Source: Macrostomum lignano (taxonomy: Eukaryota). Taken from it: 64,000 nt of DNA. The stretch covers positions 310,001 to 374,000 of the forward strand of contig NIVC01000566.1 of NCBI GenBank assembly GCA_002269645.1, written 5' to 3'. The notes under the pieces are model-generated. The model saw only the letters and a list, made by a program, of their open reading frames with translations. It was not told where the DNA came from and searched no databases. Positions 1 through 64,000 of this stretch are shown here, one piece after another (position 1 is the stretch's first letter; each line of letters begins with the position of its first letter). A program made the translations under genes and the position numbers.

Positions 1-3000
1 GCCGCATGCTCGCCAAGTATCCGCATCAGTTCGCGCCCTACACCGGCGTCATGGGCTGCGGCCCGGACCTCGGAGCCGAGCCCTACCCCGGCACGCTCAT
101 CCGACTGCCGCTGCGGACTCAGGAGCAGGCCGGCGAGTCGCAGATCTGCCAACGGGCCTACAGCGAGCAGGAGATGCGCGACCTGCTTGACAAGACGGCT
201 CAGCAAGCCCGCCACTTGCTGCTGTTCACCCAGTCCGTGTCCAGCTTCCGGCTGCTGCATCTGCGCGATGGCTTGGACGGCTCGCTGCAGACCGACACGC
301 TGCTCAAAGTGAGTCGCAGCCTGATTAAGTGCATTCGGCCGTTGCCGGGCACAAGCGAATCAGCGGATCTGCGCTCCCAGACGCGTGTACTGGCCGCTGC
401 GGCCGAATATCTGGCGGGTGACAACGGCGGCGCTGTCGATGGAAGTTTCGCTGGGCAGCTGAAGCTGCACATCGACGTGCAGATAAACGAGACGGAAGCG
501 AAGCAGGTTGGCATCGACACGAACGTCGCTATAACCGCCTCGGACAACTGGCTGCTGAGCGTAGCTCTGGGCTCGGGCGAGTCGCTGGAGATGTCGCGTC
601 AACGCGAGGGACTCAGCCTCCCCGTCGCCAGTGTCGCCATTCGCCTGTCGGCTGGCGGCACCGCGATTGAGCCGGTGAATCGCGGCGTCGCCTTCTGCTT
701 TCTGCCGCTGCCCATCGAGTCGCCGCTGCTGTTCCACGTAAACGCCGCCTTCGCAGTCACGTCCAGCCGACGCTACCTGGAGGAGGCCACCATGGACGAA
801 GCCGAGGGCCGCTGGCACCCAGGTCGCTGGAACGCCGCCCTGCTGCGCGAAGCCGCCTGCGCCGCGCTGGTGTCTGCGCTCGAGCGACTCACTGCCGAAA
901 ACATCACGGGCGCGCCTTCGATCTGGCCGCTGCTAGAGGCCAACAACGGTGTCTGGCATCCTCTGATTGAGAGTTTCTACAGGACTGTCTTCACCGAAAG
1001 TGATCGCGCTCCAAGCATCTTCTTCACCTCGGTGGGCTGGCGGCCGCTGGCTCAAGTTGTTTTTCTCGACGAATCGGCGCTGGGTGCCGCCGCATTGGGC
1101 TTTGAAGCTGCCAATGTTGTGCGCCGTCTGGCCCGGTCACTGGTTCCGGCCGGCTCCGGCCTGGCTGAAGGCTTAGCGTCCAGCGTTCAAGCCGCTGCAG
1201 TGCGCCTCAACCTGCTTGGACACAGACTCTGGTCGGGTGAAGTCTTTGTAGCCAATTTTCTGGAACAACTTAACAGTCTGTGGGATTCGTCTGATGATGA
1301 GCGTCATTTGTGCTCCGAGTTTCTTAAATTTTTGCTTAAAAATCTGAGTAGGGAAGACATCGCACCACAGGACCCAACAGTTTGGCTCATGTCGGAGGGC
1401 ATCAGGAGCATGCTTAAATCTAGCCACTTCCTGCCTGACCAATCAAATCGGCTTTGCCGAGTAAGCGATCTGCTGGATCCGGACTGCGCTGCAGCTGCTC
1501 TGTATTTCCCAACTGACTCTGTATTTCCTAGAACAGACTTCAAAGATGACTACAGTCTACGACCTGTCCTAATTTCTCTTGGGCTTCAGTCTCAAATTCC
1601 ATTTGACCATGTTCTTGAACGAGCTAATACCGTGTCAGCACTGAGCCAAGAAAATCGCCTGGAGGACGCTTTGAAGAGGGCGCGATCTCTGATGAAGTAT
1701 CTCGATCTAAACCGGACTGAATTTCAAGATCGCCTTCGTGAGCTGGCCAGCGTTGAATTTCTTCCAGCCAAGCGGAAGCCCGACGACTGCAGCCTGCACT
1801 GGCGCTCGGATGACTACCCCGTTACTCAGCTGTTCGCACCGGAAGTTCTATTCGAGTCTAAACAAGAGACATTGGGTTCTCTCTGTCAGTTAGTTCTGGA
1901 CAGCTGTGTACTTTCAGATACCAATCATTTAGCCCGAGAAGCATTGAATAAAAGCATTGGGGTACAAAAGGAAGTACCTCGCGAAATTGCTTGGGAACAG
2001 CTGCGTAGGGCGACGCAAACGTTTAGCATCGACAGTCGTCCTGTTTGCCTGGATGTGTATGAACATTTCTCTAAGCTTCTAATCAATAATCCTAAACTGG
2101 CCGATGAGATAAAGCTTGAATTCGAAGGTCTCAGCTCACCAGCAATAGTTTACTCGGATACTGGCTACTTAAAACCACACCAGGTGTCTCTGAGTTTTAA
2201 AGATCGAGAATGTCCGCCCTACCTGTATCGCCTGCCGTCTGACCTTAGAGGGGGCTATTTTAGTCATGAAAAGTATCTGCCGTTTCTTAAAGCGATTGGC
2301 GTTCTCGAAGAATTTGACTGCACCACCTACTGCAGAGTGCTTGAAGAAATACACGAGAACAAAAGTGGATCCGCTCTGACGGATAGTGAGAGAAAGAGTT
2401 GCATTGAGCTGCTAACGCGGCTGAGTGAGCTTAGCGAGCTGCCCGAGCCATCTGAAATTTTCGCTCCAGATCATGAAGGCTTCCTAGTCCGATGCTCTCA
2501 CCTTTGTTTTGGCAGCGTGAAGTGGCTCACCAAAGTCGATAAGCTGCGCTTTGCTCACAAAGACTTGGCGTACGGCGTTTGTGAGAAGTTGCGAATCCCT
2601 GATCAGAGAGTTCAAACTCTGAGAAAACATCACGTGCCGCTGCCGTTCGGCCAAAAAGAAGAGCTCACTACTCGACTCAAAGGAATTCTTCAAGGCTATC
2701 CTCTGGGCATCGAGATCTTCAAGGAGCTCGTTCAGAACGCGGACGACGCCGGTGCTACTAGGCTGCACTTCATCAACGATCGTCGCAATCTCGGAACAGA
2801 GAAGGTGCTGAGCGACGAGTGGAAGACGCTACAGGGACCGGCGCTCGTAGTTGTCAATGACACGACGTTCAATGACGAAGACATCGAAGGAATTCAGAAG
2901 CTTGGTGTCGGCTCCAAAGGAAGCCAGCCCTGGAAAACGGGGCAGTACGGCATAGGGTTCAATTGTGTCTATCACGTGACGGATGTGCCGATGTTTCTCT

Positions 3001-6000
3001 CTGACAATCGGGTCCTGTGCGTGATGGACCCCCACTGCAGGCACATGCCGCATGCCAACACAGAAAGTCCAGGCGGAATGTACAAAGATGAAGGTCTTGA
3101 CGAAGTGAGGGACGATTTTCGTGACGTTTTCGATGGATTCAAAATTACCAATGAGACCACGACCGGCTCCACTGTCTTTAGACTGCCTCTCAGAACTTTG
3201 GAAACGGCGCGCCTGTCTGAGATTTTCCCGGCTGCAAAACCTTTGAATTCTGATGACATCTGCAAACTATTTAAAGAGTTTGCTGAAGATTTGTCGGAAA
3301 TCTTACTGTTTTTGAGCAGTGTCAAGACTATTCAACTCTCTGAACTGGGCACTGATGGCAAGCTGACCAAAGTTTTTGAAACAAGCTCGACTATATCGGA
3401 CCCATCGGCCTGCATTCGATTCAGAGGCGAGTGTCAGAAAATCGGCAGGCAGCTGGTTCAGAAAGATTTCGACCCGAAACTCCTGCAATTGTGCACGCAG
3501 GAAGTGTATGAGGCTACGATCTCTACCCATAACAACTTTTTACAAGAACCTGACTCCACCAGCAGTAAGTGGATTGTAGCCCAGCAACTCGGGTTGCCAG
3601 CTGACTCAGCGAGCGTCATTCCCAGCAAAGACCAGAGCAAGCTTGGCTATGCTGTTTCCAATGGCGAGTGGAAGGCACTTCCGAAGGTAGGAGTGGCAGC
3701 GCGGCTTGATCAGAGCAAAAAGTTCCACCGAGAACACCGCGTGTTCAACCTGCTGCCGCTTCCCCTGACGACCGATCTGCCTGTTCACATCAACGGCCAC
3801 TTTGCCCTTGACCCGTCTCGCCGCAGCCTGTGGGAGGCTCATTCTAGCGATGCCTCTGCCGAATGGAACAATCTGCTAGTGAGCACTGCTCTTCCTGTGT
3901 GCTACGCAACTCTTCTGGAGGCGGCGACGCTGCGTCTACCTCTTGAAGATCCAATCAAAAGTAATGGTAATTCATCACCCTTTGAACATTATTACCGTTT
4001 GTTTCCAGAGGCAAAGGATGAGAAACCCGGCAAGTCCCACTGGAACACAATGGCGATTGAATTCTACAAAGAAGTGTTTAAAAACCGGCGCGAAGTCTTT
4101 CCAGTCGTTGATCTGACAAATCAGAGCAGGATTACCTGGCTCCCTCTTGCTCAAAGCCCTCAGTCAGTAGATGGGAAGTCCGCCTTTCTGCAAGAGGATT
4201 TGTCTGAAGATGTATCGGAAGTTTTGCAACGTCTGGGCCTGCCTCTCATCGTCAGAGGGCGTCGCTTTACTGATTGCATGAAAAGCAGCGGGCTGAGCTA
4301 TGTACCCAATGCGAATCCGGAGAATATAATCAACTACTTGAAGGGAGTCCGCTGCTCGGCGTTGCGCGACTCTCTTCCAATTCAGGTCGAGCTGACTCCA
4401 TTTGCCGGAGTACTGGGAGTCGAGACTTTGATGCACTACTTGCTCACAAATCTGTCTCCTGAGGAGCAAACCGACACTAAAGACTCTGAAAGGGACTCTG
4501 CTGAGATTCAGCGTATGGCCTCGCTAATCAGCACACCATTGAATCTGACCGCTGATGGAATGCTTCGAATTTTCAAGGCGGTGAATCCTTCATTTCTTAC
4601 AGAATACGTGCGACTGATACCAGCCAAATCTACCGACTTGCTTTCGCAGTTCTGCCACAAAAAGATTCAAGAGGTTTTTAAGCCCCCGCCACCGCCACCT
4701 TCAACCTCGCTTCCCGTCAGATATTTTTCAAGGCCCAACCGCTGTCCCAGTGCTCACAAATCCGGCCTGTACCGCAAATTCAGCATTGCTGAGTTCCGCC
4801 GTTGTCTTGGCAACTTCTTGCCTGCCTGCGGCTCTCCAAACGTCCCGTGCATTCCGCTAGCTAGATTTGAGACTCAGTTGAGGGGCTTGAAATTTGCAGA
4901 CTGGATTCGAGACGTCTGGAAATTCCTCTCAGAGGAGTACGAGATTGTACGCAAAACGTATGATAGCGCTGCTGCGGAATATTATAAAGTCAACTGCAGG
5001 CGTTATCCTCAGAAACCACCTGAAATCAAAGATGTTCTAGCTCCCGTGTCAGACGCAGCCCTAGTGCCAGCCAGCTTTGAGTGGGCATGGGAGAAACGCA
5101 TTTCATGCTGGAGTTGGCTGTTTAAAATATCGCATGTGTCTTCAGTGTACCACAAGTCTTCACCAAAACCGTTCGATTTGGAAGAGAAAATTGAAGAGGC
5201 TCTTTGTCAGCTAAAGGCTCCACTTTTAACAATCTATGACAGTAAATTGATCAAACTAGTAGGGAAATTGGAGGAGCCCAACTCGATGCTTACTGTGCTA
5301 CGCTACGCACTTAACGAAAATCGTCACAAACCGCGCCATTTGCCTTCTGCTGACATGGCGAACAGCTTTGCCTGCTTTGTTCAGCAACATCAAGGCGCAA
5401 TGGAGCAGGTGATTGACGGCAGAGACTTGATCAGTGAGCTGCAGCGTCTACCGATTTTTGTAACTCTCAGTGGCGAGTGCGTTGCGTTGGAGAATTCAGA
5501 CCCAAGAATTTTACCTGCCGACTTGGTTTTTGAGGAGATGCACCTGTGGAGTCGAGGAAGCCAGTGCGTCTTCCTAAGAAAAAACTTTGAGCTGGAGAAA
5601 TTGCATAGCCTAATGTGTTGCAACGAACTAAGTGAATTTGCAGCCTATGTTGACTTTATCCTACCGGTTTTCGACTATTTTTCAAACCATACAAAGCAAG
5701 CTCATCTGCAAAAACTGAAGTCACTCGCTTGGGATTTTCAGGGATTGAGTTATTGCAATCCTAGTGAAAGTCGCTCGTTTGAAGACGCGCTGAAAAACGC
5801 CAGAATTGTTCCGTTTCAGCAGTCCTGGTGCAGAGCCAGCAACTTTTTCGACCATCGTGTGGATATTTTTAGAGAATTCTGTCCGTCAGAAGGGTTCCTT
5901 CCACGCCAATTTCAGAAAGATGACATGCTCACACTGATGGAGCTGGCAGGACTGGTAACTGAGTGCTCACCCGATATGGTGCTGCGGTTCGCTAACGATA

Positions 6001-8183
6001 CCGCCAATCTGCCACTCGACTTGGCTCGAAACAAATCGGAGACTCTACTGAAGTTTGTAGCTAGCCAAAGCTTCGAGCAGCATCGCACAGAAGCATTCCT
6101 GTCTCAACTTGCCAGAATATCATTCATTGTGCCGGATGTGAAGCCTGAGCTGCAACAGCTGTGCGACAAGGGCTATGTACAGTTTTCTTCACTTGAAAAT
6201 TGTGTAACCCCGAAGAACGTGTACATCTGTTGGACAGTGCTTCCTGTGGCTCCCGCTTTCATCGAAGAACTGGGTTGCTTTAGAAAGTACCTGCAGGAGA
6301 AGCCCCAGAAGGACAAGTTTTTCTCGCATTTGAAGAACCTAATCGGATCTCGTCAGTTCGGCAACGCTGGTCTGGCGGACAGTTTAAAGCAAGTCAGAGG
6401 CAAGGTGATGCACAAAGTTTACTCATTCATGAGCTCACTCGATCAGGCAGCTTCAAAGCACTACCTGAATGCTCTAAGAGATTCACCGTGCATTCTCGTC
6501 GACAACTGTTCGAGATTTGCTCAGCCAAGCCAAGTCACTCTGACTGAAAGGGATGAGATCCCACCGTTTCTCTTTGCCTGCCCTTCTGGCTTCTTGCAGT
6601 ACAGCGAGCTTTTTCTAAAACTCGGAGTAACACGGCAGCCGAGCATTGAGCAGGCTGCGATGGTGCTGCAGCTAATCAAGAGCGCTGCCAAGGATGATTC
6701 ATTGCCGGTGGCCCTGTTGGAACCGACAGCAAAATGCATTTGCCTGTTGCTATCGCTTCTCCATCAGCAGGGTGCATTTCCAACCGGCATTCGCCTGTGC
6801 CTGCCAACATCAGTCAGTACGGAGGAGGAGACCCCCAAGAGCTACAAGCTGGTCGAGGCAAGCCAGGTGGTGATCAATGACGCAGTTGCATATTTCGAAC
6901 GTTTGGGAAGTGCAACGCTGTCAGGAATTCAGTTCCTGGATCTGGAATTCTGCGGAATCAGCGCAGATCAGCAGCGAACTCTTGAGCGCAACCTGAACAA
7001 GGATCTGGGTGTTCGAAGACTGTCGGAACTCGTCAAGGAACAACTGGTGCTCGGTGAGTGTCCTGAGTGCTCCGCTGGCGAGGCCGGTTGCCAGGTGTGC
7101 GCTGAATTTTCGAAGAAGCTTAGCAGCTCAGATTTTCGCAGCGGACTCGCAAGCGTCATCGTTTCCGATTCTATGGACGTAAACATTGAGAGCACATTCA
7201 AATCGGTCAATGGAATATTAGAAGTCTTTCGCATCGCTTGCAAGCAGAAATTGGTTACTGTGCTGGTAATGAATGGCACAGAGATCGACGCATCCAAGAG
7301 GCGAAGGAAGTTTTTGCTTAAAGACGGCACGATCTACATGAACCATCTCGACCGCTTGCCAGAGGGCGATGATCGGAACTTTTGGCTCAAGGAACTGATG
7401 GGAGCTGTGCACGGTCTATTGGAGCCAAGCTTCAGCCTCACCTCACAACAAACATCAAGGCTGCAGTTCATGATGATGCTTGAAGATTTCAGAAATATTC
7501 CCCAGATGCTGCAAGAGGAAAACATTCGCTTTTATGGCCAGAGCGATGACTTGAAGGACATGTGGCATGGAGTTGAGCTGGGAAGTCCGGTCAATCCGAT
7601 GGACGCATTAAAACTCGAGCCGTTGGGCTTGACACACCTGCAGCCAGACGACCTGGTAGCGTTTGCGGATGCCGAGGCCGGAGGGTCGCTGATCTACGCC
7701 CGAATCGTCGAGTCACATGGCTCAGTCGATCCCAAAAGCGATGAAGGCGAGTCTGACAGCAGCGAGTGGAGCCTCGAGTTCACCGTCGACTGCGGTCGTC
7801 AGCGCGGCCGAAAAGTGCGGGCGTCGGCGGCACTGCTGCAAGCTTTTGGAAAGATCGAGAATGAATTGGAGTTGCATGAGAACAATAGCGACTGGGAACG
7901 CAGGATGGAGCAGCAGATTCACAAAGCGGCTCGCTTATCCGATAATTTCGAACGGAAAGCCGCCACCCGGCGAATTCTCGACGCCTGCGATTCAAACCGC
8001 TTCGACGAGGAGCAGCAGCCGGATCCCGAGGCGATTCGGCGGGTGCAGAGTCTCGCTCAAGAGCAGCTGGGGGGCAGTCTGTCTAACGGCGACTGGGAGA
8101 TGATGAGCAGAAATGCTGCCAGGGCTGCTCGAAGGTATCGATCGGCGCGAGCTGAAAGTCGCATGAATGGCGACTTTGGCTTC

Positions 8184-8224
<41 letters not shown>

Positions 8225-8731
8225 CGAAGGCGGTTTGGGTGACGCCTTTTGCGGGGCCTTTAACAGCGCCAGGACGGGTGGCGGAGGTGGCGGCGGTTTT
8301 GGCGGACCTGGGTGCATTCCTCCGTCGCCAGGTGAGGCGCAGCGCTATCTAAAAACGGCCCAAGGTGACGCGGAGGCGGCCGTGGCCACGGCGACTGGAG
8401 CGGGCGCTGAACGAGCCTGCTGGGCCTGCTACCAGAGCTGGCAGGCCGCCGAGAAGGCGATGAAGGCCGTCGTGCTTGCCGAGAATCGACCGGCTGAGCG
8501 GAGTCACAACCTTATGAGCCACCTGCTTCTGGTTGGCGATGATGAGCTGCGAGACCAGCTAGAGCCGCTGGTGCACGACCTGCTGCTGTACTTCACCGGG
8601 ACCCGCGCTATCCGCGTGATGGCGCCACGCCTTACGACGCGTTCCGCGCCGAGCACGCGCGACAGGCCAGCGAGGCGGCAGCCGGCATTGTGCGACTGGT
8701 GGAGGCGGCCGTGAGCGATGCCACCGATTGA
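1..8731 (+). CDS. SACS: Sacsin-like protein, copy A (5'-partial; last large exon; 1-nt deletion near 8585 shifts the HEPN C-terminus)
   Basis: 2902-aa ORF with a sacsin SRR/Hsp90-like ATPase motif (FGQKEELTTRLKGIL...KELVQNADDAGA...QGPAL...GQYGIGFNCVYHVTDVP), PVHINGHFAL motifs and a HEPN-like end (ACYQSWQAAEKAMKA...RSHNL). Copy A reads ctgctgctgtac where copy B reads ctgctggctgtac; restoring the g gives ...HRDPRYP...SDATD* with the stop at 8729-8731. Confidence 0.9.
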
Positions 8732-9339
8732 AGACCTGGCGTTGGCTGCAGCTGATTGGGTCTGTTTGGTTTCATTGATGCCAAGACACCAAGAGTAAGC
8801 TGAGCATGAGTTGAGTTTCTTTTATGCAGAGGCGGGCAAGTTGGAGCTGGTAAATTTAGCAGAAGATTCGAGGCGATTACACTTTCAATCTAAGAAATAG
8901 CTGATGAATTTAGACCAGATGATAAAGTTTACCAGATACTAGCGACTAGAACTCTGGACCGACAAACCCATGAGAAACGTTTGCCTGCCTCAGCGGTTGA
9001 AGCGTAGGTGCAGTCAGCTTCCAGTAATCAAGTAATCAATAATTCTACGTCGTGTTTTTATTCCGTTGGGAAAATGATGCATTGTCTATTCAATTGTCTA
9101 TTTAAAATAATGTCTGCTTTAATCAAGCCTTTAACTTAATTTAAGGTTTTTTTTCTACTTTGTATTGGTTTGATGTCTAGTTTATTAAATTAACGCCTAA
9201 TTAATCCAGTCACATTTAAATAGACTGGTAAACCTAGAAATTGCATGCTCTTAATTATCTGCAAGGTTGGGAGAAAATTGGGCCAAAGCCAATTGCCTAA
9301 AATCTTATAAGAACGATTCCAAAATAACCCACGTGTTGT

Positions 9340-9695
9340 TCTCCCGCTTATCAAATTCAAAGTGTCTTTTGGAAGAAAAAGATCCCCTCTCCTTCCCTTC
9401 ATCATTTCTCCTATCCCGGAGCCTCTTCTGTCTTCTCTTTCATCTCTCCCCTCTCCTCCCTCCCCTCTTTCCCCTTTTTTCTCTCTTCCACTCTCTCCCC
9501 TCTCCCCTCTACTGTCTCCACTTTCTCTCCTCTCTCCGCTTATCTTCTATCTCTTCTTTTATCTCATCCCATCTATCTTCTCTCATTTCTCATCTTTCAT
9601 TCCCTCTCATTTCCACTTTTATCAGACCCGGAGTCATAAATTGGATTCTTTTTCTGCCCTTGAGGTAAAAAAGTTTGCCGAGCCCGGTTCGATCA
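9340..9695. mobile_element. CT-rich non-autonomous element with a hAT-like end (related copies at about 32040-32375, 47247-47770 reversed, 60745-61190)
   Basis: Pyrimidine-rich body ending in gaggtaaaaaagtttgccga, the reverse complement of the caggggttggcaaactttttacctc end seen at 47247. No paired TIR or TSD confirmed. Confidence 0.4.
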
Positions 9696-10619
9696 GAGAC
9701 TCCGGGAACGCCATCCCACGACCTACCGGTATCACTATCACCCCCTCTACACTATTATTCTCATGGACAGCTTCTAGCAAAACTGAAAAGTTTCTCCATT
9801 GGTCGATTTTATTACCAAGCTAAAGTGTTATCACTTATCAACATGGTAGAAGTGCCAAGTTCCCATATTTGATAAATATTATTACATTTTCTTACTTTTT
9901 GCCAGAATAGGACCAACCCCAGCACACGAAACTCAAGGACATGGTTGAACATATTTGTTGCAAACCTTCTGAAACAAGATTTAAGTCACCACACCTTCAG
10001 GTTCAGACCAGACCAGAAAATCGATTCAAAATAAGAGAGTTGCTATAATAGAATAAGCTTGGTACTTCTACTGTTAATTTACTCGTCCTAATTGCTAAAT
10101 ATTATTTTTATCATTTGTCACTGTTTTTGTTTTCTTATTGTTTTTGCTGATGTCTTGCATACTTAATCTGTTTAGTTACTCTAGAATACTATAGCAGTAT
10201 AATTAACTTTCTTTCTTTACTTAGACTTACGCTCGTAGGCAGACTTCTTTAATATTTTACTTAAAATCTACATAACGATCCCATCGAACCTTAAAATTTA
10301 TTCAGTTATATTTTTACTCTCCTAATTCTGTATGTGTTTGCGTCGTTTTAAAATTCTGCTCCGTCAATTTATTCATAATACACCTTTTGACGTGAATTAA
10401 GTCAAATTTTGTTTTGCCTTTGTCCTTACTATTAATAAATCTCGTTTGAATGTGTCTTAAGATTTAGGAATTTACTAGCAATCTTCGCCCCCCGATGGGG
10501 GACATCTGGATAGAATCTCTGTTCTCTACACGTATCAAAAAGAAAGCCAAATAAAGCCTTCACAAAGACAATAGACAAACTGCTCAAATGAAGACCATTG
10601 CGAAAAGAAAACATCCCAA

Positions 10620-11080
10620 GACAGCATGCAAGCATCCCTCCCCCCAGATAACAAGCATCCCCCCCCCCAGATAGCAAGCACCCCCAGATAGCAAGCATCC
10701 ACCTAATAGCAAGCACCCCCAGATAGCAAGCATCCACCTAATAGCAAGCACCCCCAGATAGCAGGCACCCCCAGATAGCAAGCATCCACCTAATAGCAAG
10801 CACCCCCAGATAGCAGGCACCCCCAGATAGCAAGCATCCACCTAATAGCAAGCACCCCCAGATAGCAGGCACCCCCAGATAGCAAGCATCCACCTAATAG
10901 CAAGCACCCCCAGATAGCAGGCACCCCCAGATAGCAAGCATCCACCTAATAGCAAGCACCCCCAGATAGCAGGCACCCCCAGATAGCAAGCATCCACCTA
11001 ATAGCAAGCACCCCCAGATAGCAGGCACCCCCAGATAGCAAGCATCCACCTAATAGCAAGTATCGATCCTTAAATAGCAA
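10620..11080. repeat. 17/18-bp minisatellite (cccccagatagcaagca) organised as a 52-bp higher-order repeat
   Basis: cccccagatagcagg recurs with a 52-nt period (e.g. 10751, 10803). Confidence 0.9.
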
Positions 11081-11124
11081 GCATCCACCAGACAATAAGT
11101 ATCTAGTGCAACAATTTCCTTAGC

Positions 11125-11340
11125 TTTATGGTGGCTCCTTTATGATTGGCATGACGCTTCTTTTTACGTTTGAAATGGTGTCTCTTATGTTTGACATGAT
11201 GGATCTTTAATGTTAGGCATGGTGGCTCTTTAATGGTAGGCATGGTGGCTCTTTAATGTTTGAAATGGTGGCTCTTTTATGTTTGACATGGTGGGTCTTA
11301 AATGTTTGCCATGATGGCTCTTTTATGTTAGGCATGGAGT
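11125..11340. repeat. Degenerate ~24-bp tandem repeat (atggtggctctttaatgttaggc)
   Basis: Several imperfect copies visible directly. Confidence 0.75.
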
Positions 11341-11679
11341 CACATATATGTTTCTCAATAGAATCTCTGTTCTCTACAAGTAACAAAAAGACAGCCAAAT
11401 AGAGCTTTCACAAAGACAACAGAAAAACTGCTCAAATGAAGTGCAACGCAAAAAGAAAACATCCCAAGACAGCAAGCATTTTTAGGAATTTATGCAAAAA
11501 TATCGAAAGTTCCAGGGATTATACGCTCGTAATACCGCCGGTTTTAACAGCTTGTAAATTATATTCTGCAACGCACAAGCTGCAAATCTGTTGGTTTTCG
11601 TGTGTCAACCAACTGCAGTCGGATGGACCGATAAGAAAGTTCTTTTTGACTTAATAAAAAAATTGGGGTCTACAACAAT

Positions 11680-11842
11680 TGACTGCCACAATTTGACCGC
11701 CCTAATTTGACAGCGGTCAATTTTACTGCGGACAATTTGACCGCCGAACAATTTGACTGCGGACAATTTGACTGCGGACAATTTGACTGCGAACAATTTG
11801 ACTGCCGACAATTTGACTGCCAACAAAATGACTGCGGAAATT
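11680..11842. repeat. 15-bp minisatellite (aatttgactgcggac); paralogous array at 33305-33490
   Basis: Direct tandem copies; same position in the copy B flank. Confidence 0.9.
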
Positions 11843-12399
11843 TGAATGCCTCAAGTACTACATGTACGTCGTACATCCTTTTTATCTATGCATTGATCGT
11901 ATTTATGCAGTACTTACAATTCGCTCTTTACGAGTGAAGATGCAAGCTACACTTTCCTTCCAGCAATACATGCATGTATATGTTATAACGAATGTTCAAA
12001 TGGATCATCTATACGTAGCTGCGTTCTGTTGAGCTGAGTGCTTTTTATAAAGATAACTTAGCATTAAATTTAGCTTTTGACTATTAGTCTGTTAGGCTAT
12101 TATTAGGATTTATAGAACGCGTCTGTGGCATTTCTTTTAAGTCTGGACGATTTAATAAGATTCAAATTTATGAGATTAATGACATAGGAGAAAGAAAGAA
12201 AGGATACTTAATGTCATTAACTGCCCGCTAATTTTATCCCCCTTTGTCAAGGACACAAATGTCTATGGCACAATAATGGCACAATAATCTCACTGGGCTG
12301 GAAAATCAGAGGTATCGCGGACAGAAAATGGAAGTATCGCGCTTGGGCCTCACTGGTATATATCATTCACTGTGTACATCACTGCTATGTATTTGACTG

Positions 12400-13315
12400 C
12401 AGTGCCAAAGCATATATAACTGATGCTAAAAATGATCTGTCTGTGTGTGCCCCTGGTCTCGGGTGCATGCTACGTCTGTTGGATGCTTGCTGACTGGCGC
12501 CACTATATAGTAGTCGTATATGCAAGGGATAGAAAAATGCTCAGCGGCTGCGTGCTGTCTGGGGGATGCTTGCTGTCTGGGGGATGCTTGCTGTCTGGGG
12601 GATGCTTGCTGTCTGGGGGATGCTTGCTGTCTGGGGGATGCTTGCTGTCTGGGGGATGCTTGCTGTCTGGGGGATGCTTGCTGTCTGGGGGATGCTTGCT
12701 GTCTGGGGGATGCTTGCTGTCTGGGGGATGCTTGCTATCTGGGGGATGCTTGCTGTCTGGGGGATGCTTGCTGTCTGGGGGATGCTTGCTGTCTGGGGGA
12801 TGCTTGCTGTCTGGGGGATGCTTGCTGTCTGGGGGATGCTTGCTGTCTGGGGGATACTTGCTGTCTGGGGGATGCTTGCTGTCTGGGGGATGCTTGCTGT
12901 CTGGGGGATACTTGCTGTCTGGGGGATGCTTGCTGTCTGGGGGATGCTTGCTGTCTGGGGGATACTTGCTGTCTGGGGATTGCTTGCTGGCTGGGGGATT
13001 GTTTGCTGTCTGGGGGATACTTGCTGTCTGGGGGATGCTTGCTGTCTGGGGGATACTTGCTGTCTGGGGGATGCTTGCTGTCTGGGGGATGCTTGCTGTC
13101 TGGGGGATACTTGCTGTCTGGGGGATGCTTGCTGTCTGGGGGATACTTGCTGTCTAGGGGATTGCTTGCTGACTGCCATGCTCGCCTTCTGGGGGATACT
13201 TCCTGTCAAGGGGATTGCTTGCTGACTGGGAGATTGTTTGCTGTCTGAGGAATGCTTGCTGTCTGGGAGATATTACATTCTTTCTTTGCTCCCCAACGGG
13301 GGCGTAGATTGCTAA
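12400..13315 (+). mobile_element. Second Helitron-like element of the same family, opposite orientation (5' boundary uncertain)
   Basis: 3' end ccccaacgggggcgtagattgctaa (13291-13315) matches the minus-strand end of the 10475 element; it carries the reverse-complement 18-bp array. Confidence 0.5.
12554..13265. repeat. 18-bp minisatellite (gctgtctgggggatgctt), about 39 copies
   Basis: Direct tandem copies; explains the repetitive ORFs at 12423-13248. Confidence 0.95.
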
Positions 13316-13745
13316 GATTTCAAAGCTCACTGGGCTGGGTAAATTGCGTAGATGTCAAGGCTCGAGTTTAATTGCTGCGATGTCGATGTTTAATGAGGGA
13401 ATTCCTCAGATGCCAAGACTTACTGGGGAAATTACTGAGATATCAAGGCCTACTGGGGTCTTGAGATAGCCCTTGGAATATCATGGCTCATAGGGGATGG
13501 CTGAATTGTTGGGGAGGGGGTTAGGTTGCTGAGTGATTGTAAGATCGTCAAGTACATGTAGTACGGCTCAAGTAGCTCATGTATTTAAGATAATAGAATA
13601 GTACACAAAAGTGATGCTGATTTCTTTTAATAGGCAATACCAGTGTATTTAATAAGGGTTTGGTTCTTTGAGTTAGGCTAATAAAGAGGGGTCTAAGGCC
13701 GTGAGCTCCTGCTGTAGACCAGAATATGCCCCGGCCAGTGACAAT

Positions 13746-14412
13746 GGGCCGTATGCAGAAAGCTTAGTCCAGACCATGGATGAATGAATAGAATGGATTG
13801 CTATTCTGGCTCTGGCTATTTTCGTTTTTGACTCTTTTGCATCCGGTTCCCCCCCGTGCCTTTTCATTGGTTGATGATTGCCATAGACAATTTCGCTCGT
13901 GTTTTGAAATAAAGGGGGAAGACCTACGAGCGCTCGATATTCTCTGCAAGTAACTGACATTCTCAGTTCTTTGCGCTTGTGCATCGAAAGAAAGGGGCGA
14001 AGGCCGAAAATTGTCTATGGCAATCATCAACCAATAAAAAGGCACGGGGGGGGGGAACCGGATGCAAAAGAGTCAAAAACGAAAATAGCCAGAGCCAGAA
14101 TAGCAATCCATTCTATTCATTCATCCATGGTCCAGACTAGCTAGTCCGGACTTGGGTAGTTCAGTCTATAGTCTATGGTCTAGCTAGCCTAGTTCTGCTA
14201 TAGTAGACCGGTCTAACTTTGGGCCGTATGCAGAAAGCTTAGTCCAGACTAGCTAGTCCGGACTTGGGAAGTTCAGTCTATAGTCTATGGTCTAGCTACC
14301 CTAGTTCTGTCTATAGTAGACCGGTCTAACTTTGTTTCTGCATACCAAATCCAAGTCCAGACTAGCTTTTCAAGACCGGACTACCCTAGACAGAGCTTTC
14401 TGCATACGGCCC
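13746..14412. mobile_element. PIF/Harbinger-like MITE with duplicated 5' half
   Basis: TIR gggccgtatgcagaaagct at 13746 and 14221, inverted at 14394-14412. A 3-bp AAT duplication lies at 13743-13745 and 14413-14415. Confidence 0.65.
13775..14129. mobile_element. P-superfamily-like MITE nested in the Harbinger-like MITE
   Basis: About 120-bp TIRs starting CATGG (fits CANRG). The 8-bp TSD gtccagac lies at 13767-13774 and 14130-14137, and the uninterrupted site is visible at about 14242. Confidence 0.7.
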
Positions 14413-15663
14413 AATATGCACTAAGAGTTTGTGCTTGAAAGGAAAGCACTGTTTGCTAATTGAGAAAGGGTTTTGGGTTGATGAAGGAAACTGTTTTGGC
14501 TGATGAAAGTTTTGATTCATGGCAATTTGGTGTTATTTTTTAAGGCCCCCAACGTGAGGCTAAATGGCCTTACCATTCTGACAAGAGCTTCTGTTTCGTA
14601 TCCCGGCAGCCCTAGCCTTCTAGGGCTTAAGATTAGAACTTAAAATACTGGGTTTAAAAAATAATCCCCGGCACGCGGCTGGGGGGGGGAGAGGTGGACG
14701 AAGGGGGAGGGATGGGGTTAACACACTTTACACTGACATTAATTATGCAAAGCTGAAGGGATGAAATAAATCAAAATTACTGATGAGTCTGTCGCCATTG
14801 GATATTTTCGGGATCCCGATGATCAATCCCGGGATTCAGAGTCCCAGGATTTATTTCCTATTTGCAGTCTTGAGAGGATTTTGTGTATTTGTGAATTGGA
14901 TCGAAGGCTTCCATTCTGGTTGGTTCTCCTTTTTTGAAGACTTTTAAGTGCCTTCAAGAAAAACTCAGAGCGTTGCGATTTCTTTCCATTTTGAGTGACC
15001 AATTCTCTAGGGTGGTACTGTATCGCTTTTTCGCTTTTACAATCCATGTCGGTCTTATTGATTTTCGTCTTCCTAATCCACTTTTAAACTGTTAAACTGC
15101 AGAGTAAGACCTACACAGATTCTAGAAAATTGTTAAAGATTTCTTAGAAAACTTTCCCAGCTACCCGTAGCCTATCAACTGGGGCAAATGCAGCGAAAAC
15201 CGCAAATAAAGTCACATCATTCCAAACACACTATGCATTTTACCGTGTGCATTAAGCCCTATCCCCTGTCCTGGGGGAATTCAATGAAGTAAACTGGACA
15301 ACAACAGAAAATTCCAACAAGCTGCTTTCGTGGTTGTAAAATGTGGTGACATCTGGTTTGAGCGGCTTGGGAGAGTAAATAGCGGTGTAATTTGAAAAAA
15401 CTCAACCCGCTCTACTCTGCAGTCGCAGACATGTTCGTACATTCATATGAGTAGAGATCGAGTTTTCAAGACAATTTCCAAGAAATTTCTCCAAGCCTCT
15501 GCCGACCCCCACCACTGCTACCTTACTTGTTATAAAACGTGGCCGAAGGAGCCCAGCAGCTGGAGCGAATGAACGAATCGTTGTGTTGAAGCTTCATTAA
15601 ATGACTGGCTCGTATCACTATCAAAAAGTGCACGCTTGAACAAGTTTTGAGCGCCAATCACAC

Positions 15664-15906
15664 ATGAGCTCGGAGTCAGAGTCAGACGGCGACACCGAAG
15701 GTGCTGAGCTCTGCGGCCAGTCGGAGTCGCTGACTCGCCGGCTGCGCAACATCCTCCGCGACTACTCGGACGGCCTGGCCATCCCCAAGGAGCTCATTCA
15801 GAATGCGGACGACGCCGGCGCCACCGAGGTGACGCTGATCTACGACAGCCGAGCCAATCTGCAGTGGCGCGAGACCGTCATGGGCAGGCGGATGGCCGGC
15901 TGCCTG
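15664..15906 (+). CDS. SACS: Sacsin-like copy B, exon 1 (start of first SRR)
   Basis: MSSESESD...GQSESLTRRLRNILRDYSDGLAIPKELIQNADDAGATEV; in-frame stop upstream at 15637; donor ctg|gtgggt at 15907. Confidence 0.85.
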
Positions 15907-16118
15907 GTGGGTGACGGGCGGCTCTAATTGTGTTGGCTGTTGCAGGGGAGTAGCCAGCATCTTATAATAGGTAGGTGCGGTCGCGCCGTTTTATCTGACT
16001 GATTGCCATTTTTAACTGGACGCCGTTCAACTCGACAGGACAGATAATCACAGCGCCATCCCATATCCTTGATTAACAGTAGGAATACCAAGCCATTTTT
16101 TCCGCCCGTCGAACCACC

Positions 16119-17098
16119 AATAAGGAATAAGGAATAAGGAATAAGGAATAAGGAATAAGGAATAAGGAATAAGGAATAAGGAATAGGGAATAAGGAATAA
16201 GGAATAGGGAATGAGGAATAAGGAATAAGGAATAAGGAATAATGAATAAGGAATAAGGAATAGATAATAAGGAATAAGGAATAAGGAATAAGGAATAATG
16301 AATAAGGAATAGAGAATAGGGAATAAAGAATAAGGAATAAGGAATAGAAAATAAGGAATAAGGAATAGAGAATAAGGAATAAGGAATAAGGAATAAGGAA
16401 TAAGGAATAAGGAATAAGGAATAAGGAATAAGGAATAGAGAATAAGGAATAAGGAATAAGGAATAGAGAATAGAGAATAAGGAATAAGGAATAATGAATA
16501 AGGAATAGAGAATAGAGAATAAGGAATAAGGAATAAGGAATAAGGAATAATGAATAAGGAATAGAGAATAGGGAATAAAGAATAAGGAATAAGGAATAGA
16601 GAATAAGGAATAAGGAATAGAGAATAAGGAATAAGGAATAAGGAATAAGGAATAAGGAATAAGGAATAAGGAATAAGGAATAGAGAATAAGGAATAAGGA
16701 ATAAGGAATAGAGAATAAGGAATAAGGAATAGAGAATAAGGAATAAGGAATAAGGAATAAGGAATAAGGAATAAGGAATAAAAAATAGGGAATAAGGAAT
16801 AAGGAATAAGGAATAAGGAATAAGGAATAGAGAATAGGGAATAAAGATTAAGGAATAAGGAATAGAGAATAAGGAATAAGGAATAGAGAATAAGGAATAA
16901 GGAATAAGGAATAAGGAATAAGGAATAAGGAATAAGGAATAAGGAATAGAGAATAAGGAATAAGGAATAAGGAATAGAGAATAAGGAATAAGGAATAGAG
17001 AATAAGGAATAAGGAATAAGGAATAAGGAATAAGGAATAAGGAATAAAAAATAGGGAATAAGGAATAAGGAATAAGGAATAAGGAATAAGGAATAAGG
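16119..17098. repeat. Heptamer satellite (aataagg)n, about 140 units, in sacsin intron 1
   Basis: Direct tandem copies with aatagag/aataatg variants. Confidence 0.97.
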
Positions 17099-17914
17099 CA
17101 GGGAAAGAAATAAGGTGGAAAAAAAGCTCTACGAACCAAAGCGCTCACGCCGAATTGATTGATGCAAAGCAGTAAAAAGGTCGAAGAAAATACGATCGAA
17201 AAATCTGAGCAAACAAGTCAATCAAAAGCAAGAATAAAGTAAGAAAAACGAAAATAAACAGCAGCCCGCACACGCACAACCAGTGAACTTTTAATAAATA
17301 TGTGCGTAAGAAATGCTAAAACTAATATTCTTTAATATTTATTTCAATAGATCTAGATCATTTCAGTCCTGATTCACCAAATCGCAATTCTCCTAACCGT
17401 GATTCTTCAAATCATTTGTGCACACCGCCCCCTCCCCAAAGGACACACAAGACACAGAGCTGGCGAGCAGACGAGGTGTGGGAGCCTGGCAACGGAGCCC
17501 CCCTAAATCGAAATTTATATTTCAGATCATTGAGAAGTTAAAAGCAAAGCAAGTGAAGCCGAAAAGGCGAAACAAAGGGTAAAAGCGAATACAAGAAGGA
17601 ACGAAAAGGGAAAAAAATTCAAGCGCGCAGCGAGACAAACTCAGCTAGCCCGCAGGCATAAAAACCCTCCCGAGGGAGGGGGGTGGGCGCAAGCCCGGGG
17701 GTGTGCGGTGTACACAAACGCCGGTTAGTGCTGGCCGCACAAACCAGTACATTAGTGCACACCACCCCTCCCCAAAGAACACACAAGACAGAGCTGGCGA
17801 GCAGACGAGGTGAGGGAGCCTGGCAACGATCCCCCCAACACCAAAACAAAAGCAGGCGCAAAAGGAAAAGCAAAGCAAAATGAATACGCAAAAGACAAAG
17901 GGGCAAAGAGGCGA

Positions 17915-18952
17915 TCAGCACCGAGAAAGCAAAGCAACCGCCAGCTTCCGAGCAGCACCGAAAGCTGCATCGCCCGGCAACAAATAACCGTTCACTGCGT
18001 CGCTGCGACAGTCGCCCACGCTCTGGATCTCCCTGACTGACAGACCGGAACGCGCCTCCCAGGTGCCTGCACCCCTCCGCAAGCTGTGCACGGAGTAGCC
18101 TGCCGCGCTGATGCCCGCCTTGTTGAGCCAGCACTTGAACTGCACGTCCAACATCCGGGATGTCAGAGAGGCGCTGCCGGCTGAACCGCCTGAGATGGTG
18201 AACAGGCCCTGCTGCGGTAGCCTCAAACGATTGCAGCGAAGATGATCTCGCAGCGCCGCGACGGGAAACAGCGGGTGACCGGGCGTCAGCTGCGGCAGCA
18301 GTAGCCTGTGGCTCCTGCCGAACTGGTTGCTTTTCCCATAGCTGGACAGCAGAAGCAGACCGTCCTTGCATTCCGACAGAAAACTGAGACGCAGCACCGG
18401 CGGATCAGCGCGCCCAACAGGACACAGTCTGGACTTCCTAAACATGCCCCACCAGGCGCACATGACTGCAGCCCAGCAGGCAGCTTGGGCTGGGTTCGAA
18501 CAGTCAGCTTGGCGACGCAGCCTTGTTAAAATCTCGGGAGACACCGGCAGCTCCGCTCCGAGCTCGCGCTTGGCTCCCTGCAGCACCAGGTGCAGCAACG
18601 GATGCTTGGTCAGATCTGGCGCCCCTGCCAGCCGGAAGTTGGCGGAGAGAGCGCTGATGTGCACGCGGATGCTGCCGAAGGAGCTGAGCCGGCTATCCAC
18701 GAGTCGGGCAACGCAATTCGCGAGGTCCTCCGCCCGGCAGCAGAGCGGGTCGAGCCGCCGCTCAAGACAGAAGCGTTGCCAGGAGCGTATGGCGAACGAT
18801 AGCGACTTCTTGGATGATGAGGCGTAAGCCTGCTGAAGAAGCTTGGCGGCGGCGTCGTCGAGAGACCCAGGGAGGCGACCTGCAAAAGGAGAAAGGCGGC
18901 GGTGGGAGGGCTGAGCGCATGACCGGCAAACTCTTGCGGGCTGACACAACAT
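17915..18952 (-). CDS. Tyrosine recombinase of the Ngaro element
   Basis: 345-aa ORF with WWGMFRKS (catalytic R), GKSNQFG, HSLRRGAG (HxxR) and GDCRSDAVNGYL (catalytic Y; the usual W is replaced by C). Confidence 0.9.
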   Translation of the reverse strand: MLCQPARVCRSCAQPSHRRLSPFAGRLPGSLDDAAAKLLQQAYASSSKKSLSFAIRSWQRFCLERRLDPLCCRAEDLANCVARLVDSRLSSFGSIRVHISALSANFRLAGAPDLTKHPLLHLVLQGAKRELGAELPVSPEILTRLRRQADCSNPAQAACWAAVMCAWWGMFRKSRLCPVGRADPPVLRLSFLSECKDGLLLLSSYGKSNQFGRSHRLLLPQLTPGHPLFPVAALRDHLRCNRLRLPQQGLFTISGGSAGSASLTSRMLDVQFKCWLNKAGISAAGYSVHSLRRGAGTWEARSGLSVREIQSVGDCRSDAVNGYLLPGDAAFGAARKLAVALLSRC

Positions 18953-18979
18953 GTTGCATAGGCTCGCAACACAAAATTT

Positions 18980-20620
18980 CTACATAAAAACTTCTAGGGA
19001 ATCTGCGTCAGCAAACAGCTGGAACCGGCCAGGCACATGATGGGCGGTAACAATCACGTTCTGCTTCAGGCAAAGCAGAACAACAGTTTGCAGCAGCCGC
19101 AGCAACCGGGGCTCCCTGGAAGACCCCTTGTTGATGATCGCGCAGGCGGCGGCGTTGTCCCAGTAGACAGCGAACCGGCAGTTGTGCAGCTGATGGCGCC
19201 AGCGCAGCAAGGCCAGCAGGACCGCAGCAGCCTCCTTGTAGTTGATGCAGCACTCGCTGAAGACGCCGCCAGCATCGACATCCCACTTCAGGTAGCATCA
19301 GTCAAAATCAGCCGGGTCACGCAAAATAGCTGCCGCTCCCACCAGGCAGGCGTCCGTCTCTATGGCAACCGGTCTCCTGTCCGTGGGCCAAATTTCACGA
19401 ACTCGCTGCTGCCGCAAGGCCACCTTCCACCAGCCGAGGATGCCCTTCAACTGGTCATCCACCAATAGCCGATCCTTAGAGCTTGACAGGTTGCTGACGC
19501 GGTCGATCAAGTCGCGCAAGAACGGCCGGCCGTTGACAATCACCTGGCAGGCCCAGTTGAGCTTGCCCGCCAGCTTCTGCAGCTCATGCTTGGAGATCCG
19601 CCGCATCGCACAGCTCTGATCAAGGCTGGCCCGCAGCTCTTCCACTTTGGATCCTGGCAAGCTCATAAGCCCTGACAGAGCATTGAACTGGATGCCCAGG
19701 AAGCACATTTCTTGAGTCGGCTGCACGCACTTCTTCCAGTTAACAGTCAGGCCCAGCCTCTGCACCAGGTGCGTCAGCTCCGTGTAGAAACGCCAGCAAT
19801 CAGTCAGCGACCCCGCGAAGCCGAAGTCGTCCATGTAGACCTCGAAGTTGTAAAACTTGCGCTTGAGCATCATGAACCGAATGGCATTGCTAACCTGAAG
19901 GAAGCTGCTGACAGATGCCGCTGTACCAAAGGGCAGCCGGCTGTCAACCATGTAGGTCAGCTTAACGACGTCGCCTTCAAACGTGAACTTCAGGCCGGTG
20001 AGGCAGTGGTCACTTGGGTGAATGCCGCAAGACCTGTAAGCCTGGCTCAGGTCCACCTTGCACATGTACATGCCCTTGCGCAGCCTTCTGCCAAAAGCCG
20101 CTGCCGAAGAAAACCGAAGCTTCCGTTGGCCCACGTACATGTCATTGACCGCGCGACCTTCAGGCTGGCTGCAGTCATGGATGAGCCGGATGCCTCCACC
20201 CGACTTGGGAATGGCACCCAGGGCGCTCACAATCGCCGGCTTTGCACAAACGCGGTATCTGCCCGTCTGCAGCTCCTAATGAACTTGAGCCTCAACACCG
20301 TCACGGTGCTGACTGATGGATCTGTAGTTATCCTGCTCAACAGTGTCACAAGGACCACCTCCCTCCTTCACACCGGAGAGAACGAACTGCGCGAGCTTCG
20401 CTGGCATCTCGGTGCCGGCCAGCTCCAAACGCCAAGCTTAAAAGTGCAAGTCGGTAGAGAAGGTTCCGCCTGAGTCGCCCTCGTCATGCAGTTCATCGAA
20501 GGAAGCAGCAGGGGCGGGCGACTCGATGTTAAGAGACCCCTGCCGCCGAACCCCGCCCATCAGTTTCTTGCCGTCGGGCCACCTGACGCGACGCAGACAA
20601 GGCTTGTTTAATTTGAACAA
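18980..20620 (-). pseudogene. Reverse transcriptase/RNase H (pol) of the Ngaro element, interrupted by in-frame stops
   Basis: One frame reads AWRLEL...VEAQVH*ELQTGRY...SALGAIPK...KVDLSQAYR...LPFG...YMDDF...IETDAC...DFD*CYLKW...INYKEAAAV...DNAAACAIINKGSSR...HVPG. Stops lie at 20438, about 20278 and 19298. Confidence 0.9.
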
Positions 20621-20849
20621 TAATGCAGCGAACTGATATATTTGCTGAGTAAATATTACAACGAAGAAAAGCTAGATTCAGTTATTTAAATACGTAGTGG
20701 TATAAAACGATATTTGAGTTATTGATAAAAGTTAGATTTGAAAGTACGTTATGTGCGCATGCGCATTGATGTACGCATGAGTGGGGTGGACGCTAGGCAT
20801 GGTAAGCAGGGCACAAAGTGAGTCAGTTTAATATCTAGCCAGTCAATAG

Positions 20850-21869
20850 TCAGCGACAACCCCCCAACACGTCAGGGCCACCCTCCGATCCGTGGAAGGT
20901 GGCCTCCGAGTGCGCCTGGACGCAGCGCAGACAACAGTGCGTGAACCGGCACGGATCGCGATGGCAGCCGGACAGTCTGTTGTAGTCAAAGCAGACCGTT
21001 CGCTGGCCTTGCCGCAGCACCAGCCTGCCGCTGCAGACTCGGTGCCATCAGGTGCACCGCTACCAATCCGAGGTCGGTCACCGAGCTGTCCCAGGTGCCG
21101 GCACCCGCCTACTGCGAGGTCAAGGAGGTCGCCGATCTTGGCTGTGTGCTTCAGGTACTCGAGCAACTCAGACATGTCGATGGCGCCGTCTCTGAGGACC
21201 AGAAGCCTGCCGTCCTTCAGCATCTACATCAGCGCATTCACATTCCGGGTAATTCAGTCACCAACAGACAGACTGTCCAGAGTGAACTGTTTCCCTGCCT
21301 TGCTCGATTTGTTCAGCGACAGCCGCTTCCGAGTGCTGATGAAGTGCTGATACGTGCTCGGATGCTGCTGTCCTGGCTGCTGCACTTCATTTGGCCCTCC
21401 AGTTTTGGGTCCAAAAAACAAAGTCCTCAAGGGATGAGTACTCACCGGGTACCGCGACATTCGGTGGTCGTTGCGGCGGCTCATCAACCCTGCCGCCCAG
21501 CTGCCGGATCTCAGCCTCCATGCGCGCTTGATCCCGGCGAATCGTCAGCAGGCGAAGCTGCTTCTCCGCCTCCAGCAGCTCCCGGCCCAGGTCGCCAGTC
21601 CCGTAGGTCTCTCCTGCCGCCCTCCTGTCGCCGGATGTCGCCCTCCTGTCGTCCGAAGACATCTCGCTGAGCTCCTGCCTCCTTGGATGATCGCTGCTGT
21701 CACGATTGTCGATGAGTCCAGAGATCGATGCTGATTGGGCTCCTGCTGAGTCTCGTGCCTCCGCCTGTCGGAGTCTCTCTTGCAAGGTGTGTTTGTTTCC
21801 AGCAGTATGCAGGCCTCTTGCACGCAAGGCGGTGCGCAGCTCCTTTACAGTCATAGGGCTGTGTGACAT
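20850..21869 (-). pseudogene. gag-like ORF1 of the Ngaro element (N-terminal SAP-like motif, C-terminal Zn knuckle), frameshifted
   Basis: N-terminus TVKELRTALRARGLHTAGNKHTLQERL. Later frames give SLSVGD*ITRNVNALM*MLKDG...LEYLKHTAKIGDL and VCFDYNRLSGCHRDPCRFTHCCLRCVQAH at about 20905-21000. Confidence 0.75.
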
Positions 21870-22176
21870 GACTCAGCAGTCCAAAAAACATTTCAAGCGC
21901 GCAGCGAAACACCAACTCAGCTAGCCCGCAGGCATAAAAACCCTCCCAAGGGAGGGGGTGGGCGCAAGCCCGGAGGGGGTTGGCGGTGTACACAAACGCC
22001 GGTTAGTGCTGGCCGCACAAACCAGTTCATAATTTACAAAATCCCTTTGGCCTCGCGTAATCCCAAAAAAAATTGTTTAGTCCCAGCTCACCAAATGTGA
22101 GAAACATCTCAGGTAAATAAATTCCGACAAAGCTGACTGCTGGATGTTTCGCTCCCTCGCCCTACCTGCCTCTCAG

Positions 22177-22407
22177 GGCCCCTGCCTCTGGGCGCACAAC
22201 GACGCGCAGTTTACTGACGACGACTTTAAGAACCTGCTGAGCCTTGGCGGCGCCACCAAGGAGGCGCAGGCGGCGAAGGTGGGCAAATTCGGCCTCGGAT
22301 TCAACGCCGTCTACAACCTGACGGACGTGCCGGCCGTCCTCAGCGGCTGCCAGCTGCAGCTGCTTGACCCGCACGGCGAGACGCGGGGCCGTGGATTCCT
22401 GGAGGAG
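22177..22407 (+). CDS. SACS: Sacsin-like copy B, exon 2
   Basis: Acceptor ctctcag|; GPCLWAHNDAQFTDDDFKNLLSLGGATKEAQAAKVGKFGLGFNAVYNLTDVP; 231 nt, phase 0; donor gag|gtgagt. Confidence 0.9.
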
Positions 22408-22626
22408 GTGAGTAGCTTCGGTAGGGTATTACCGAAGTATTTCCTCATGTCCTTTGGTTCACTCTAATCTTGAACCTCTACTGTCCTTCAAAGGCGTCCA
22501 AAGCGTGGCTTAACCTTCCGACCAATTTTTGTTGTTTGATATAAGGTTGTAATAGTTATTACTTTAATGGTCTCCCATTGTTAAATAAATGAATGCTACA
22601 TTTTCTATTGACCCTTACTTCGTCAG

Positions 22627-25600
22627 ATCTACCGCAAATACCGCAAGTGCGACACCGGCCTCAGGCTGAACTTCTCCAAGGAGGCCGGGCGCCGCATGCT
22701 CGCCAAGTATCCGCATCAGTTCGCGCCCTACACCGGCGTCATGGGCTGCGGCCCGGACCTCGGAGCCGAGCCCTACCCCGGCACGCTCATTCGACTGCCG
22801 CTGCGGACTCAGGAGCAGGCCGGCGAGTCGCAGATCTGCCAGAGGGCCTACAGCGAGCAGGAGATGCGCGACCTGCTTGACAAGACGGCTCAGCAAGCCC
22901 GCCACTTGCTGCTGTTCACCCAGTCCGTGTCCAGCTTCCGGCTGCTGCATCTGCGCGATGGCTTGGACGGCTCGCTGCAGACCGACACGCTGCTCAAAGT
23001 GAGTCGCAGCCTAATTAAGTGCTTTCGGCCGTTGCCGGGCACAAGCGAATCAGCGGATCTGCGCTCCCAGACGCGTGTACTGGCCGCTGCGGCCGAATAT
23101 CTGGCGGGTGACAACGGCGGCGCTGTCGATGGAAGTTTCGCTGGGCAGCTGAAGCTGCACATCGACGTGCAGATAAACGAGACGGAAGCGAAGCGGGTTG
23201 GCATCGACACGAACGTCGCTATAACCGCCTCGGACAACTGGCTGGTGAGCGTAGCTCTGGGCTCGGGCGAGTCGCTGAAAATGTCGCGTCAACGCGAGGG
23301 ACTCAGCCTCCCCGTCGCCAGTGTCGCCGTTCGCCTGTCGGCTGGCGGCATCGCGATTGAGCCGGTGAATCGCGGCGTCGCCTTCTGCTTTCTGCCGCTG
23401 CCCATCGAGTCGCCGCTGCTGTTCCACGTAAATGCCGCCTTCGCAGTCACGTCCAGCCGACGCTACCTGGAGGAGGCCACCATGGACGAAGCCGAGGGCC
23501 GCTGGCACCCAGGTCGCTGGAACGCCGCCCTGCTGCGCGAAGCCGCCTGCACCGCGCTGGTGTCTGCGCTCGAGCGACTCACTGCCGAAAACATCACGGG
23601 CGCACCTTCGATCTGGCCGCTGCTAGAGGCCAACAATGGTGTCTGGCATCCTCTGATTGAGGGTTTCTACAGGACTGTCTTCACCGAAAGTGATCGCGCT
23701 CCAAGCATCTTTTACACCTCGGTTGGCTGGCGGCCTCTGGCTCGAGTTGTTTTTCTCGACGAATCGGCGCTGGGTGCCACCGCATTGGGCTTTGAAGCTG
23801 CCAATGTTGTGCACCGTCTGTCCCGATCACTGGTTCCGGCCGGCTCCGGCCTGGCTGAAGGCTTAGCGTCCAGCGTTCAAGCCGCTGCAGTGCGCCTCAA
23901 TCTGCTTGGACACAGACTCTGGTCCGGTGAAGACTTTGTTGCCAATTTTCTGGAACAACTTAACAGTTTGTGGGATTCGTCTGATGATGAGCGACATTTG
24001 TGCTCCGAGTTTCTTAAATTTTTGCTTAAAAATCTGAGTAGGGAAGACATAGCACCACAGGACCCAACAGTTTGGCTCATGTCGGAGGGCATCAGGAGCA
24101 TGCTTAAATCTAGCCACTTCCTGCCTGACCAATCAAATCGGCTTTGCCGAGTAAGCGATCTGCTGAATCCGGACTGCGCTGCAGCTGCTCTGTATTTCCC
24201 AACTGACTCTGTATTTCCTAGAACAGACTTCAAAGAGGACTACAGTCTACGACCTGTCCTAATTTCTCTTGGACTTCAGTCTCAAATTCCATTTGACCAT
24301 GTTCTTGAACGAGCTAATACCGTGTCAGCACTGAGCCGAGGAAATCGCCTGGAGGACGCTTTGAAGAGGGCGCGATCTCTGATGAAGTATCTCGATCTAA
24401 ACCAATCTGAATATCAAGATCGCCTTCGTGAGCTGGCCAGCGTTGAATTTCTTCCAGCCAAGCGGAAGCCCGACGACTGCAGCCTGCACTGGCGCTCGGA
24501 TGACTACCCCGTTACTCAGCTGTTCGCACCGGAAGTTCTATTCCAGTCTAAGCATGAGACATTGGGTTCTCTCTGTCAGTTGGTTCTGGACAGCTGTGTA
24601 CTTTCAAATGCTAATTATTCAGCCCGAGAAGCATTGAATAAAAGCATTGGGGTACAAAAGGAAGTGCCGCGCGAAATGGCTTGGGAACAGCTGCGTAGGG
24701 CGACGCAAACATTTAGCATCGATAGTCGTCCTGTTTGCCTGGATGTGTATGAACATTTCTCTAAGCTTCTAATCAAAAATCCTAAACTGGCCGATGAGAT
24801 AAAGCTTGAATTCGAAGGTCTCGGCTCACCAGCAATAGTGTACTCGGATACTGGCTACTTAAAACCACACCAGGTGTCTCTGAGTTTGAAAGATAGAGAA
24901 TGTCCGCCTTACCTGTATCGGCTGCCGTCTGACCTTAGAGGGGGCTATTTTAGTCATGAAAAGTGTCTGCCGTTTCTTAAAGCGATTGGCGTTCTCGAAA
25001 AATTTGACTGCACCACCTACTGCAGAGTGCTTGAAGAAATACACGAGAACAAAAGTGGATCCGCTCTGACGGATAGTGAGAGAAAGAGTTGCATTGAGCT
25101 GCTAACGCGGCTGAGTGAGCTTAGCGAGCTGCCCGAGCCATCTGAAATTTTCGCTCCAGATCATGAAGGCTTCCTAGTCCGATGCTCGCACCTTTGTTTT
25201 GGCAGCGTGAAGTGGCTCAGCAAAGTCGATAAGCTGCGCTTCGCTCACAAAGACTTGGCGTACGGCGTTTGTGAGAAGTTGCGAATCCCTGATCAGAGAG
25301 TTCAAACTCTGAAAAAACATCACGTGCCGCTGCCGTTCGGCCAAAAAGAAGAGCTCACTACTCGACTCAAAGGAATTCTTCAAGGCTATCCTCTGGGCAT
25401 CGAGATCTTCAAGGAGCTCGTTCAGAACGCGGACGACGCCGGTGCTACTAGGCTGCACTTCATCAACGATCGTCGCAATCTCGGAACAGAGAAGGTGCTG
25501 AGCGACGAGTGGAAGGCGCTACAGGGACCGGCGCTTGTAGTTGTCAATGACACGACGTTCAATGATGAAGACATCGAAGGAATTCAGAAGCTTGGTGTCG

Positions 25601-28600
25601 GATCCAAAGGAAGCCAGCCCTGGAAAACGGGGCAGTACGGCATAGGGTTCAATTGTGTCTATCACGTGACGGATGTGCCGATGTTTCTCTCTGATAATCG
25701 GGTCCTGTGCGTGATGGACCCCCACTGCAGGCACATGCCGCATGCCAACACAGAAAGTCCAGGCGGAATGTACAAAGATAAAGGACTTGACGAAGTGAGG
25801 GACGATTTTCGTGACGTTTTGATGGATTCAAAATCAGCAATGAGACCACGACCGGCTCCACTGTCTTTAGACTGCCTCTCAGAACTTTGGAAACGGCGCG
25901 CCTGTCTGAGATTTTCCCGGCTTCAAAACCTTTGAATTCTGATGATATCTACAAACTATTTAAAAAGTTTGCTGAAGATTTGGCGGAAATCTTACTGTTT
26001 CTGAGCAGCGTCAAGACTATTCAACTCTCTGAACTGGGCACTGATGGCAAGCTGACCAAAGTTTTTGAAACAAGCTCGACTATATCGGACCCATCGGCCT
26101 GCATTCGATTCAGAGGCGAGTGTCAGAAAATCGGCAGGCAGCTGGTTCAGAAAGATTTTGACCCGAAGCTCTTGCATTCGTGCACGCAGGAAGTGTATGA
26201 GGCTACGATCTCTACCCATAACAGCTTCTCACAAAAACCTGACTCCACCAGCAGTAAGTGGATTGTAGCCCAGCAACTCGGGTTGCCAGCTGACTCAGCG
26301 AGCGTCATTCCCAGCAAAGACCAGAGCAAGCTTGGCTATGCTGTTTCCAATGGCGAGTGGAAGGCACTTCCGAAGGTAGGAGTGGCAGCGCGACTTGATC
26401 AGAGCAAAAAGTTCCACCGAGAACACCGCGTGTTCAACCTGCTGCCGCTTCCCCTGACGACCGATCTGCCTGTTCACATCAACGGCCACTTTGCCCTTGA
26501 CCCGTCTCGCCGCAGCCTGTGGGAGGCTCATTCTAGCGATGCCTCTGCCGAATGGAACAATCTGCTAGTGAGCACTGCTCTTCCTGTGTGCTACGCAACT
26601 CTTCTGGAGGCGGCGACGCAGCGTCTACCTCTTGAAGATCCAATCGAAAGTGATGGTAATTCATCACCCTTTGAACATTATTACCGTTTGTTTCCAGAGG
26701 CAAAGGATGAGAAACCCGGCAAGTCCCACTGGAACACAATGGCGATTGAATTCTACAAAGAAGTGTTTAAAAACCGGCGCGAAGTCTTTTCAGTCGTTGA
26801 CCTGACTAATCAGAGCATGATTAGCTGGCTCCCTCTTGCTCAAAGCCCTCAGTCAGTAGATGGGAAGTCCGCCTTTCTGCAAGAGGATTTGTCTGAAGAT
26901 GTGTCGGAAGTTTTGCAACGTCTGGGCCTGCCTCTCATCGTCAGAGGGCGTCGTTTTACTGACTGCATGAAAAGCAGCGGGCTGAGCTATGTACCCAATG
27001 CGAATCCCGACAATATAATCAACTACTTGAAGGGAGTCCGCTGCTCGGCGTTGCGCGACTCTCTTCCAATTCAGGTCGAGCTGACTCCATTTGCCGGAGT
27101 ACCGGGAGTCGAGACTTTGATGCACTACTTGCTCACAAATCTGCCTCTTGAGGATCAAACCGACACTAAAGACTCTGAAAGGGACTCTGCTGAGATTCGG
27201 CGTATGGCCTCGCTAATCAGCACACCATTGAATCTTAATGCTGATGGAATGCTTCGAATTTTCAGAACGGAGAATCTTTCATTTCTCACAGAATACGTGC
27301 GACTGATACCAGCCAAATCTACCGACTTGCTTTCGCAGTTCTGCCACAAAAAGATTCAAGAGGTTTTTAAGCCCCCGCCACCGCCACCTTCAACCTCGCT
27401 TCCCGTCAGATATTTTTCAAGCCCCAACCGCTGTCCCAGTGCTCACAAATCCGGCCTGTACCGCAAATTCAGCATTGCTGAGTTCCGCCGTTGTCTTGGC
27501 AACTTCTTGCCTGCCTGCGGCTCTCCAAACGTCCCGTGCATTCCGCTAGCTAGATTTGAGACTCAGTTGAGGGGCTTGAAATTTGCAGACTGGATTCGAG
27601 ACGTCTGGAAATTTCTCTCAGAGGAGTACGAGATTGTACGCAAAACGTATGATAGTGCTGCTGCGGAATATTATAAAGTTAACCGCAGGCGTTATCCTCA
27701 GAAACCACCTGAAATCAAAGATGTTCTAGCTCCTGTGTCCGACGCAGCCCTTGTGCCAGCCAGCTTTGAGTGGGAGAAACGCATTTTGAGCTGCGATTTC
27801 TTGTTTAAAGTATCGCATGCAGCTTCAGTGTACCACAAGTCTACACTTAGACCGCAAGATTTGGAAAAGGAAATCGAAGAGGCTCTTTGTCAGCTAAAGG
27901 CTCCAGTTTTAACAATCCATGACAATAAATTGATCAAACTAGTAGGGAAATTGGAGGAGCCCAACTCAATGCTTGCTGTGCTCCAATACGCACTTAACGA
28001 AAATCCTCACAAACCGCGCCATTGCCTTCTGCTGACATGGCAAACAGCTTCGCCTGCTTTGTTCAGCAACATCCAGGCGAAATGGAGCAGGTGATTGGCG
28101 GCAGAGACTTGATCAGTCAGCTGCAGCGTTTACCGATTTTTGTAACTCTCAGTGGCGAGTGCGTTGCGCTGAAGAACTTAAGCCCCAGAATTCTACCGGC
28201 CGACTTGGTGTTTGAGGAGATGCACCTGTGGAGCCGAGCAGCCCAGTTCGTCTTCTTAAGAAAAAACTTTGACCTGGAGAGATTACATCGCCTAATGGGA
28301 TGCGAGAAGGTGAGCAAATTTGCAGCTTATGCTGAATTTATCCTACCCGCGTTCGACAATTTCTCAGACCATACAAAACAAGCTCACCTTTGGAAACTTG
28401 AGTTTCTGGCTTTTGATTTTCAAAGCTTGCGCCGTCGCAATCCTAGTGAAAGTCGCTCGTTTGAGGACTCGCTGAAAAACGCTAGAATTGTTCCGTTTCA
28501 GCAGTCCTGGTGCAGAGCCAGCAACTTTTTCGACCATCGTGTGGACATTTTTAGAGAACTCTGTCCGTCCGAAAAGTTCCTTCCACGCCTATTTCAGCAA

Positions 28601-31404
28601 GATGACATGCTCACACTGATGAAGCTGGCAGGACTGGTAACTGAGTGCTCACCCGATATGGTGTTGTGGTTCGCTAACGATAGTGCCAATCTGCTACTCG
28701 ACTTGGCTCGAAACAAATCGGAGACTCTACTGAAGTTTGTAGCTAGCCAAAGCTTCGAGCAGCATCGCACAGAAGCATTCCTGTCTCAACTTGCCAGAAT
28801 ATCATTCATTGTGCCGGATGTGAAGCCTGAGCTGCAACAGCTGTGCGACAAGGGCTATGTACAGTTTTCTTCACTTGAAAATTGTGTAATCCCGGAGAAC
28901 GTGTACATCTGTTGGACAGTGCTTCCTGTGGCTCCCGCTTTCATCGAAGAACTGGGTTGCTTCAGAAAGTACCTGCAGGAGAAGCCCCAGATGGACAAGT
29001 TTTTCTCGCATTTGAAGAACCTGATCGGATCCCGTCAGTTCGGCAAGGCTGGTCTGGCGGACAGTTTTAAGCAAGTCAGAGGCAAGGTGATGAACAAAGT
29101 TTACTCATTCATGAGTTCACTCGATCAGGCAGCTTCGGAGCGCTACCTGAATGCTCTAAGAGATTCACCGTGCATTCTCGTCGACAACGGTTCGAGATTT
29201 GCTCAGCCAAGCCAAGTCACTCTGACCGAAAGGGATGAATCCCACCGTTTCTCTTTGCCTGCCCTTCTGGCTTCTTGCAGTACAGCGAGCTTTTTCTAAA
29301 ACTCGGAGTAACACGGCAGCCGAGCATTGAGCAGGCTGCGATGGTGCTGCAGCTAATCAAGAGCGCTGCCAAGGATGATTCATTGCCGGTGGCCCTGTTG
29401 GAACCGACAGAAAAATGCATTTGCCTGTTGCTATCGCTTCTCCATCAGCAGGGTGCATTTCCAACCGGCATTCGCCTGTGCCTGCCCACCTCAGTCAGTA
29501 CGGAGGAGCAGACCAACAAGAGCTACAAGTTGGTCGAGGCTAGCCAGGTGGTGATCAATGACAGAGTGGCTTATTTCGAACGTTTGGGGGGTGCAACGCT
29601 GTCCAGAATTCAGTTCCTGGATCTGGAATTCTGCGGAATCAGCGCAGATCAGCAGCGAACTCTCGAACGCCACCTGAACAAAGATCTCGTGGTTCCAAGG
29701 CTGTCGGAACTCGTTAAAGAACAACTGGTGCCCGATGAGTGTCCTGAGTGCTCCGCTGGCGAGGCTGGTTGCCAGGTGTGCACTGAATTTTCGAAGAAGC
29801 TTAGCAGCTCAGATTTTCGCAGCGGACTCGCAAGCGTTATCGTTTCCGATTCGACGGAAACAAAAATTGAGAGCACATTCAAATCGGTCAATGGAATATT
29901 TGAAGACTTTCGCATTGCTTGCAAGCAGAAATTGGTTACTGTGCTGGTTATGAATGGCACTGAGATCGACGCATCCAAGAGGCGAAGGAAGTTTTTGCTT
30001 AAAGACGGCGCGATCTACATGAACCATGTCGACCGCCCGCCAGAGGGCGATGATCGGAACTTTTGGCTCAAGGAACTGATGGGAGCTGTGCACGGTCTGT
30101 TGGAGCCAAGCTTCAGCCTCACCTCACAACAAACATCAAGGCTGCAGTTCATGATAATGTTTGAAGATTTCAGAAATATTCGCCAGATGCTGCAAGAGGA
30201 AAACATTCGCCTTTATGGTCTGAGCGATGACTTGAAGGACATGTGGCATGGAGTTGAGCTGGGAAGTCCGGTAAGTCCGATGGACGCATTGAAACTCGAG
30301 CCGTTGGGCTTGACGCACCTGCAGCCAGACGACCTGGTAGCGTTTGCGGATCCCGAGGCCGGAGGGTCGCTGATCTACGCCCGAATCGTCGAGTCACATG
30401 GCTCAGTCGATCCCAAAAGCGATGAAGGCAAGTCTGACACCGGCGAGTGGAGCCTCGAGTTCACCGTCGACTGCGGTCGTCAGCGCGGCCGAAAAGTGCG
30501 GGCGCCGGCGGCACTGCTGCAAGCTTTTGCAAAGATCGAGAATGAATTGGAGTTGCATGAGAACAATAGCGGCTGGGAACTCAGGATGGAGCAGCAGATT
30601 CACAAAGCGGCTCGCTTATCCGATAACTTCGAACGGAAAGCCGCCACACAACGGATTCTCGACGCCTGCGATTCAAACCGCTTCGACGAGGATCCCGAGC
30701 AGCCGGATCCCGAAGCGATTCGGCGGGTGCGGAGTCTCGCTCAAGAGCAGCTAGGGGGCAGTCTCTCTAACGGCGACTGGGAGATGATGAGCAGAAATGC
30801 TGCCAGGGCTGCTCGAAGGTATCGATCGGCGCGAGCTGAAAGTCGCATGAATGGCGACTTTGGCTTCGGTGGCGGCGGCGGCGGCGGCGGTGGCGGCGGT
30901 GGCGGTTTGGGTGGCGCCTTTTGCGGGGCCTTTAACAGCGCCAGGACGGGTGGCGGCGGTGGCGGCAGTTTTGGCGGACCTGGGTGCATTCCTCCGTCGC
31001 TGGGTGAGGCGCAGCGCTATCTACAGACGGCCCAAGGTGACGCAGAGGCGGCCGTGGCCACTGCGACTGGAGCGGGCGCTGAACGAGCCTGCTGGGCCTG
31101 CTACCAGAGCTGGCAGGCCGCCGAGAAGGCGATGAAAGCCGTCGTGCTTGCCGAGAATCGACCGGCTGAGCGGAGTCACAACCTTATGAGCCACCTGCTT
31201 CTGGTTGGCGATGAGGAGCTGCGAGACCAGCTGGAGCCGCTGGTGCACGACCTGCTGGCTGTACTTCACCGGGACCCGCGCTATCCGCGTGGTGGCGCCA
31301 CGCCTTACGACGCGTTCCGCGCCGAGCACGCGCGACAGGCCAGCGAGGCGGCGGCCGGCATTCTGCGACTGGTGGAGGCGGCCGTGAGCGATGCCACCGT
31401 TTGA
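22627..31404 (+). CDS. SACS: Sacsin-like copy B, exon 3 (three 1-nt deletions split it into ORFs 22696-25935, 25887-28094, 28022-29299, 29275-31404); about 3080 aa in total if corrected
   Basis: Acceptor cgtcag|atc is in frame with the ATG at 22696; collinear with copy A at an offset of about 22.69 kb. Single bases are missing at about 25820, 28022 and 29238 relative to copy A. The HEPN end is intact (HRDPRYP...SDATV*). Confidence 0.88.
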
Positions 31405-33750
31405 AGACCTGGCGTTGGCTGCAGCTGATTGGGTCTGTTTGGTTTCATTGATGCCAAGAGACCAAGAGTAAGCTGAGCATGAGTTGAGTGTCCTTTATGC
31501 AGAGGCGGGCAAGTTGGAGCTGGTAAATTTAGCAGAAGATTCGAGGCGATTACACTTTCAATCTAAGAAATAGCTGATGAATTTAGACCAGATGATAAAG
31601 TTTACCAGATACTAGCGACTAGAACTCTGGACCGACAAACCCATGAGAAACGTTTGCCTGCCTCAGCGGTTGAAGCGTAGGTGCAGTCAGCTTCCAGTAA
31701 TCAAGTAATCAATAATTCTACGTCGTGTTTTTATTCCGTTGGGAAAATGATGCATTGTCTATTCAATTGTCTATTTAAAAAAAATGTCTGCTTAATCAAG
31801 CCTTTAACTTAATTTAAGGTTTTTTTTTTCCTAGTTTGTATTGGTTTCATGTCTAGTTTATTAAATTAACGCCTAATCAATCCAGTCACATTTAAATGGA
31901 CTGGTAAACCTAGAAATTGCATGCTCTTAATTATCTGCAAGGTTGGGAGAAAATTGGGCCAAAGCCAATTGCCTAACATCTTATAAGAACGATTCCAAAA
32001 TAAGCCACGTGTCAGTGATGTTCACCCAAATGATGTTCATCAAATTCAAAGTGTCTTTTGGAAGAAAAAGATCCCCTCTCCTCCCTCCATCATTTCTCCT
32101 ATCCCGAGCCTCTTCTGTCTTCTCTTTCATCTCTCCCCTCTCCTCCCTCCCCTTTTCCCTTTCTCTCTCTTCCACTCTCTCCCTCTACTCCTCCACGTTC
32201 TCCCCTTTCTCCACTCTCCTCTCCGCTTATCTTCTATCTCTTCTTTTATCTCATCCCATCTATCTTCTCTCATTTCTCATCTTTCATTCCCTCTCATTTC
32301 CACTCTTATCAGACCCGGAGTCATGAATTGGATTCTTTTTCTGCCCTTGAGGTAAAAAAGTTTGCCGAGCTAGGTTCGATCAGAGACTCCGGGAACGCCA
32401 TCGCACGACCTACCGGTATCACTATCACCCCCTCTGCACTAATATTGTCATGGACAGCTTCTCTCAAAAAACTGAATTTTTTCTCTATTTGTCGATTTTA
32501 TTACCAAGCTAAAGTGTTATCACTTATCAACATGGTAGAAGTGCCAAGTTCCCATATTTGATAAATTTTATTACATCTGCTTAGTTTTTGCCAGAAGAGA
32601 CCCCAGCACACGAAACTCAAGGACACGGTGGAACTCTTTGTTGCAAACCTTCTGAAACAAGAATTACTGAAGTAAGTCACTGTCCCTTAAGACCAGACGA
32701 GAAATTGATTCGAAATAAGAGAGTTGGTGTTCCTAATTACTAAATATTATTTTTATCATATTCGTGACATGTTCCTCATTGGTTTTGCTGATGTCTTGCA
32801 TACTTAATCGGCTTAGTTTCTATAGAATGCGCTCGTTCTTAAACAGTGTAATTAGTTTGAATCCTTTTACTTAGACTTCGGCAGACTTCTTTAATATTTT
32901 ACTTAAAAGGCAATAAAAGCTACATGATAATTTCATCTCCTTACTTAAAAATTTATTCAGTTCGATTTTTACTCTCCTAATACTGTAGGTGTTTACGACG
33001 TTTTAAAATACTGCTCTGTCTATTTTATTCAAAAATACACCTTTCGACGTGAATTAACTCAAACTGTGTTTTGCCTTTGTCCTTACTATTAATAAGTTTC
33101 GTTTGAATGTGACTTAAGATTTAGGAATTTATTAAAAAATATTGGAAGTTCCTGGGATTATATTACCGCCGGTTTCAACAGCTTGTAAATTATATTTTGC
33201 AACGCACAAGCTGCAAATCTGTTGGTTTTCGTGTGTCAACTGCAGTCGGATGGACCGATAAGAAAGTTCTTTTCGACTTAATAAAAAAATTGGGGTCTTA
33301 CGGCAATTGACTGCCACAATCTGACCACCATAATTTGACTGCGGACAATATGGCTGCGGCAATTTGACTGCCGACAATATGGCTGCGGCAAATTGACTGC
33401 CGACAATATGGCTGCGGCAATCTGACTGCCGACAATATGACTGCGGCAATTTGACTGCCGACAATATGACTGCGGCAATTTGACTGGCTCAAGTGCTACA
33501 TGTACATCCTTTTTATATATGAATTGATCGTATTTATGCAGGACTAACAATTCGCTCTTTACGAGTGAAGATGCAAGCTATGAATACATTTGCCTTTCAG
33601 CAATACATGCATGTATATGTTATGACGAATGTCACATCTATACGTAGCTGCGTTCTGTTGAGCTGAGTGCTCTTTATAAAGCTAGCTTAGCATTACCTTT
33701 AGCTTTGACTTTTAGTCTATTAGGCTATTAATAGATTTTATAGTACGAGT

Positions 33751-34451
33751 CAAGGACGACTCAAGTAGAAGGACGGGAAACCTCGTTTCTTAGAAAATTT
33801 TAGAAGGCCGGTTTTCCCGAAAAATTACACTAGCTACGGAGATAGGAAGTTTTCATTTTTTTCAGCACAAAATTGTTATTGCTTTTGATAGGAGGCAGAT
33901 CCAGTGTTCATCTTTTGATATATTGTGCCTTTCTTATTGCTCTATCGATATTCATAAAGCTTTTCGTTCAAAGAAGTAGGATTCTATGTTAATTTTTTAT
34001 TCTACGTACATTTCCTGTACCTAAAAATAATAAAAATGCATTGCACAGCTCGAAATCTTTGGTTTTATGAATCCATTTTATCATTTGTGCTACGCATATT
34101 TGTTAAAGTCAGCTAAGAATTATAAAATAGACGCATAAAACCAATGAGCCGAGCCGTGCTATTCTAATGGTTTTTAGACACAATACATGCGCAAATGTAC
34201 GTAGAATAAAAAAGTAACATAGAATCCTAATTTTTTAAATGGAGAGCTTTACGAATATTGATAGAGCAGTAAGAAAGGCACAATATATCAAAAGATGAAC
34301 ACTGGATCTGCCTCCTATCAAAAGCAATATCAATTTTTGTGCTGAAAAAATGAAAACTTCCTATCTCCGTAGTGTACTTTTTCGGAAAAACCGGCCTTCA
34401 CAAATTTTCCAAGAAAAGAGGTTTCCCGTCCTTCTACTTGAGTCGTCCTTG
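33751..34451. mobile_element. P-superfamily-like MITE with about 270-bp TIRs
   Basis: TIR caaggacgactcaagtagaaggacgggaaacc / ggtttcccgtccttctacttgagtcgtccttg; 8-bp TSD gtacgagt (33743-33750) / gtacgagc (34452-34459); empty site gaacgcgt at 12115-12122 in the copy A flank. Confidence 0.8.
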
Positions 34452-34659
34452 GTACGAGCCTGTGGAATTTCTTTTAAATCTGGAAGATTCAATTGGATTA
34501 AAATATATGAGATTAATATGACATAGGAGAAAGAAGGAACCTTGAAATATTGAAATCTTGTGCATGTCGATTCAAAAAGTCAGCAAGCAATTTTTATAGG
34601 AGAGTAAAAAAACATGCTAAAATTGCAGAAATAAGCGTTTATTAGTAAGTTCCGTTCAA

Positions 34660-35700
34660 CTTTGTTATTCGTATCTCTCTGTCTCCTTCGCTCCTTTCTG
34701 ATTGGCTGTTCGATCTCGCCTCATTCGATCCTTAGTCGCGCATTCCACCCCTCCTTTTCTTACTTGCAATTAACCCCTTCTGTCTGTCTGCTTTGTTTTC
34801 AACTCTAATTTAATACAAAGTACATGTAGATGTAGTTCACTTTTTTACAGAAACATCGATCCGTTTTCAACCCCTGATGTTTTCTCTGGTCTGCCCCTGT
34901 TTTCGGCCTCGGTTCCTCCATTATTTTATTACCTCCGATTGGCTCATCCAACCCCCTTCGTTTAATATCGAACTGCGAGGGTCTGCGCCCTTCGCGTGTG
35001 CTTTTGCTCCCTGTTAAGTGGGATCTCTGCTTTTCTCAAAACTATACCGAAACTATACCTATACCAGTACAGAGTCGGTCTGTACTCTGGTTGTCTCGTC
35101 GGGCGTGGCGTTCTGGTTCTTTGGGGTCTGGGCAGCGGCGCACTGTCAGATCCGCTGCGACTCGCATCGAATTGCTAAAGCTGAGCTTCATTTATCTGCT
35201 TCAATTGTCTTCTTTCACTCAGCCAGTCTCTTCGGCTATTACTCATCTGCTGCTACTTATTCATATATTCGCTGGTTTTGAGCTTGGAACTCCGCTAGCA
35301 CTGAGTCTGTTGCTCCTTCCTTTTGTGCTCATGCTGTTGGCTACTTGCTTGTCGTCCAAATGTCGTCGGAAGTCAGAAAGCGAGCACCGATATGAGCAGC
35401 AGTCACTCCAGCTACATGTGCAGTGCTAAAGCCGAGAAGCTGTTGTCAAGTCTTTGGCTTAATGCGGAATCTGAAGAAGAGGCCTGTTCAGACTTGCTCA
35501 GGGAGAAGTTCAGCTCCTTGGAAAGTGCAGATGAACTCGTGCAGGAAGTGTTACGCTCGTAGAGGATAAGATAAAAGCTCAGCAGACGGAGAGCTGCACT
35601 GTCACTGTAAATACGAGCGTACTGTCACACTGAGAGAACACTGCCTGCCGCTTTGCACTTCTTATGCTCTCGAAGGCCGACTTCACTTCTATGGAGGACT
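34660..35700. repeat. About 1-kb segment duplicated at 40230-41410 (extended shared flank of copies B and C; possible decayed retroelement 5' region)
   Basis: Shared blocks such as ccttagtcgcgcattcca and gtgtgcttttgctccctgtta, and ORF remnants MSSSHSSYMC.AKAEKLLS..WLNAE.EEEACSDLLREK in both. Confidence 0.7.
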
Positions 35701-35709
35701 TGCTTTTTA

Positions 35710-36217
35710 GTGCTGATATTCATAAAGCTTTTCGTTCAGAAAATTATAGTATTCTGTTAATTTTTTATCCTACGTATTCAATACAATCACATATATATCC
35801 TGTGCCTAAAAACCATTAAAAATGGCGCGGCTCAGCTCATTGGTTTTATGAATCTACTCGTATCTTGTCATTCTTAGCTGACTGTGTAACAATATGTGTG
35901 ACAGAGATGATAAAATAGATTCATAAAACCAAAGATTCGAGATGTGCCATGCTTTTTTATGATTTTTATGTACAGGAAATGTACTTAAATTAAAAAATCA
36001 ATACTAATTTTTTGAAAAGAAAGCTTTATGAAGATAAATAGAGCTATGCGAATGGCATAGCATATCAAAAGATGAACATTGGGTCTTGCCTCCTATCGAA
36101 AGAAATAACAAGAAAATGAAAACTCCCTAAACACCATAGTGAATTTTTCGGCGAAAAGTGGCCTTCGAAACATTTTTTTTTGATTTCGAGTGTTGCGTCC
36201 TACTTTAGTAGTCTTTG
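35710..36217. mobile_element. Older, left-truncated relative of the 33751 MITE in inverted orientation
   Basis: gatattcataaagcttttcgttca and catatcaaaagatgaaca blocks are shared; the internal part is the reverse complement of 34020-34170; degenerate right TIR ...gtagtctttg. Confidence 0.65.
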
Positions 36218-36267
36218 TGCACGTACATGATTACGCATCTTAAATATCCTTACCATTCTGACAAGAG

Positions 36268-37583
36268 CTTTGGCTCAAGGAACTGATGGGAGCTGTGCAC
36301 GGTCTATTGGAGCCAAGCTTTAGCCTCACCTCACAACAAACATTAAGGCTGCAGTTCATGATGATGCTTGAAGATTTCAGAAATATTCGTCAGATGCTGC
36401 AAGAGGAAAACATTCGCTTTTATGGCCTGAGCGATGACTTGAAGGACGTGTGGCATGGAGTTGAGCTGGGAAGTCCGGTAAGTCCGATGGACGCATTGCA
36501 ACTCGAGCCGTTGGGCTTGACGCACCTGCAGCCAGATGACGTGGTAGCGTTTGCGGATCCCGAGGCCGGAGGGTCGCTGATCTACGCCCGAATCGTCGAG
36601 TCACATGGCTCAGTCGATCCCAAGAGCGACGAAGGCGAGTTTGACAGCGGCGAGTGGAGCGTCGAGTTCACCATCGACTGCGGTCGTCAGCGCGGCCGAA
36701 AAGTGCGGGCGCCGGCGGCACTGCTGCAAGCTTTTGCAAAGATTGAGAATGAATTGGAGTTGCATGAAAACAATAGCGACTGGGAACGCAGGATGGAGCA
36801 GCAGATTCACAAAGCGGCTCGCTTATCCGATAATTTCGAACGGAAAACCGCCACTCAACGGATTCTCGACGCCTGCGATTTAAACCGCTTCGACGAGGAC
36901 CAGCAGCCGGATCCCGAGGCAATTCGGCGGGTGCGGAGTTTCGCTCAAGAGCAGCTGGGGGGCAGTATCTCTAACGGCGACTGGGAGATGATGAGCAGAA
37001 ATGCTGCCAGGGCTGCTCGAAGGTATTGATCGGCGCGAGCTGAAAGTCGCATGAATGGCAAATTCGGTTTTGGTGGCGGCGGCGGTGGTAGTGGTGCCTT
37101 TTGCGGGGCCTTTAACGGCGCCAGGACGGGTGGCGGAGGTGGCGGCGGTTTTGGCGGACCTGGGTGCGTTCCTCCGTCGCCGGGCGAGGCGCAGCGCTAT
37201 CTACAGACGTCCCAAGGTGACGCAAAGGCGGCCGTGGCCACGGCGACCGCGGCGGCCGCTGAACGAGCCTGCTGGCCTGCTACCAGAGCTGGCAGGCCGC
37301 CGAGAAGGCGATGAAGGCCGTCGTGCTTGCCGAGAATCGACCGGCTGAGCGGAGTCACAACATTTTGAGTCACCTGCTTCTCGTTGGCGATGAGCAGCTG
37401 CGGGACCAGCTGGAGCCGCTGGTGCACGACCTGCTTGCTGTACTTCACCGGGACCCGCGCTATCCGCGTGATGGCGCCACGCCTTACGACGCGTTCCGCG
37501 CCGAGCACGCGCGACAGGCCAGCGAGGCGGCGGCCGGCATTGTGCGACTGGTGGAGGCGGCCGTCAGCGATGCCACCGATTGA
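36268..37583 (+). pseudogene. SACS: Sacsin-like copy C, 3' remnant (J-like + HEPN region only)
   Basis: Starts abruptly at tttggctcaaggaactg (equivalent to 7381/30062); nonsense cga>tga at about 37027; 1-nt deletion at about 37275; ends ...SDATD*. Confidence 0.9.
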
Positions 37584-40500
37584 AGACCTGGCGTTGGCTG
37601 CAGCTGATTCGGTCTGTTTGTTTTCATTGATGCCAAGAGACCAAGAGTGAGCCGAGCGTGAGTTGAGTTGTCTTTATCCAGAGGCGGGCAAACTGGAGCT
37701 GCTGAGTTTAATAGAAAATTCGAGGCGATTACACTTTCAAGTCTAAGAGATAGCTGATGAATTTTGACCAGATTAAAGTTTACCAGATACTAGCATCTAG
37801 AACTATAGACCGACAAACTCCTGATAAACGTTTGACTATCCAGGTGACGTTTGACATTTGACATGTGACATGTCAAACGTTGTGACAAAGGTTTGACATT
37901 CCAGGTGACAGCAAATATTGTCTATTTTAAACAAGCTTGTATCGGTTTCATGTCTAATTAATTAAATTTTCGCCTAATTACTAATTTCAAAATTAAATGG
38001 ACTGGTAAACCGATTAATTTTATGCTCCTAATAAATCTGCAAGGTTGAGAAAAAGATGCGCCAAAACTTATTGCCTAACATCTCTTAGAACGATTCCACA
38101 ATAAGCCGTGTGACCATGTCAGTGATGTTCACACGCTCATCATGGGAAATTCAAAGCGTGTACACAACAACATTGAAAATTCGCCATTCGCCACTCTAAG
38201 TGCCAGTGAGCTGAACAGTTTCTCTTGGACTATTCTGAAAAATAAGATACGAGAAAACTGATCGGGGTAGCTTCAACCCAACTGTCCTCGAACACCCTCT
38301 CCCCACTTCATTCCTCAACTCAAGTCTGCTGCGGAGTAGCTAAGTTGCGTCACTCGCAAAGATTGAGAAACTTTACCTGCACTCTCAAAAGTGGCGACCA
38401 CAGACGGAATCGTCTTTGATGGCGACTTTTCGATGCTGCCGACCCCTGCTCTATCTGAGATTCCGGGAGCGCCATCCCACAACCTACGAGTATCACGATC
38501 TCTACACTATTATTATCATGGACATAACTTTTTTTCAAAACTGAACCTTCTCTCGTTTTTTTTTTTAATTTTATTAACCAGTCAAATTTATCAGCAGTGG
38601 AATTACCAAGTTCTCATATTTGACAAGTTTTATTGTTAAGTTTTCTTATTATTTGCCAGAATAGACCAACCCCAGAGCACACGAAACTCAAGGAGTTGAG
38701 TGAAACTACCTTTTATTGCACACCTTCTGAAACAAGAATAAAGTCACCTTCCCTCCAGATGAGACCAGTAAAATGATAAATTTTGTAGAATATGCTTGGT
38801 ACTTCTACTGTTAATTTGCACTTTCAACACTAAATATTATTTTTTATTACTTGTCCCACGCTCCTCATTGATTTTGCTGATGTCTTGCATATTTACTCTG
38901 CTTAGTTTCTCTAGAATTACTTTAAACAGTATAAGTACGTATATACTTTTATTTGGACTTAGACAGACATTTTTATTATTTTACTTATATGCTACATAAC
39001 AATCCCATCTTCTTACTTCAAAATTGATTCAATTTGAATTTCTCTCCGTACGTTGTAAAAGTGTTTGCGTCGTCTTAAATCCTATTTTCCCGAGTATTCC
39101 ATTCCATAATAAATATACACCTAGTAACATTAATTTACTCATTTTTATTTTATCCAAAATATTAACATATTAATATTTTTGTTTGAGTTTGACTTCAGAA
39201 TTAAAAAATTATGCAAAAAATTGAATTGGAATTCAGCGGCTTAAAAATCCGTGATTTTCAACGGTTTGCAGATTATATTTTGCAACGCAGTGTGCAATAA
39301 AGGCTGCAGATCTGTCATGTTTTTCGTGTGTCAACTGCAGCCGGATCGAGAGATAACGGAATGCTTTTGTTGTTGGCAAGTTTACAATTTTCTACACCAA
39401 AATGTAAGAGTACAGATTTCCGCCCAGCAAACGGCCAGCACCACAAGCTGCAAGTTCGATGAGTTCTTCTGAATAAATCCCAAGGACCGAAGCTATGGAG
39501 CCTGAGAATTTTACAAGCCCGTAGTGTAGAGTGTTCTACCTCCCGCAAGTGATAAAATTGTTAACGTACTACTTATATAGTAGTAAGATGAGTAGCATGT
39601 ATAAAGATATGCGCTGAACCAGCAACAAAAAGTCCAATAAGTCGAGCTCTGCAACACCGCCTGCTAGCCTCAGGCCCCAGAGCTTCGTTGACGGCGAGAA
39701 AAGAGATCGGAGAACAAGCAACGCTAAAACGCACTCAAGCACACTACGAGCGTATTATACACACTGGCTGCTACTTTAGACTGTGGATAGAAGGTGCGTC
39801 TCTCCCACTCTTGCTCTGAGCGAGTAACGCGAGTCTCCCAAAGCCAGCTGCTATGTTTGGAAACTATGAAGTGAGCTGTGCAGTTTTTACCGTATGACCA
39901 AAGCGGAACACGCGGCGAAGGGATGACCTGAAGGAACTGCTGCCTGCAGATGTCCGTTCCAGACACTTGCTGCAATGTACTGATTCTCCACGAAGTCGAA
40001 GGGATGAGCGAGCTGCTCAAGAAAACGTTCAAAATGACTTACTGTAGTCGGTGGATCGCATTGTTGTGAAAATTTGTGCCTGCGTACTTTTTCGTCGTGT
40101 TCGGTCTCTTTTCGGCTAACTTAGCTAATGCTCTTGTTTGTCTAGATGTATTAGAATTGTCCTGACTTTCTTAGTCATTTCTTAGTTCATCTGCACTTGT
40201 CTCTGTTTACTCTGTTTCTCTCCCTCTCGGTTTATTTCAATCTTGTTTCCTTATCTCTCTCTCTCCCTCGCTGCTTCGATCTGATTGGCTCTTCAATCTC
40301 GACTCTTTCCTTAGTCGCGCATTCCAATCCAAACCTCCTTTTCTTACACTTAACCCCGCCCCCACCCAGTTTAATGACAGAAATACACCCATTTGGGCCC
40401 TAAGCCCACAGTCTCTCTCTTGTTTTCAACTTAAATTAACCAAACTTATTATTTTATTTACAGATATTATCGATCCGTTTTCAGCCCCGTCGGTCTCGCC

Positions 40501-41779
40501 TGTTCTCGCCTCTCCTTTATAATCATTTTATTGCCCCCGCATTGCCCCCGCAACCGAGAACGGCCTGGGTCTTGCGTAGCCTCTTGCGCCCTTCGCGTGT
40601 GCTTTTGCTCCCTGTTAGGTTGGATCTCTTTTTTTTCAAAAGTTCGAGTACGACAAGCGGCCACTTTCGAAGTCGTCTCGTCTTCGGTCTGGTTGCCTTG
40701 TCAAGGTGGCGTTTTGGTTTTCTGGGAGTCTCGGCAGCAAACACACTCGCAGATCCGCTGCAGATAGCATCGAATCGACTAAAGCTGAGCTTTATGAAAC
40801 TGCTTGGCTTTACACGATTGCACTAGCCGAAAACCTAGCATGAAAAACTCTTACTGCGTCGACTTACATGCATGTGGGTGACTCAGCTACATTGAAAAGC
40901 CGCCACACTTTGCGCTAGAGAGCAATTTCTCATGGATTATTCTAAAATAAAAGACACAAGAAAACTGATCGGGGTAGCTTTAATCCGTCCCAACTTTTTT
41001 GACGACTTTTCGATGTTGCTGAGTATATTCGCTAGCACAGAGTCTGTTGCTCCTTCCTTTTGTGCTCTTGCTGTCGGATACTTGCTTGTCGTCCAAATGT
41101 CTTTGTAGGTCAGAAGGCGAGCACCAATATGAGCAGCAGTCACTCCAGCTACATGTGCATTGCTAAAGCCGAGAAGCTGTTGTCAAATCCTTGGCTTAAT
41201 GCGGAAGTTGAAGAAGAGGCCTGTTCAGACTTGCTCAGAGAGAAGTTGAACTCCTTGGAAAGTGCAGATGAACTCGCGCAAAAAATGTCAGAAGATAATA
41301 TGGAAGCTGAGCAGATAGCTCGTACTATCATTGTTTATACCGTCACACCTTTTTTAAATACGCTAATATGCTCTCGAATGCCGATTTCACTTCAATAGAA
41401 GGCTTGCTTTTTAATGCCCTCGCCCATGCGCACTTGGACAGCACGTTAATGCATGTTAGACTAACCCGTAGGCTTTATTATACTTTTTTTAAAGGAAATA
41501 ATAATTTTCCTCCTTTAGCCTTTTAGGCTCGTATAGCCTTCACTCACCCGGACACCCTGCTTGCAAACTTTCATTAATAAATGCATTGCAGCCATGAAAG
41601 CTCACTGTCTGGTCAGGGTTAAAAACATCATCCTTTCCATTTTATGACAAATAAAAAATCGAACGCATTTTATTCTTAGGTTAATCACCCGAAAACTTGC
41701 GGTAATTTACTAGCATAATCACCGAGAGTTTTATTCCTCTCCACCATTGATCACTTTGGGCAACGTGATTGTATCTTAC

Positions 41780-42027
41780 CTGCGCAAGACTCACGGAAGC
41801 TTTCACGTTTCAGGGCCTGGGGGCGAACGCAGGTCGCACCGCCGGCATTAGCCAGCAGGCAGTCAACGAAACGCCGAGTGCGCGCTTGTCCCCGCTGGTA
41901 GGGTGCCTTGCAGCGTCAACAGCAGCAGCAGCACGTCGTGTACAACTGCGGGCAGTTGCACTCGGCTTGGATGATGCAGCTTATGATGTAACGGATGAAG
42001 TTCGCTGGGATGAGAGGCGGGTCAGAC
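41780..42027 (-). other. Exon-like Cys-rich segment with an in-frame TGA; product unknown
   Basis: Acceptor-like ttcttatcccag|, C-ending codon bias, reading SDPPLIPANFIRYIISCIIQAECNCPQLYTTCCCCC*RCKAPYQRGQARTRRFVDCLLANAGGATCVRPQALKRESFRESCA, then donor gcag|gtaaga. Confidence 0.3.
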
Positions 42028-43341
42028 TGGGATAAGAAAAACACGACATGCTCTTCAGCGCCTACGACAGCGACAAACACAAGCGCACTTGCACAAAATA
42101 TCACGACAGAACTGGCTGGTGGTTCCATTGTGGCCACTGCCACAGACCGAACGGCATCATAGCCGAGAGACCTTGGCAATAAAAGATGTTATTCTGCTCA
42201 AGCTGGAAAAAAGCAGAACAAACGAATCCGCTTGAAGCTGACAAGGATGCCATTTACCTGCGGCTGAGAGAGTACTTGTAGTGAGCTGCATGTATTAAAG
42301 CTGAGAGTTCCGAGAACACTGCGCCTTGCGTACTGTATTAAAAATAAAGCAACAGCTTAAAGATAAACTTTAATTTATCCGCTCAGCTACGTGAACCCAA
42401 GCGACCAATTTGTGACACTTCCGTACCTTGGAATATCGCACAACCGACTTGCTCAGTTTATTTCGGCATGCAAACAGTCGCAGATGCAAAGTCCGCGCAT
42501 GCCAAGACTCTTTGGCCAGTCTGAAGCGCAGAATTTTAAAACAGAAATATTCGAAGAATTTTGGTTTAGAGTGTTGAAAATGCAGAAAGCATGAACATGC
42601 ACGTGAATTGTATAAAATTGTCATTGGATTGTTAGCAGAGGCTACATAGGATTTTGCCCGTGATCGTGATGTGCAAGTCGAGAACTTGAGAAGGGCGCGA
42701 AAGTACATTAGTAAGTTAAAGGCCAATTTTTGCTTCGGAAAGCGCAAAAGCGACAGAATTTATATTAATAGTTTTTTTGAGCTGGAAAAAACGAAAAATG
42801 ACGGTCTTGGTACAAATTTTCTTGAAATATTGGGCTTTCCGATATTAACAAAATTCGATAAGAGGCCTCCCACAGCTCACTTCCCAATGAGATGCAGGTG
42901 ATATGGAGTTATGGTCTGATTAATCAAAAAGAAAAATGGGAATGTGCAAATAGCCTACTGATGAAAGTAGCAAAGCCAAAAAAAATTAGAGAAAAGCAAA
43001 ATTAAACAAGTCAATAATAAGAAAAAAATCTTATGATTTGGGCGACAGAATTGGCCTGTGAATTCTTGATCTAAGATTAAATATTAATAAATAAACTGTA
43101 ATGAATATCATACTACAACACTGCTTAATGGTAAAGCGATATGTACAGATTAATGAAACTTTGTGACCTTGAGGCTGGCCGACCAAAACAGCAAGCAAGT
43201 TCAAAGAGGCAAAGATTATCTTGAAATTTAGGTAACTTTATATACTTGACAAAAAATCCACTGAAAAATGCTTCGAATACTACTAGACAGTGAATCCAGT
43301 AGCGTATGAAGCAAATCTCAGACAGATAGAAAACAAATCGA

Positions 43342-46300
43342 TCACAGGTACATGCCGTTGATCAGGTAGTCCTCATCGTCCACCATCCGGCTGCGCAGCT
43401 TGCCTTGGCCGCCGACAGTCGAGCGAAGCTGGCGAAGTCGGCAGCCCAGGGCGACCACGGCCACCAGGGTGAGGGCGAGGGCGACGCCCAGGCCGATAAC
43501 GGTGGCCCGGGCCTGGCGGTAGCGGTCGGCCAGGGAGGCCGCCAGCGACTTCCCCGACTGTGGCGGCGGCGGCGGCGGCGACGCGGGCGGAGGTGGAGGC
43601 CCGCCTTGTCGAAGGTTCGAAGCTGAAGTAGAGCATTTTTCGATACATATCGGCAATTTAATTTTAAGCTGGCAAGCAAGTAAAAATGCTACGCAGACAG
43701 TTAAATTGAAATTCGAAAGCGGGTGTCCAAAAGACTGAGGTCCTGGATTAGCTTTTGAGATCAAAGGGCTGGTAACTCATTCTCACCAATTCTATAGGCT
43801 GGTATCTCACCCATTCTATAGGCGTTCACTGTCCAATCTCACCCATTCTGTAGGCTGGTATCTTACCCATTCTACAGGCTGGTATCTCACCCATTCTATA
43901 GGCGTTCACTGTCCAATCTCACCCATTCTGTAGGCTGGTATCTCACCCATTCTATAGGCGTTCACTGTCCAATCTCACCCATTCTGTAGGCTGGTATCTC
44001 ACCCATTCTACAGGCTGGTATCTCATTCATTCTATCTGTCCATAGGTTGGTATCTCATTCTATGGTAGGCTGGTATCTCATTCTATAGGCTGGTATCTCA
44101 CTCCATAACAATCAATGCATATTATTTACATTTAGTAAATTTGAAAACAATAATATTAAAAAACGCTACTTTCAATACTGAGGCAAGGAAAACAAGTAGT
44201 TTAAGAGAACGGGCCAGCTAATTTTGCCTACCCTTGACCTGCGGACAGTCGGCCTCGTCGCTGGCGTCGCCGCACTGCGACACGCCGTCGCAGCGGTCGT
44301 AGACGGCCACGCAGGCGGGGAATTTGTTAGCGTCGCGGCAGGGGAATTGCAGTTCGGACGGGCACTGCTGCCTCCCTCTGCGCTTTCGTCTATCAGCAGC
44401 TGTTCGGGAGGTTAGAAGTCACAAGGAGCGCGGTTTAGACACAGCAAAGCGAGTCAGTTATCAAGTTATATCACTTTAAGTTAGCGTGTTTTCTGTTTTA
44501 AATAGATGGGTGAGACAACCAGAGTCCCTGGGTTCGATTCCCAGGTACAAAGTTAGAAATTGATGGGGCCTGATGTGCACCCAGTTGTCTGGGCATGGTC
44601 AGGAGTCAGTGCTAAAAAAACTATTCAGACTTCATGAGAAGCAACGACTCTCCTCTATATGATTCTGAGCTCATAGCTGCTAAAGGCAGTCAACCCACAG
44701 CCAGGTAGGAGTAAAAGGCAGGAATGAATTTTTATTAAGAATTTTACAATTGAAATTGCTTACCTTGGGATGTTGGTGCTGTTGGCAGAGTATCAGTTGA
44801 TACCCTCTGAGGCTTAGTAGAAGCCGCCCTAATGCCAAGCTCAGCATCAATGTGCTTAAATGGCTTTATTGGCACTTTGATGCTCACTGTGTATCTTGCA
44901 TAGTGCCGGAACTCGCAGTAACTAGCATCTGGGCCACAGTCAAAAAGGTAGCAAAGACTTTTTATCTAAAATATTTAGAGTTTATAGTTAAAATTTTAGT
45001 ATATTAGAAATTGCTTATAGTAGCATATCAAATATAATAAAATCAATGTTTTTTGGAGCATCATAAATAGTGTCTTACTTGGTATCTGGTTATCATTTAT
45101 AACTGGAACATAAAGCTGTATACTAAAATTTAAAATAGTTTGCAGCTTGTGAAAAATGATATGATATTTACTACAAGGTGATCTCAATTTTTGTTTATAC
45201 TTTATACCAAGATGGCCACACACCAAGATGGCCACAGCTGGGGTGGGGGTCACGGAAAATGGCAACGGGTTTTCTATTGGATGGCTTCGGGCGGGGAGAT
45301 GTGGGGTTGCAATGGGGGGGTTTAGACAGGCAGTCAAAATTTTATTAGTATATTGCAGGGCTAAAGACAAAAATGGTTACGAGTCTTAATTTCCTACTTA
45401 TAGTAGGCCCCTAAGAGTTGTAAACATATTTCGTATTAAACAAATCTCTTCTTCATATAAAATCTGGTGTAGCTTTTTTCCATTTCTCTTATTGGTCGAG
45501 ACTAATTTACTTGTTCAAAGGGATAAAAACTGGGTAAATTTCATGCCCTGTTCAAAATTCATCTGTCTCATTCACTGACAGCAGTCTAAGCACTTAGATA
45601 CAAAATGGCAGGCGCATATCCATGTGTGGTCTGTCTGCAGCCAGTTTGCGATGGACAAGAAGCAATTGAGTGTTCTCAATGCTTGAATTGGCAGCACCGT
45701 GCATGTGATAGTCGCGTCACAATCGATCAGTATCAGTACCAGTATCCAGATTTCAATGACCCTGATGAACGGGTGTGACGGCTACAGTAGCAAGTTCACG
45801 GGGGCCAGGTTGTTACTCATCACTAGCAGGTGCATGCCAGGTACGCACGAGTGAATGCTGCCTTCGAGACGCATTGCAGACATCTTAGAGAAGGTACACT
45901 TTCAATTGCGGCTTTTCTAGGCCTGCAGCCATCTGCACACTCAGCCTGTCTGGCAGGTACAGCAGCCTGCAGACGAGGAGGCTTAAAACCTAATCAACTA
46001 CCCAAGCCGCCCACCCACATCTATTACCATATCAGATCATAACAAGTTAAAAAAGCCAAAAAATCCGCACTTACTTATTTATACTGCACCCATTGCTATA
46101 AGTTGCTTGAACTTTGAATCTATCCATGCCACCCGTACCTTATTGCCATTTCAGATCATAACGAGTTAAAAAAGCCAAAAAATCCGCACCTTCTTAGTTG
46201 CTGCAACCAATATAGCCCTGGAGCATATTTAAGAATCACCGTGTACATTTCTTGCCAGACATTACACTTTGTTTTACGCTCAAATTTGGGATGGGGGGTT

Positions 46301-48814
46301 CATTGCGTCGCACTTACAGAGCAAGCAGCCTTTACTTGGGCTAGTCACTGCATGTATGTGTGACTCAGTGCACTTCTGCCTCCGTAATTCATCATCATCC
46401 CATCATCCCCATCATTATGCATGATATTATATGAGCTACGTATACGAGCTATTAAAATGCAGATATGAGATACCTTTTGCACCCACGTTCGCAGAACAGG
46501 CCTGATGAAAGATTTCATAGAAAAACAATTTATTCATTGCTACAAGCTACAAGCTGTTGTCAATCCGTTGGTATCTTGAAATAATATGAAATATCGTGAA
46601 TGGGTGGCAACTGATGCAGTTTTTTATTTTTGATTTCCACTTCTATTGAGTTCACATACGACCCGTATTCTGTTGTTTAAGTTGAATACAAAAGGTAGGC
46701 GGGGTTGCTGTCAATTCAAGCTTGAATGAGCAAAGAGTTAATTTATGGTCAAATAGTCCTCACAGTGCTCCCCTAGTGGTGGTGATGCCTCACGGATCGT
46801 TACACTCAAGCCAACCCTAGAGCAAATTTTTTTTTCAATCTTGGCAATCTTTTTCAATATTCAATCTTCAATCTTTTCAAAAAAAGTAAACCCTTAAAAG
46901 TAAACCCTTCAAAGTATGACCCTTCTCTCTCCCTTCTCAGATTTTAGAACTAGATATAAGCTGAGCTGAGAGAGAAGACGAAAGTAGAGGCTGAGAGTAG
47001 AGAGAGGCTGAGAGCAGAGAGGTGCTGAGAGTAGAGAGGGGCTGGGGATAGAGAGGTTGAGAGTGGATAGATGCTGAGAGTAGAGAGAGGCTGAGAGTGG
47101 AGAGGCTGAGAATAGAGAGGTTGAGAGTAGATAGAGGCTGAGAGTAGAGAGGTTGAGAGTAGAGAGGCTAGTTCACGTTGTTCTCAATCCCATTCCACTA
47201 TACATGTAGTTTTTATCTAATGTGACTAAGCCAGGTGCTTTTAGTGCAGGGGTTGGCAAACTTTTTACCTCAATTGAGAACCCAGCTCATGACTGCCCTT
47301 CTATAGTCCACTTCGTTGGCCCCCAAAGCGAAGCGAGGAGTCCTGATGACAGCGGGCCAGAGGTGAGGAGAGAGGGTAAGGAAGAGAGAAGAGAAATACA
47401 AGCATAGGATAAAGGAGAGGCGAAGGAATAAAGGAGAAGAGAGTTGATGAGAGGAGAGATTAAATACGAGCGAGAGAGAGAGGAGAAGGGAGATTAATGG
47501 AGAGTAGAAAGGAGGGAAGGGAGAAGAGAATGAAGAGGAAAAGGGAGATGAGAGCAAAGAGGTGAGGAGAGAGGAGAGGAGAGAGGTGAGGAGAGGATGA
47601 GATGAGAGAGGAGAGGGCAAGAGATGAGAGAGGAGAGGGCAGAGATGAGAGAGAGAGAAAAGATTAGAGACGAGAGGGCAGAGATGACAGAGAAAATATA
47701 AGAGATGAGAGTGCAGAGATGAGAGAAGAGATCAGAGATAAGAGGGCACTCCAATTTTTGCTTACTTCTATCATAACTAATACCTTTAACTTTTAACATA
47801 TACAAACAACATGTCAGTTTTAGTATATTGAAGATAGGTTTGAAACTATTATCCATGATACAAAAACCAAATGTCTTGTGCTAGTAGTGCTACTAGCTTT
47901 AGTAGGTAGTAATACCTGCTGTAAAGAGAAGTGTTTTTTGTTTTACTTAGTCTAATTTCACTAACAAAGTCTGTCTTTTCCGAGACTTAAAGCTAGGTCA
48001 TACCCCACCCCAATCATAGCCAATAGGAAATGAGGAAATATATAGACCTATTCATATCCAAGCTGCCATTCAGAGCTGTGGCCATCTTGGTATATAGCCA
48101 TCTTGGTCATGTGCCTTTTGGATTTACCCTTATATAAAGTCAAATAAATGGTTGAAAAATAGAAAAATAAGTATAAATAGCATTGTTATAGTTCAAACTA
48201 TATTTATTAGAAAAGTAGTTCTAGCCTAAGAAATTATAGAATCATAAACACACTTTTTGTCATATGCCTTAGGATATAGGTGATAGTTTAATTTAAGTAG
48301 TGTTATCTTTATTCTTTAGTATTTAGCCTTTAGTTTTTTATTTAGTATAGTTTAGTATTTTACCTTATTAGTCCATAAGTCGATTGTTTCAATTTAGCAT
48401 GCAAAAAGTTTTAAACAAATATTTTAAGCTAAAAAATCTATGATCAATAAAAATAAGACACTTTACACTAGGGCTCTATAGAGGAGAGTGTCAGAACACA
48501 TGATGTTGGGCTGCACTTTCATGTCAATTTTTCAGAAATTGTAGTTATATCTATCTAGGTTAAAATGAATTACTTACTGTTGTTTCATAAATAGCAACAT
48601 TGCACCTATGATGATTGCAGCAGGAAATTTCACATTCTTTTAATGACTCTGTTGGAAGAGAATTTAAAGCAACTGCGCCGTTCGCGATTGAATCTTCAGT
48701 TCTGATTATACTTCCTTCTCTGTGTTGAAATTTTGAGCTTCCACAGTGATATGAAACGGCATGACAGTAGTGCCAAATGAAAGCAATATGCAAAGTAATG
48801 TAGACCAGATTCAT
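43342..48814 (-). CDS. LRP11: LRP11-like type I membrane protein (signal peptide-MANSC-LDLa-TM), join(48578..48814,44764..44965,44232..44399,43342..43622), 295 aa
   Basis: MANSC halves (IIRTEDSIANGA...CEISCC...CNVAIYE / CYLFDCG...CEFRHY), LDLa (CVAVYDRCDGVSQCGDASDEADC), TM (VIGLGVALALTLVAVVALGC) and C-terminus EDYLINGMYL typical of LRP11. All junctions are GT-AG with matching phases 0,1,1; total 888 nt. Confidence 0.9.
43780..44100. repeat. Intronic minisatellite (ctggtatctcacccattctatagg and a longer variant)
   Basis: Direct imperfect tandem copies. Confidence 0.85.
46960..47170. repeat. Degenerate GA-rich minisatellite (gagagtagagaggct)
   Basis: Direct imperfect tandem copies in LRP11-like intron 1. 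Confidence 0.8.
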
Positions 48815-50176
48815 TGCGAGATTTTCTCTGTAAGGCTAATTATTCTAAATTCAAAAGTAAGTAAAGTAAGTTAGCTGCTAAATTACTTGGGAAAATGATC
48901 AATTGTTTTAAATTGTTTCTTAATAAAAATTTTGTTTAATACTATATTACTTATACAGCGTGTTTATATTATGAGAATTAGTTTACATTGAATTTGCCGA
49001 TCTAAACATCAGCTGATTAAACAAATATACTTACATTAAACGAAATGACAGCAAAAAGTTGAACTCTAAAAGAAAGCAGTAATACATTTGTGTTTTATAC
49101 TTGTAATACTGTCATAAATTTAAGACAAATAATTCAATCGCGTTTCGAGTTGCAGAACTCACTCCAATTTTAGTAAATCTTTAAATTTTAAAAAATTGCC
49201 TTCGTTGTTCATAATTGCAAGTCATTTAAGGTAGTGAAATCAGCTAACGAGTAATTGTTCAGCTTGCGCTTACTGAAGCGCAACTGTTTACCCTACATGC
49301 AGTGTAATGTAGCTTCACTAAGCACACAATTGGATTACTTGCCAGAAAGAAAAATCAAGTATTAAGGACAAGGCCAAAACTGGCAAAAATTAGCGACAGC
49401 TGACGCGGAACGGAAGATGCAAAAAGAAGCACGCACGGAGACTAGCTGGGTAACAGCACTCGAATAAGTCTCCGCGGGCCTGTCAAGACTGCAATTTTAT
49501 TTGGTTTGTTCGCAAACAAGAAACATAAGATCAAAGGGAAACAGCTTAAGCTATGAATTGCGTATTATCGGAGCAAAATTAATTTGTAGAGCAAACGAAC
49601 GTGGGTGAAATTGCAACGGCCCTTTAAGTAATAAAATTAGTATTTTACTTTAATTATCGAATAGTAAATCCAATTCAAAGAGCCGCCAAAGATACGAGCT
49701 GAAAAGCAATCCAGTTAGTAGTCAAATATAATTAATTGAGTACAGAGAAACTGGCGGTGAGTGCGAAAACCGGGGGAGAAGGAGATTAACAGGGCGGGCA
49801 GAGAATGGCAAAACTCCGTAAGTACAACAACGGGACGATGGACTACTGAATAATAAAATATGAAAAAAAACAATTTAACTGGCTAAACATTTTGCGGTTG
49901 GATTGACGAAGAGCTGCGCTAAAACGGGAATGAGGAACTGAGATATAAAACAGTTATAGAGAGATCAATTTAATGAGACTTAAACACAGAAATACTCCGC
50001 AGAGTAGTACTTGGATTATACACAAAATTACACACAGAAGGCGGATACTCGTATAAACAAATGTTTTTGTTTTTTATTTTTATATTTTTATGCATATAAA
50101 AGGGATGTACTGTGATTAAGACAGTTTACTGCAGGCAAGCCAGGCATGACAGATGGGTAGATTTTAACGCACAAGA

Positions 50177-50178
50177 TT

Positions 50179-50262
<84 letters not shown>

Positions 50263-50290
50263 CTAAGACACACAGACAGACAGACAGACC
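50177..50290. repeat. (CAGA)n microsatellite
   Basis: Direct. Confidence 0.97.
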
Positions 50291-50440
50291 ACTACCAGGG
50301 GCAGGGACGAGTCAGACAGCCAAGAACAATAAAAATACTATTGTATATAACAGAGACTAGCAAATCCATAGGAAAATAATGCAAACTCGCAAATTACGCC
50401 GAACACGGGGATATTAAAGTCAAGAACACACGGAGCGGCG

Positions 50441-50825
50441 CTACGGCACCTGGCCGGACTCCAGGTGACGCACGTAGTCGCGCAGCTCCTCCACGCATTG
50501 CTGGCCGATCTCGCGAAGCGTCTCCTTCAGGGCCGACCGGATCCGCGACTCCAGCTGCGGGTCCTTGCTGATGAGCATCTTCACCACTATGGTGAAGGTG
50601 TCGCAGTCCTGCCTGTACGACTCCTCCAGTTCGGCCTTCTTGGCACGCAGTTTGCCAAGGCTCGACTCCGACAGGCTGCGGGAGCTGCTGGCCGGCGCGC
50701 GTCCCGGCGACTTGGAAGCCTCGGCGGCGTCGGCCGCGGTGCTCGCCTTAGCTAGAGACTCGGCGACCACCGACTTCGACGGCGCCGGCGGCAGCGGCGA
50801 ATCCGGGGGCGACTCCCGCGGCGGC

Positions 50826-50857
<32 letters not shown>

Positions 50858-51784
50858 AGGAAGCGGGGGAGGCGGCGGCAGGTCGCGAGGGGCGGATGAA
50901 GATTTGTCCCTCCTGCCGCTGCCGAGGCTGCTGTTGCGATCGAGCCGCCTGCTGCCGCTTCTTTTGCTGCTGCGGCTTCTTCTGCCGTCGGAGCTGCTGC
51001 CGGAGCTGCTGCTGCCGCTGCTGCTGCGGTGCCTGCGTTTCTTCTTGCGCTTATTGCGCTTGCGGCGCTCCGACTTCGACGCCGGGGCAGTCTGGCTTGG
51101 CGGCGGGGATGGTGGCGGGGGAGTCGGCGACCGAGACCGAGCCATGGACCGCGACTGGGACCGAGCCATGGACCGCGACTGGGACCGGGACCGGTCAGAC
51201 ACAGACCGGGACCTAGAGCGGGACCTGCTTTGGGATCGGGGCCGGGACCTGGACGCGGATCTTGAGCGGGACCGGTCGGGCGAACGAGATCGCGATCGAA
51301 CTCGGCGGAATCGGCCGTCAGAAAACTGCTGCTGCTGCTGGCCGTAGCTGTAGGGCGGCCTGCCCGGTCCGCCGCCCCGTCGGCCGCCGCGGTTGTAGGG
51401 CGGCCTGGCGCCGACGCCACGAATCCGCTGCAGCCGGTCGCGCAGCTCCGGATCGTTGCGCACCCGCTCCCGCGCCTTCAGCATGTCGCGGAACCACACG
51501 ATGCTGACCCGGTTGCCCAGCAGGCTGTTGTCGTGGTACTTCTCCAGCATCTCCTTGGCGACCTCGTGGGTCTCGAAGCGCAGAGCCACGCTGACAAACG
51601 CCTTGTTGTTGGTGTAGGTGAAGAAGTCGATGGAGCAGCTGTGCCCCTTGTCAACAAAGAACCGGCGCACATCGTCGGCCCGGACTTTGGAGGACAGGCC
51701 GCGGATGTAAATGCAGTGGCGCGAGGGCGTCACCAGGGCCGGGTCGATGTGGTCGCTGCCGCTCATTGGCGCTCCTCGCTGCAT
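50441..51784 (-). CDS. PPHLN1: Intronless RRM + RS/Pro-rich protein with a periphilin-1-like C-terminal domain
   Basis: 447-aa ORF (a second ATG lies at 51766). RRM with RNP2-like IYIRGL, RS dipeptide tract and poly-Pro, ending KKAELEESYRQDCDTFTIVVKMLISKDPQLESRIRSALKETLREIGQQCVEELRDYV. This matches the periphilin C-terminal motif (YRQDC.TF..VVKMLI.KDP.LE...AL...L.EIG..CVEEL) as recalled. Confidence 0.85.
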
Positions 51785-51809
51785 GAATGTTTTGTAGCCT
51801 TGATTGAAG

Positions 51810-52400
51810 CTATGGGGCGATTCCAGATGTTCAGGGGCGATTCCGGATGTTCAGGGGCGATTCCAGATGTTCAGGGGCGATTCCGGATGTTCAGGGGCGA
51901 TTCCAGATATTCAGGGGCGATTCCAGATATTCAGGGAAGGGGGTTCTAGATATTCAGGGGCGATTCCAGATGTTCAGGGAGGGGGGTTCTAGATATTCAG
52001 GGGCGATTCCAGATGTTCAGGGAGGGGGGTTCTAGATATTCAGGGGCGATTCCAGATGTTCAGGGAGGGGGGTTCTAGATATTCAGGGGCGATTCCAGAT
52101 GTTCAGGGGGGATTCTGGATGCTTCGGGGCCGATTCTAGATATTCAGTGGCGATTCCAGATGTTCAGGGGCAATTCTGTATATTCAAGGGCGATTCTAGA
52201 TGTTCAGGGGAGATTCTAGATATTCAAAGGCGATTCCAGATGTTTAGGGGCGATTCTAGATATTCAAGGGCGATTCCAGATGTTCAGGGACGATTCTAGA
52301 TGTTTTGGGGCGATTCTGTATGTTTTGTGGCGATTCTAGATATTCAGAGGTGATTCTAGATGTTTTGGGGCTATTCCAGATATTTAAGGGGAGATTCTAG
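51810..52400. repeat. 20-bp minisatellite (gatgttcaggggcgattcca) immediately upstream of the periphilin-like ORF
   Basis: Direct tandem copies decaying distally. Confidence 0.9.
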
Positions 52401-52714
52401 ATGTTATAAGTTATGCTTGGGGGCTATTTAAGACAATTATGGATATTCCAAAGTTATTTTGTAACATTTAGAGCCAAGCAACAAATTGTCTTTGTTAAAC
52501 GCCCTCTACGCTGCCAGAGTCAACAAAAATAAGCTGTTGTCTAATAATCGGTAAAACCGCGGCTTGATAAAAGACAAACTACGAGTAAGAAGTATATTTA
52601 AGGAAACAGCGCATCCTCGGTTGAGAACGAGCTCCAGATGAGGCTCTCAACAGGTGAGTCTCTGATATAACAAAAAGATATCTGTGGCACTATGAGCGAT
52701 AAGGGTTGCTTGGA

Positions 52715-53020
52715 TGTTGGTGTGGGATTGTGGGGATCTGGGTGTGGGATTGTGGGGATGTGGGTGTGGTATTGTGGGGATGTGGGTGTGGGATTGTAGG
52801 GGTGGGATTTTAGGGATGTGGGTGTGGTATTGTGTGGATGTGGGATTGTGGGGGTGTGGGTGTGGTATTGTGGGGATGTGGGTGTGGGATAGTGGGGGTG
52901 TGGTATTGTGGGGGTGTGGGTGTGGGATTGTGGGGGTGTGGGTGTGCTATTGTGGGGACTTGGGGATGTGGGATTGTGGGGATGTGGGTGTGGGTGTGTG
53001 GGGATGTGTGTGTGGGATCC
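52715..53020. repeat. GT-rich low-complexity repeat (gtggg-based)
   Basis: Direct. Confidence 0.85.
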
Positions 53021-53374
53021 GGTAACTTCTGAAGCAAAAACTTAATCAAGAAAAGAGACTAAAAAAGAACAATAAAAAATGAAAAATATTTAAAAGTAAG
53101 ATCCAGTCTGACTATACATTTAGTTTTTTGTGCATACAAAGCTGAAGCTCAGAACCAAGCCAAGTGTTTAGCATATTCTATGCGGTACAATGTAAAAAAC
53201 TTGCAAGCCTTCCGATAAGGCAAATCGATAAGAACAAACAGGCGGGTTTAGAAAAAAATTAAGGGTAATTCGGTAAAAAAGGCCTCGAATTCTAAGTAAA
53301 ACGAAAAAAATTTGTATAAAATCTCAAGCAAGGCGCTCATTTATAAAAAATGGTTTGGTGGCCTCAAGTGACAA

Positions 53375-53720
53375 GATGAAGGGAGGTGTCAGTGAAGGCG
53401 GGGAGATGAAGGGAGGTGTCAGTGAAGGCGGGGAGATGAAGGGAGGTGTCAGTGAAGGCGGGGAGATGAAGGGAGGTGTCAGTGAAGGCGGGGAGATGAA
53501 GGGAGGTGTCAGTGAAGGCGGGGAGATGAAGGGAGGTGTCAGTGAAGGCGGGGAGATGAAGGGAGGCGTCACTGAAGGCGGTGAGATAAAGGGAGGTGTC
53601 AGTGAAGGCGGGAAGATGAATGGAGGTGCCAGTGAAGGCGGGAAGATGAATGGAGGTGCCAGTGAAGGCGGGAAGATGAATGGAGGTGTCAGTGAAGGCG
53701 GGGAGATGAAGGGAGAGATG
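53375..53720. repeat. 30-bp minisatellite (gatgaagggaggtgtcagtgaaggcgggga), about 11 copies
   Basis: Direct; gives the repetitive MKGGVSEGGE ORF. Confidence 0.93.
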
Positions 53721-53919
53721 AACTCAGCAAAGTGGCAGACTACCAAGCAAAACAAAAAATACAAAGATAGAAAATTTGGCTTAAAACTATTAAGATCGAA
53801 GCGAAAAGCCGCTCAGAAGGGAGTGAAAGCATCACAAAAATCACAGCCTTGTTTTATATCGAGAGATTCCGTGTAAAAAAACCCATAGAAAAATCAAACT
53901 GTCTGACTCTGTGAGTCTG

Positions 53920-56900
53920 TCACACAATGTGGCCATCGTACAGGTCGATGGAAACTGAGCTCGGCACCGCGGCGACAGCCATAAAAGTCGGACTCGACGG
54001 TGTTTCCAAGCCGCTGAAGGCCGCGTTGCTAAGGCCGCTGTTGTCATGGTTGGCGTTGCTAAGGCCGGACGATGCTTCGCCCGGGGCAGACCCGATGGGG
54101 CGCTCGTCATCCATTGAATTGGAGAACAGGTCGCGGTGCACCGAGGCCTGAATTGGCAGTTCGGATGGGGATGAACAGCAACCAATTTCCCAAACTTGCA
54201 CCATCTAGCTGAGATCTTGCCCCACACTAGGCACCTCCCTGAGCCCCATAGCAACAAGCATAACACGAACCCGTGTCAGCTGCTCATCTGTGGTCAGCAG
54301 CCGGGCCAGCGGCAGGCAGACAGGCAGGCAGGTCTCAGTCAGCAGCGGCCGGGCGTGGGTGAGCAGAGGCTTCAGAAATCTGCAGAGCGTTGGTTGAAAA
54401 TTAATTTTAGCAAAGCGCTGAAGTTGGAACGTCAAAGTGGACAGCGCGATTCCAAATTACAGAGAGGCGTTTTGAAGGGAAGCTGCAGAGACTGTCGGTT
54501 CCAGCCCGTCTGGAAGTGCGGCTTCCAGTTTAGATTTTATGATTCTGGAGGGTGTGGGTTCCAGCGGTAACCTTGCTCCGTTTCGGGGAATGTGCTTTTC
54601 AGAGGGTGTGGGTTCCGGAGGGTGTGGGTTCCGGAGGGTGTGGGTTCCGGAGGGTGTGGGTTCCGGAGGGTGTGGGTTCCGAAAGGTAGTGGGTCCTAAA
54701 TGGTGGTGTGGGTTCCGGAGGATGTGGGTTTCGGAGGGTGTGGGTTCCGGATGGTGTGGGTTTCGGAGGGTGTGGGTTCCGGAGGGTGTGGGTTTCGGAG
54801 GGTGTGGGTTTTAAATGATGGGTCTCGGAGGGTCTGGATTCCGAATGTTGTGGGTCTCGGAGGGTCTGGGTTCCGAATGTAGTGGGTCTCGGAGGGTCTG
54901 GGTTCCGAATTTAGTGGGTCTCGGAGGGTCTGGGTTCCGAATGTAGTGGGTCTCGGAGGGTCTGGGTTCCGAATGTAGTAGTGGTGTGGGTTCCGAAAAG
55001 TAGTGGGTTTTAAATGGCGTGGGTTTCGTAGGGTAGGGTGTGGGGTTCGGAGGGTGTGGGTTTCGGAGGGTGTAGGTTCCGGAGATAGTGGGTTTTAAAT
55101 GGTGGGGGTTCTAAATAGTGTGGGTTCTGGAGGGTGTGGGTTCTGGAGGGTGTGGGTTCTGGAGGGTGTAGGTTCCGGAGACAGTGGGTTTTAAATGGCG
55201 GGGGTTCTAAACAGTGTGGGTTACGGAGTGCGTGGGTTCCGGAGGGTGAGGCTTGTCAAGAATTTATCACCACATCGAGCTTCACCAGTAATAGCCCTAA
55301 TCCCGCACAAGCAAACATCGGACACTGCTCTTACCGAATGTCCAACAGGTGCCAGAGCCTCGCCAGCCGTCCCTCATATTTGTGATGAGCGCCGCGGCGG
55401 CACAGACTGCCGCTCACCGCCTGTTCTTCGCCGACTTCGGCGGCGTCAAAGTCGTCTGGGGCGTCGGCGGCGGCTTCGACGCCACCTGGCGAATTCTGCG
55501 GGAATTTTCAACGACTGATGTGATTTCGAATGTGAATCGTTAGAAATAGCTGGACCCTTCTGGGTGTGCCAGCAGAATTCAAATTAGTTCATTAGTTAAA
55601 AACCATCGGTTAGTGAGCTGCTGACCATAAGGGGGCAGAGCAGCTGACCCTGGAGCCACGACCCCAGGTTTAATTCCGTGGCTTTTAACAGTAGAAAGAC
55701 CACGCTGTTTTTCCCCATGGGGAATGTATTACAAATACACACAACCAAATTTTTCACCATAGCTCGCAAACCGAATAACCGATTTTCGTAAAAGTCCACC
55801 ATTTGGATTAAATTCCCCCCCCCTTTCCAACGAATTAACTTTCAAAGTCATCCGACGTCAGCATCGTCAAGATATTCAACGATTCTTGTCGAAGACACTG
55901 GTGGAAAGGACAACCAACACTACACTGTATAAACCTTTATGGTGAATCCATATTGGCTCAATAATCTGGGTCCATCTGTCGGAGAGGCCTTTCTTCTCAG
56001 CATCCCAGGAACTAGGGTCCCCTTCATCACCGTCTGGAGCATCGGCGGCGACCGTCGGGACCTTCAACAAAAGCACCCGATCGGCATCGCAGAGACGGCT
56101 GCGTTCCCGAAACTGAAATGGAAGAATCCTCTTCTGCATGCAGCATTCAGTCAGTAGACATAATCGGTGAATGAAATGGACGATGGCGACCCTCTACGTT
56201 GACCTGTAGACATACAAGCGACCTTCGGGACCTTCAACGGAGTGCCACAACGCGGCCCCGACGAACTGGCACCCCCAACATCGTGAATTTTCTGTCAAGG
56301 CACCAAACCAGGCATGTCTGCATATTATACATTGGTCCTGCACCATGTTCAGCATTCAGCTGTCTGGACGACCTTCGGGACCTTCAACAGAGTGCCACCA
56401 CGCGGCCCCGACGAACTGGCACCCCCAACATCGTGATTTTTCTGTCAAGGCACCAAACCAGGCATGTCTGCATATTATACATTGGTCCTGCACCATGTTC
56501 AGCATTCAGCTCTGTCTGGACGACAGAGGCACCAAACCAGGCATGTCTGCATATTATACAGGAGTCAGCCGAATGGGCAGGATTGCATCTAAAGGTAGCG
56601 GGAGGGAGCCCGCAGTCCTGCAATTATGGTTAAATTGTTATTATTATTATTTATATTACTCTGCTAAACGTGAAGACTTTAACACTTGGGCTACATGTAG
56701 GAGTAATGCAGGTGAACAATCAGGCAGTTAATTACTAATGAGGCATTGTTTACCCTGCTCGACAAGAGCCAATCGGGTGCGGGCACTGGCGGTAGCAATG
56801 GAAAGCAGAAAGAATGCAAAGCTTTAACAGTTATAATAAAAAAGCAACCAAAAAATTGCGGGTTATTGAGAACTAGTTACACTAATGCGGTGCACTGTTC

Positions 56901-59900
56901 ATGAATGAAAGCTAACTAAAACTACCTGTTGAACCAGGCAGTAGCTGTCCGAGCTGACCGCATCGCCGCACTATAAGATAAAGCAATTACAGGAGGTTCA
57001 GATTCCCTACTTGCTGGATCTAGAGGCGTCTCTAGGAGGTTCAGATTCCCTACTTGCTGGATCTAGAGGCGTCTCTAGGAGGTTCAGATTCCCTACTTGC
57101 TGGATCTAGAGGCGTCTCCAAGGAGGTTCAGATTCCCTACTTGCTGGATCTAGAGGCGTCTCCAAGGAGGTTCAGATTCCCTACTTGCTGGATCTAGAGG
57201 CGTCTCTAGGAGGTTCAGATTCCCTACTTGCTGGATCTAGAGGCGTCTCCAAGGAGGTTCAGATTCCCTACTTGCTGGATCTAGAGGCGTCTCCAAGGAG
57301 GTTCAGATTCCCTACTTGCTGGATCTAGAGGCGTCTCCAAGGAGGTTCAGATTCCCTACTTGCTGGATCTAGAGGCGTCTCTAGGAGGTTCAGATTCCCT
57401 ACTTGCTGGATCTAGAGGCGTCTCCAAGGAGATTCAGATTCCCTACTTGCTGGATCTAGAGGCGTCTCTAGGAGGTTCAGATTCCCTACTTGCTGGATCT
57501 AGAGGCGTCTCTAGGAGGTTCAGATTCCCTACTTGCTGGATCTAGAGGCGTCTCCAAGGAGGTTCAGATTCCCTACTTGCTGGATCTAGAGGCGTCTCTA
57601 GGAGGTTCAGATTCCCTACTTGCTGGATCTAGAGGCGTCTCCAAGGAGATTCAGATTCCCTACTTGCTGGATCTAGAGGCGTCTCTAGGAGGTTCAGATT
57701 CCCTACTTGCTGGATCTAGAGGCGTCTCTAGGAGGTTCAGATTCCCTACTTGCTGGATCTAGAGGCGTCTCTAGGAGGTTCAGATTCCCTACTTGCTGGA
57801 TCTAGAGGCGTCTCCAAGGAGGTTCAGATTCCCTACTTGCTGGATCTAGAGGCGTCTCCAAGGAGGTTCAGATTCCCTACTTGCTGGATCTAGAGGCGTC
57901 TCCAAGGAGGTTCAGATTCCCTACTTGCTGGATCTAGAGGCGTCTCCAAGGAGGTTCAGATTCCCTACTTGCTGGATCTAGAGGCGTCTCCAAGGAGGTT
58001 CAGATTCCCTACTTGCTGGATCTAGAGGCGTCTCCAAGGAGGTTCAGATTCCCTACTTGCTGGATCTAGAGGCGTCTCCAAGGAGGTTCAGATTCCCTAC
58101 TTGCTGGATCTAGAGGCGTCTCTAGGAGGTTCAGATTCCCTACTTGCTGGATCTAGAGGCGTCTCCAAGGAGGTTCAGATTCCCTACTTGCTGGATCTAG
58201 AGGCGTCTCCAAGGAGGTTCAGATTCCCTACTTGCTGGATCTAGAGGCGTCTCCAAGGAGGTTCAGATTCCCTACTTGCTGGATCTAGAGGCGTCTCCAA
58301 GGAGGTTCAGATTCCCTACTTGCTGGATCTAGAGGCGTCTCTAGGAGGTTCAGATTCCCTACTTGCTGGATCTAGAGGCGTCTCCAAGGAGGTTCAGATT
58401 CCCTACTTGCTGGATCTAGAGGCGTCTCCAAGGAGGTTCAGATTCCCTACTTGCTGGATCTAGAGGCGTCTCTAGGAGGTTCAGATTCCCTACTTGCTGG
58501 ATCTAGAGGCGTCTCCAAGGAGGTTCAGATTCCCTACTTGCTGGATCTAGAGGCGTCTCCAAGGAGGTTCAGATTCCCTACTTGCTGGATCTAGAGGCGT
58601 CTCTAGGAGGTTCAGATTCCCTACTTGCTGGATCTAGAGGCGTCTCTAGGAGGTTCAGATTCCCTACTTGCTGGATCTAGAGGCGTCTCCAAGGAGGTTC
58701 AGATTCCCTACTTGCTGGATCTAGAGGCGTCTCCAAGGAGGTTCAGATTCCCTACTTGCTGGATCTAGAGGCGTCTCTAGGAGGTTCAGATTCCCTACTT
58801 GCTGGATCTAGAGGCGTCTCTAGGAGGTTCAGATTCCCTACTTGCTGGATCTAGAGGCGTCTCCAAGGAGGTTCAGATTCCCTACTTGCTGGATCTAGAG
58901 GCGTCTCTAGGAGGTTCAGATTCCCTACTTGCTGGATCTAGAGGCGTCTCCAAGGAGGTTCAGATTCCCTACTTGCTGGATCTAGAGGCGTCTCCAAGGA
59001 GGTTCAGATTCCCTACTTGCTGGATCTAGAGGCGTCTCCAAGGAGGTTCAGATTCCCTACTTGCTGGATCTAGAGGCGTCTCCAAGGAGGTTCAGATTCC
59101 CTACTTGCTGGATCCAGAGGCGTCTCCAAGGAGATTCAGATTCCCTACTTGCTGGATCTAGAGGCGTCTCTAGGAGGTTCAGATTCCCTACTTGCTGGAT
59201 CTAGAGGCGTCTCTAGGAGGTTCAGATTCCCTACTTGCTGGATCTAGAGGCGTCTCCAAGGAGGTTCAGATTCCCTACTTGCTGGATCTAGAGGCGTCTC
59301 TAGGAGGTTCAGATTCCCTACTTGCTGGATCTAGAGGCGTCTCCAAGGAGGTTCAGATTCCCTACTTGCTGGATCTAGAGGCGTCTCCAAGGAGGTTCAG
59401 ATTCCCTACTTGCTGGATCTAGAGGCGTCTCCAAGGAGGTTCAGATTCCCTACTTGCTGGATCTAGAGGCGTCTCCAAGGAGGTTCAGATTCCCTACTTG
59501 CTGGATCTAGAGGCGTCTCTAGGAGGTTCAGATTCCCTACTTGCTGGATCTAGAGGCGTCTCCAAGGAGGTTCAGATTCCCTACTTGCTGGATCTAGAGG
59601 CGTCTCCAAGGAGGTTCAGATTCCCTACTTGCTGGATCTAGAGGCGTCTCCAAGGAGGTTCAGATTCCCTACTTGCTGGATCTAGAGGCGTCTCCAAGGA
59701 GGTTCAGATTCCCTACTTGCTGGATCTAGAGGCGTCTCCAAGGAGATTCAGATTCCCTACTTGCTGGATCTAGAGGCGTCTCCAAGGAGGTTCAGATTCC
59801 CTACTTGCTGGATCTAGAGGCGTCTCCAAGGAGATTCAGATTCCCTACTTGCTGGATCTAGAGGCGTCTCTAGGAGGTTCAGATTCCCTACTTGCTGGAT

Positions 59901-62900
59901 CTAGAGGCGTCTCTAGGAGGTTCAGATTCCCTACTTGCTGGATCTAGAGGCGTCTCTAGGAGGTTCAGATTCCCTACTTGCTGGATCTAGAGGCGTCTCT
60001 AGGAGGTTCAGATTCCCTACTTGCTGGATCTAGAGGCGTCTCTAGGAGGTTCAGATTCCCTACTTGCTGGATCTAGAGGCGTCTCCAAGGAGGTTCAGAT
60101 TCCCTACTTGCTGGATCTAGAGGCGTCTCCAAGGAGGTTCAGATTCCCTACTTGCTGGATCTAGAGGCGTCTCCAAGGAGGTTCAGATTCCCTACTTGCT
60201 GGATCTAGAGGCGTCTCCAAGGAGATTCAGATTCCCTACTTGCTGGATCTAGAGGCGTCTCCAAGGAGGTTCAGATTCCCTACTTGCTGGATCTAGAGGC
60301 GTCTCTAGGAGGTTCAGATTCCCTACTTGCTGGATCCAGAGGCGTCTCCGAGGAGGTTTTCAAGTCCCAGATAAGTCCCATGTGTATGTTGCTGGCACTC
60401 TGGACGACACAAATCAGATTGTAAACTGCATGCGCTGTGTGAATTTAATAACGGTAAAAGCCATCAGTCAGCATAAATAATCAAAGCAAACTTACAGAAA
60501 GCCGCGTCAGCACCCGCTTGCTCTTTGTCGGATTCTCCTTCGACACCGACTCTGAAGAAAACAGGTTGATGGGATAAATTAGGAATGGATTCTGCCCAGC
60601 ATTGGGGGTACAGCATTGGGGGTTGGCCCTCGCGGCTGTGAATCGCAAGGCAACCCCAAGGCCAAAGCTTCGTGCACGAAAGCCCCAAATGGGGGCCGTC
60701 CTGACCGAGGGTCACATGCGTTTAACGCTGAGCTCCCCCTATATTGGAGGTTGGCAAACTCCGGCCCGTGGAGCCTGTCTATCCGGCCCTTTTAAGATTT
60801 GTGGTGCTTCTCCGCTTCCTTTTCCTTCCTCTTCTCTCTCCTTTCGCTTCCTTCTCATTCCTCTTCTCTCTCCTTTCGCTTTCTTCTCATTCCTCTTCTC
60901 TCTCCTTTCGCTTCCTTCTCCTTCCTCTTCTCTCTCCTTTCGCTTCCTTCTTCCTCTTCTCTCTCCTTTCGCTTCCTTCTTCTTCTTCTCTCCCCTCTTC
61001 ACTCTCCTCTCTCCTACCTCTTTTCTGCCAACTCCTCTTGCCCCCTGTCCCTTCTCTTCTATCTTCTATCTTTTCTTTCATCGCATCCTTCGCCTCTCTT
61101 CTCTTATCTACTTACTGCTTTCCACTCTCACCTGGCCCCTAGACATGAGCTGGATTATTTATCTGGTCCTTGAGCTAAAAACTGCAGATAAAAAGACAGC
61201 AGGGGAGGGGGGCACCAACTGAATCCTCAGCCAGTGCAGCATCTGCGTGGCCATGCCGCCGCCCAGCAGCACAGTGGCTATCACGATGACAAGCGTGGTG
61301 GAGAACAGCATCTTCCTCGTGTCCGTGGACGTATTTCTTATCGCCAAAGCGAATGCGATGGCACCGCGCAGGCCGGAGAACATGAGCATGTGCATCTTGT
61401 TGGCGCCAATCTTGCGCCGGCCCAGGTTAAGCAGGCAGCACAGCGGATAGATATTGAGCGCCCGGCCAAGCAGAATGGCGGCAAAAGCGGTCGCGACAAA
61501 GCCCAGATCCCATACGTGGGATCTGTAGGTGAAAGTGGTCACCCCGATGTACAAGAATGTGAAATTCTCCGCCAGGAAGTTCAACAGCTCAAAGAAGGTT
61601 TTGGTTGAACGCTTGGTCTGCTGGGACAGGTTGTTGTAGGTGTAGTGCGCCTGGCAGATGCCGCAGAACAGCACGGCCACGATGCCGGTGCTCTGGGCCG
61701 CCTCTGCCGCCAGGAAGGTGCTGTAGCTCATGAGGATGAACAGGGCGCACTCCAGCAGCGGGTGCTCCCGGACCAGGGTGTACTTGGTGATCAGGGCCGT
61801 CAGGCAGCCCATGGCGCTGCCGATGCCCAGGGCGCCGAAGAACACGCCGAGGAAGCTCAGCACTGAAGTGACGATGGCGCCGCCTTCGAAGGTGGCGGAG
61901 CCGGCAGCCAAGCTGTCGTACTTTTCAACGGATTGCGCCAGCACTATGGCGACCGCGTCGTTAAGGACGCTTTCGCCGAATACTAAGGCGTAGAGGTCAA
62001 CGTCTACGTTTAGGTCGTTGAAGATGGCGAGAACCGTGACTGCGGAGTGTTGTGGCGGGAGTTAGGGAGCGGTGAAGTGAAACTAAGCAATCTCAGAGGT
62101 GAGATCTAGGACTGCGGTGCAGTGAGACTAAGCAATATCAGGTGTGAGATCTAGGACTGCGGCACAATGAGACTAAAGCAATCTCAGAGGTGAGATCTAG
62201 GATTGCGGCACTGTGAGATTAAGCAATGTCAGAGGTGAGATCTAGGACTGCGGCGCAGTGAGACTAAGCAATATCAGGTGTGAGATCTAGGACTGCGGCA
62301 CAATGAGACTAAAGCAATCTCAGGGGTGAGATCTAGGACTGCAGCACAGTGAGACTAAGCAATCTCAGAGGTGAGATCTAGGACTGCGGCACAGTGAGAC
62401 TAAGCAATCTCAGGTGTGAGATCTAGGACTGCGGCACTGTGAGACTAAGCAATCTCAGAGGTGAGATCTAGGACTGCGGCACTGTGAGACTAAGCAATCT
62501 CAGGGGTGAGATCTAGGACTGCGGCACTGTGAGACTAAGCAATCTCAGGGGTGAGATCTAGGACTGCGGCGCAGTGAGACTAAGCGAGGTCAGATACTGC
62601 AATGGCAAGGCGCTCATGCCTGACTAACCGGGATCCGTAGCGGGGATGATGGCGCCAAACAGCAGGCAGTCGGTAAATAAAATCGAGCCGCTCAACGACC
62701 TGCTCAGCCGGGTCAGGCCATAGACAACGGAGCTGCGGATGCGTACGGCTGATGTAATGAGTGCCTAAGCTAGCAAAAGAAAACAATTAACAGAGCATGT
62801 TACTAATGTTTGGCGTTACTCACCCCACGACAGCACAGGAGATAGTGGTGCCAACAAATGCCAGCGTCAGAATTGCCCCAATGTTGCTGAAGAAATGCTT

Positions 62901-63641
62901 CTGCAACCAAAGGAAACAGAGGAATCAGGGAAAATTACATGATCTTTCATCAGTGCTTTTGATGACGTCAGATTTAGCGTCTCTAGGAGTTTCAGATTCC
63001 CTACTTGCTGGATCTAGAGGCCAGTCTCCAAGGAGGTTCAGATTCCCTACTGGTTGGATCTAGAGGCGTCTCTAGGAGTTTCAGATTCCCTACTTGCTGG
63101 ATCTAGAGGCCAGTCTCCAAGGAGGTTCAGATTCGTCATCAAGTCAATAATCTGCCCACTTATAAAAGCCCGAGGCAGCCCGCACACACCCGCTTCATGC
63201 TGTAACCGGCGCAGAAGATGATGGGAGGCAGGATGACGTGAAAAAACACCTCAGAATTGAAGGTGGCCTTCTCGCTAAGAACTGGCGCATTCACGTTGCG
63301 GTTTAATAACCGCCTGGCGTAATCGTACTCGTAGACGCGGGTTCGATTCCCCGAGCTGCCGAGCTCCAGCATGTTCAGCAGCACCTGTTTCAAGGGGGTG
63401 GAGAAATCGATTAACCACCTGGTCACAGCTACAGGCTGAAGCTGCACAAGGGAAACCCAGAATCAGATCAGATCCCGAGGCCTCACCTTTTCAGGCGGAA
63501 GTGGATCAGCAGTGGTGACTGCAGGTGCTCCAGTCACATTATTACTAAGTGATCCAGTAGGGTTGCCAAGCAGAGTGAAGGTGCGAACACTGATTTCCCT
63601 GGGATTCGAGCTGTACCGAATGATGGCGCCAACTATCAGGC
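53920..63641 (-). CDS. Endosomal/organellar Na+/H+ exchanger (NHE6/7/9, SLC9A6/7/9-like), 5'-partial, multi-exon
   Basis: Exons 63487-63641, 63190-63441 (or 63384), 62824-62900, 62629-62732, 61220-62039, 60496-60551, an unresolved link, 55335-55495, 54271-54379 and 53920-54147. Motifs [85 protein letters not shown] and [17 protein letters not shown]. Junction phases are consistent except between 60496 and 55495. Confidence 0.92.
54590..55250. repeat. Degenerate 16-bp intronic minisatellite (ggagggtgtgggttcc)
   Basis: Direct. Confidence 0.85.
56220..56560. repeat. 150-bp tandem duplication (2 copies plus a partial third) in an NHE intron
   Basis: gaccttcgggaccttcaac at 56220 and 56370. Confidence 0.9.
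56991..60358. repeat. 3.4-kb intronic satellite of 43/44-bp units (ggaggttcagattccctacttgctggatctagaggcgtctc-ta or -caa), roughly 75-80 copies
   Basis: Near-perfect units with two interspersed length variants and rare ggagattcag / ggatccagag variants. Confidence 0.97.
61220..62039 (-). CDS. NHE main transmembrane exon
   Basis: ccgcag| acceptor, [34 protein letters not shown]...WLRI, donor ca|gttggt. Confidence 0.93.
62082..62586. repeat. 45-bp intronic minisatellite (gagactaagcaatctcagaggtgagatctaggactgcggcacagt), about 11 copies
   Basis: Period of 45 (62351 to 62396). Confidence 0.93.
62965..63135. repeat. Diverged short array of the 43/44-bp satellite in a separate NHE intron
   Basis: ttcagattccctacttgctggatctagagg units with variants gccagtctccaagg and ggagtttcag. 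Confidence 0.9.
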
Positions 63642-64000
63642 CTGGGTGAATAATTAAATAGAGGTCGATAGTAAACAACCTTAGCCTAATTATCTGTGGC
63701 AATATTATTTCACAACTGCTTAACTGGGAATTTTTTTATAGGATTGGATAACATTTTGAAACTTATTCCAATATCACATGCACAATTGCCAGCCAACCTG
63801 GCTAATGAAGACAGTGTAAATTGTGGCAAACCAAGGGTAAGTTGCAAAATAGGTAATTTTTTATTCTTTGGATATTGTTGCCAATTATCAAATTAAGAAC
63901 TTTTTTCTTTGTATGAGCTCGTAAATTTGAGCATGGCATAAAAAGTCATTATAAAATGACATTAATCATTATCAGGTGCAAATTCAATATGGCTATTGGT

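Follow-up and report, generated by a model that had tools for sequence, protein, structure and literature searches.

The window analysed here, 64,000 nucleotides of contig NIVC01000566.1 from the flatworm Macrostomum lignano, contains giant sacsin-like genes that truly lie clustered head to tail. We consider it likely that they form a true tandem array belonging to a sacsin-like family specific to Macrostomum, with the product, history and putative mechanism described below. It is an ordinary multigene family of young age, and duplication, gene conversion, inserted transposons and deletions have shaped it. The identical array order, with more copies, is found on a paralogous contig, Mlig_3_7 NIVC01000891.1 (L001).

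Three copies, A, B and C, lie on the forward strand of the window, in agreement with the original observation of three head-to-tail copies and a unit of about 22.7 kb between the first two. In a self-BLAST, positions 1-10042 (copy A) align with 22691-32726 (copy B) at 95.3% identity over 10,076 columns, which corresponds to an offset of 22,690 bp. Identity across ungapped columns is 95.9% (MAFFT). The copies also share flanks, as had been noted, with 3' sequences homologous at 72-85% (A 8715-12200, B 31405-34539, C 37584-39079); another part of the B flank, 34655-35543, has a match at 40236-41280. The A-to-B spacer (8732-15663) comprises the shared 3' flank (to ~12200), minisatellites (10664-11090, 11128-11337, 11674-11849 and 12549-13271), together with a MITE-like element and B's promoter region. 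The B-to-C spacer (31405-36270) includes the shared 3' flank (to ~34539) and short repeats. Downstream of the array, the flank at 37584-43669 is common to those of A and B as far as ~39079 and runs collinear to the flank at the distal end of the L001 array.

Copy B is a three-exon gene with GT-AG introns. Exon 1 (15664-15906), 81 codons beginning MSSESESDGD and including ELIQNADDAGA, forms the start of ATPase module 1 and is 100% identical to residues 1-81 of database model P0006 (tblastn); its junction, with a GT donor at 15907, was read directly. A 6.27-kb intron 1 (15907-22176) is followed by exon 2 (22177-22407; 77 codons), which contains the glycine-rich ATP-lid motif of module 1 in GKFGLGFNAVYNLTD. 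The 8.8-kb exon 3 (22627-31404) completes module 1 and continues with module 2 (ELVQNADDAGA and GQYGIGFNCVY), a long helical stretch, a linker rich in glycine and the whole HEPN domain. As assembled, exon 3 is split into four ORFs (22696-25935, 25887-28094, 28022-29299 and 29275-31404) by three single-base deletions, located at 25821 (relative to A and the L001 copies) and, in the A/B alignment, at 28022 (TTT to TT) and 29239. Once the frame is followed across these sites, there are zero stop codons in 2,900 codons.

Copy A (1-8731) is the 3' part of the giant exon 3 and runs off the left window edge, so that as cut it begins ~184 codons into the protein. Its ORF as assembled spans 6-8714 (2902 aa), and A has 98.2% amino acid identity to M. 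lignano model P0002. A single-base deletion at 8585, identified in the A/B alignment, is private to A: the base is undeleted in B, C and all L001 copies. The frame shifts after LVHDLL, converting the last two HEPN helices into 43 out-of-frame residues, and the stop in the frame of all other copies falls at 8729-8731. Both near-complete copies of the window are frameshifted as assembled (A once, B three times), with the 5' end of A lying beyond the window. None of the window's copies is thus demonstrably intact, which counts against the main explanation. These four single-base deletions are either very recent inactivations or assembly errors, and inactivation of A and B, if real, must be very recent.

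One copy had been described as reduced to a remnant, and this is what C represents. It retains the last ~435 codons, including HEPN, at 36271-37583, starting with WLKELMGAVHG and closing with a stop (37581-37583) at the end coordinate given in that description. The reading frame of this 1.3-kb, 3'-only segment is interrupted by a stop (37027-37029) and shifts before ~37275. The interval 36269-37834 matches B 30062-31656 at 92.5% and A 7381-8983 at 93-95%, and the 3' end of C is nearest to L001 copy 3.

Four copies lie on the paralogous contig: copy 0, represented by its 3' end, copy 1, copy 2, which is chimeric, and copy 3. The giant exon is open in two of them, as ORFs of 2891 and 2883 aa whose HEPN domains are complete, and copies 1 and 3 are free of frameshifts over 8.7 kb each. 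The spacer between copies 0 and 1 is collinear with the A-to-B spacer at 94-97% identity. The flank of C (37895-41270) matches L001 59548-62937 at 92.7%, which makes C the positional equivalent of copy 3. Where L001 has copy 3, remnant C stands alone in the window, with ~27 kb less sequence; what the B-to-C spacer lacks is the chimeric copy 2, the fragments of LTR retrotransposons and the greater part of copy 3. Insertions private to L001 include a LINE (6216-9332) and LTR-retrotransposon fragments (39870-41870), and the MITE-like element is found in the window only. An identical array order combined with private transposable elements argues against mis-assembly and documents copy gain and loss. 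Flank divergence between window and L001 is 5-7%, above the 2.2% typical of M. lignano paralogous blocks (PMC10733133), and L001 may be a subgenome copy, an older segmental duplicate or another strain.

Transposon insertion in the region had been called dense, which is an overstatement: positions 1-37583 hold one autonomous DIRS-like element and one MITE-like element, and the other spacer sequence is mainly minisatellites. A tblastn search with LINE, LTR and DIRS proteins likewise found one DIRS only inside 1-37583. A LINE fragment was detected by the same method at 41841-42008. The DIRS-like tyrosine-recombinase retrotransposon (~17611-22030, 4.4 kb) lies on the minus strand, antisense in B intron 1, and the identical insertion occurs in the intron of L001 copy 1 at 97.6% identity. 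Direct repeats of 140 bp (17611-17752 and 21883-22030; 92% identical) delimit the element, which contains ORFs for a SAP/gag-like protein (21387-21869; SAP E=1.2e-11), a reverse transcriptase (19298-20230; RVT_1 E=1.7e-11) and a tyrosine recombinase (17915-18952). Elements were classed as DIRS-like by a reverse transcriptase with a tyrosine recombinase instead of a DDE integrase and by unusual terminal repeats; here the recombinase assignment is tentative because the Phage_integrase match is weak (E=0.0069, below cut-off). Intron 1 is further enlarged by a 7-bp satellite of ~140 copies of AATAAGG (16119-17098), and both of these insertions lie outside coding sequence. The MITE-like element (13745-14413), ~670 bp with 28-nt terminal inverted repeats, was found by an inverted-repeat search and is missing at the collinear L001 site, where the alignment has a gap between window positions 13745 and 14412.

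Each full gene, with two short exons and one 8.8-kb exon, encodes a protein of ~3,080 residues. Its plan comprises two Hsp90-like (GHKL) ATPase modules, also known as sacsin repeating regions, a long helical region and, at the C-terminus, a HEPN domain. Pfam SACS (PF25794, SRR) matches, each over two stretches, reach 298.8 bits for A, 252.7 for the first piece of B and 481.4 for P0002. The motifs KELIQNADDAGA and GKFGLGFNAVY (exons 1-2) were read directly in module 1, and KELVQNADDAGA and GQYGIGFNCVY in module 2. With ExxxNAxD and a GxxGxG lid in both modules, GHKL-type ATP binding is predicted for each. The HEPN domain (PF05168; gathering cut-off 22 bits) is matched in B at 28.5 bits (profile 2-115 of 117) and in L001 copy 1 at 25.2 bits. 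In A, the match reaches 21.4 bits and is limited to the first half of the domain (profile 3-67 of 117) because of the deletion at 8585. A tRNA-Arg call by ARAGORN within the A coding sequence (1121-1206) was rejected as a false positive, since Rfam finds nothing there.

Catalytic HEPN RNases carry an R-x4-6-H motif and have dimer-dependent, metal-independent endoribonuclease activity. All L001 copies, like A, B and C, have an R-x5-H motif, RPAERSH. The histidine of ENRPAERSHNL aligns with that of other invertebrate sacsins, and the motif is missing in shark SACS. Its retention is compatible with RNase activity. A search of the PDB with the C-terminal 709 aa (phmmer) returned low-complexity glycine-run matches and weak prokaryotic HEPN matches (1ufb, 1wol and 1o3u, E 0.04-0.7), and no sacsin J or HEPN structure.

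Several domains known from related proteins were not detected. DnaJ gave zero Pfam matches at E <= 0.01, and a profile of 24 animal sacsin C-termini aligns over 10-204 and 371-505 and skips 205-370, where the J domain lies. In BLASTP against the amphioxus C-terminus HEPN alone aligns, and no HPD tripeptide occurs in the stretch corresponding to the J domain. Any coupling to Hsp70 would therefore differ from that of vertebrate sacsin. The protein starts 40 residues before the first ATPase motif, and P0002 has no ubiquitin-family match; the ubiquitin-like domain is missing from most invertebrate relatives, so its lack leaves membership of the sacsin family intact. Pfam searches of the family proteins found no DEATH, TIR, NACHT or other immune adaptor domain. 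As a likely mechanism, the ATPase modules may act as a chaperone-like clamp or sensor and the HEPN domain, as a dimer like other HEPN RNases, may bind or cleave RNA. Such action on RNA would damp translation under proteotoxic or infection stress.

The coding sequence is under moderate purifying selection throughout, as estimated by pairwise and sliding-window Nei-Gojobori analysis (150-codon windows). For A against B, dN/dS is 0.365 (bootstrap 0.29-0.45), all six pairs fall between 0.35 and 0.42, and the module 2 ATPase core has an omega of 0.07; neither approach gave evidence of positive selection, and no 150-codon window had omega >1. Private nonsynonymous to synonymous counts are 1.20-1.22 for A and B and 1.16-1.28 for the intact L001 copies, compared with ~3.3 expected if neutral, and indels relative to substitutions number 8/349 in coding sequence and 15/61 in the 3' flank. 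An omega near 0.4 is rather relaxed for a chaperone, a point that weighs against the main explanation.

Substantial gene conversion is also indicated, and the copies are best described as conversion mosaics on the pattern of their informative sites. These split 82/48/50 in the quartet and are clustered into 77 runs, against 116.8 +/- 6.0 expected, a degree of clustering reached in 0/2000 shuffles. The nearest neighbour of each copy switches block by block, and distances are star-like (4-5.5%, with A and B closest), with no clustering by orthology (position). The birth-and-death evolution first proposed for the array thus stands in part: copy gain and loss, remnant C and the chimeric copy 2 all fit it, but because the copies are conversion mosaics the mode is a mixture of birth-and-death and concerted evolution. 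One block, A 4980-5980, diverges by 9-15% among all copies, compared with 2-6% elsewhere (dS 0.25, dN 0.10, omega 0.39). The block was not taken to show diversifying selection, as dS is raised as much as dN, a pattern more in keeping with coalescence further back in time, or with conversion by distant copies, than with positive selection.

The array was probably born by tandem duplication of a ~20-kb unit and, since the array order of L001 matches, this would have happened before the paralogous genome copies of M. lignano separated. Gene conversion and unequal crossing-over would then have produced mosaic copies, transposable elements and satellites would have inserted into intron 1 and the spacers, and a deletion of ~27 kb would have left remnant C. 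The four single-base deletions in A and B, whether very recent inactivations or assembly errors, would be the remaining change.

The expansion is lineage-specific, as had been suggested: close relatives in homology searches are all from M. lignano (80-99% identity), and the next match drops to ~25-30%, a level at which sacsin-like proteins extend across as much as 98% of the query. Five or more gene models in the database reach no more than 90-95% identity to any of the four full copies and therefore represent further paralogues. Paralogous genome copies (polyploidy) probably account for some of the copy number, given that three such copies exist for ~85% of the M. lignano genome (PMC10733133). 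The contrast originally drawn with single-copy vertebrate SACS is inapplicable because the host is a flatworm, and multi-copy sacsin-like genes are common in invertebrates. Exact-protein look-ups of P0006, P0002 and a 447-aa periphilin-like ORF matched no record, a cluster look-up of seven M. lignano models returned the UniRef accession A0A1I8H193 alone, and a literature search found no work on sacsin in Macrostomum, flatworms or planarians.

Other explanations of the locus have to be weighed against this one. It is possible, though we think it the less probable course, that the locus is dying, with A and B true recent pseudogenes like C and function residing in intact copies elsewhere (L001 copies 1 and 3). 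Each of the four frame-breaking deletions occurs in A or B alone, C is without doubt a pseudogene, and redundancy among many paralogues would relax selection on single copies. Moreover, L001 copies 1 and 3 lack frameshifts in a published assembly, which indicates that indel errors do not occur everywhere in assemblies of this kind. However, private substitutions in A and B are as constrained as those in intact copies (N/S 1.2 vs ~3.3 neutral), and B has zero nonsense substitutions. Each of the four lesions is a deletion of 1 bp, the type of error most frequent in long-read assemblies, and the B-like model P0006 reads through all three B sites. An assembly artefact, with A and B being haplotype or subgenome variants of one gene wrongly laid in tandem, is highly improbable. 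M. lignano assemblies are known to misrepresent the copy number of paralogous blocks (PMC10733133), but an independent contig has matching tandem order, a collinear spacer and private insertions. A and B also differ (4% of nucleotides, dS 0.08, 22 indels) by more than the 1.1% CDS divergence typical of subgenome copies (PMC10733133). In addition, the spacer has unique sequence and B's own promoter and exon 1, and a third, differently truncated copy with a shared flank follows B.

The family might also serve as an innate-immune or anti-transposon effector system, in which the ATPase would sense a pathogen cue, the HEPN RNase would execute the response and selection would maintain paralogue diversity. 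The original reading, of a stress or innate-defence effector rather than a housekeeping chaperone, goes in this direction. We judge this unlikely. No window has omega >1, dS in the divergent block rises with dN, immune adaptor domains (DEATH, TIR, NACHT or other) were not found in the Pfam searches, and polyploidy alone explains part of the copy number. These points have to be set against the retained R-x5-H motif, the multi-copy family with turnover between paralogous loci, and a block (A 4980-5980) so divergent among all copies that it appears shielded from homogenisation. There are also precedents: a role in conflict has been proposed for sponge sacsin-like proteins with fused DEATH domains (PMC3710099), lumpfish sacs-like is induced by poly(I:C) (PMC11357929), and an oyster sacsin-like gene lies in a top FST region for herpesvirus survival (PMC9437489). 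A stronger version, in which the copies are J-domain-less, catalytically competent HEPN effectors for antiviral or anti-transposon defence and the divergent 1-kb block is a selected specificity-determining region, is less likely again. Sacsin-like expansion alone is uninformative on immunity, and a young tandem family under purifying selection remains the preferred reading.

The molecular function of sacsin is still unclear, and its large size hampers study. M. lignano is a flatworm in which RNAi and transgenesis are available. Its stripped-down sacsin, with two ATPase modules, no detected J domain and a catalytic-type HEPN motif, would offer a tractable setting for testing the proposal, made in 2013, that in ancestral sacsins a chaperone-like sensing function is coupled to the cleavage of RNA. 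In addition, the locus clearly illustrates how a gene unit of 20 kb evolves when the genome is neopolyploid, by way of tandem duplication, gene conversion, intronic transposon gain and large deletion.

Vertebrate sacsin, the product of the ARSACS gene SACS, is likewise giant and encoded mostly by one very large exon, and homology extends over up to 98% of the query. However, identity to the flatworm protein is only ~24-25%, and the human protein has three ATPase modules rather than two. Vertebrate sacsin has an N-terminal ubiquitin-like domain, which the Macrostomum protein lacks, and a J domain, which neither Pfam nor the profile of 24 sacsin C-termini detects in Macrostomum. The vertebrate HEPN is without R-x5-H (PMC3710099), whereas that of Macrostomum keeps it, and vertebrate SACS is single-copy, in contrast to the multi-copy, tandem Macrostomum gene. 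Human sacsin HEPN binds RNA (bioRxiv 10.64898/2025.12.18.694329). The idea that sacsin-like HEPN domains act as RNases with stress or conflict (defence) roles is itself already published, having been proposed in 2013 (PMC3710099).

Closer parallels are found among invertebrate sacsin-like families (amphioxus, bivalves, corals and sponge), which also have several paralogues per genome. Some of these lie on one chromosome or a few genes apart, for instance B. lanceolatum P0012/13/15 and M. californianus P0055/63, and in the freshwater mussel S. woodiana the sacsin-like locus tags 004497 and 004503 are a few genes apart. Many share a HEPN with the conserved histidine, as in Macrostomum. Nevertheless, the Macrostomum copies form their own clade, at least 90% identical to one another and at most 30% identical to all other invertebrate sacsin-likes. 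Unlike these relatives, which keep the J domain (WHPDKN in the consensus), they are without it, and they lack the DEATH domain of the sponge fusions.

The C-terminus passes the gathering score of prokaryotic HEPN-T/HepT (PF05168) and has an R-x4-6-H-type motif followed by N-L. In Macrostomum, however, this domain is joined to a eukaryotic chaperone-like protein of 2,900 residues and lacks a nucleotidyltransferase antitoxin as partner, and its RNase activity is putative. As a gene family, the array shows no sign of diversifying selection and has an unusually large unit (~20 kb per gene). It shares with other tandem families of mixed birth-and-death and concerted evolution the copy-number differences between loci, a truncated pseudogene, a chimeric copy and mosaics.

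Comparison of the window with itself bears out the original prediction of three head-to-tail sacsin-like copies with shared flanks, one of them a remnant. Copies A (1-8731) and B (15664-31404) are related by an end-to-end alignment of 1-10042 with 22691-32726 (95.3% identity, 10,076 columns), at an offset of 22,690 bp that agrees with the unit size first proposed. In a MAFFT alignment, A and B are 95.9% identical over ungapped columns, with 22 indels. The third and shorter copy, C (36271-37583), falls in a segment (36269-37834) with counterparts in B (30062-31656, 92.5% identity) and A (7381-8983, 93-95%). The flank 3' of each copy is common to all: 10086-12200 after A pairs with 32731-34539 after B, and a more diverged version lies downstream of C (37937-39079). 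Further along, 34655-35543 after B pairs with 40236-41280.

Copy B is a three-exon gene, as resolved by tblastn with M. lignano protein models and direct reading of the junctions. Its exons lie at 15664-15906, 22177-22407 and 22627-31404, separated by two GT-AG, phase 0 introns (15907-22176 and 22408-22626), the first of which reaches 6.27 kb because of a 7-bp satellite and a DIRS-like element. Copy A has an ORF of 2902 aa (6-8714) that really extends past the left edge of the window, which leaves its sequence beginning about 184 codons into the protein. The predicted protein has about 3,080 residues and contains two Pfam 'Sacsin' (Hsp90-like ATPase, or GHKL) domains with intact ExxxNAxD and glycine-lid motifs. 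Its C-terminal HEPN domain reads '...ENRPAERSHNL...', an R-x5-H motif whose histidine is also found at the aligned position in other invertebrate sacsins. There is no ubiquitin-like domain in this protein. Nor was a J domain found in it by Pfam; a profile of 24 animal sacsin C-termini aligns the segments on either side and skips the J domain, while BLASTP against an amphioxus C-terminus aligns HEPN alone. ARAGORN also called an 86-nt tRNA-Arg(CCG) inside the copy A coding sequence, at 1121-1206 (+); Rfam has no tRNA there, and the call is probably a false positive.

A second, paralogous array provides a comparison. The database protein model P0004 is encoded on contig NIVC01000891.1 (Mlig_3_7), from which 66 kb were taken as locus L001. 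This locus is distinct from the window (92-97% identical), yet carries the same array in the same order. It contains the 3' end of a copy 0, a first spacer collinear with that between A and B (94-97%), and a copy 1 whose intron 1 holds the same satellite and the same DIRS (97.6%). Next comes copy 2 (L001 31082-37089), a chimera in which the promoter and exon 1 run straight into the 3' half of exon 3 (from the equivalent of A 3980), with a frameshift in the HEPN region; it was apparently produced by unequal or illegitimate recombination. LTR-retrotransposon fragments separate it from copy 3, beyond which the distal flank pairs with the window flank after C (window 37895-43669). The giant-exon ORFs of copies 1 and 3 are unbroken (2891 and 2883 aa) and have complete HEPN domains, so intact family members exist.

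Mis-assembly could in principle produce a tandem layout of this kind, but it is an unlikely source here, since L001 has the same order together with private insertions: a LINE in its first spacer is absent from the window, and the window's MITE-like element is absent from L001. The comparison also shows that copies have been lost or gained between related loci, as the position of copy 3 is occupied in the window by remnant C only, with a B-C interval about 27 kb shorter. The flanks of the two loci differ by 5-7%, above the 2.2% typical of M. lignano paralogous genome copies (PMC10733133). Despite this, the shared intronic DIRS together with exon 2 is 97.6% identical, and inter-locus conversion is one possible explanation for the similarity of this block.

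Birth-and-death evolution, as originally proposed, is consistent with this gain and loss but describes only part of the history. Distances among the four full copies (A, B and L001 copies 1 and 3) are star-like, at 4.0-5.5%, and the nearest neighbour varies from block to block along the gene. Over A 4980-5480, for instance, B has L001 copy 2 as its nearest relative (3.9%, versus 9.1% from A); at the 3' end of the gene, A clusters with B and L001 copy 1; and the affinity of C shifts from A at its 5' end to L001 copy 3 at its 3' end. Quartet-informative sites divide 82:48:50 over the three groupings and are clustered, forming 77 runs against an expected 116.8 +/- 6.0, with as few in 0 of 2000 shuffles. 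These changing neighbours and clustered conflicting sites show a mixture of birth-and-death and concerted evolution, in which the copies are conversion mosaics. One block, A 4980-5980 (B 27670-28670), is 9-15% divergent among the five copies compared, versus 2-6% elsewhere, with dS of about 0.25, dN of about 0.10 and omega (dN/dS) of 0.39. Diversifying selection was considered and rejected for this block because dS is elevated alongside dN, a pattern that looks more like older coalescence or conversion from distant copies. Put in terms of conversion, the cause may be either escape from it or conversion from distant paralogues.

The coding sequences are constrained. With the frame followed across single-base deletions, A and B differ by a dS of 0.083 and a dN of 0.030 (omega 0.365, bootstrap 0.29-0.45), and B has no stop codons in 2,850 codons. 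Omega is 0.35-0.42 in all six pairs among A, B and L001 copies 1 and 3, and falls to 0.07 in the module 2 ATPase core. No positive selection was seen among these four copies, where the largest omega in any 150-codon window is at most 0.64. Indels per substitution are about tenfold rarer in coding sequence (8 per 349) than in the 3' flank (15 per 61). The low omega and scarce coding indels show that these genes have been under moderate purifying selection.

A and B both carry lesions. B has private 1-bp deletions at 25821, 28022 and 29239, and A has one at 8585 that removes the last two HEPN helices, at a site undeleted in C and every L001 copy. 1-bp deletions, the form of all four lesions, are a typical error of long-read assembly. 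Private nonsynonymous:synonymous ratios are 1.22 in A and 1.20 in B, against 1.28 and 1.16 in the intact L001 copies and a neutral expectation of about 3.3, and P0006, a B-like database model, runs uninterrupted across the three B deletion sites. Taken together, these features lead to the conclusion that the deletions are either very recent inactivations or assembly errors. Copy C is a genuine pseudogene: its reading frame meets a stop at 37027 and a frameshift before about 37275, and the 5' 85% is missing.

The dense insertion of transposable elements originally described was overstated. Within 1-37583, the intronic DIRS-like retrotransposon is the sole coding element detected by searches with LINE, LTR and DIRS proteins. 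This 4.4-kb element, antisense to the gene, is bounded by 140-bp direct repeats (17611-17752 and 21883-22030). It has a SAP/gag-like ORF and encodes a reverse transcriptase (RVT_1, E=1.7e-11), together with a tyrosine recombinase whose match is weak. At 13745-14413, a 670-bp element framed by 28-nt terminal inverted repeats resembles a MITE, the remaining spacer sequence is mostly minisatellites, and no element interrupts the coding sequence. The intronic satellite (AATAAGG, about 140 tandem copies, 16119-17098) is at the same place in L001 (92.9% identity) and so predates the split of the two loci.

Several other features occur in the rest of the window. A fragment resembling a LINE ORF2 C-terminus (41841-42008 (-), 40% identity over 60 aa) has a collinear counterpart in L001. 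A candidate 140-aa ORF at 43342-43764 (-) has a proline-rich stretch followed by a transmembrane-like segment, with a sub-threshold PRIMA1 match (E=0.008). The 447-aa ORF at 50441-51784 (-) looks like a host periphilin-like gene: it combines an RRM and a long low-complexity region, RS/proline-rich in composition, with the C-terminal domain of Periphilin (Pfam E=1.6e-28). The ORF at 61159-61944 (-) is probably one exon of an NHE gene; it matches profile positions 164-374 of 375 in the transmembrane domain of Na+/H+ exchangers (Pfam E=5.7e-32). Satellite arrays flank or sit within this gene region: a 44-bp satellite (about 77 copies at 97% identity, 56991-60358), a 45-bp array (62076-62585) and, 2.6 kb beyond the first, a related short 46-bp array (62985-63134).

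Beyond these two loci, the copy A ORF matches seven M. lignano protein clusters at 80-99% identity. Five of the database models (P0001, P0003, P0005, P0006 and P0007) each reach no more than 90-95% identity with any of A, B and L001 copies 1 and 3, which means that there are further paralogues. Such multiplicity is partly expected, as three paralogous copies exist for about 85% of the M. lignano genome, with SNP divergence of about 2.2% genome-wide and 1.1% in CDS (PMC10733133). The A-B difference of 4% (dS 0.08) exceeds that divergence, so the tandem duplication is probably older than the genome-wide triplication.

From their homology with sacsin, the two GHKL modules are predicted to serve as ATP-driven, chaperone-like clamps, and the R-x5-H HEPN domain, by analogy with other HEPN proteins, would dimerise and bind or cleave RNA. 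Lack of a J domain suggests that Hsp70 coupling, if any, differs from that of vertebrate sacsin. Human sacsin HEPN, in which the motif is absent, binds RNA (bioRxiv 10.64898/2025.12.18.694329). Sacsins have been hypothesised to restrict translation under unfolded-protein stress, with a part in host-pathogen conflict proposed for certain paralogues, among them sponge sacsin-like proteins that carry DEATH domains (PMC3710099). In fish, poly(I:C) induces sacs-like (PMC11357929), and an oyster sacsin-like gene lies within the top FST region for herpesvirus survival (PMC9437489). The defence-effector idea is thus not itself new, and the evidence from the window separates neither a stress-chaperone nor a defence role from the other.

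After the M. lignano matches to copy A, identity falls to 24-32% with sacsin-like proteins of amphioxus, corals, molluscs, echinoderms and a shark, in alignments covering up to 98% of the query. Among the same matches, species of Branchiostoma, Mytilus and Sinanodonta each contribute several different sacsin-like proteins, in some cases encoded on a single chromosome or separated by a few locus tags. Single-copy vertebrate SACS is therefore not an applicable yardstick for this non-vertebrate host; of the original interpretation, the tandem array, copy turnover and lineage-specific family are real, while the vertebrate comparison was misplaced and the transposon density overstated. The Macrostomum copies retain the R-x5-H motif, whereas shark SACS lacks it, the same pattern as that described by Anantharaman et al. 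2013 (PMC3710099), with the motif retained in several animals and lost in humans. The array belongs with the already known invertebrate sacsin-like paralogue families.
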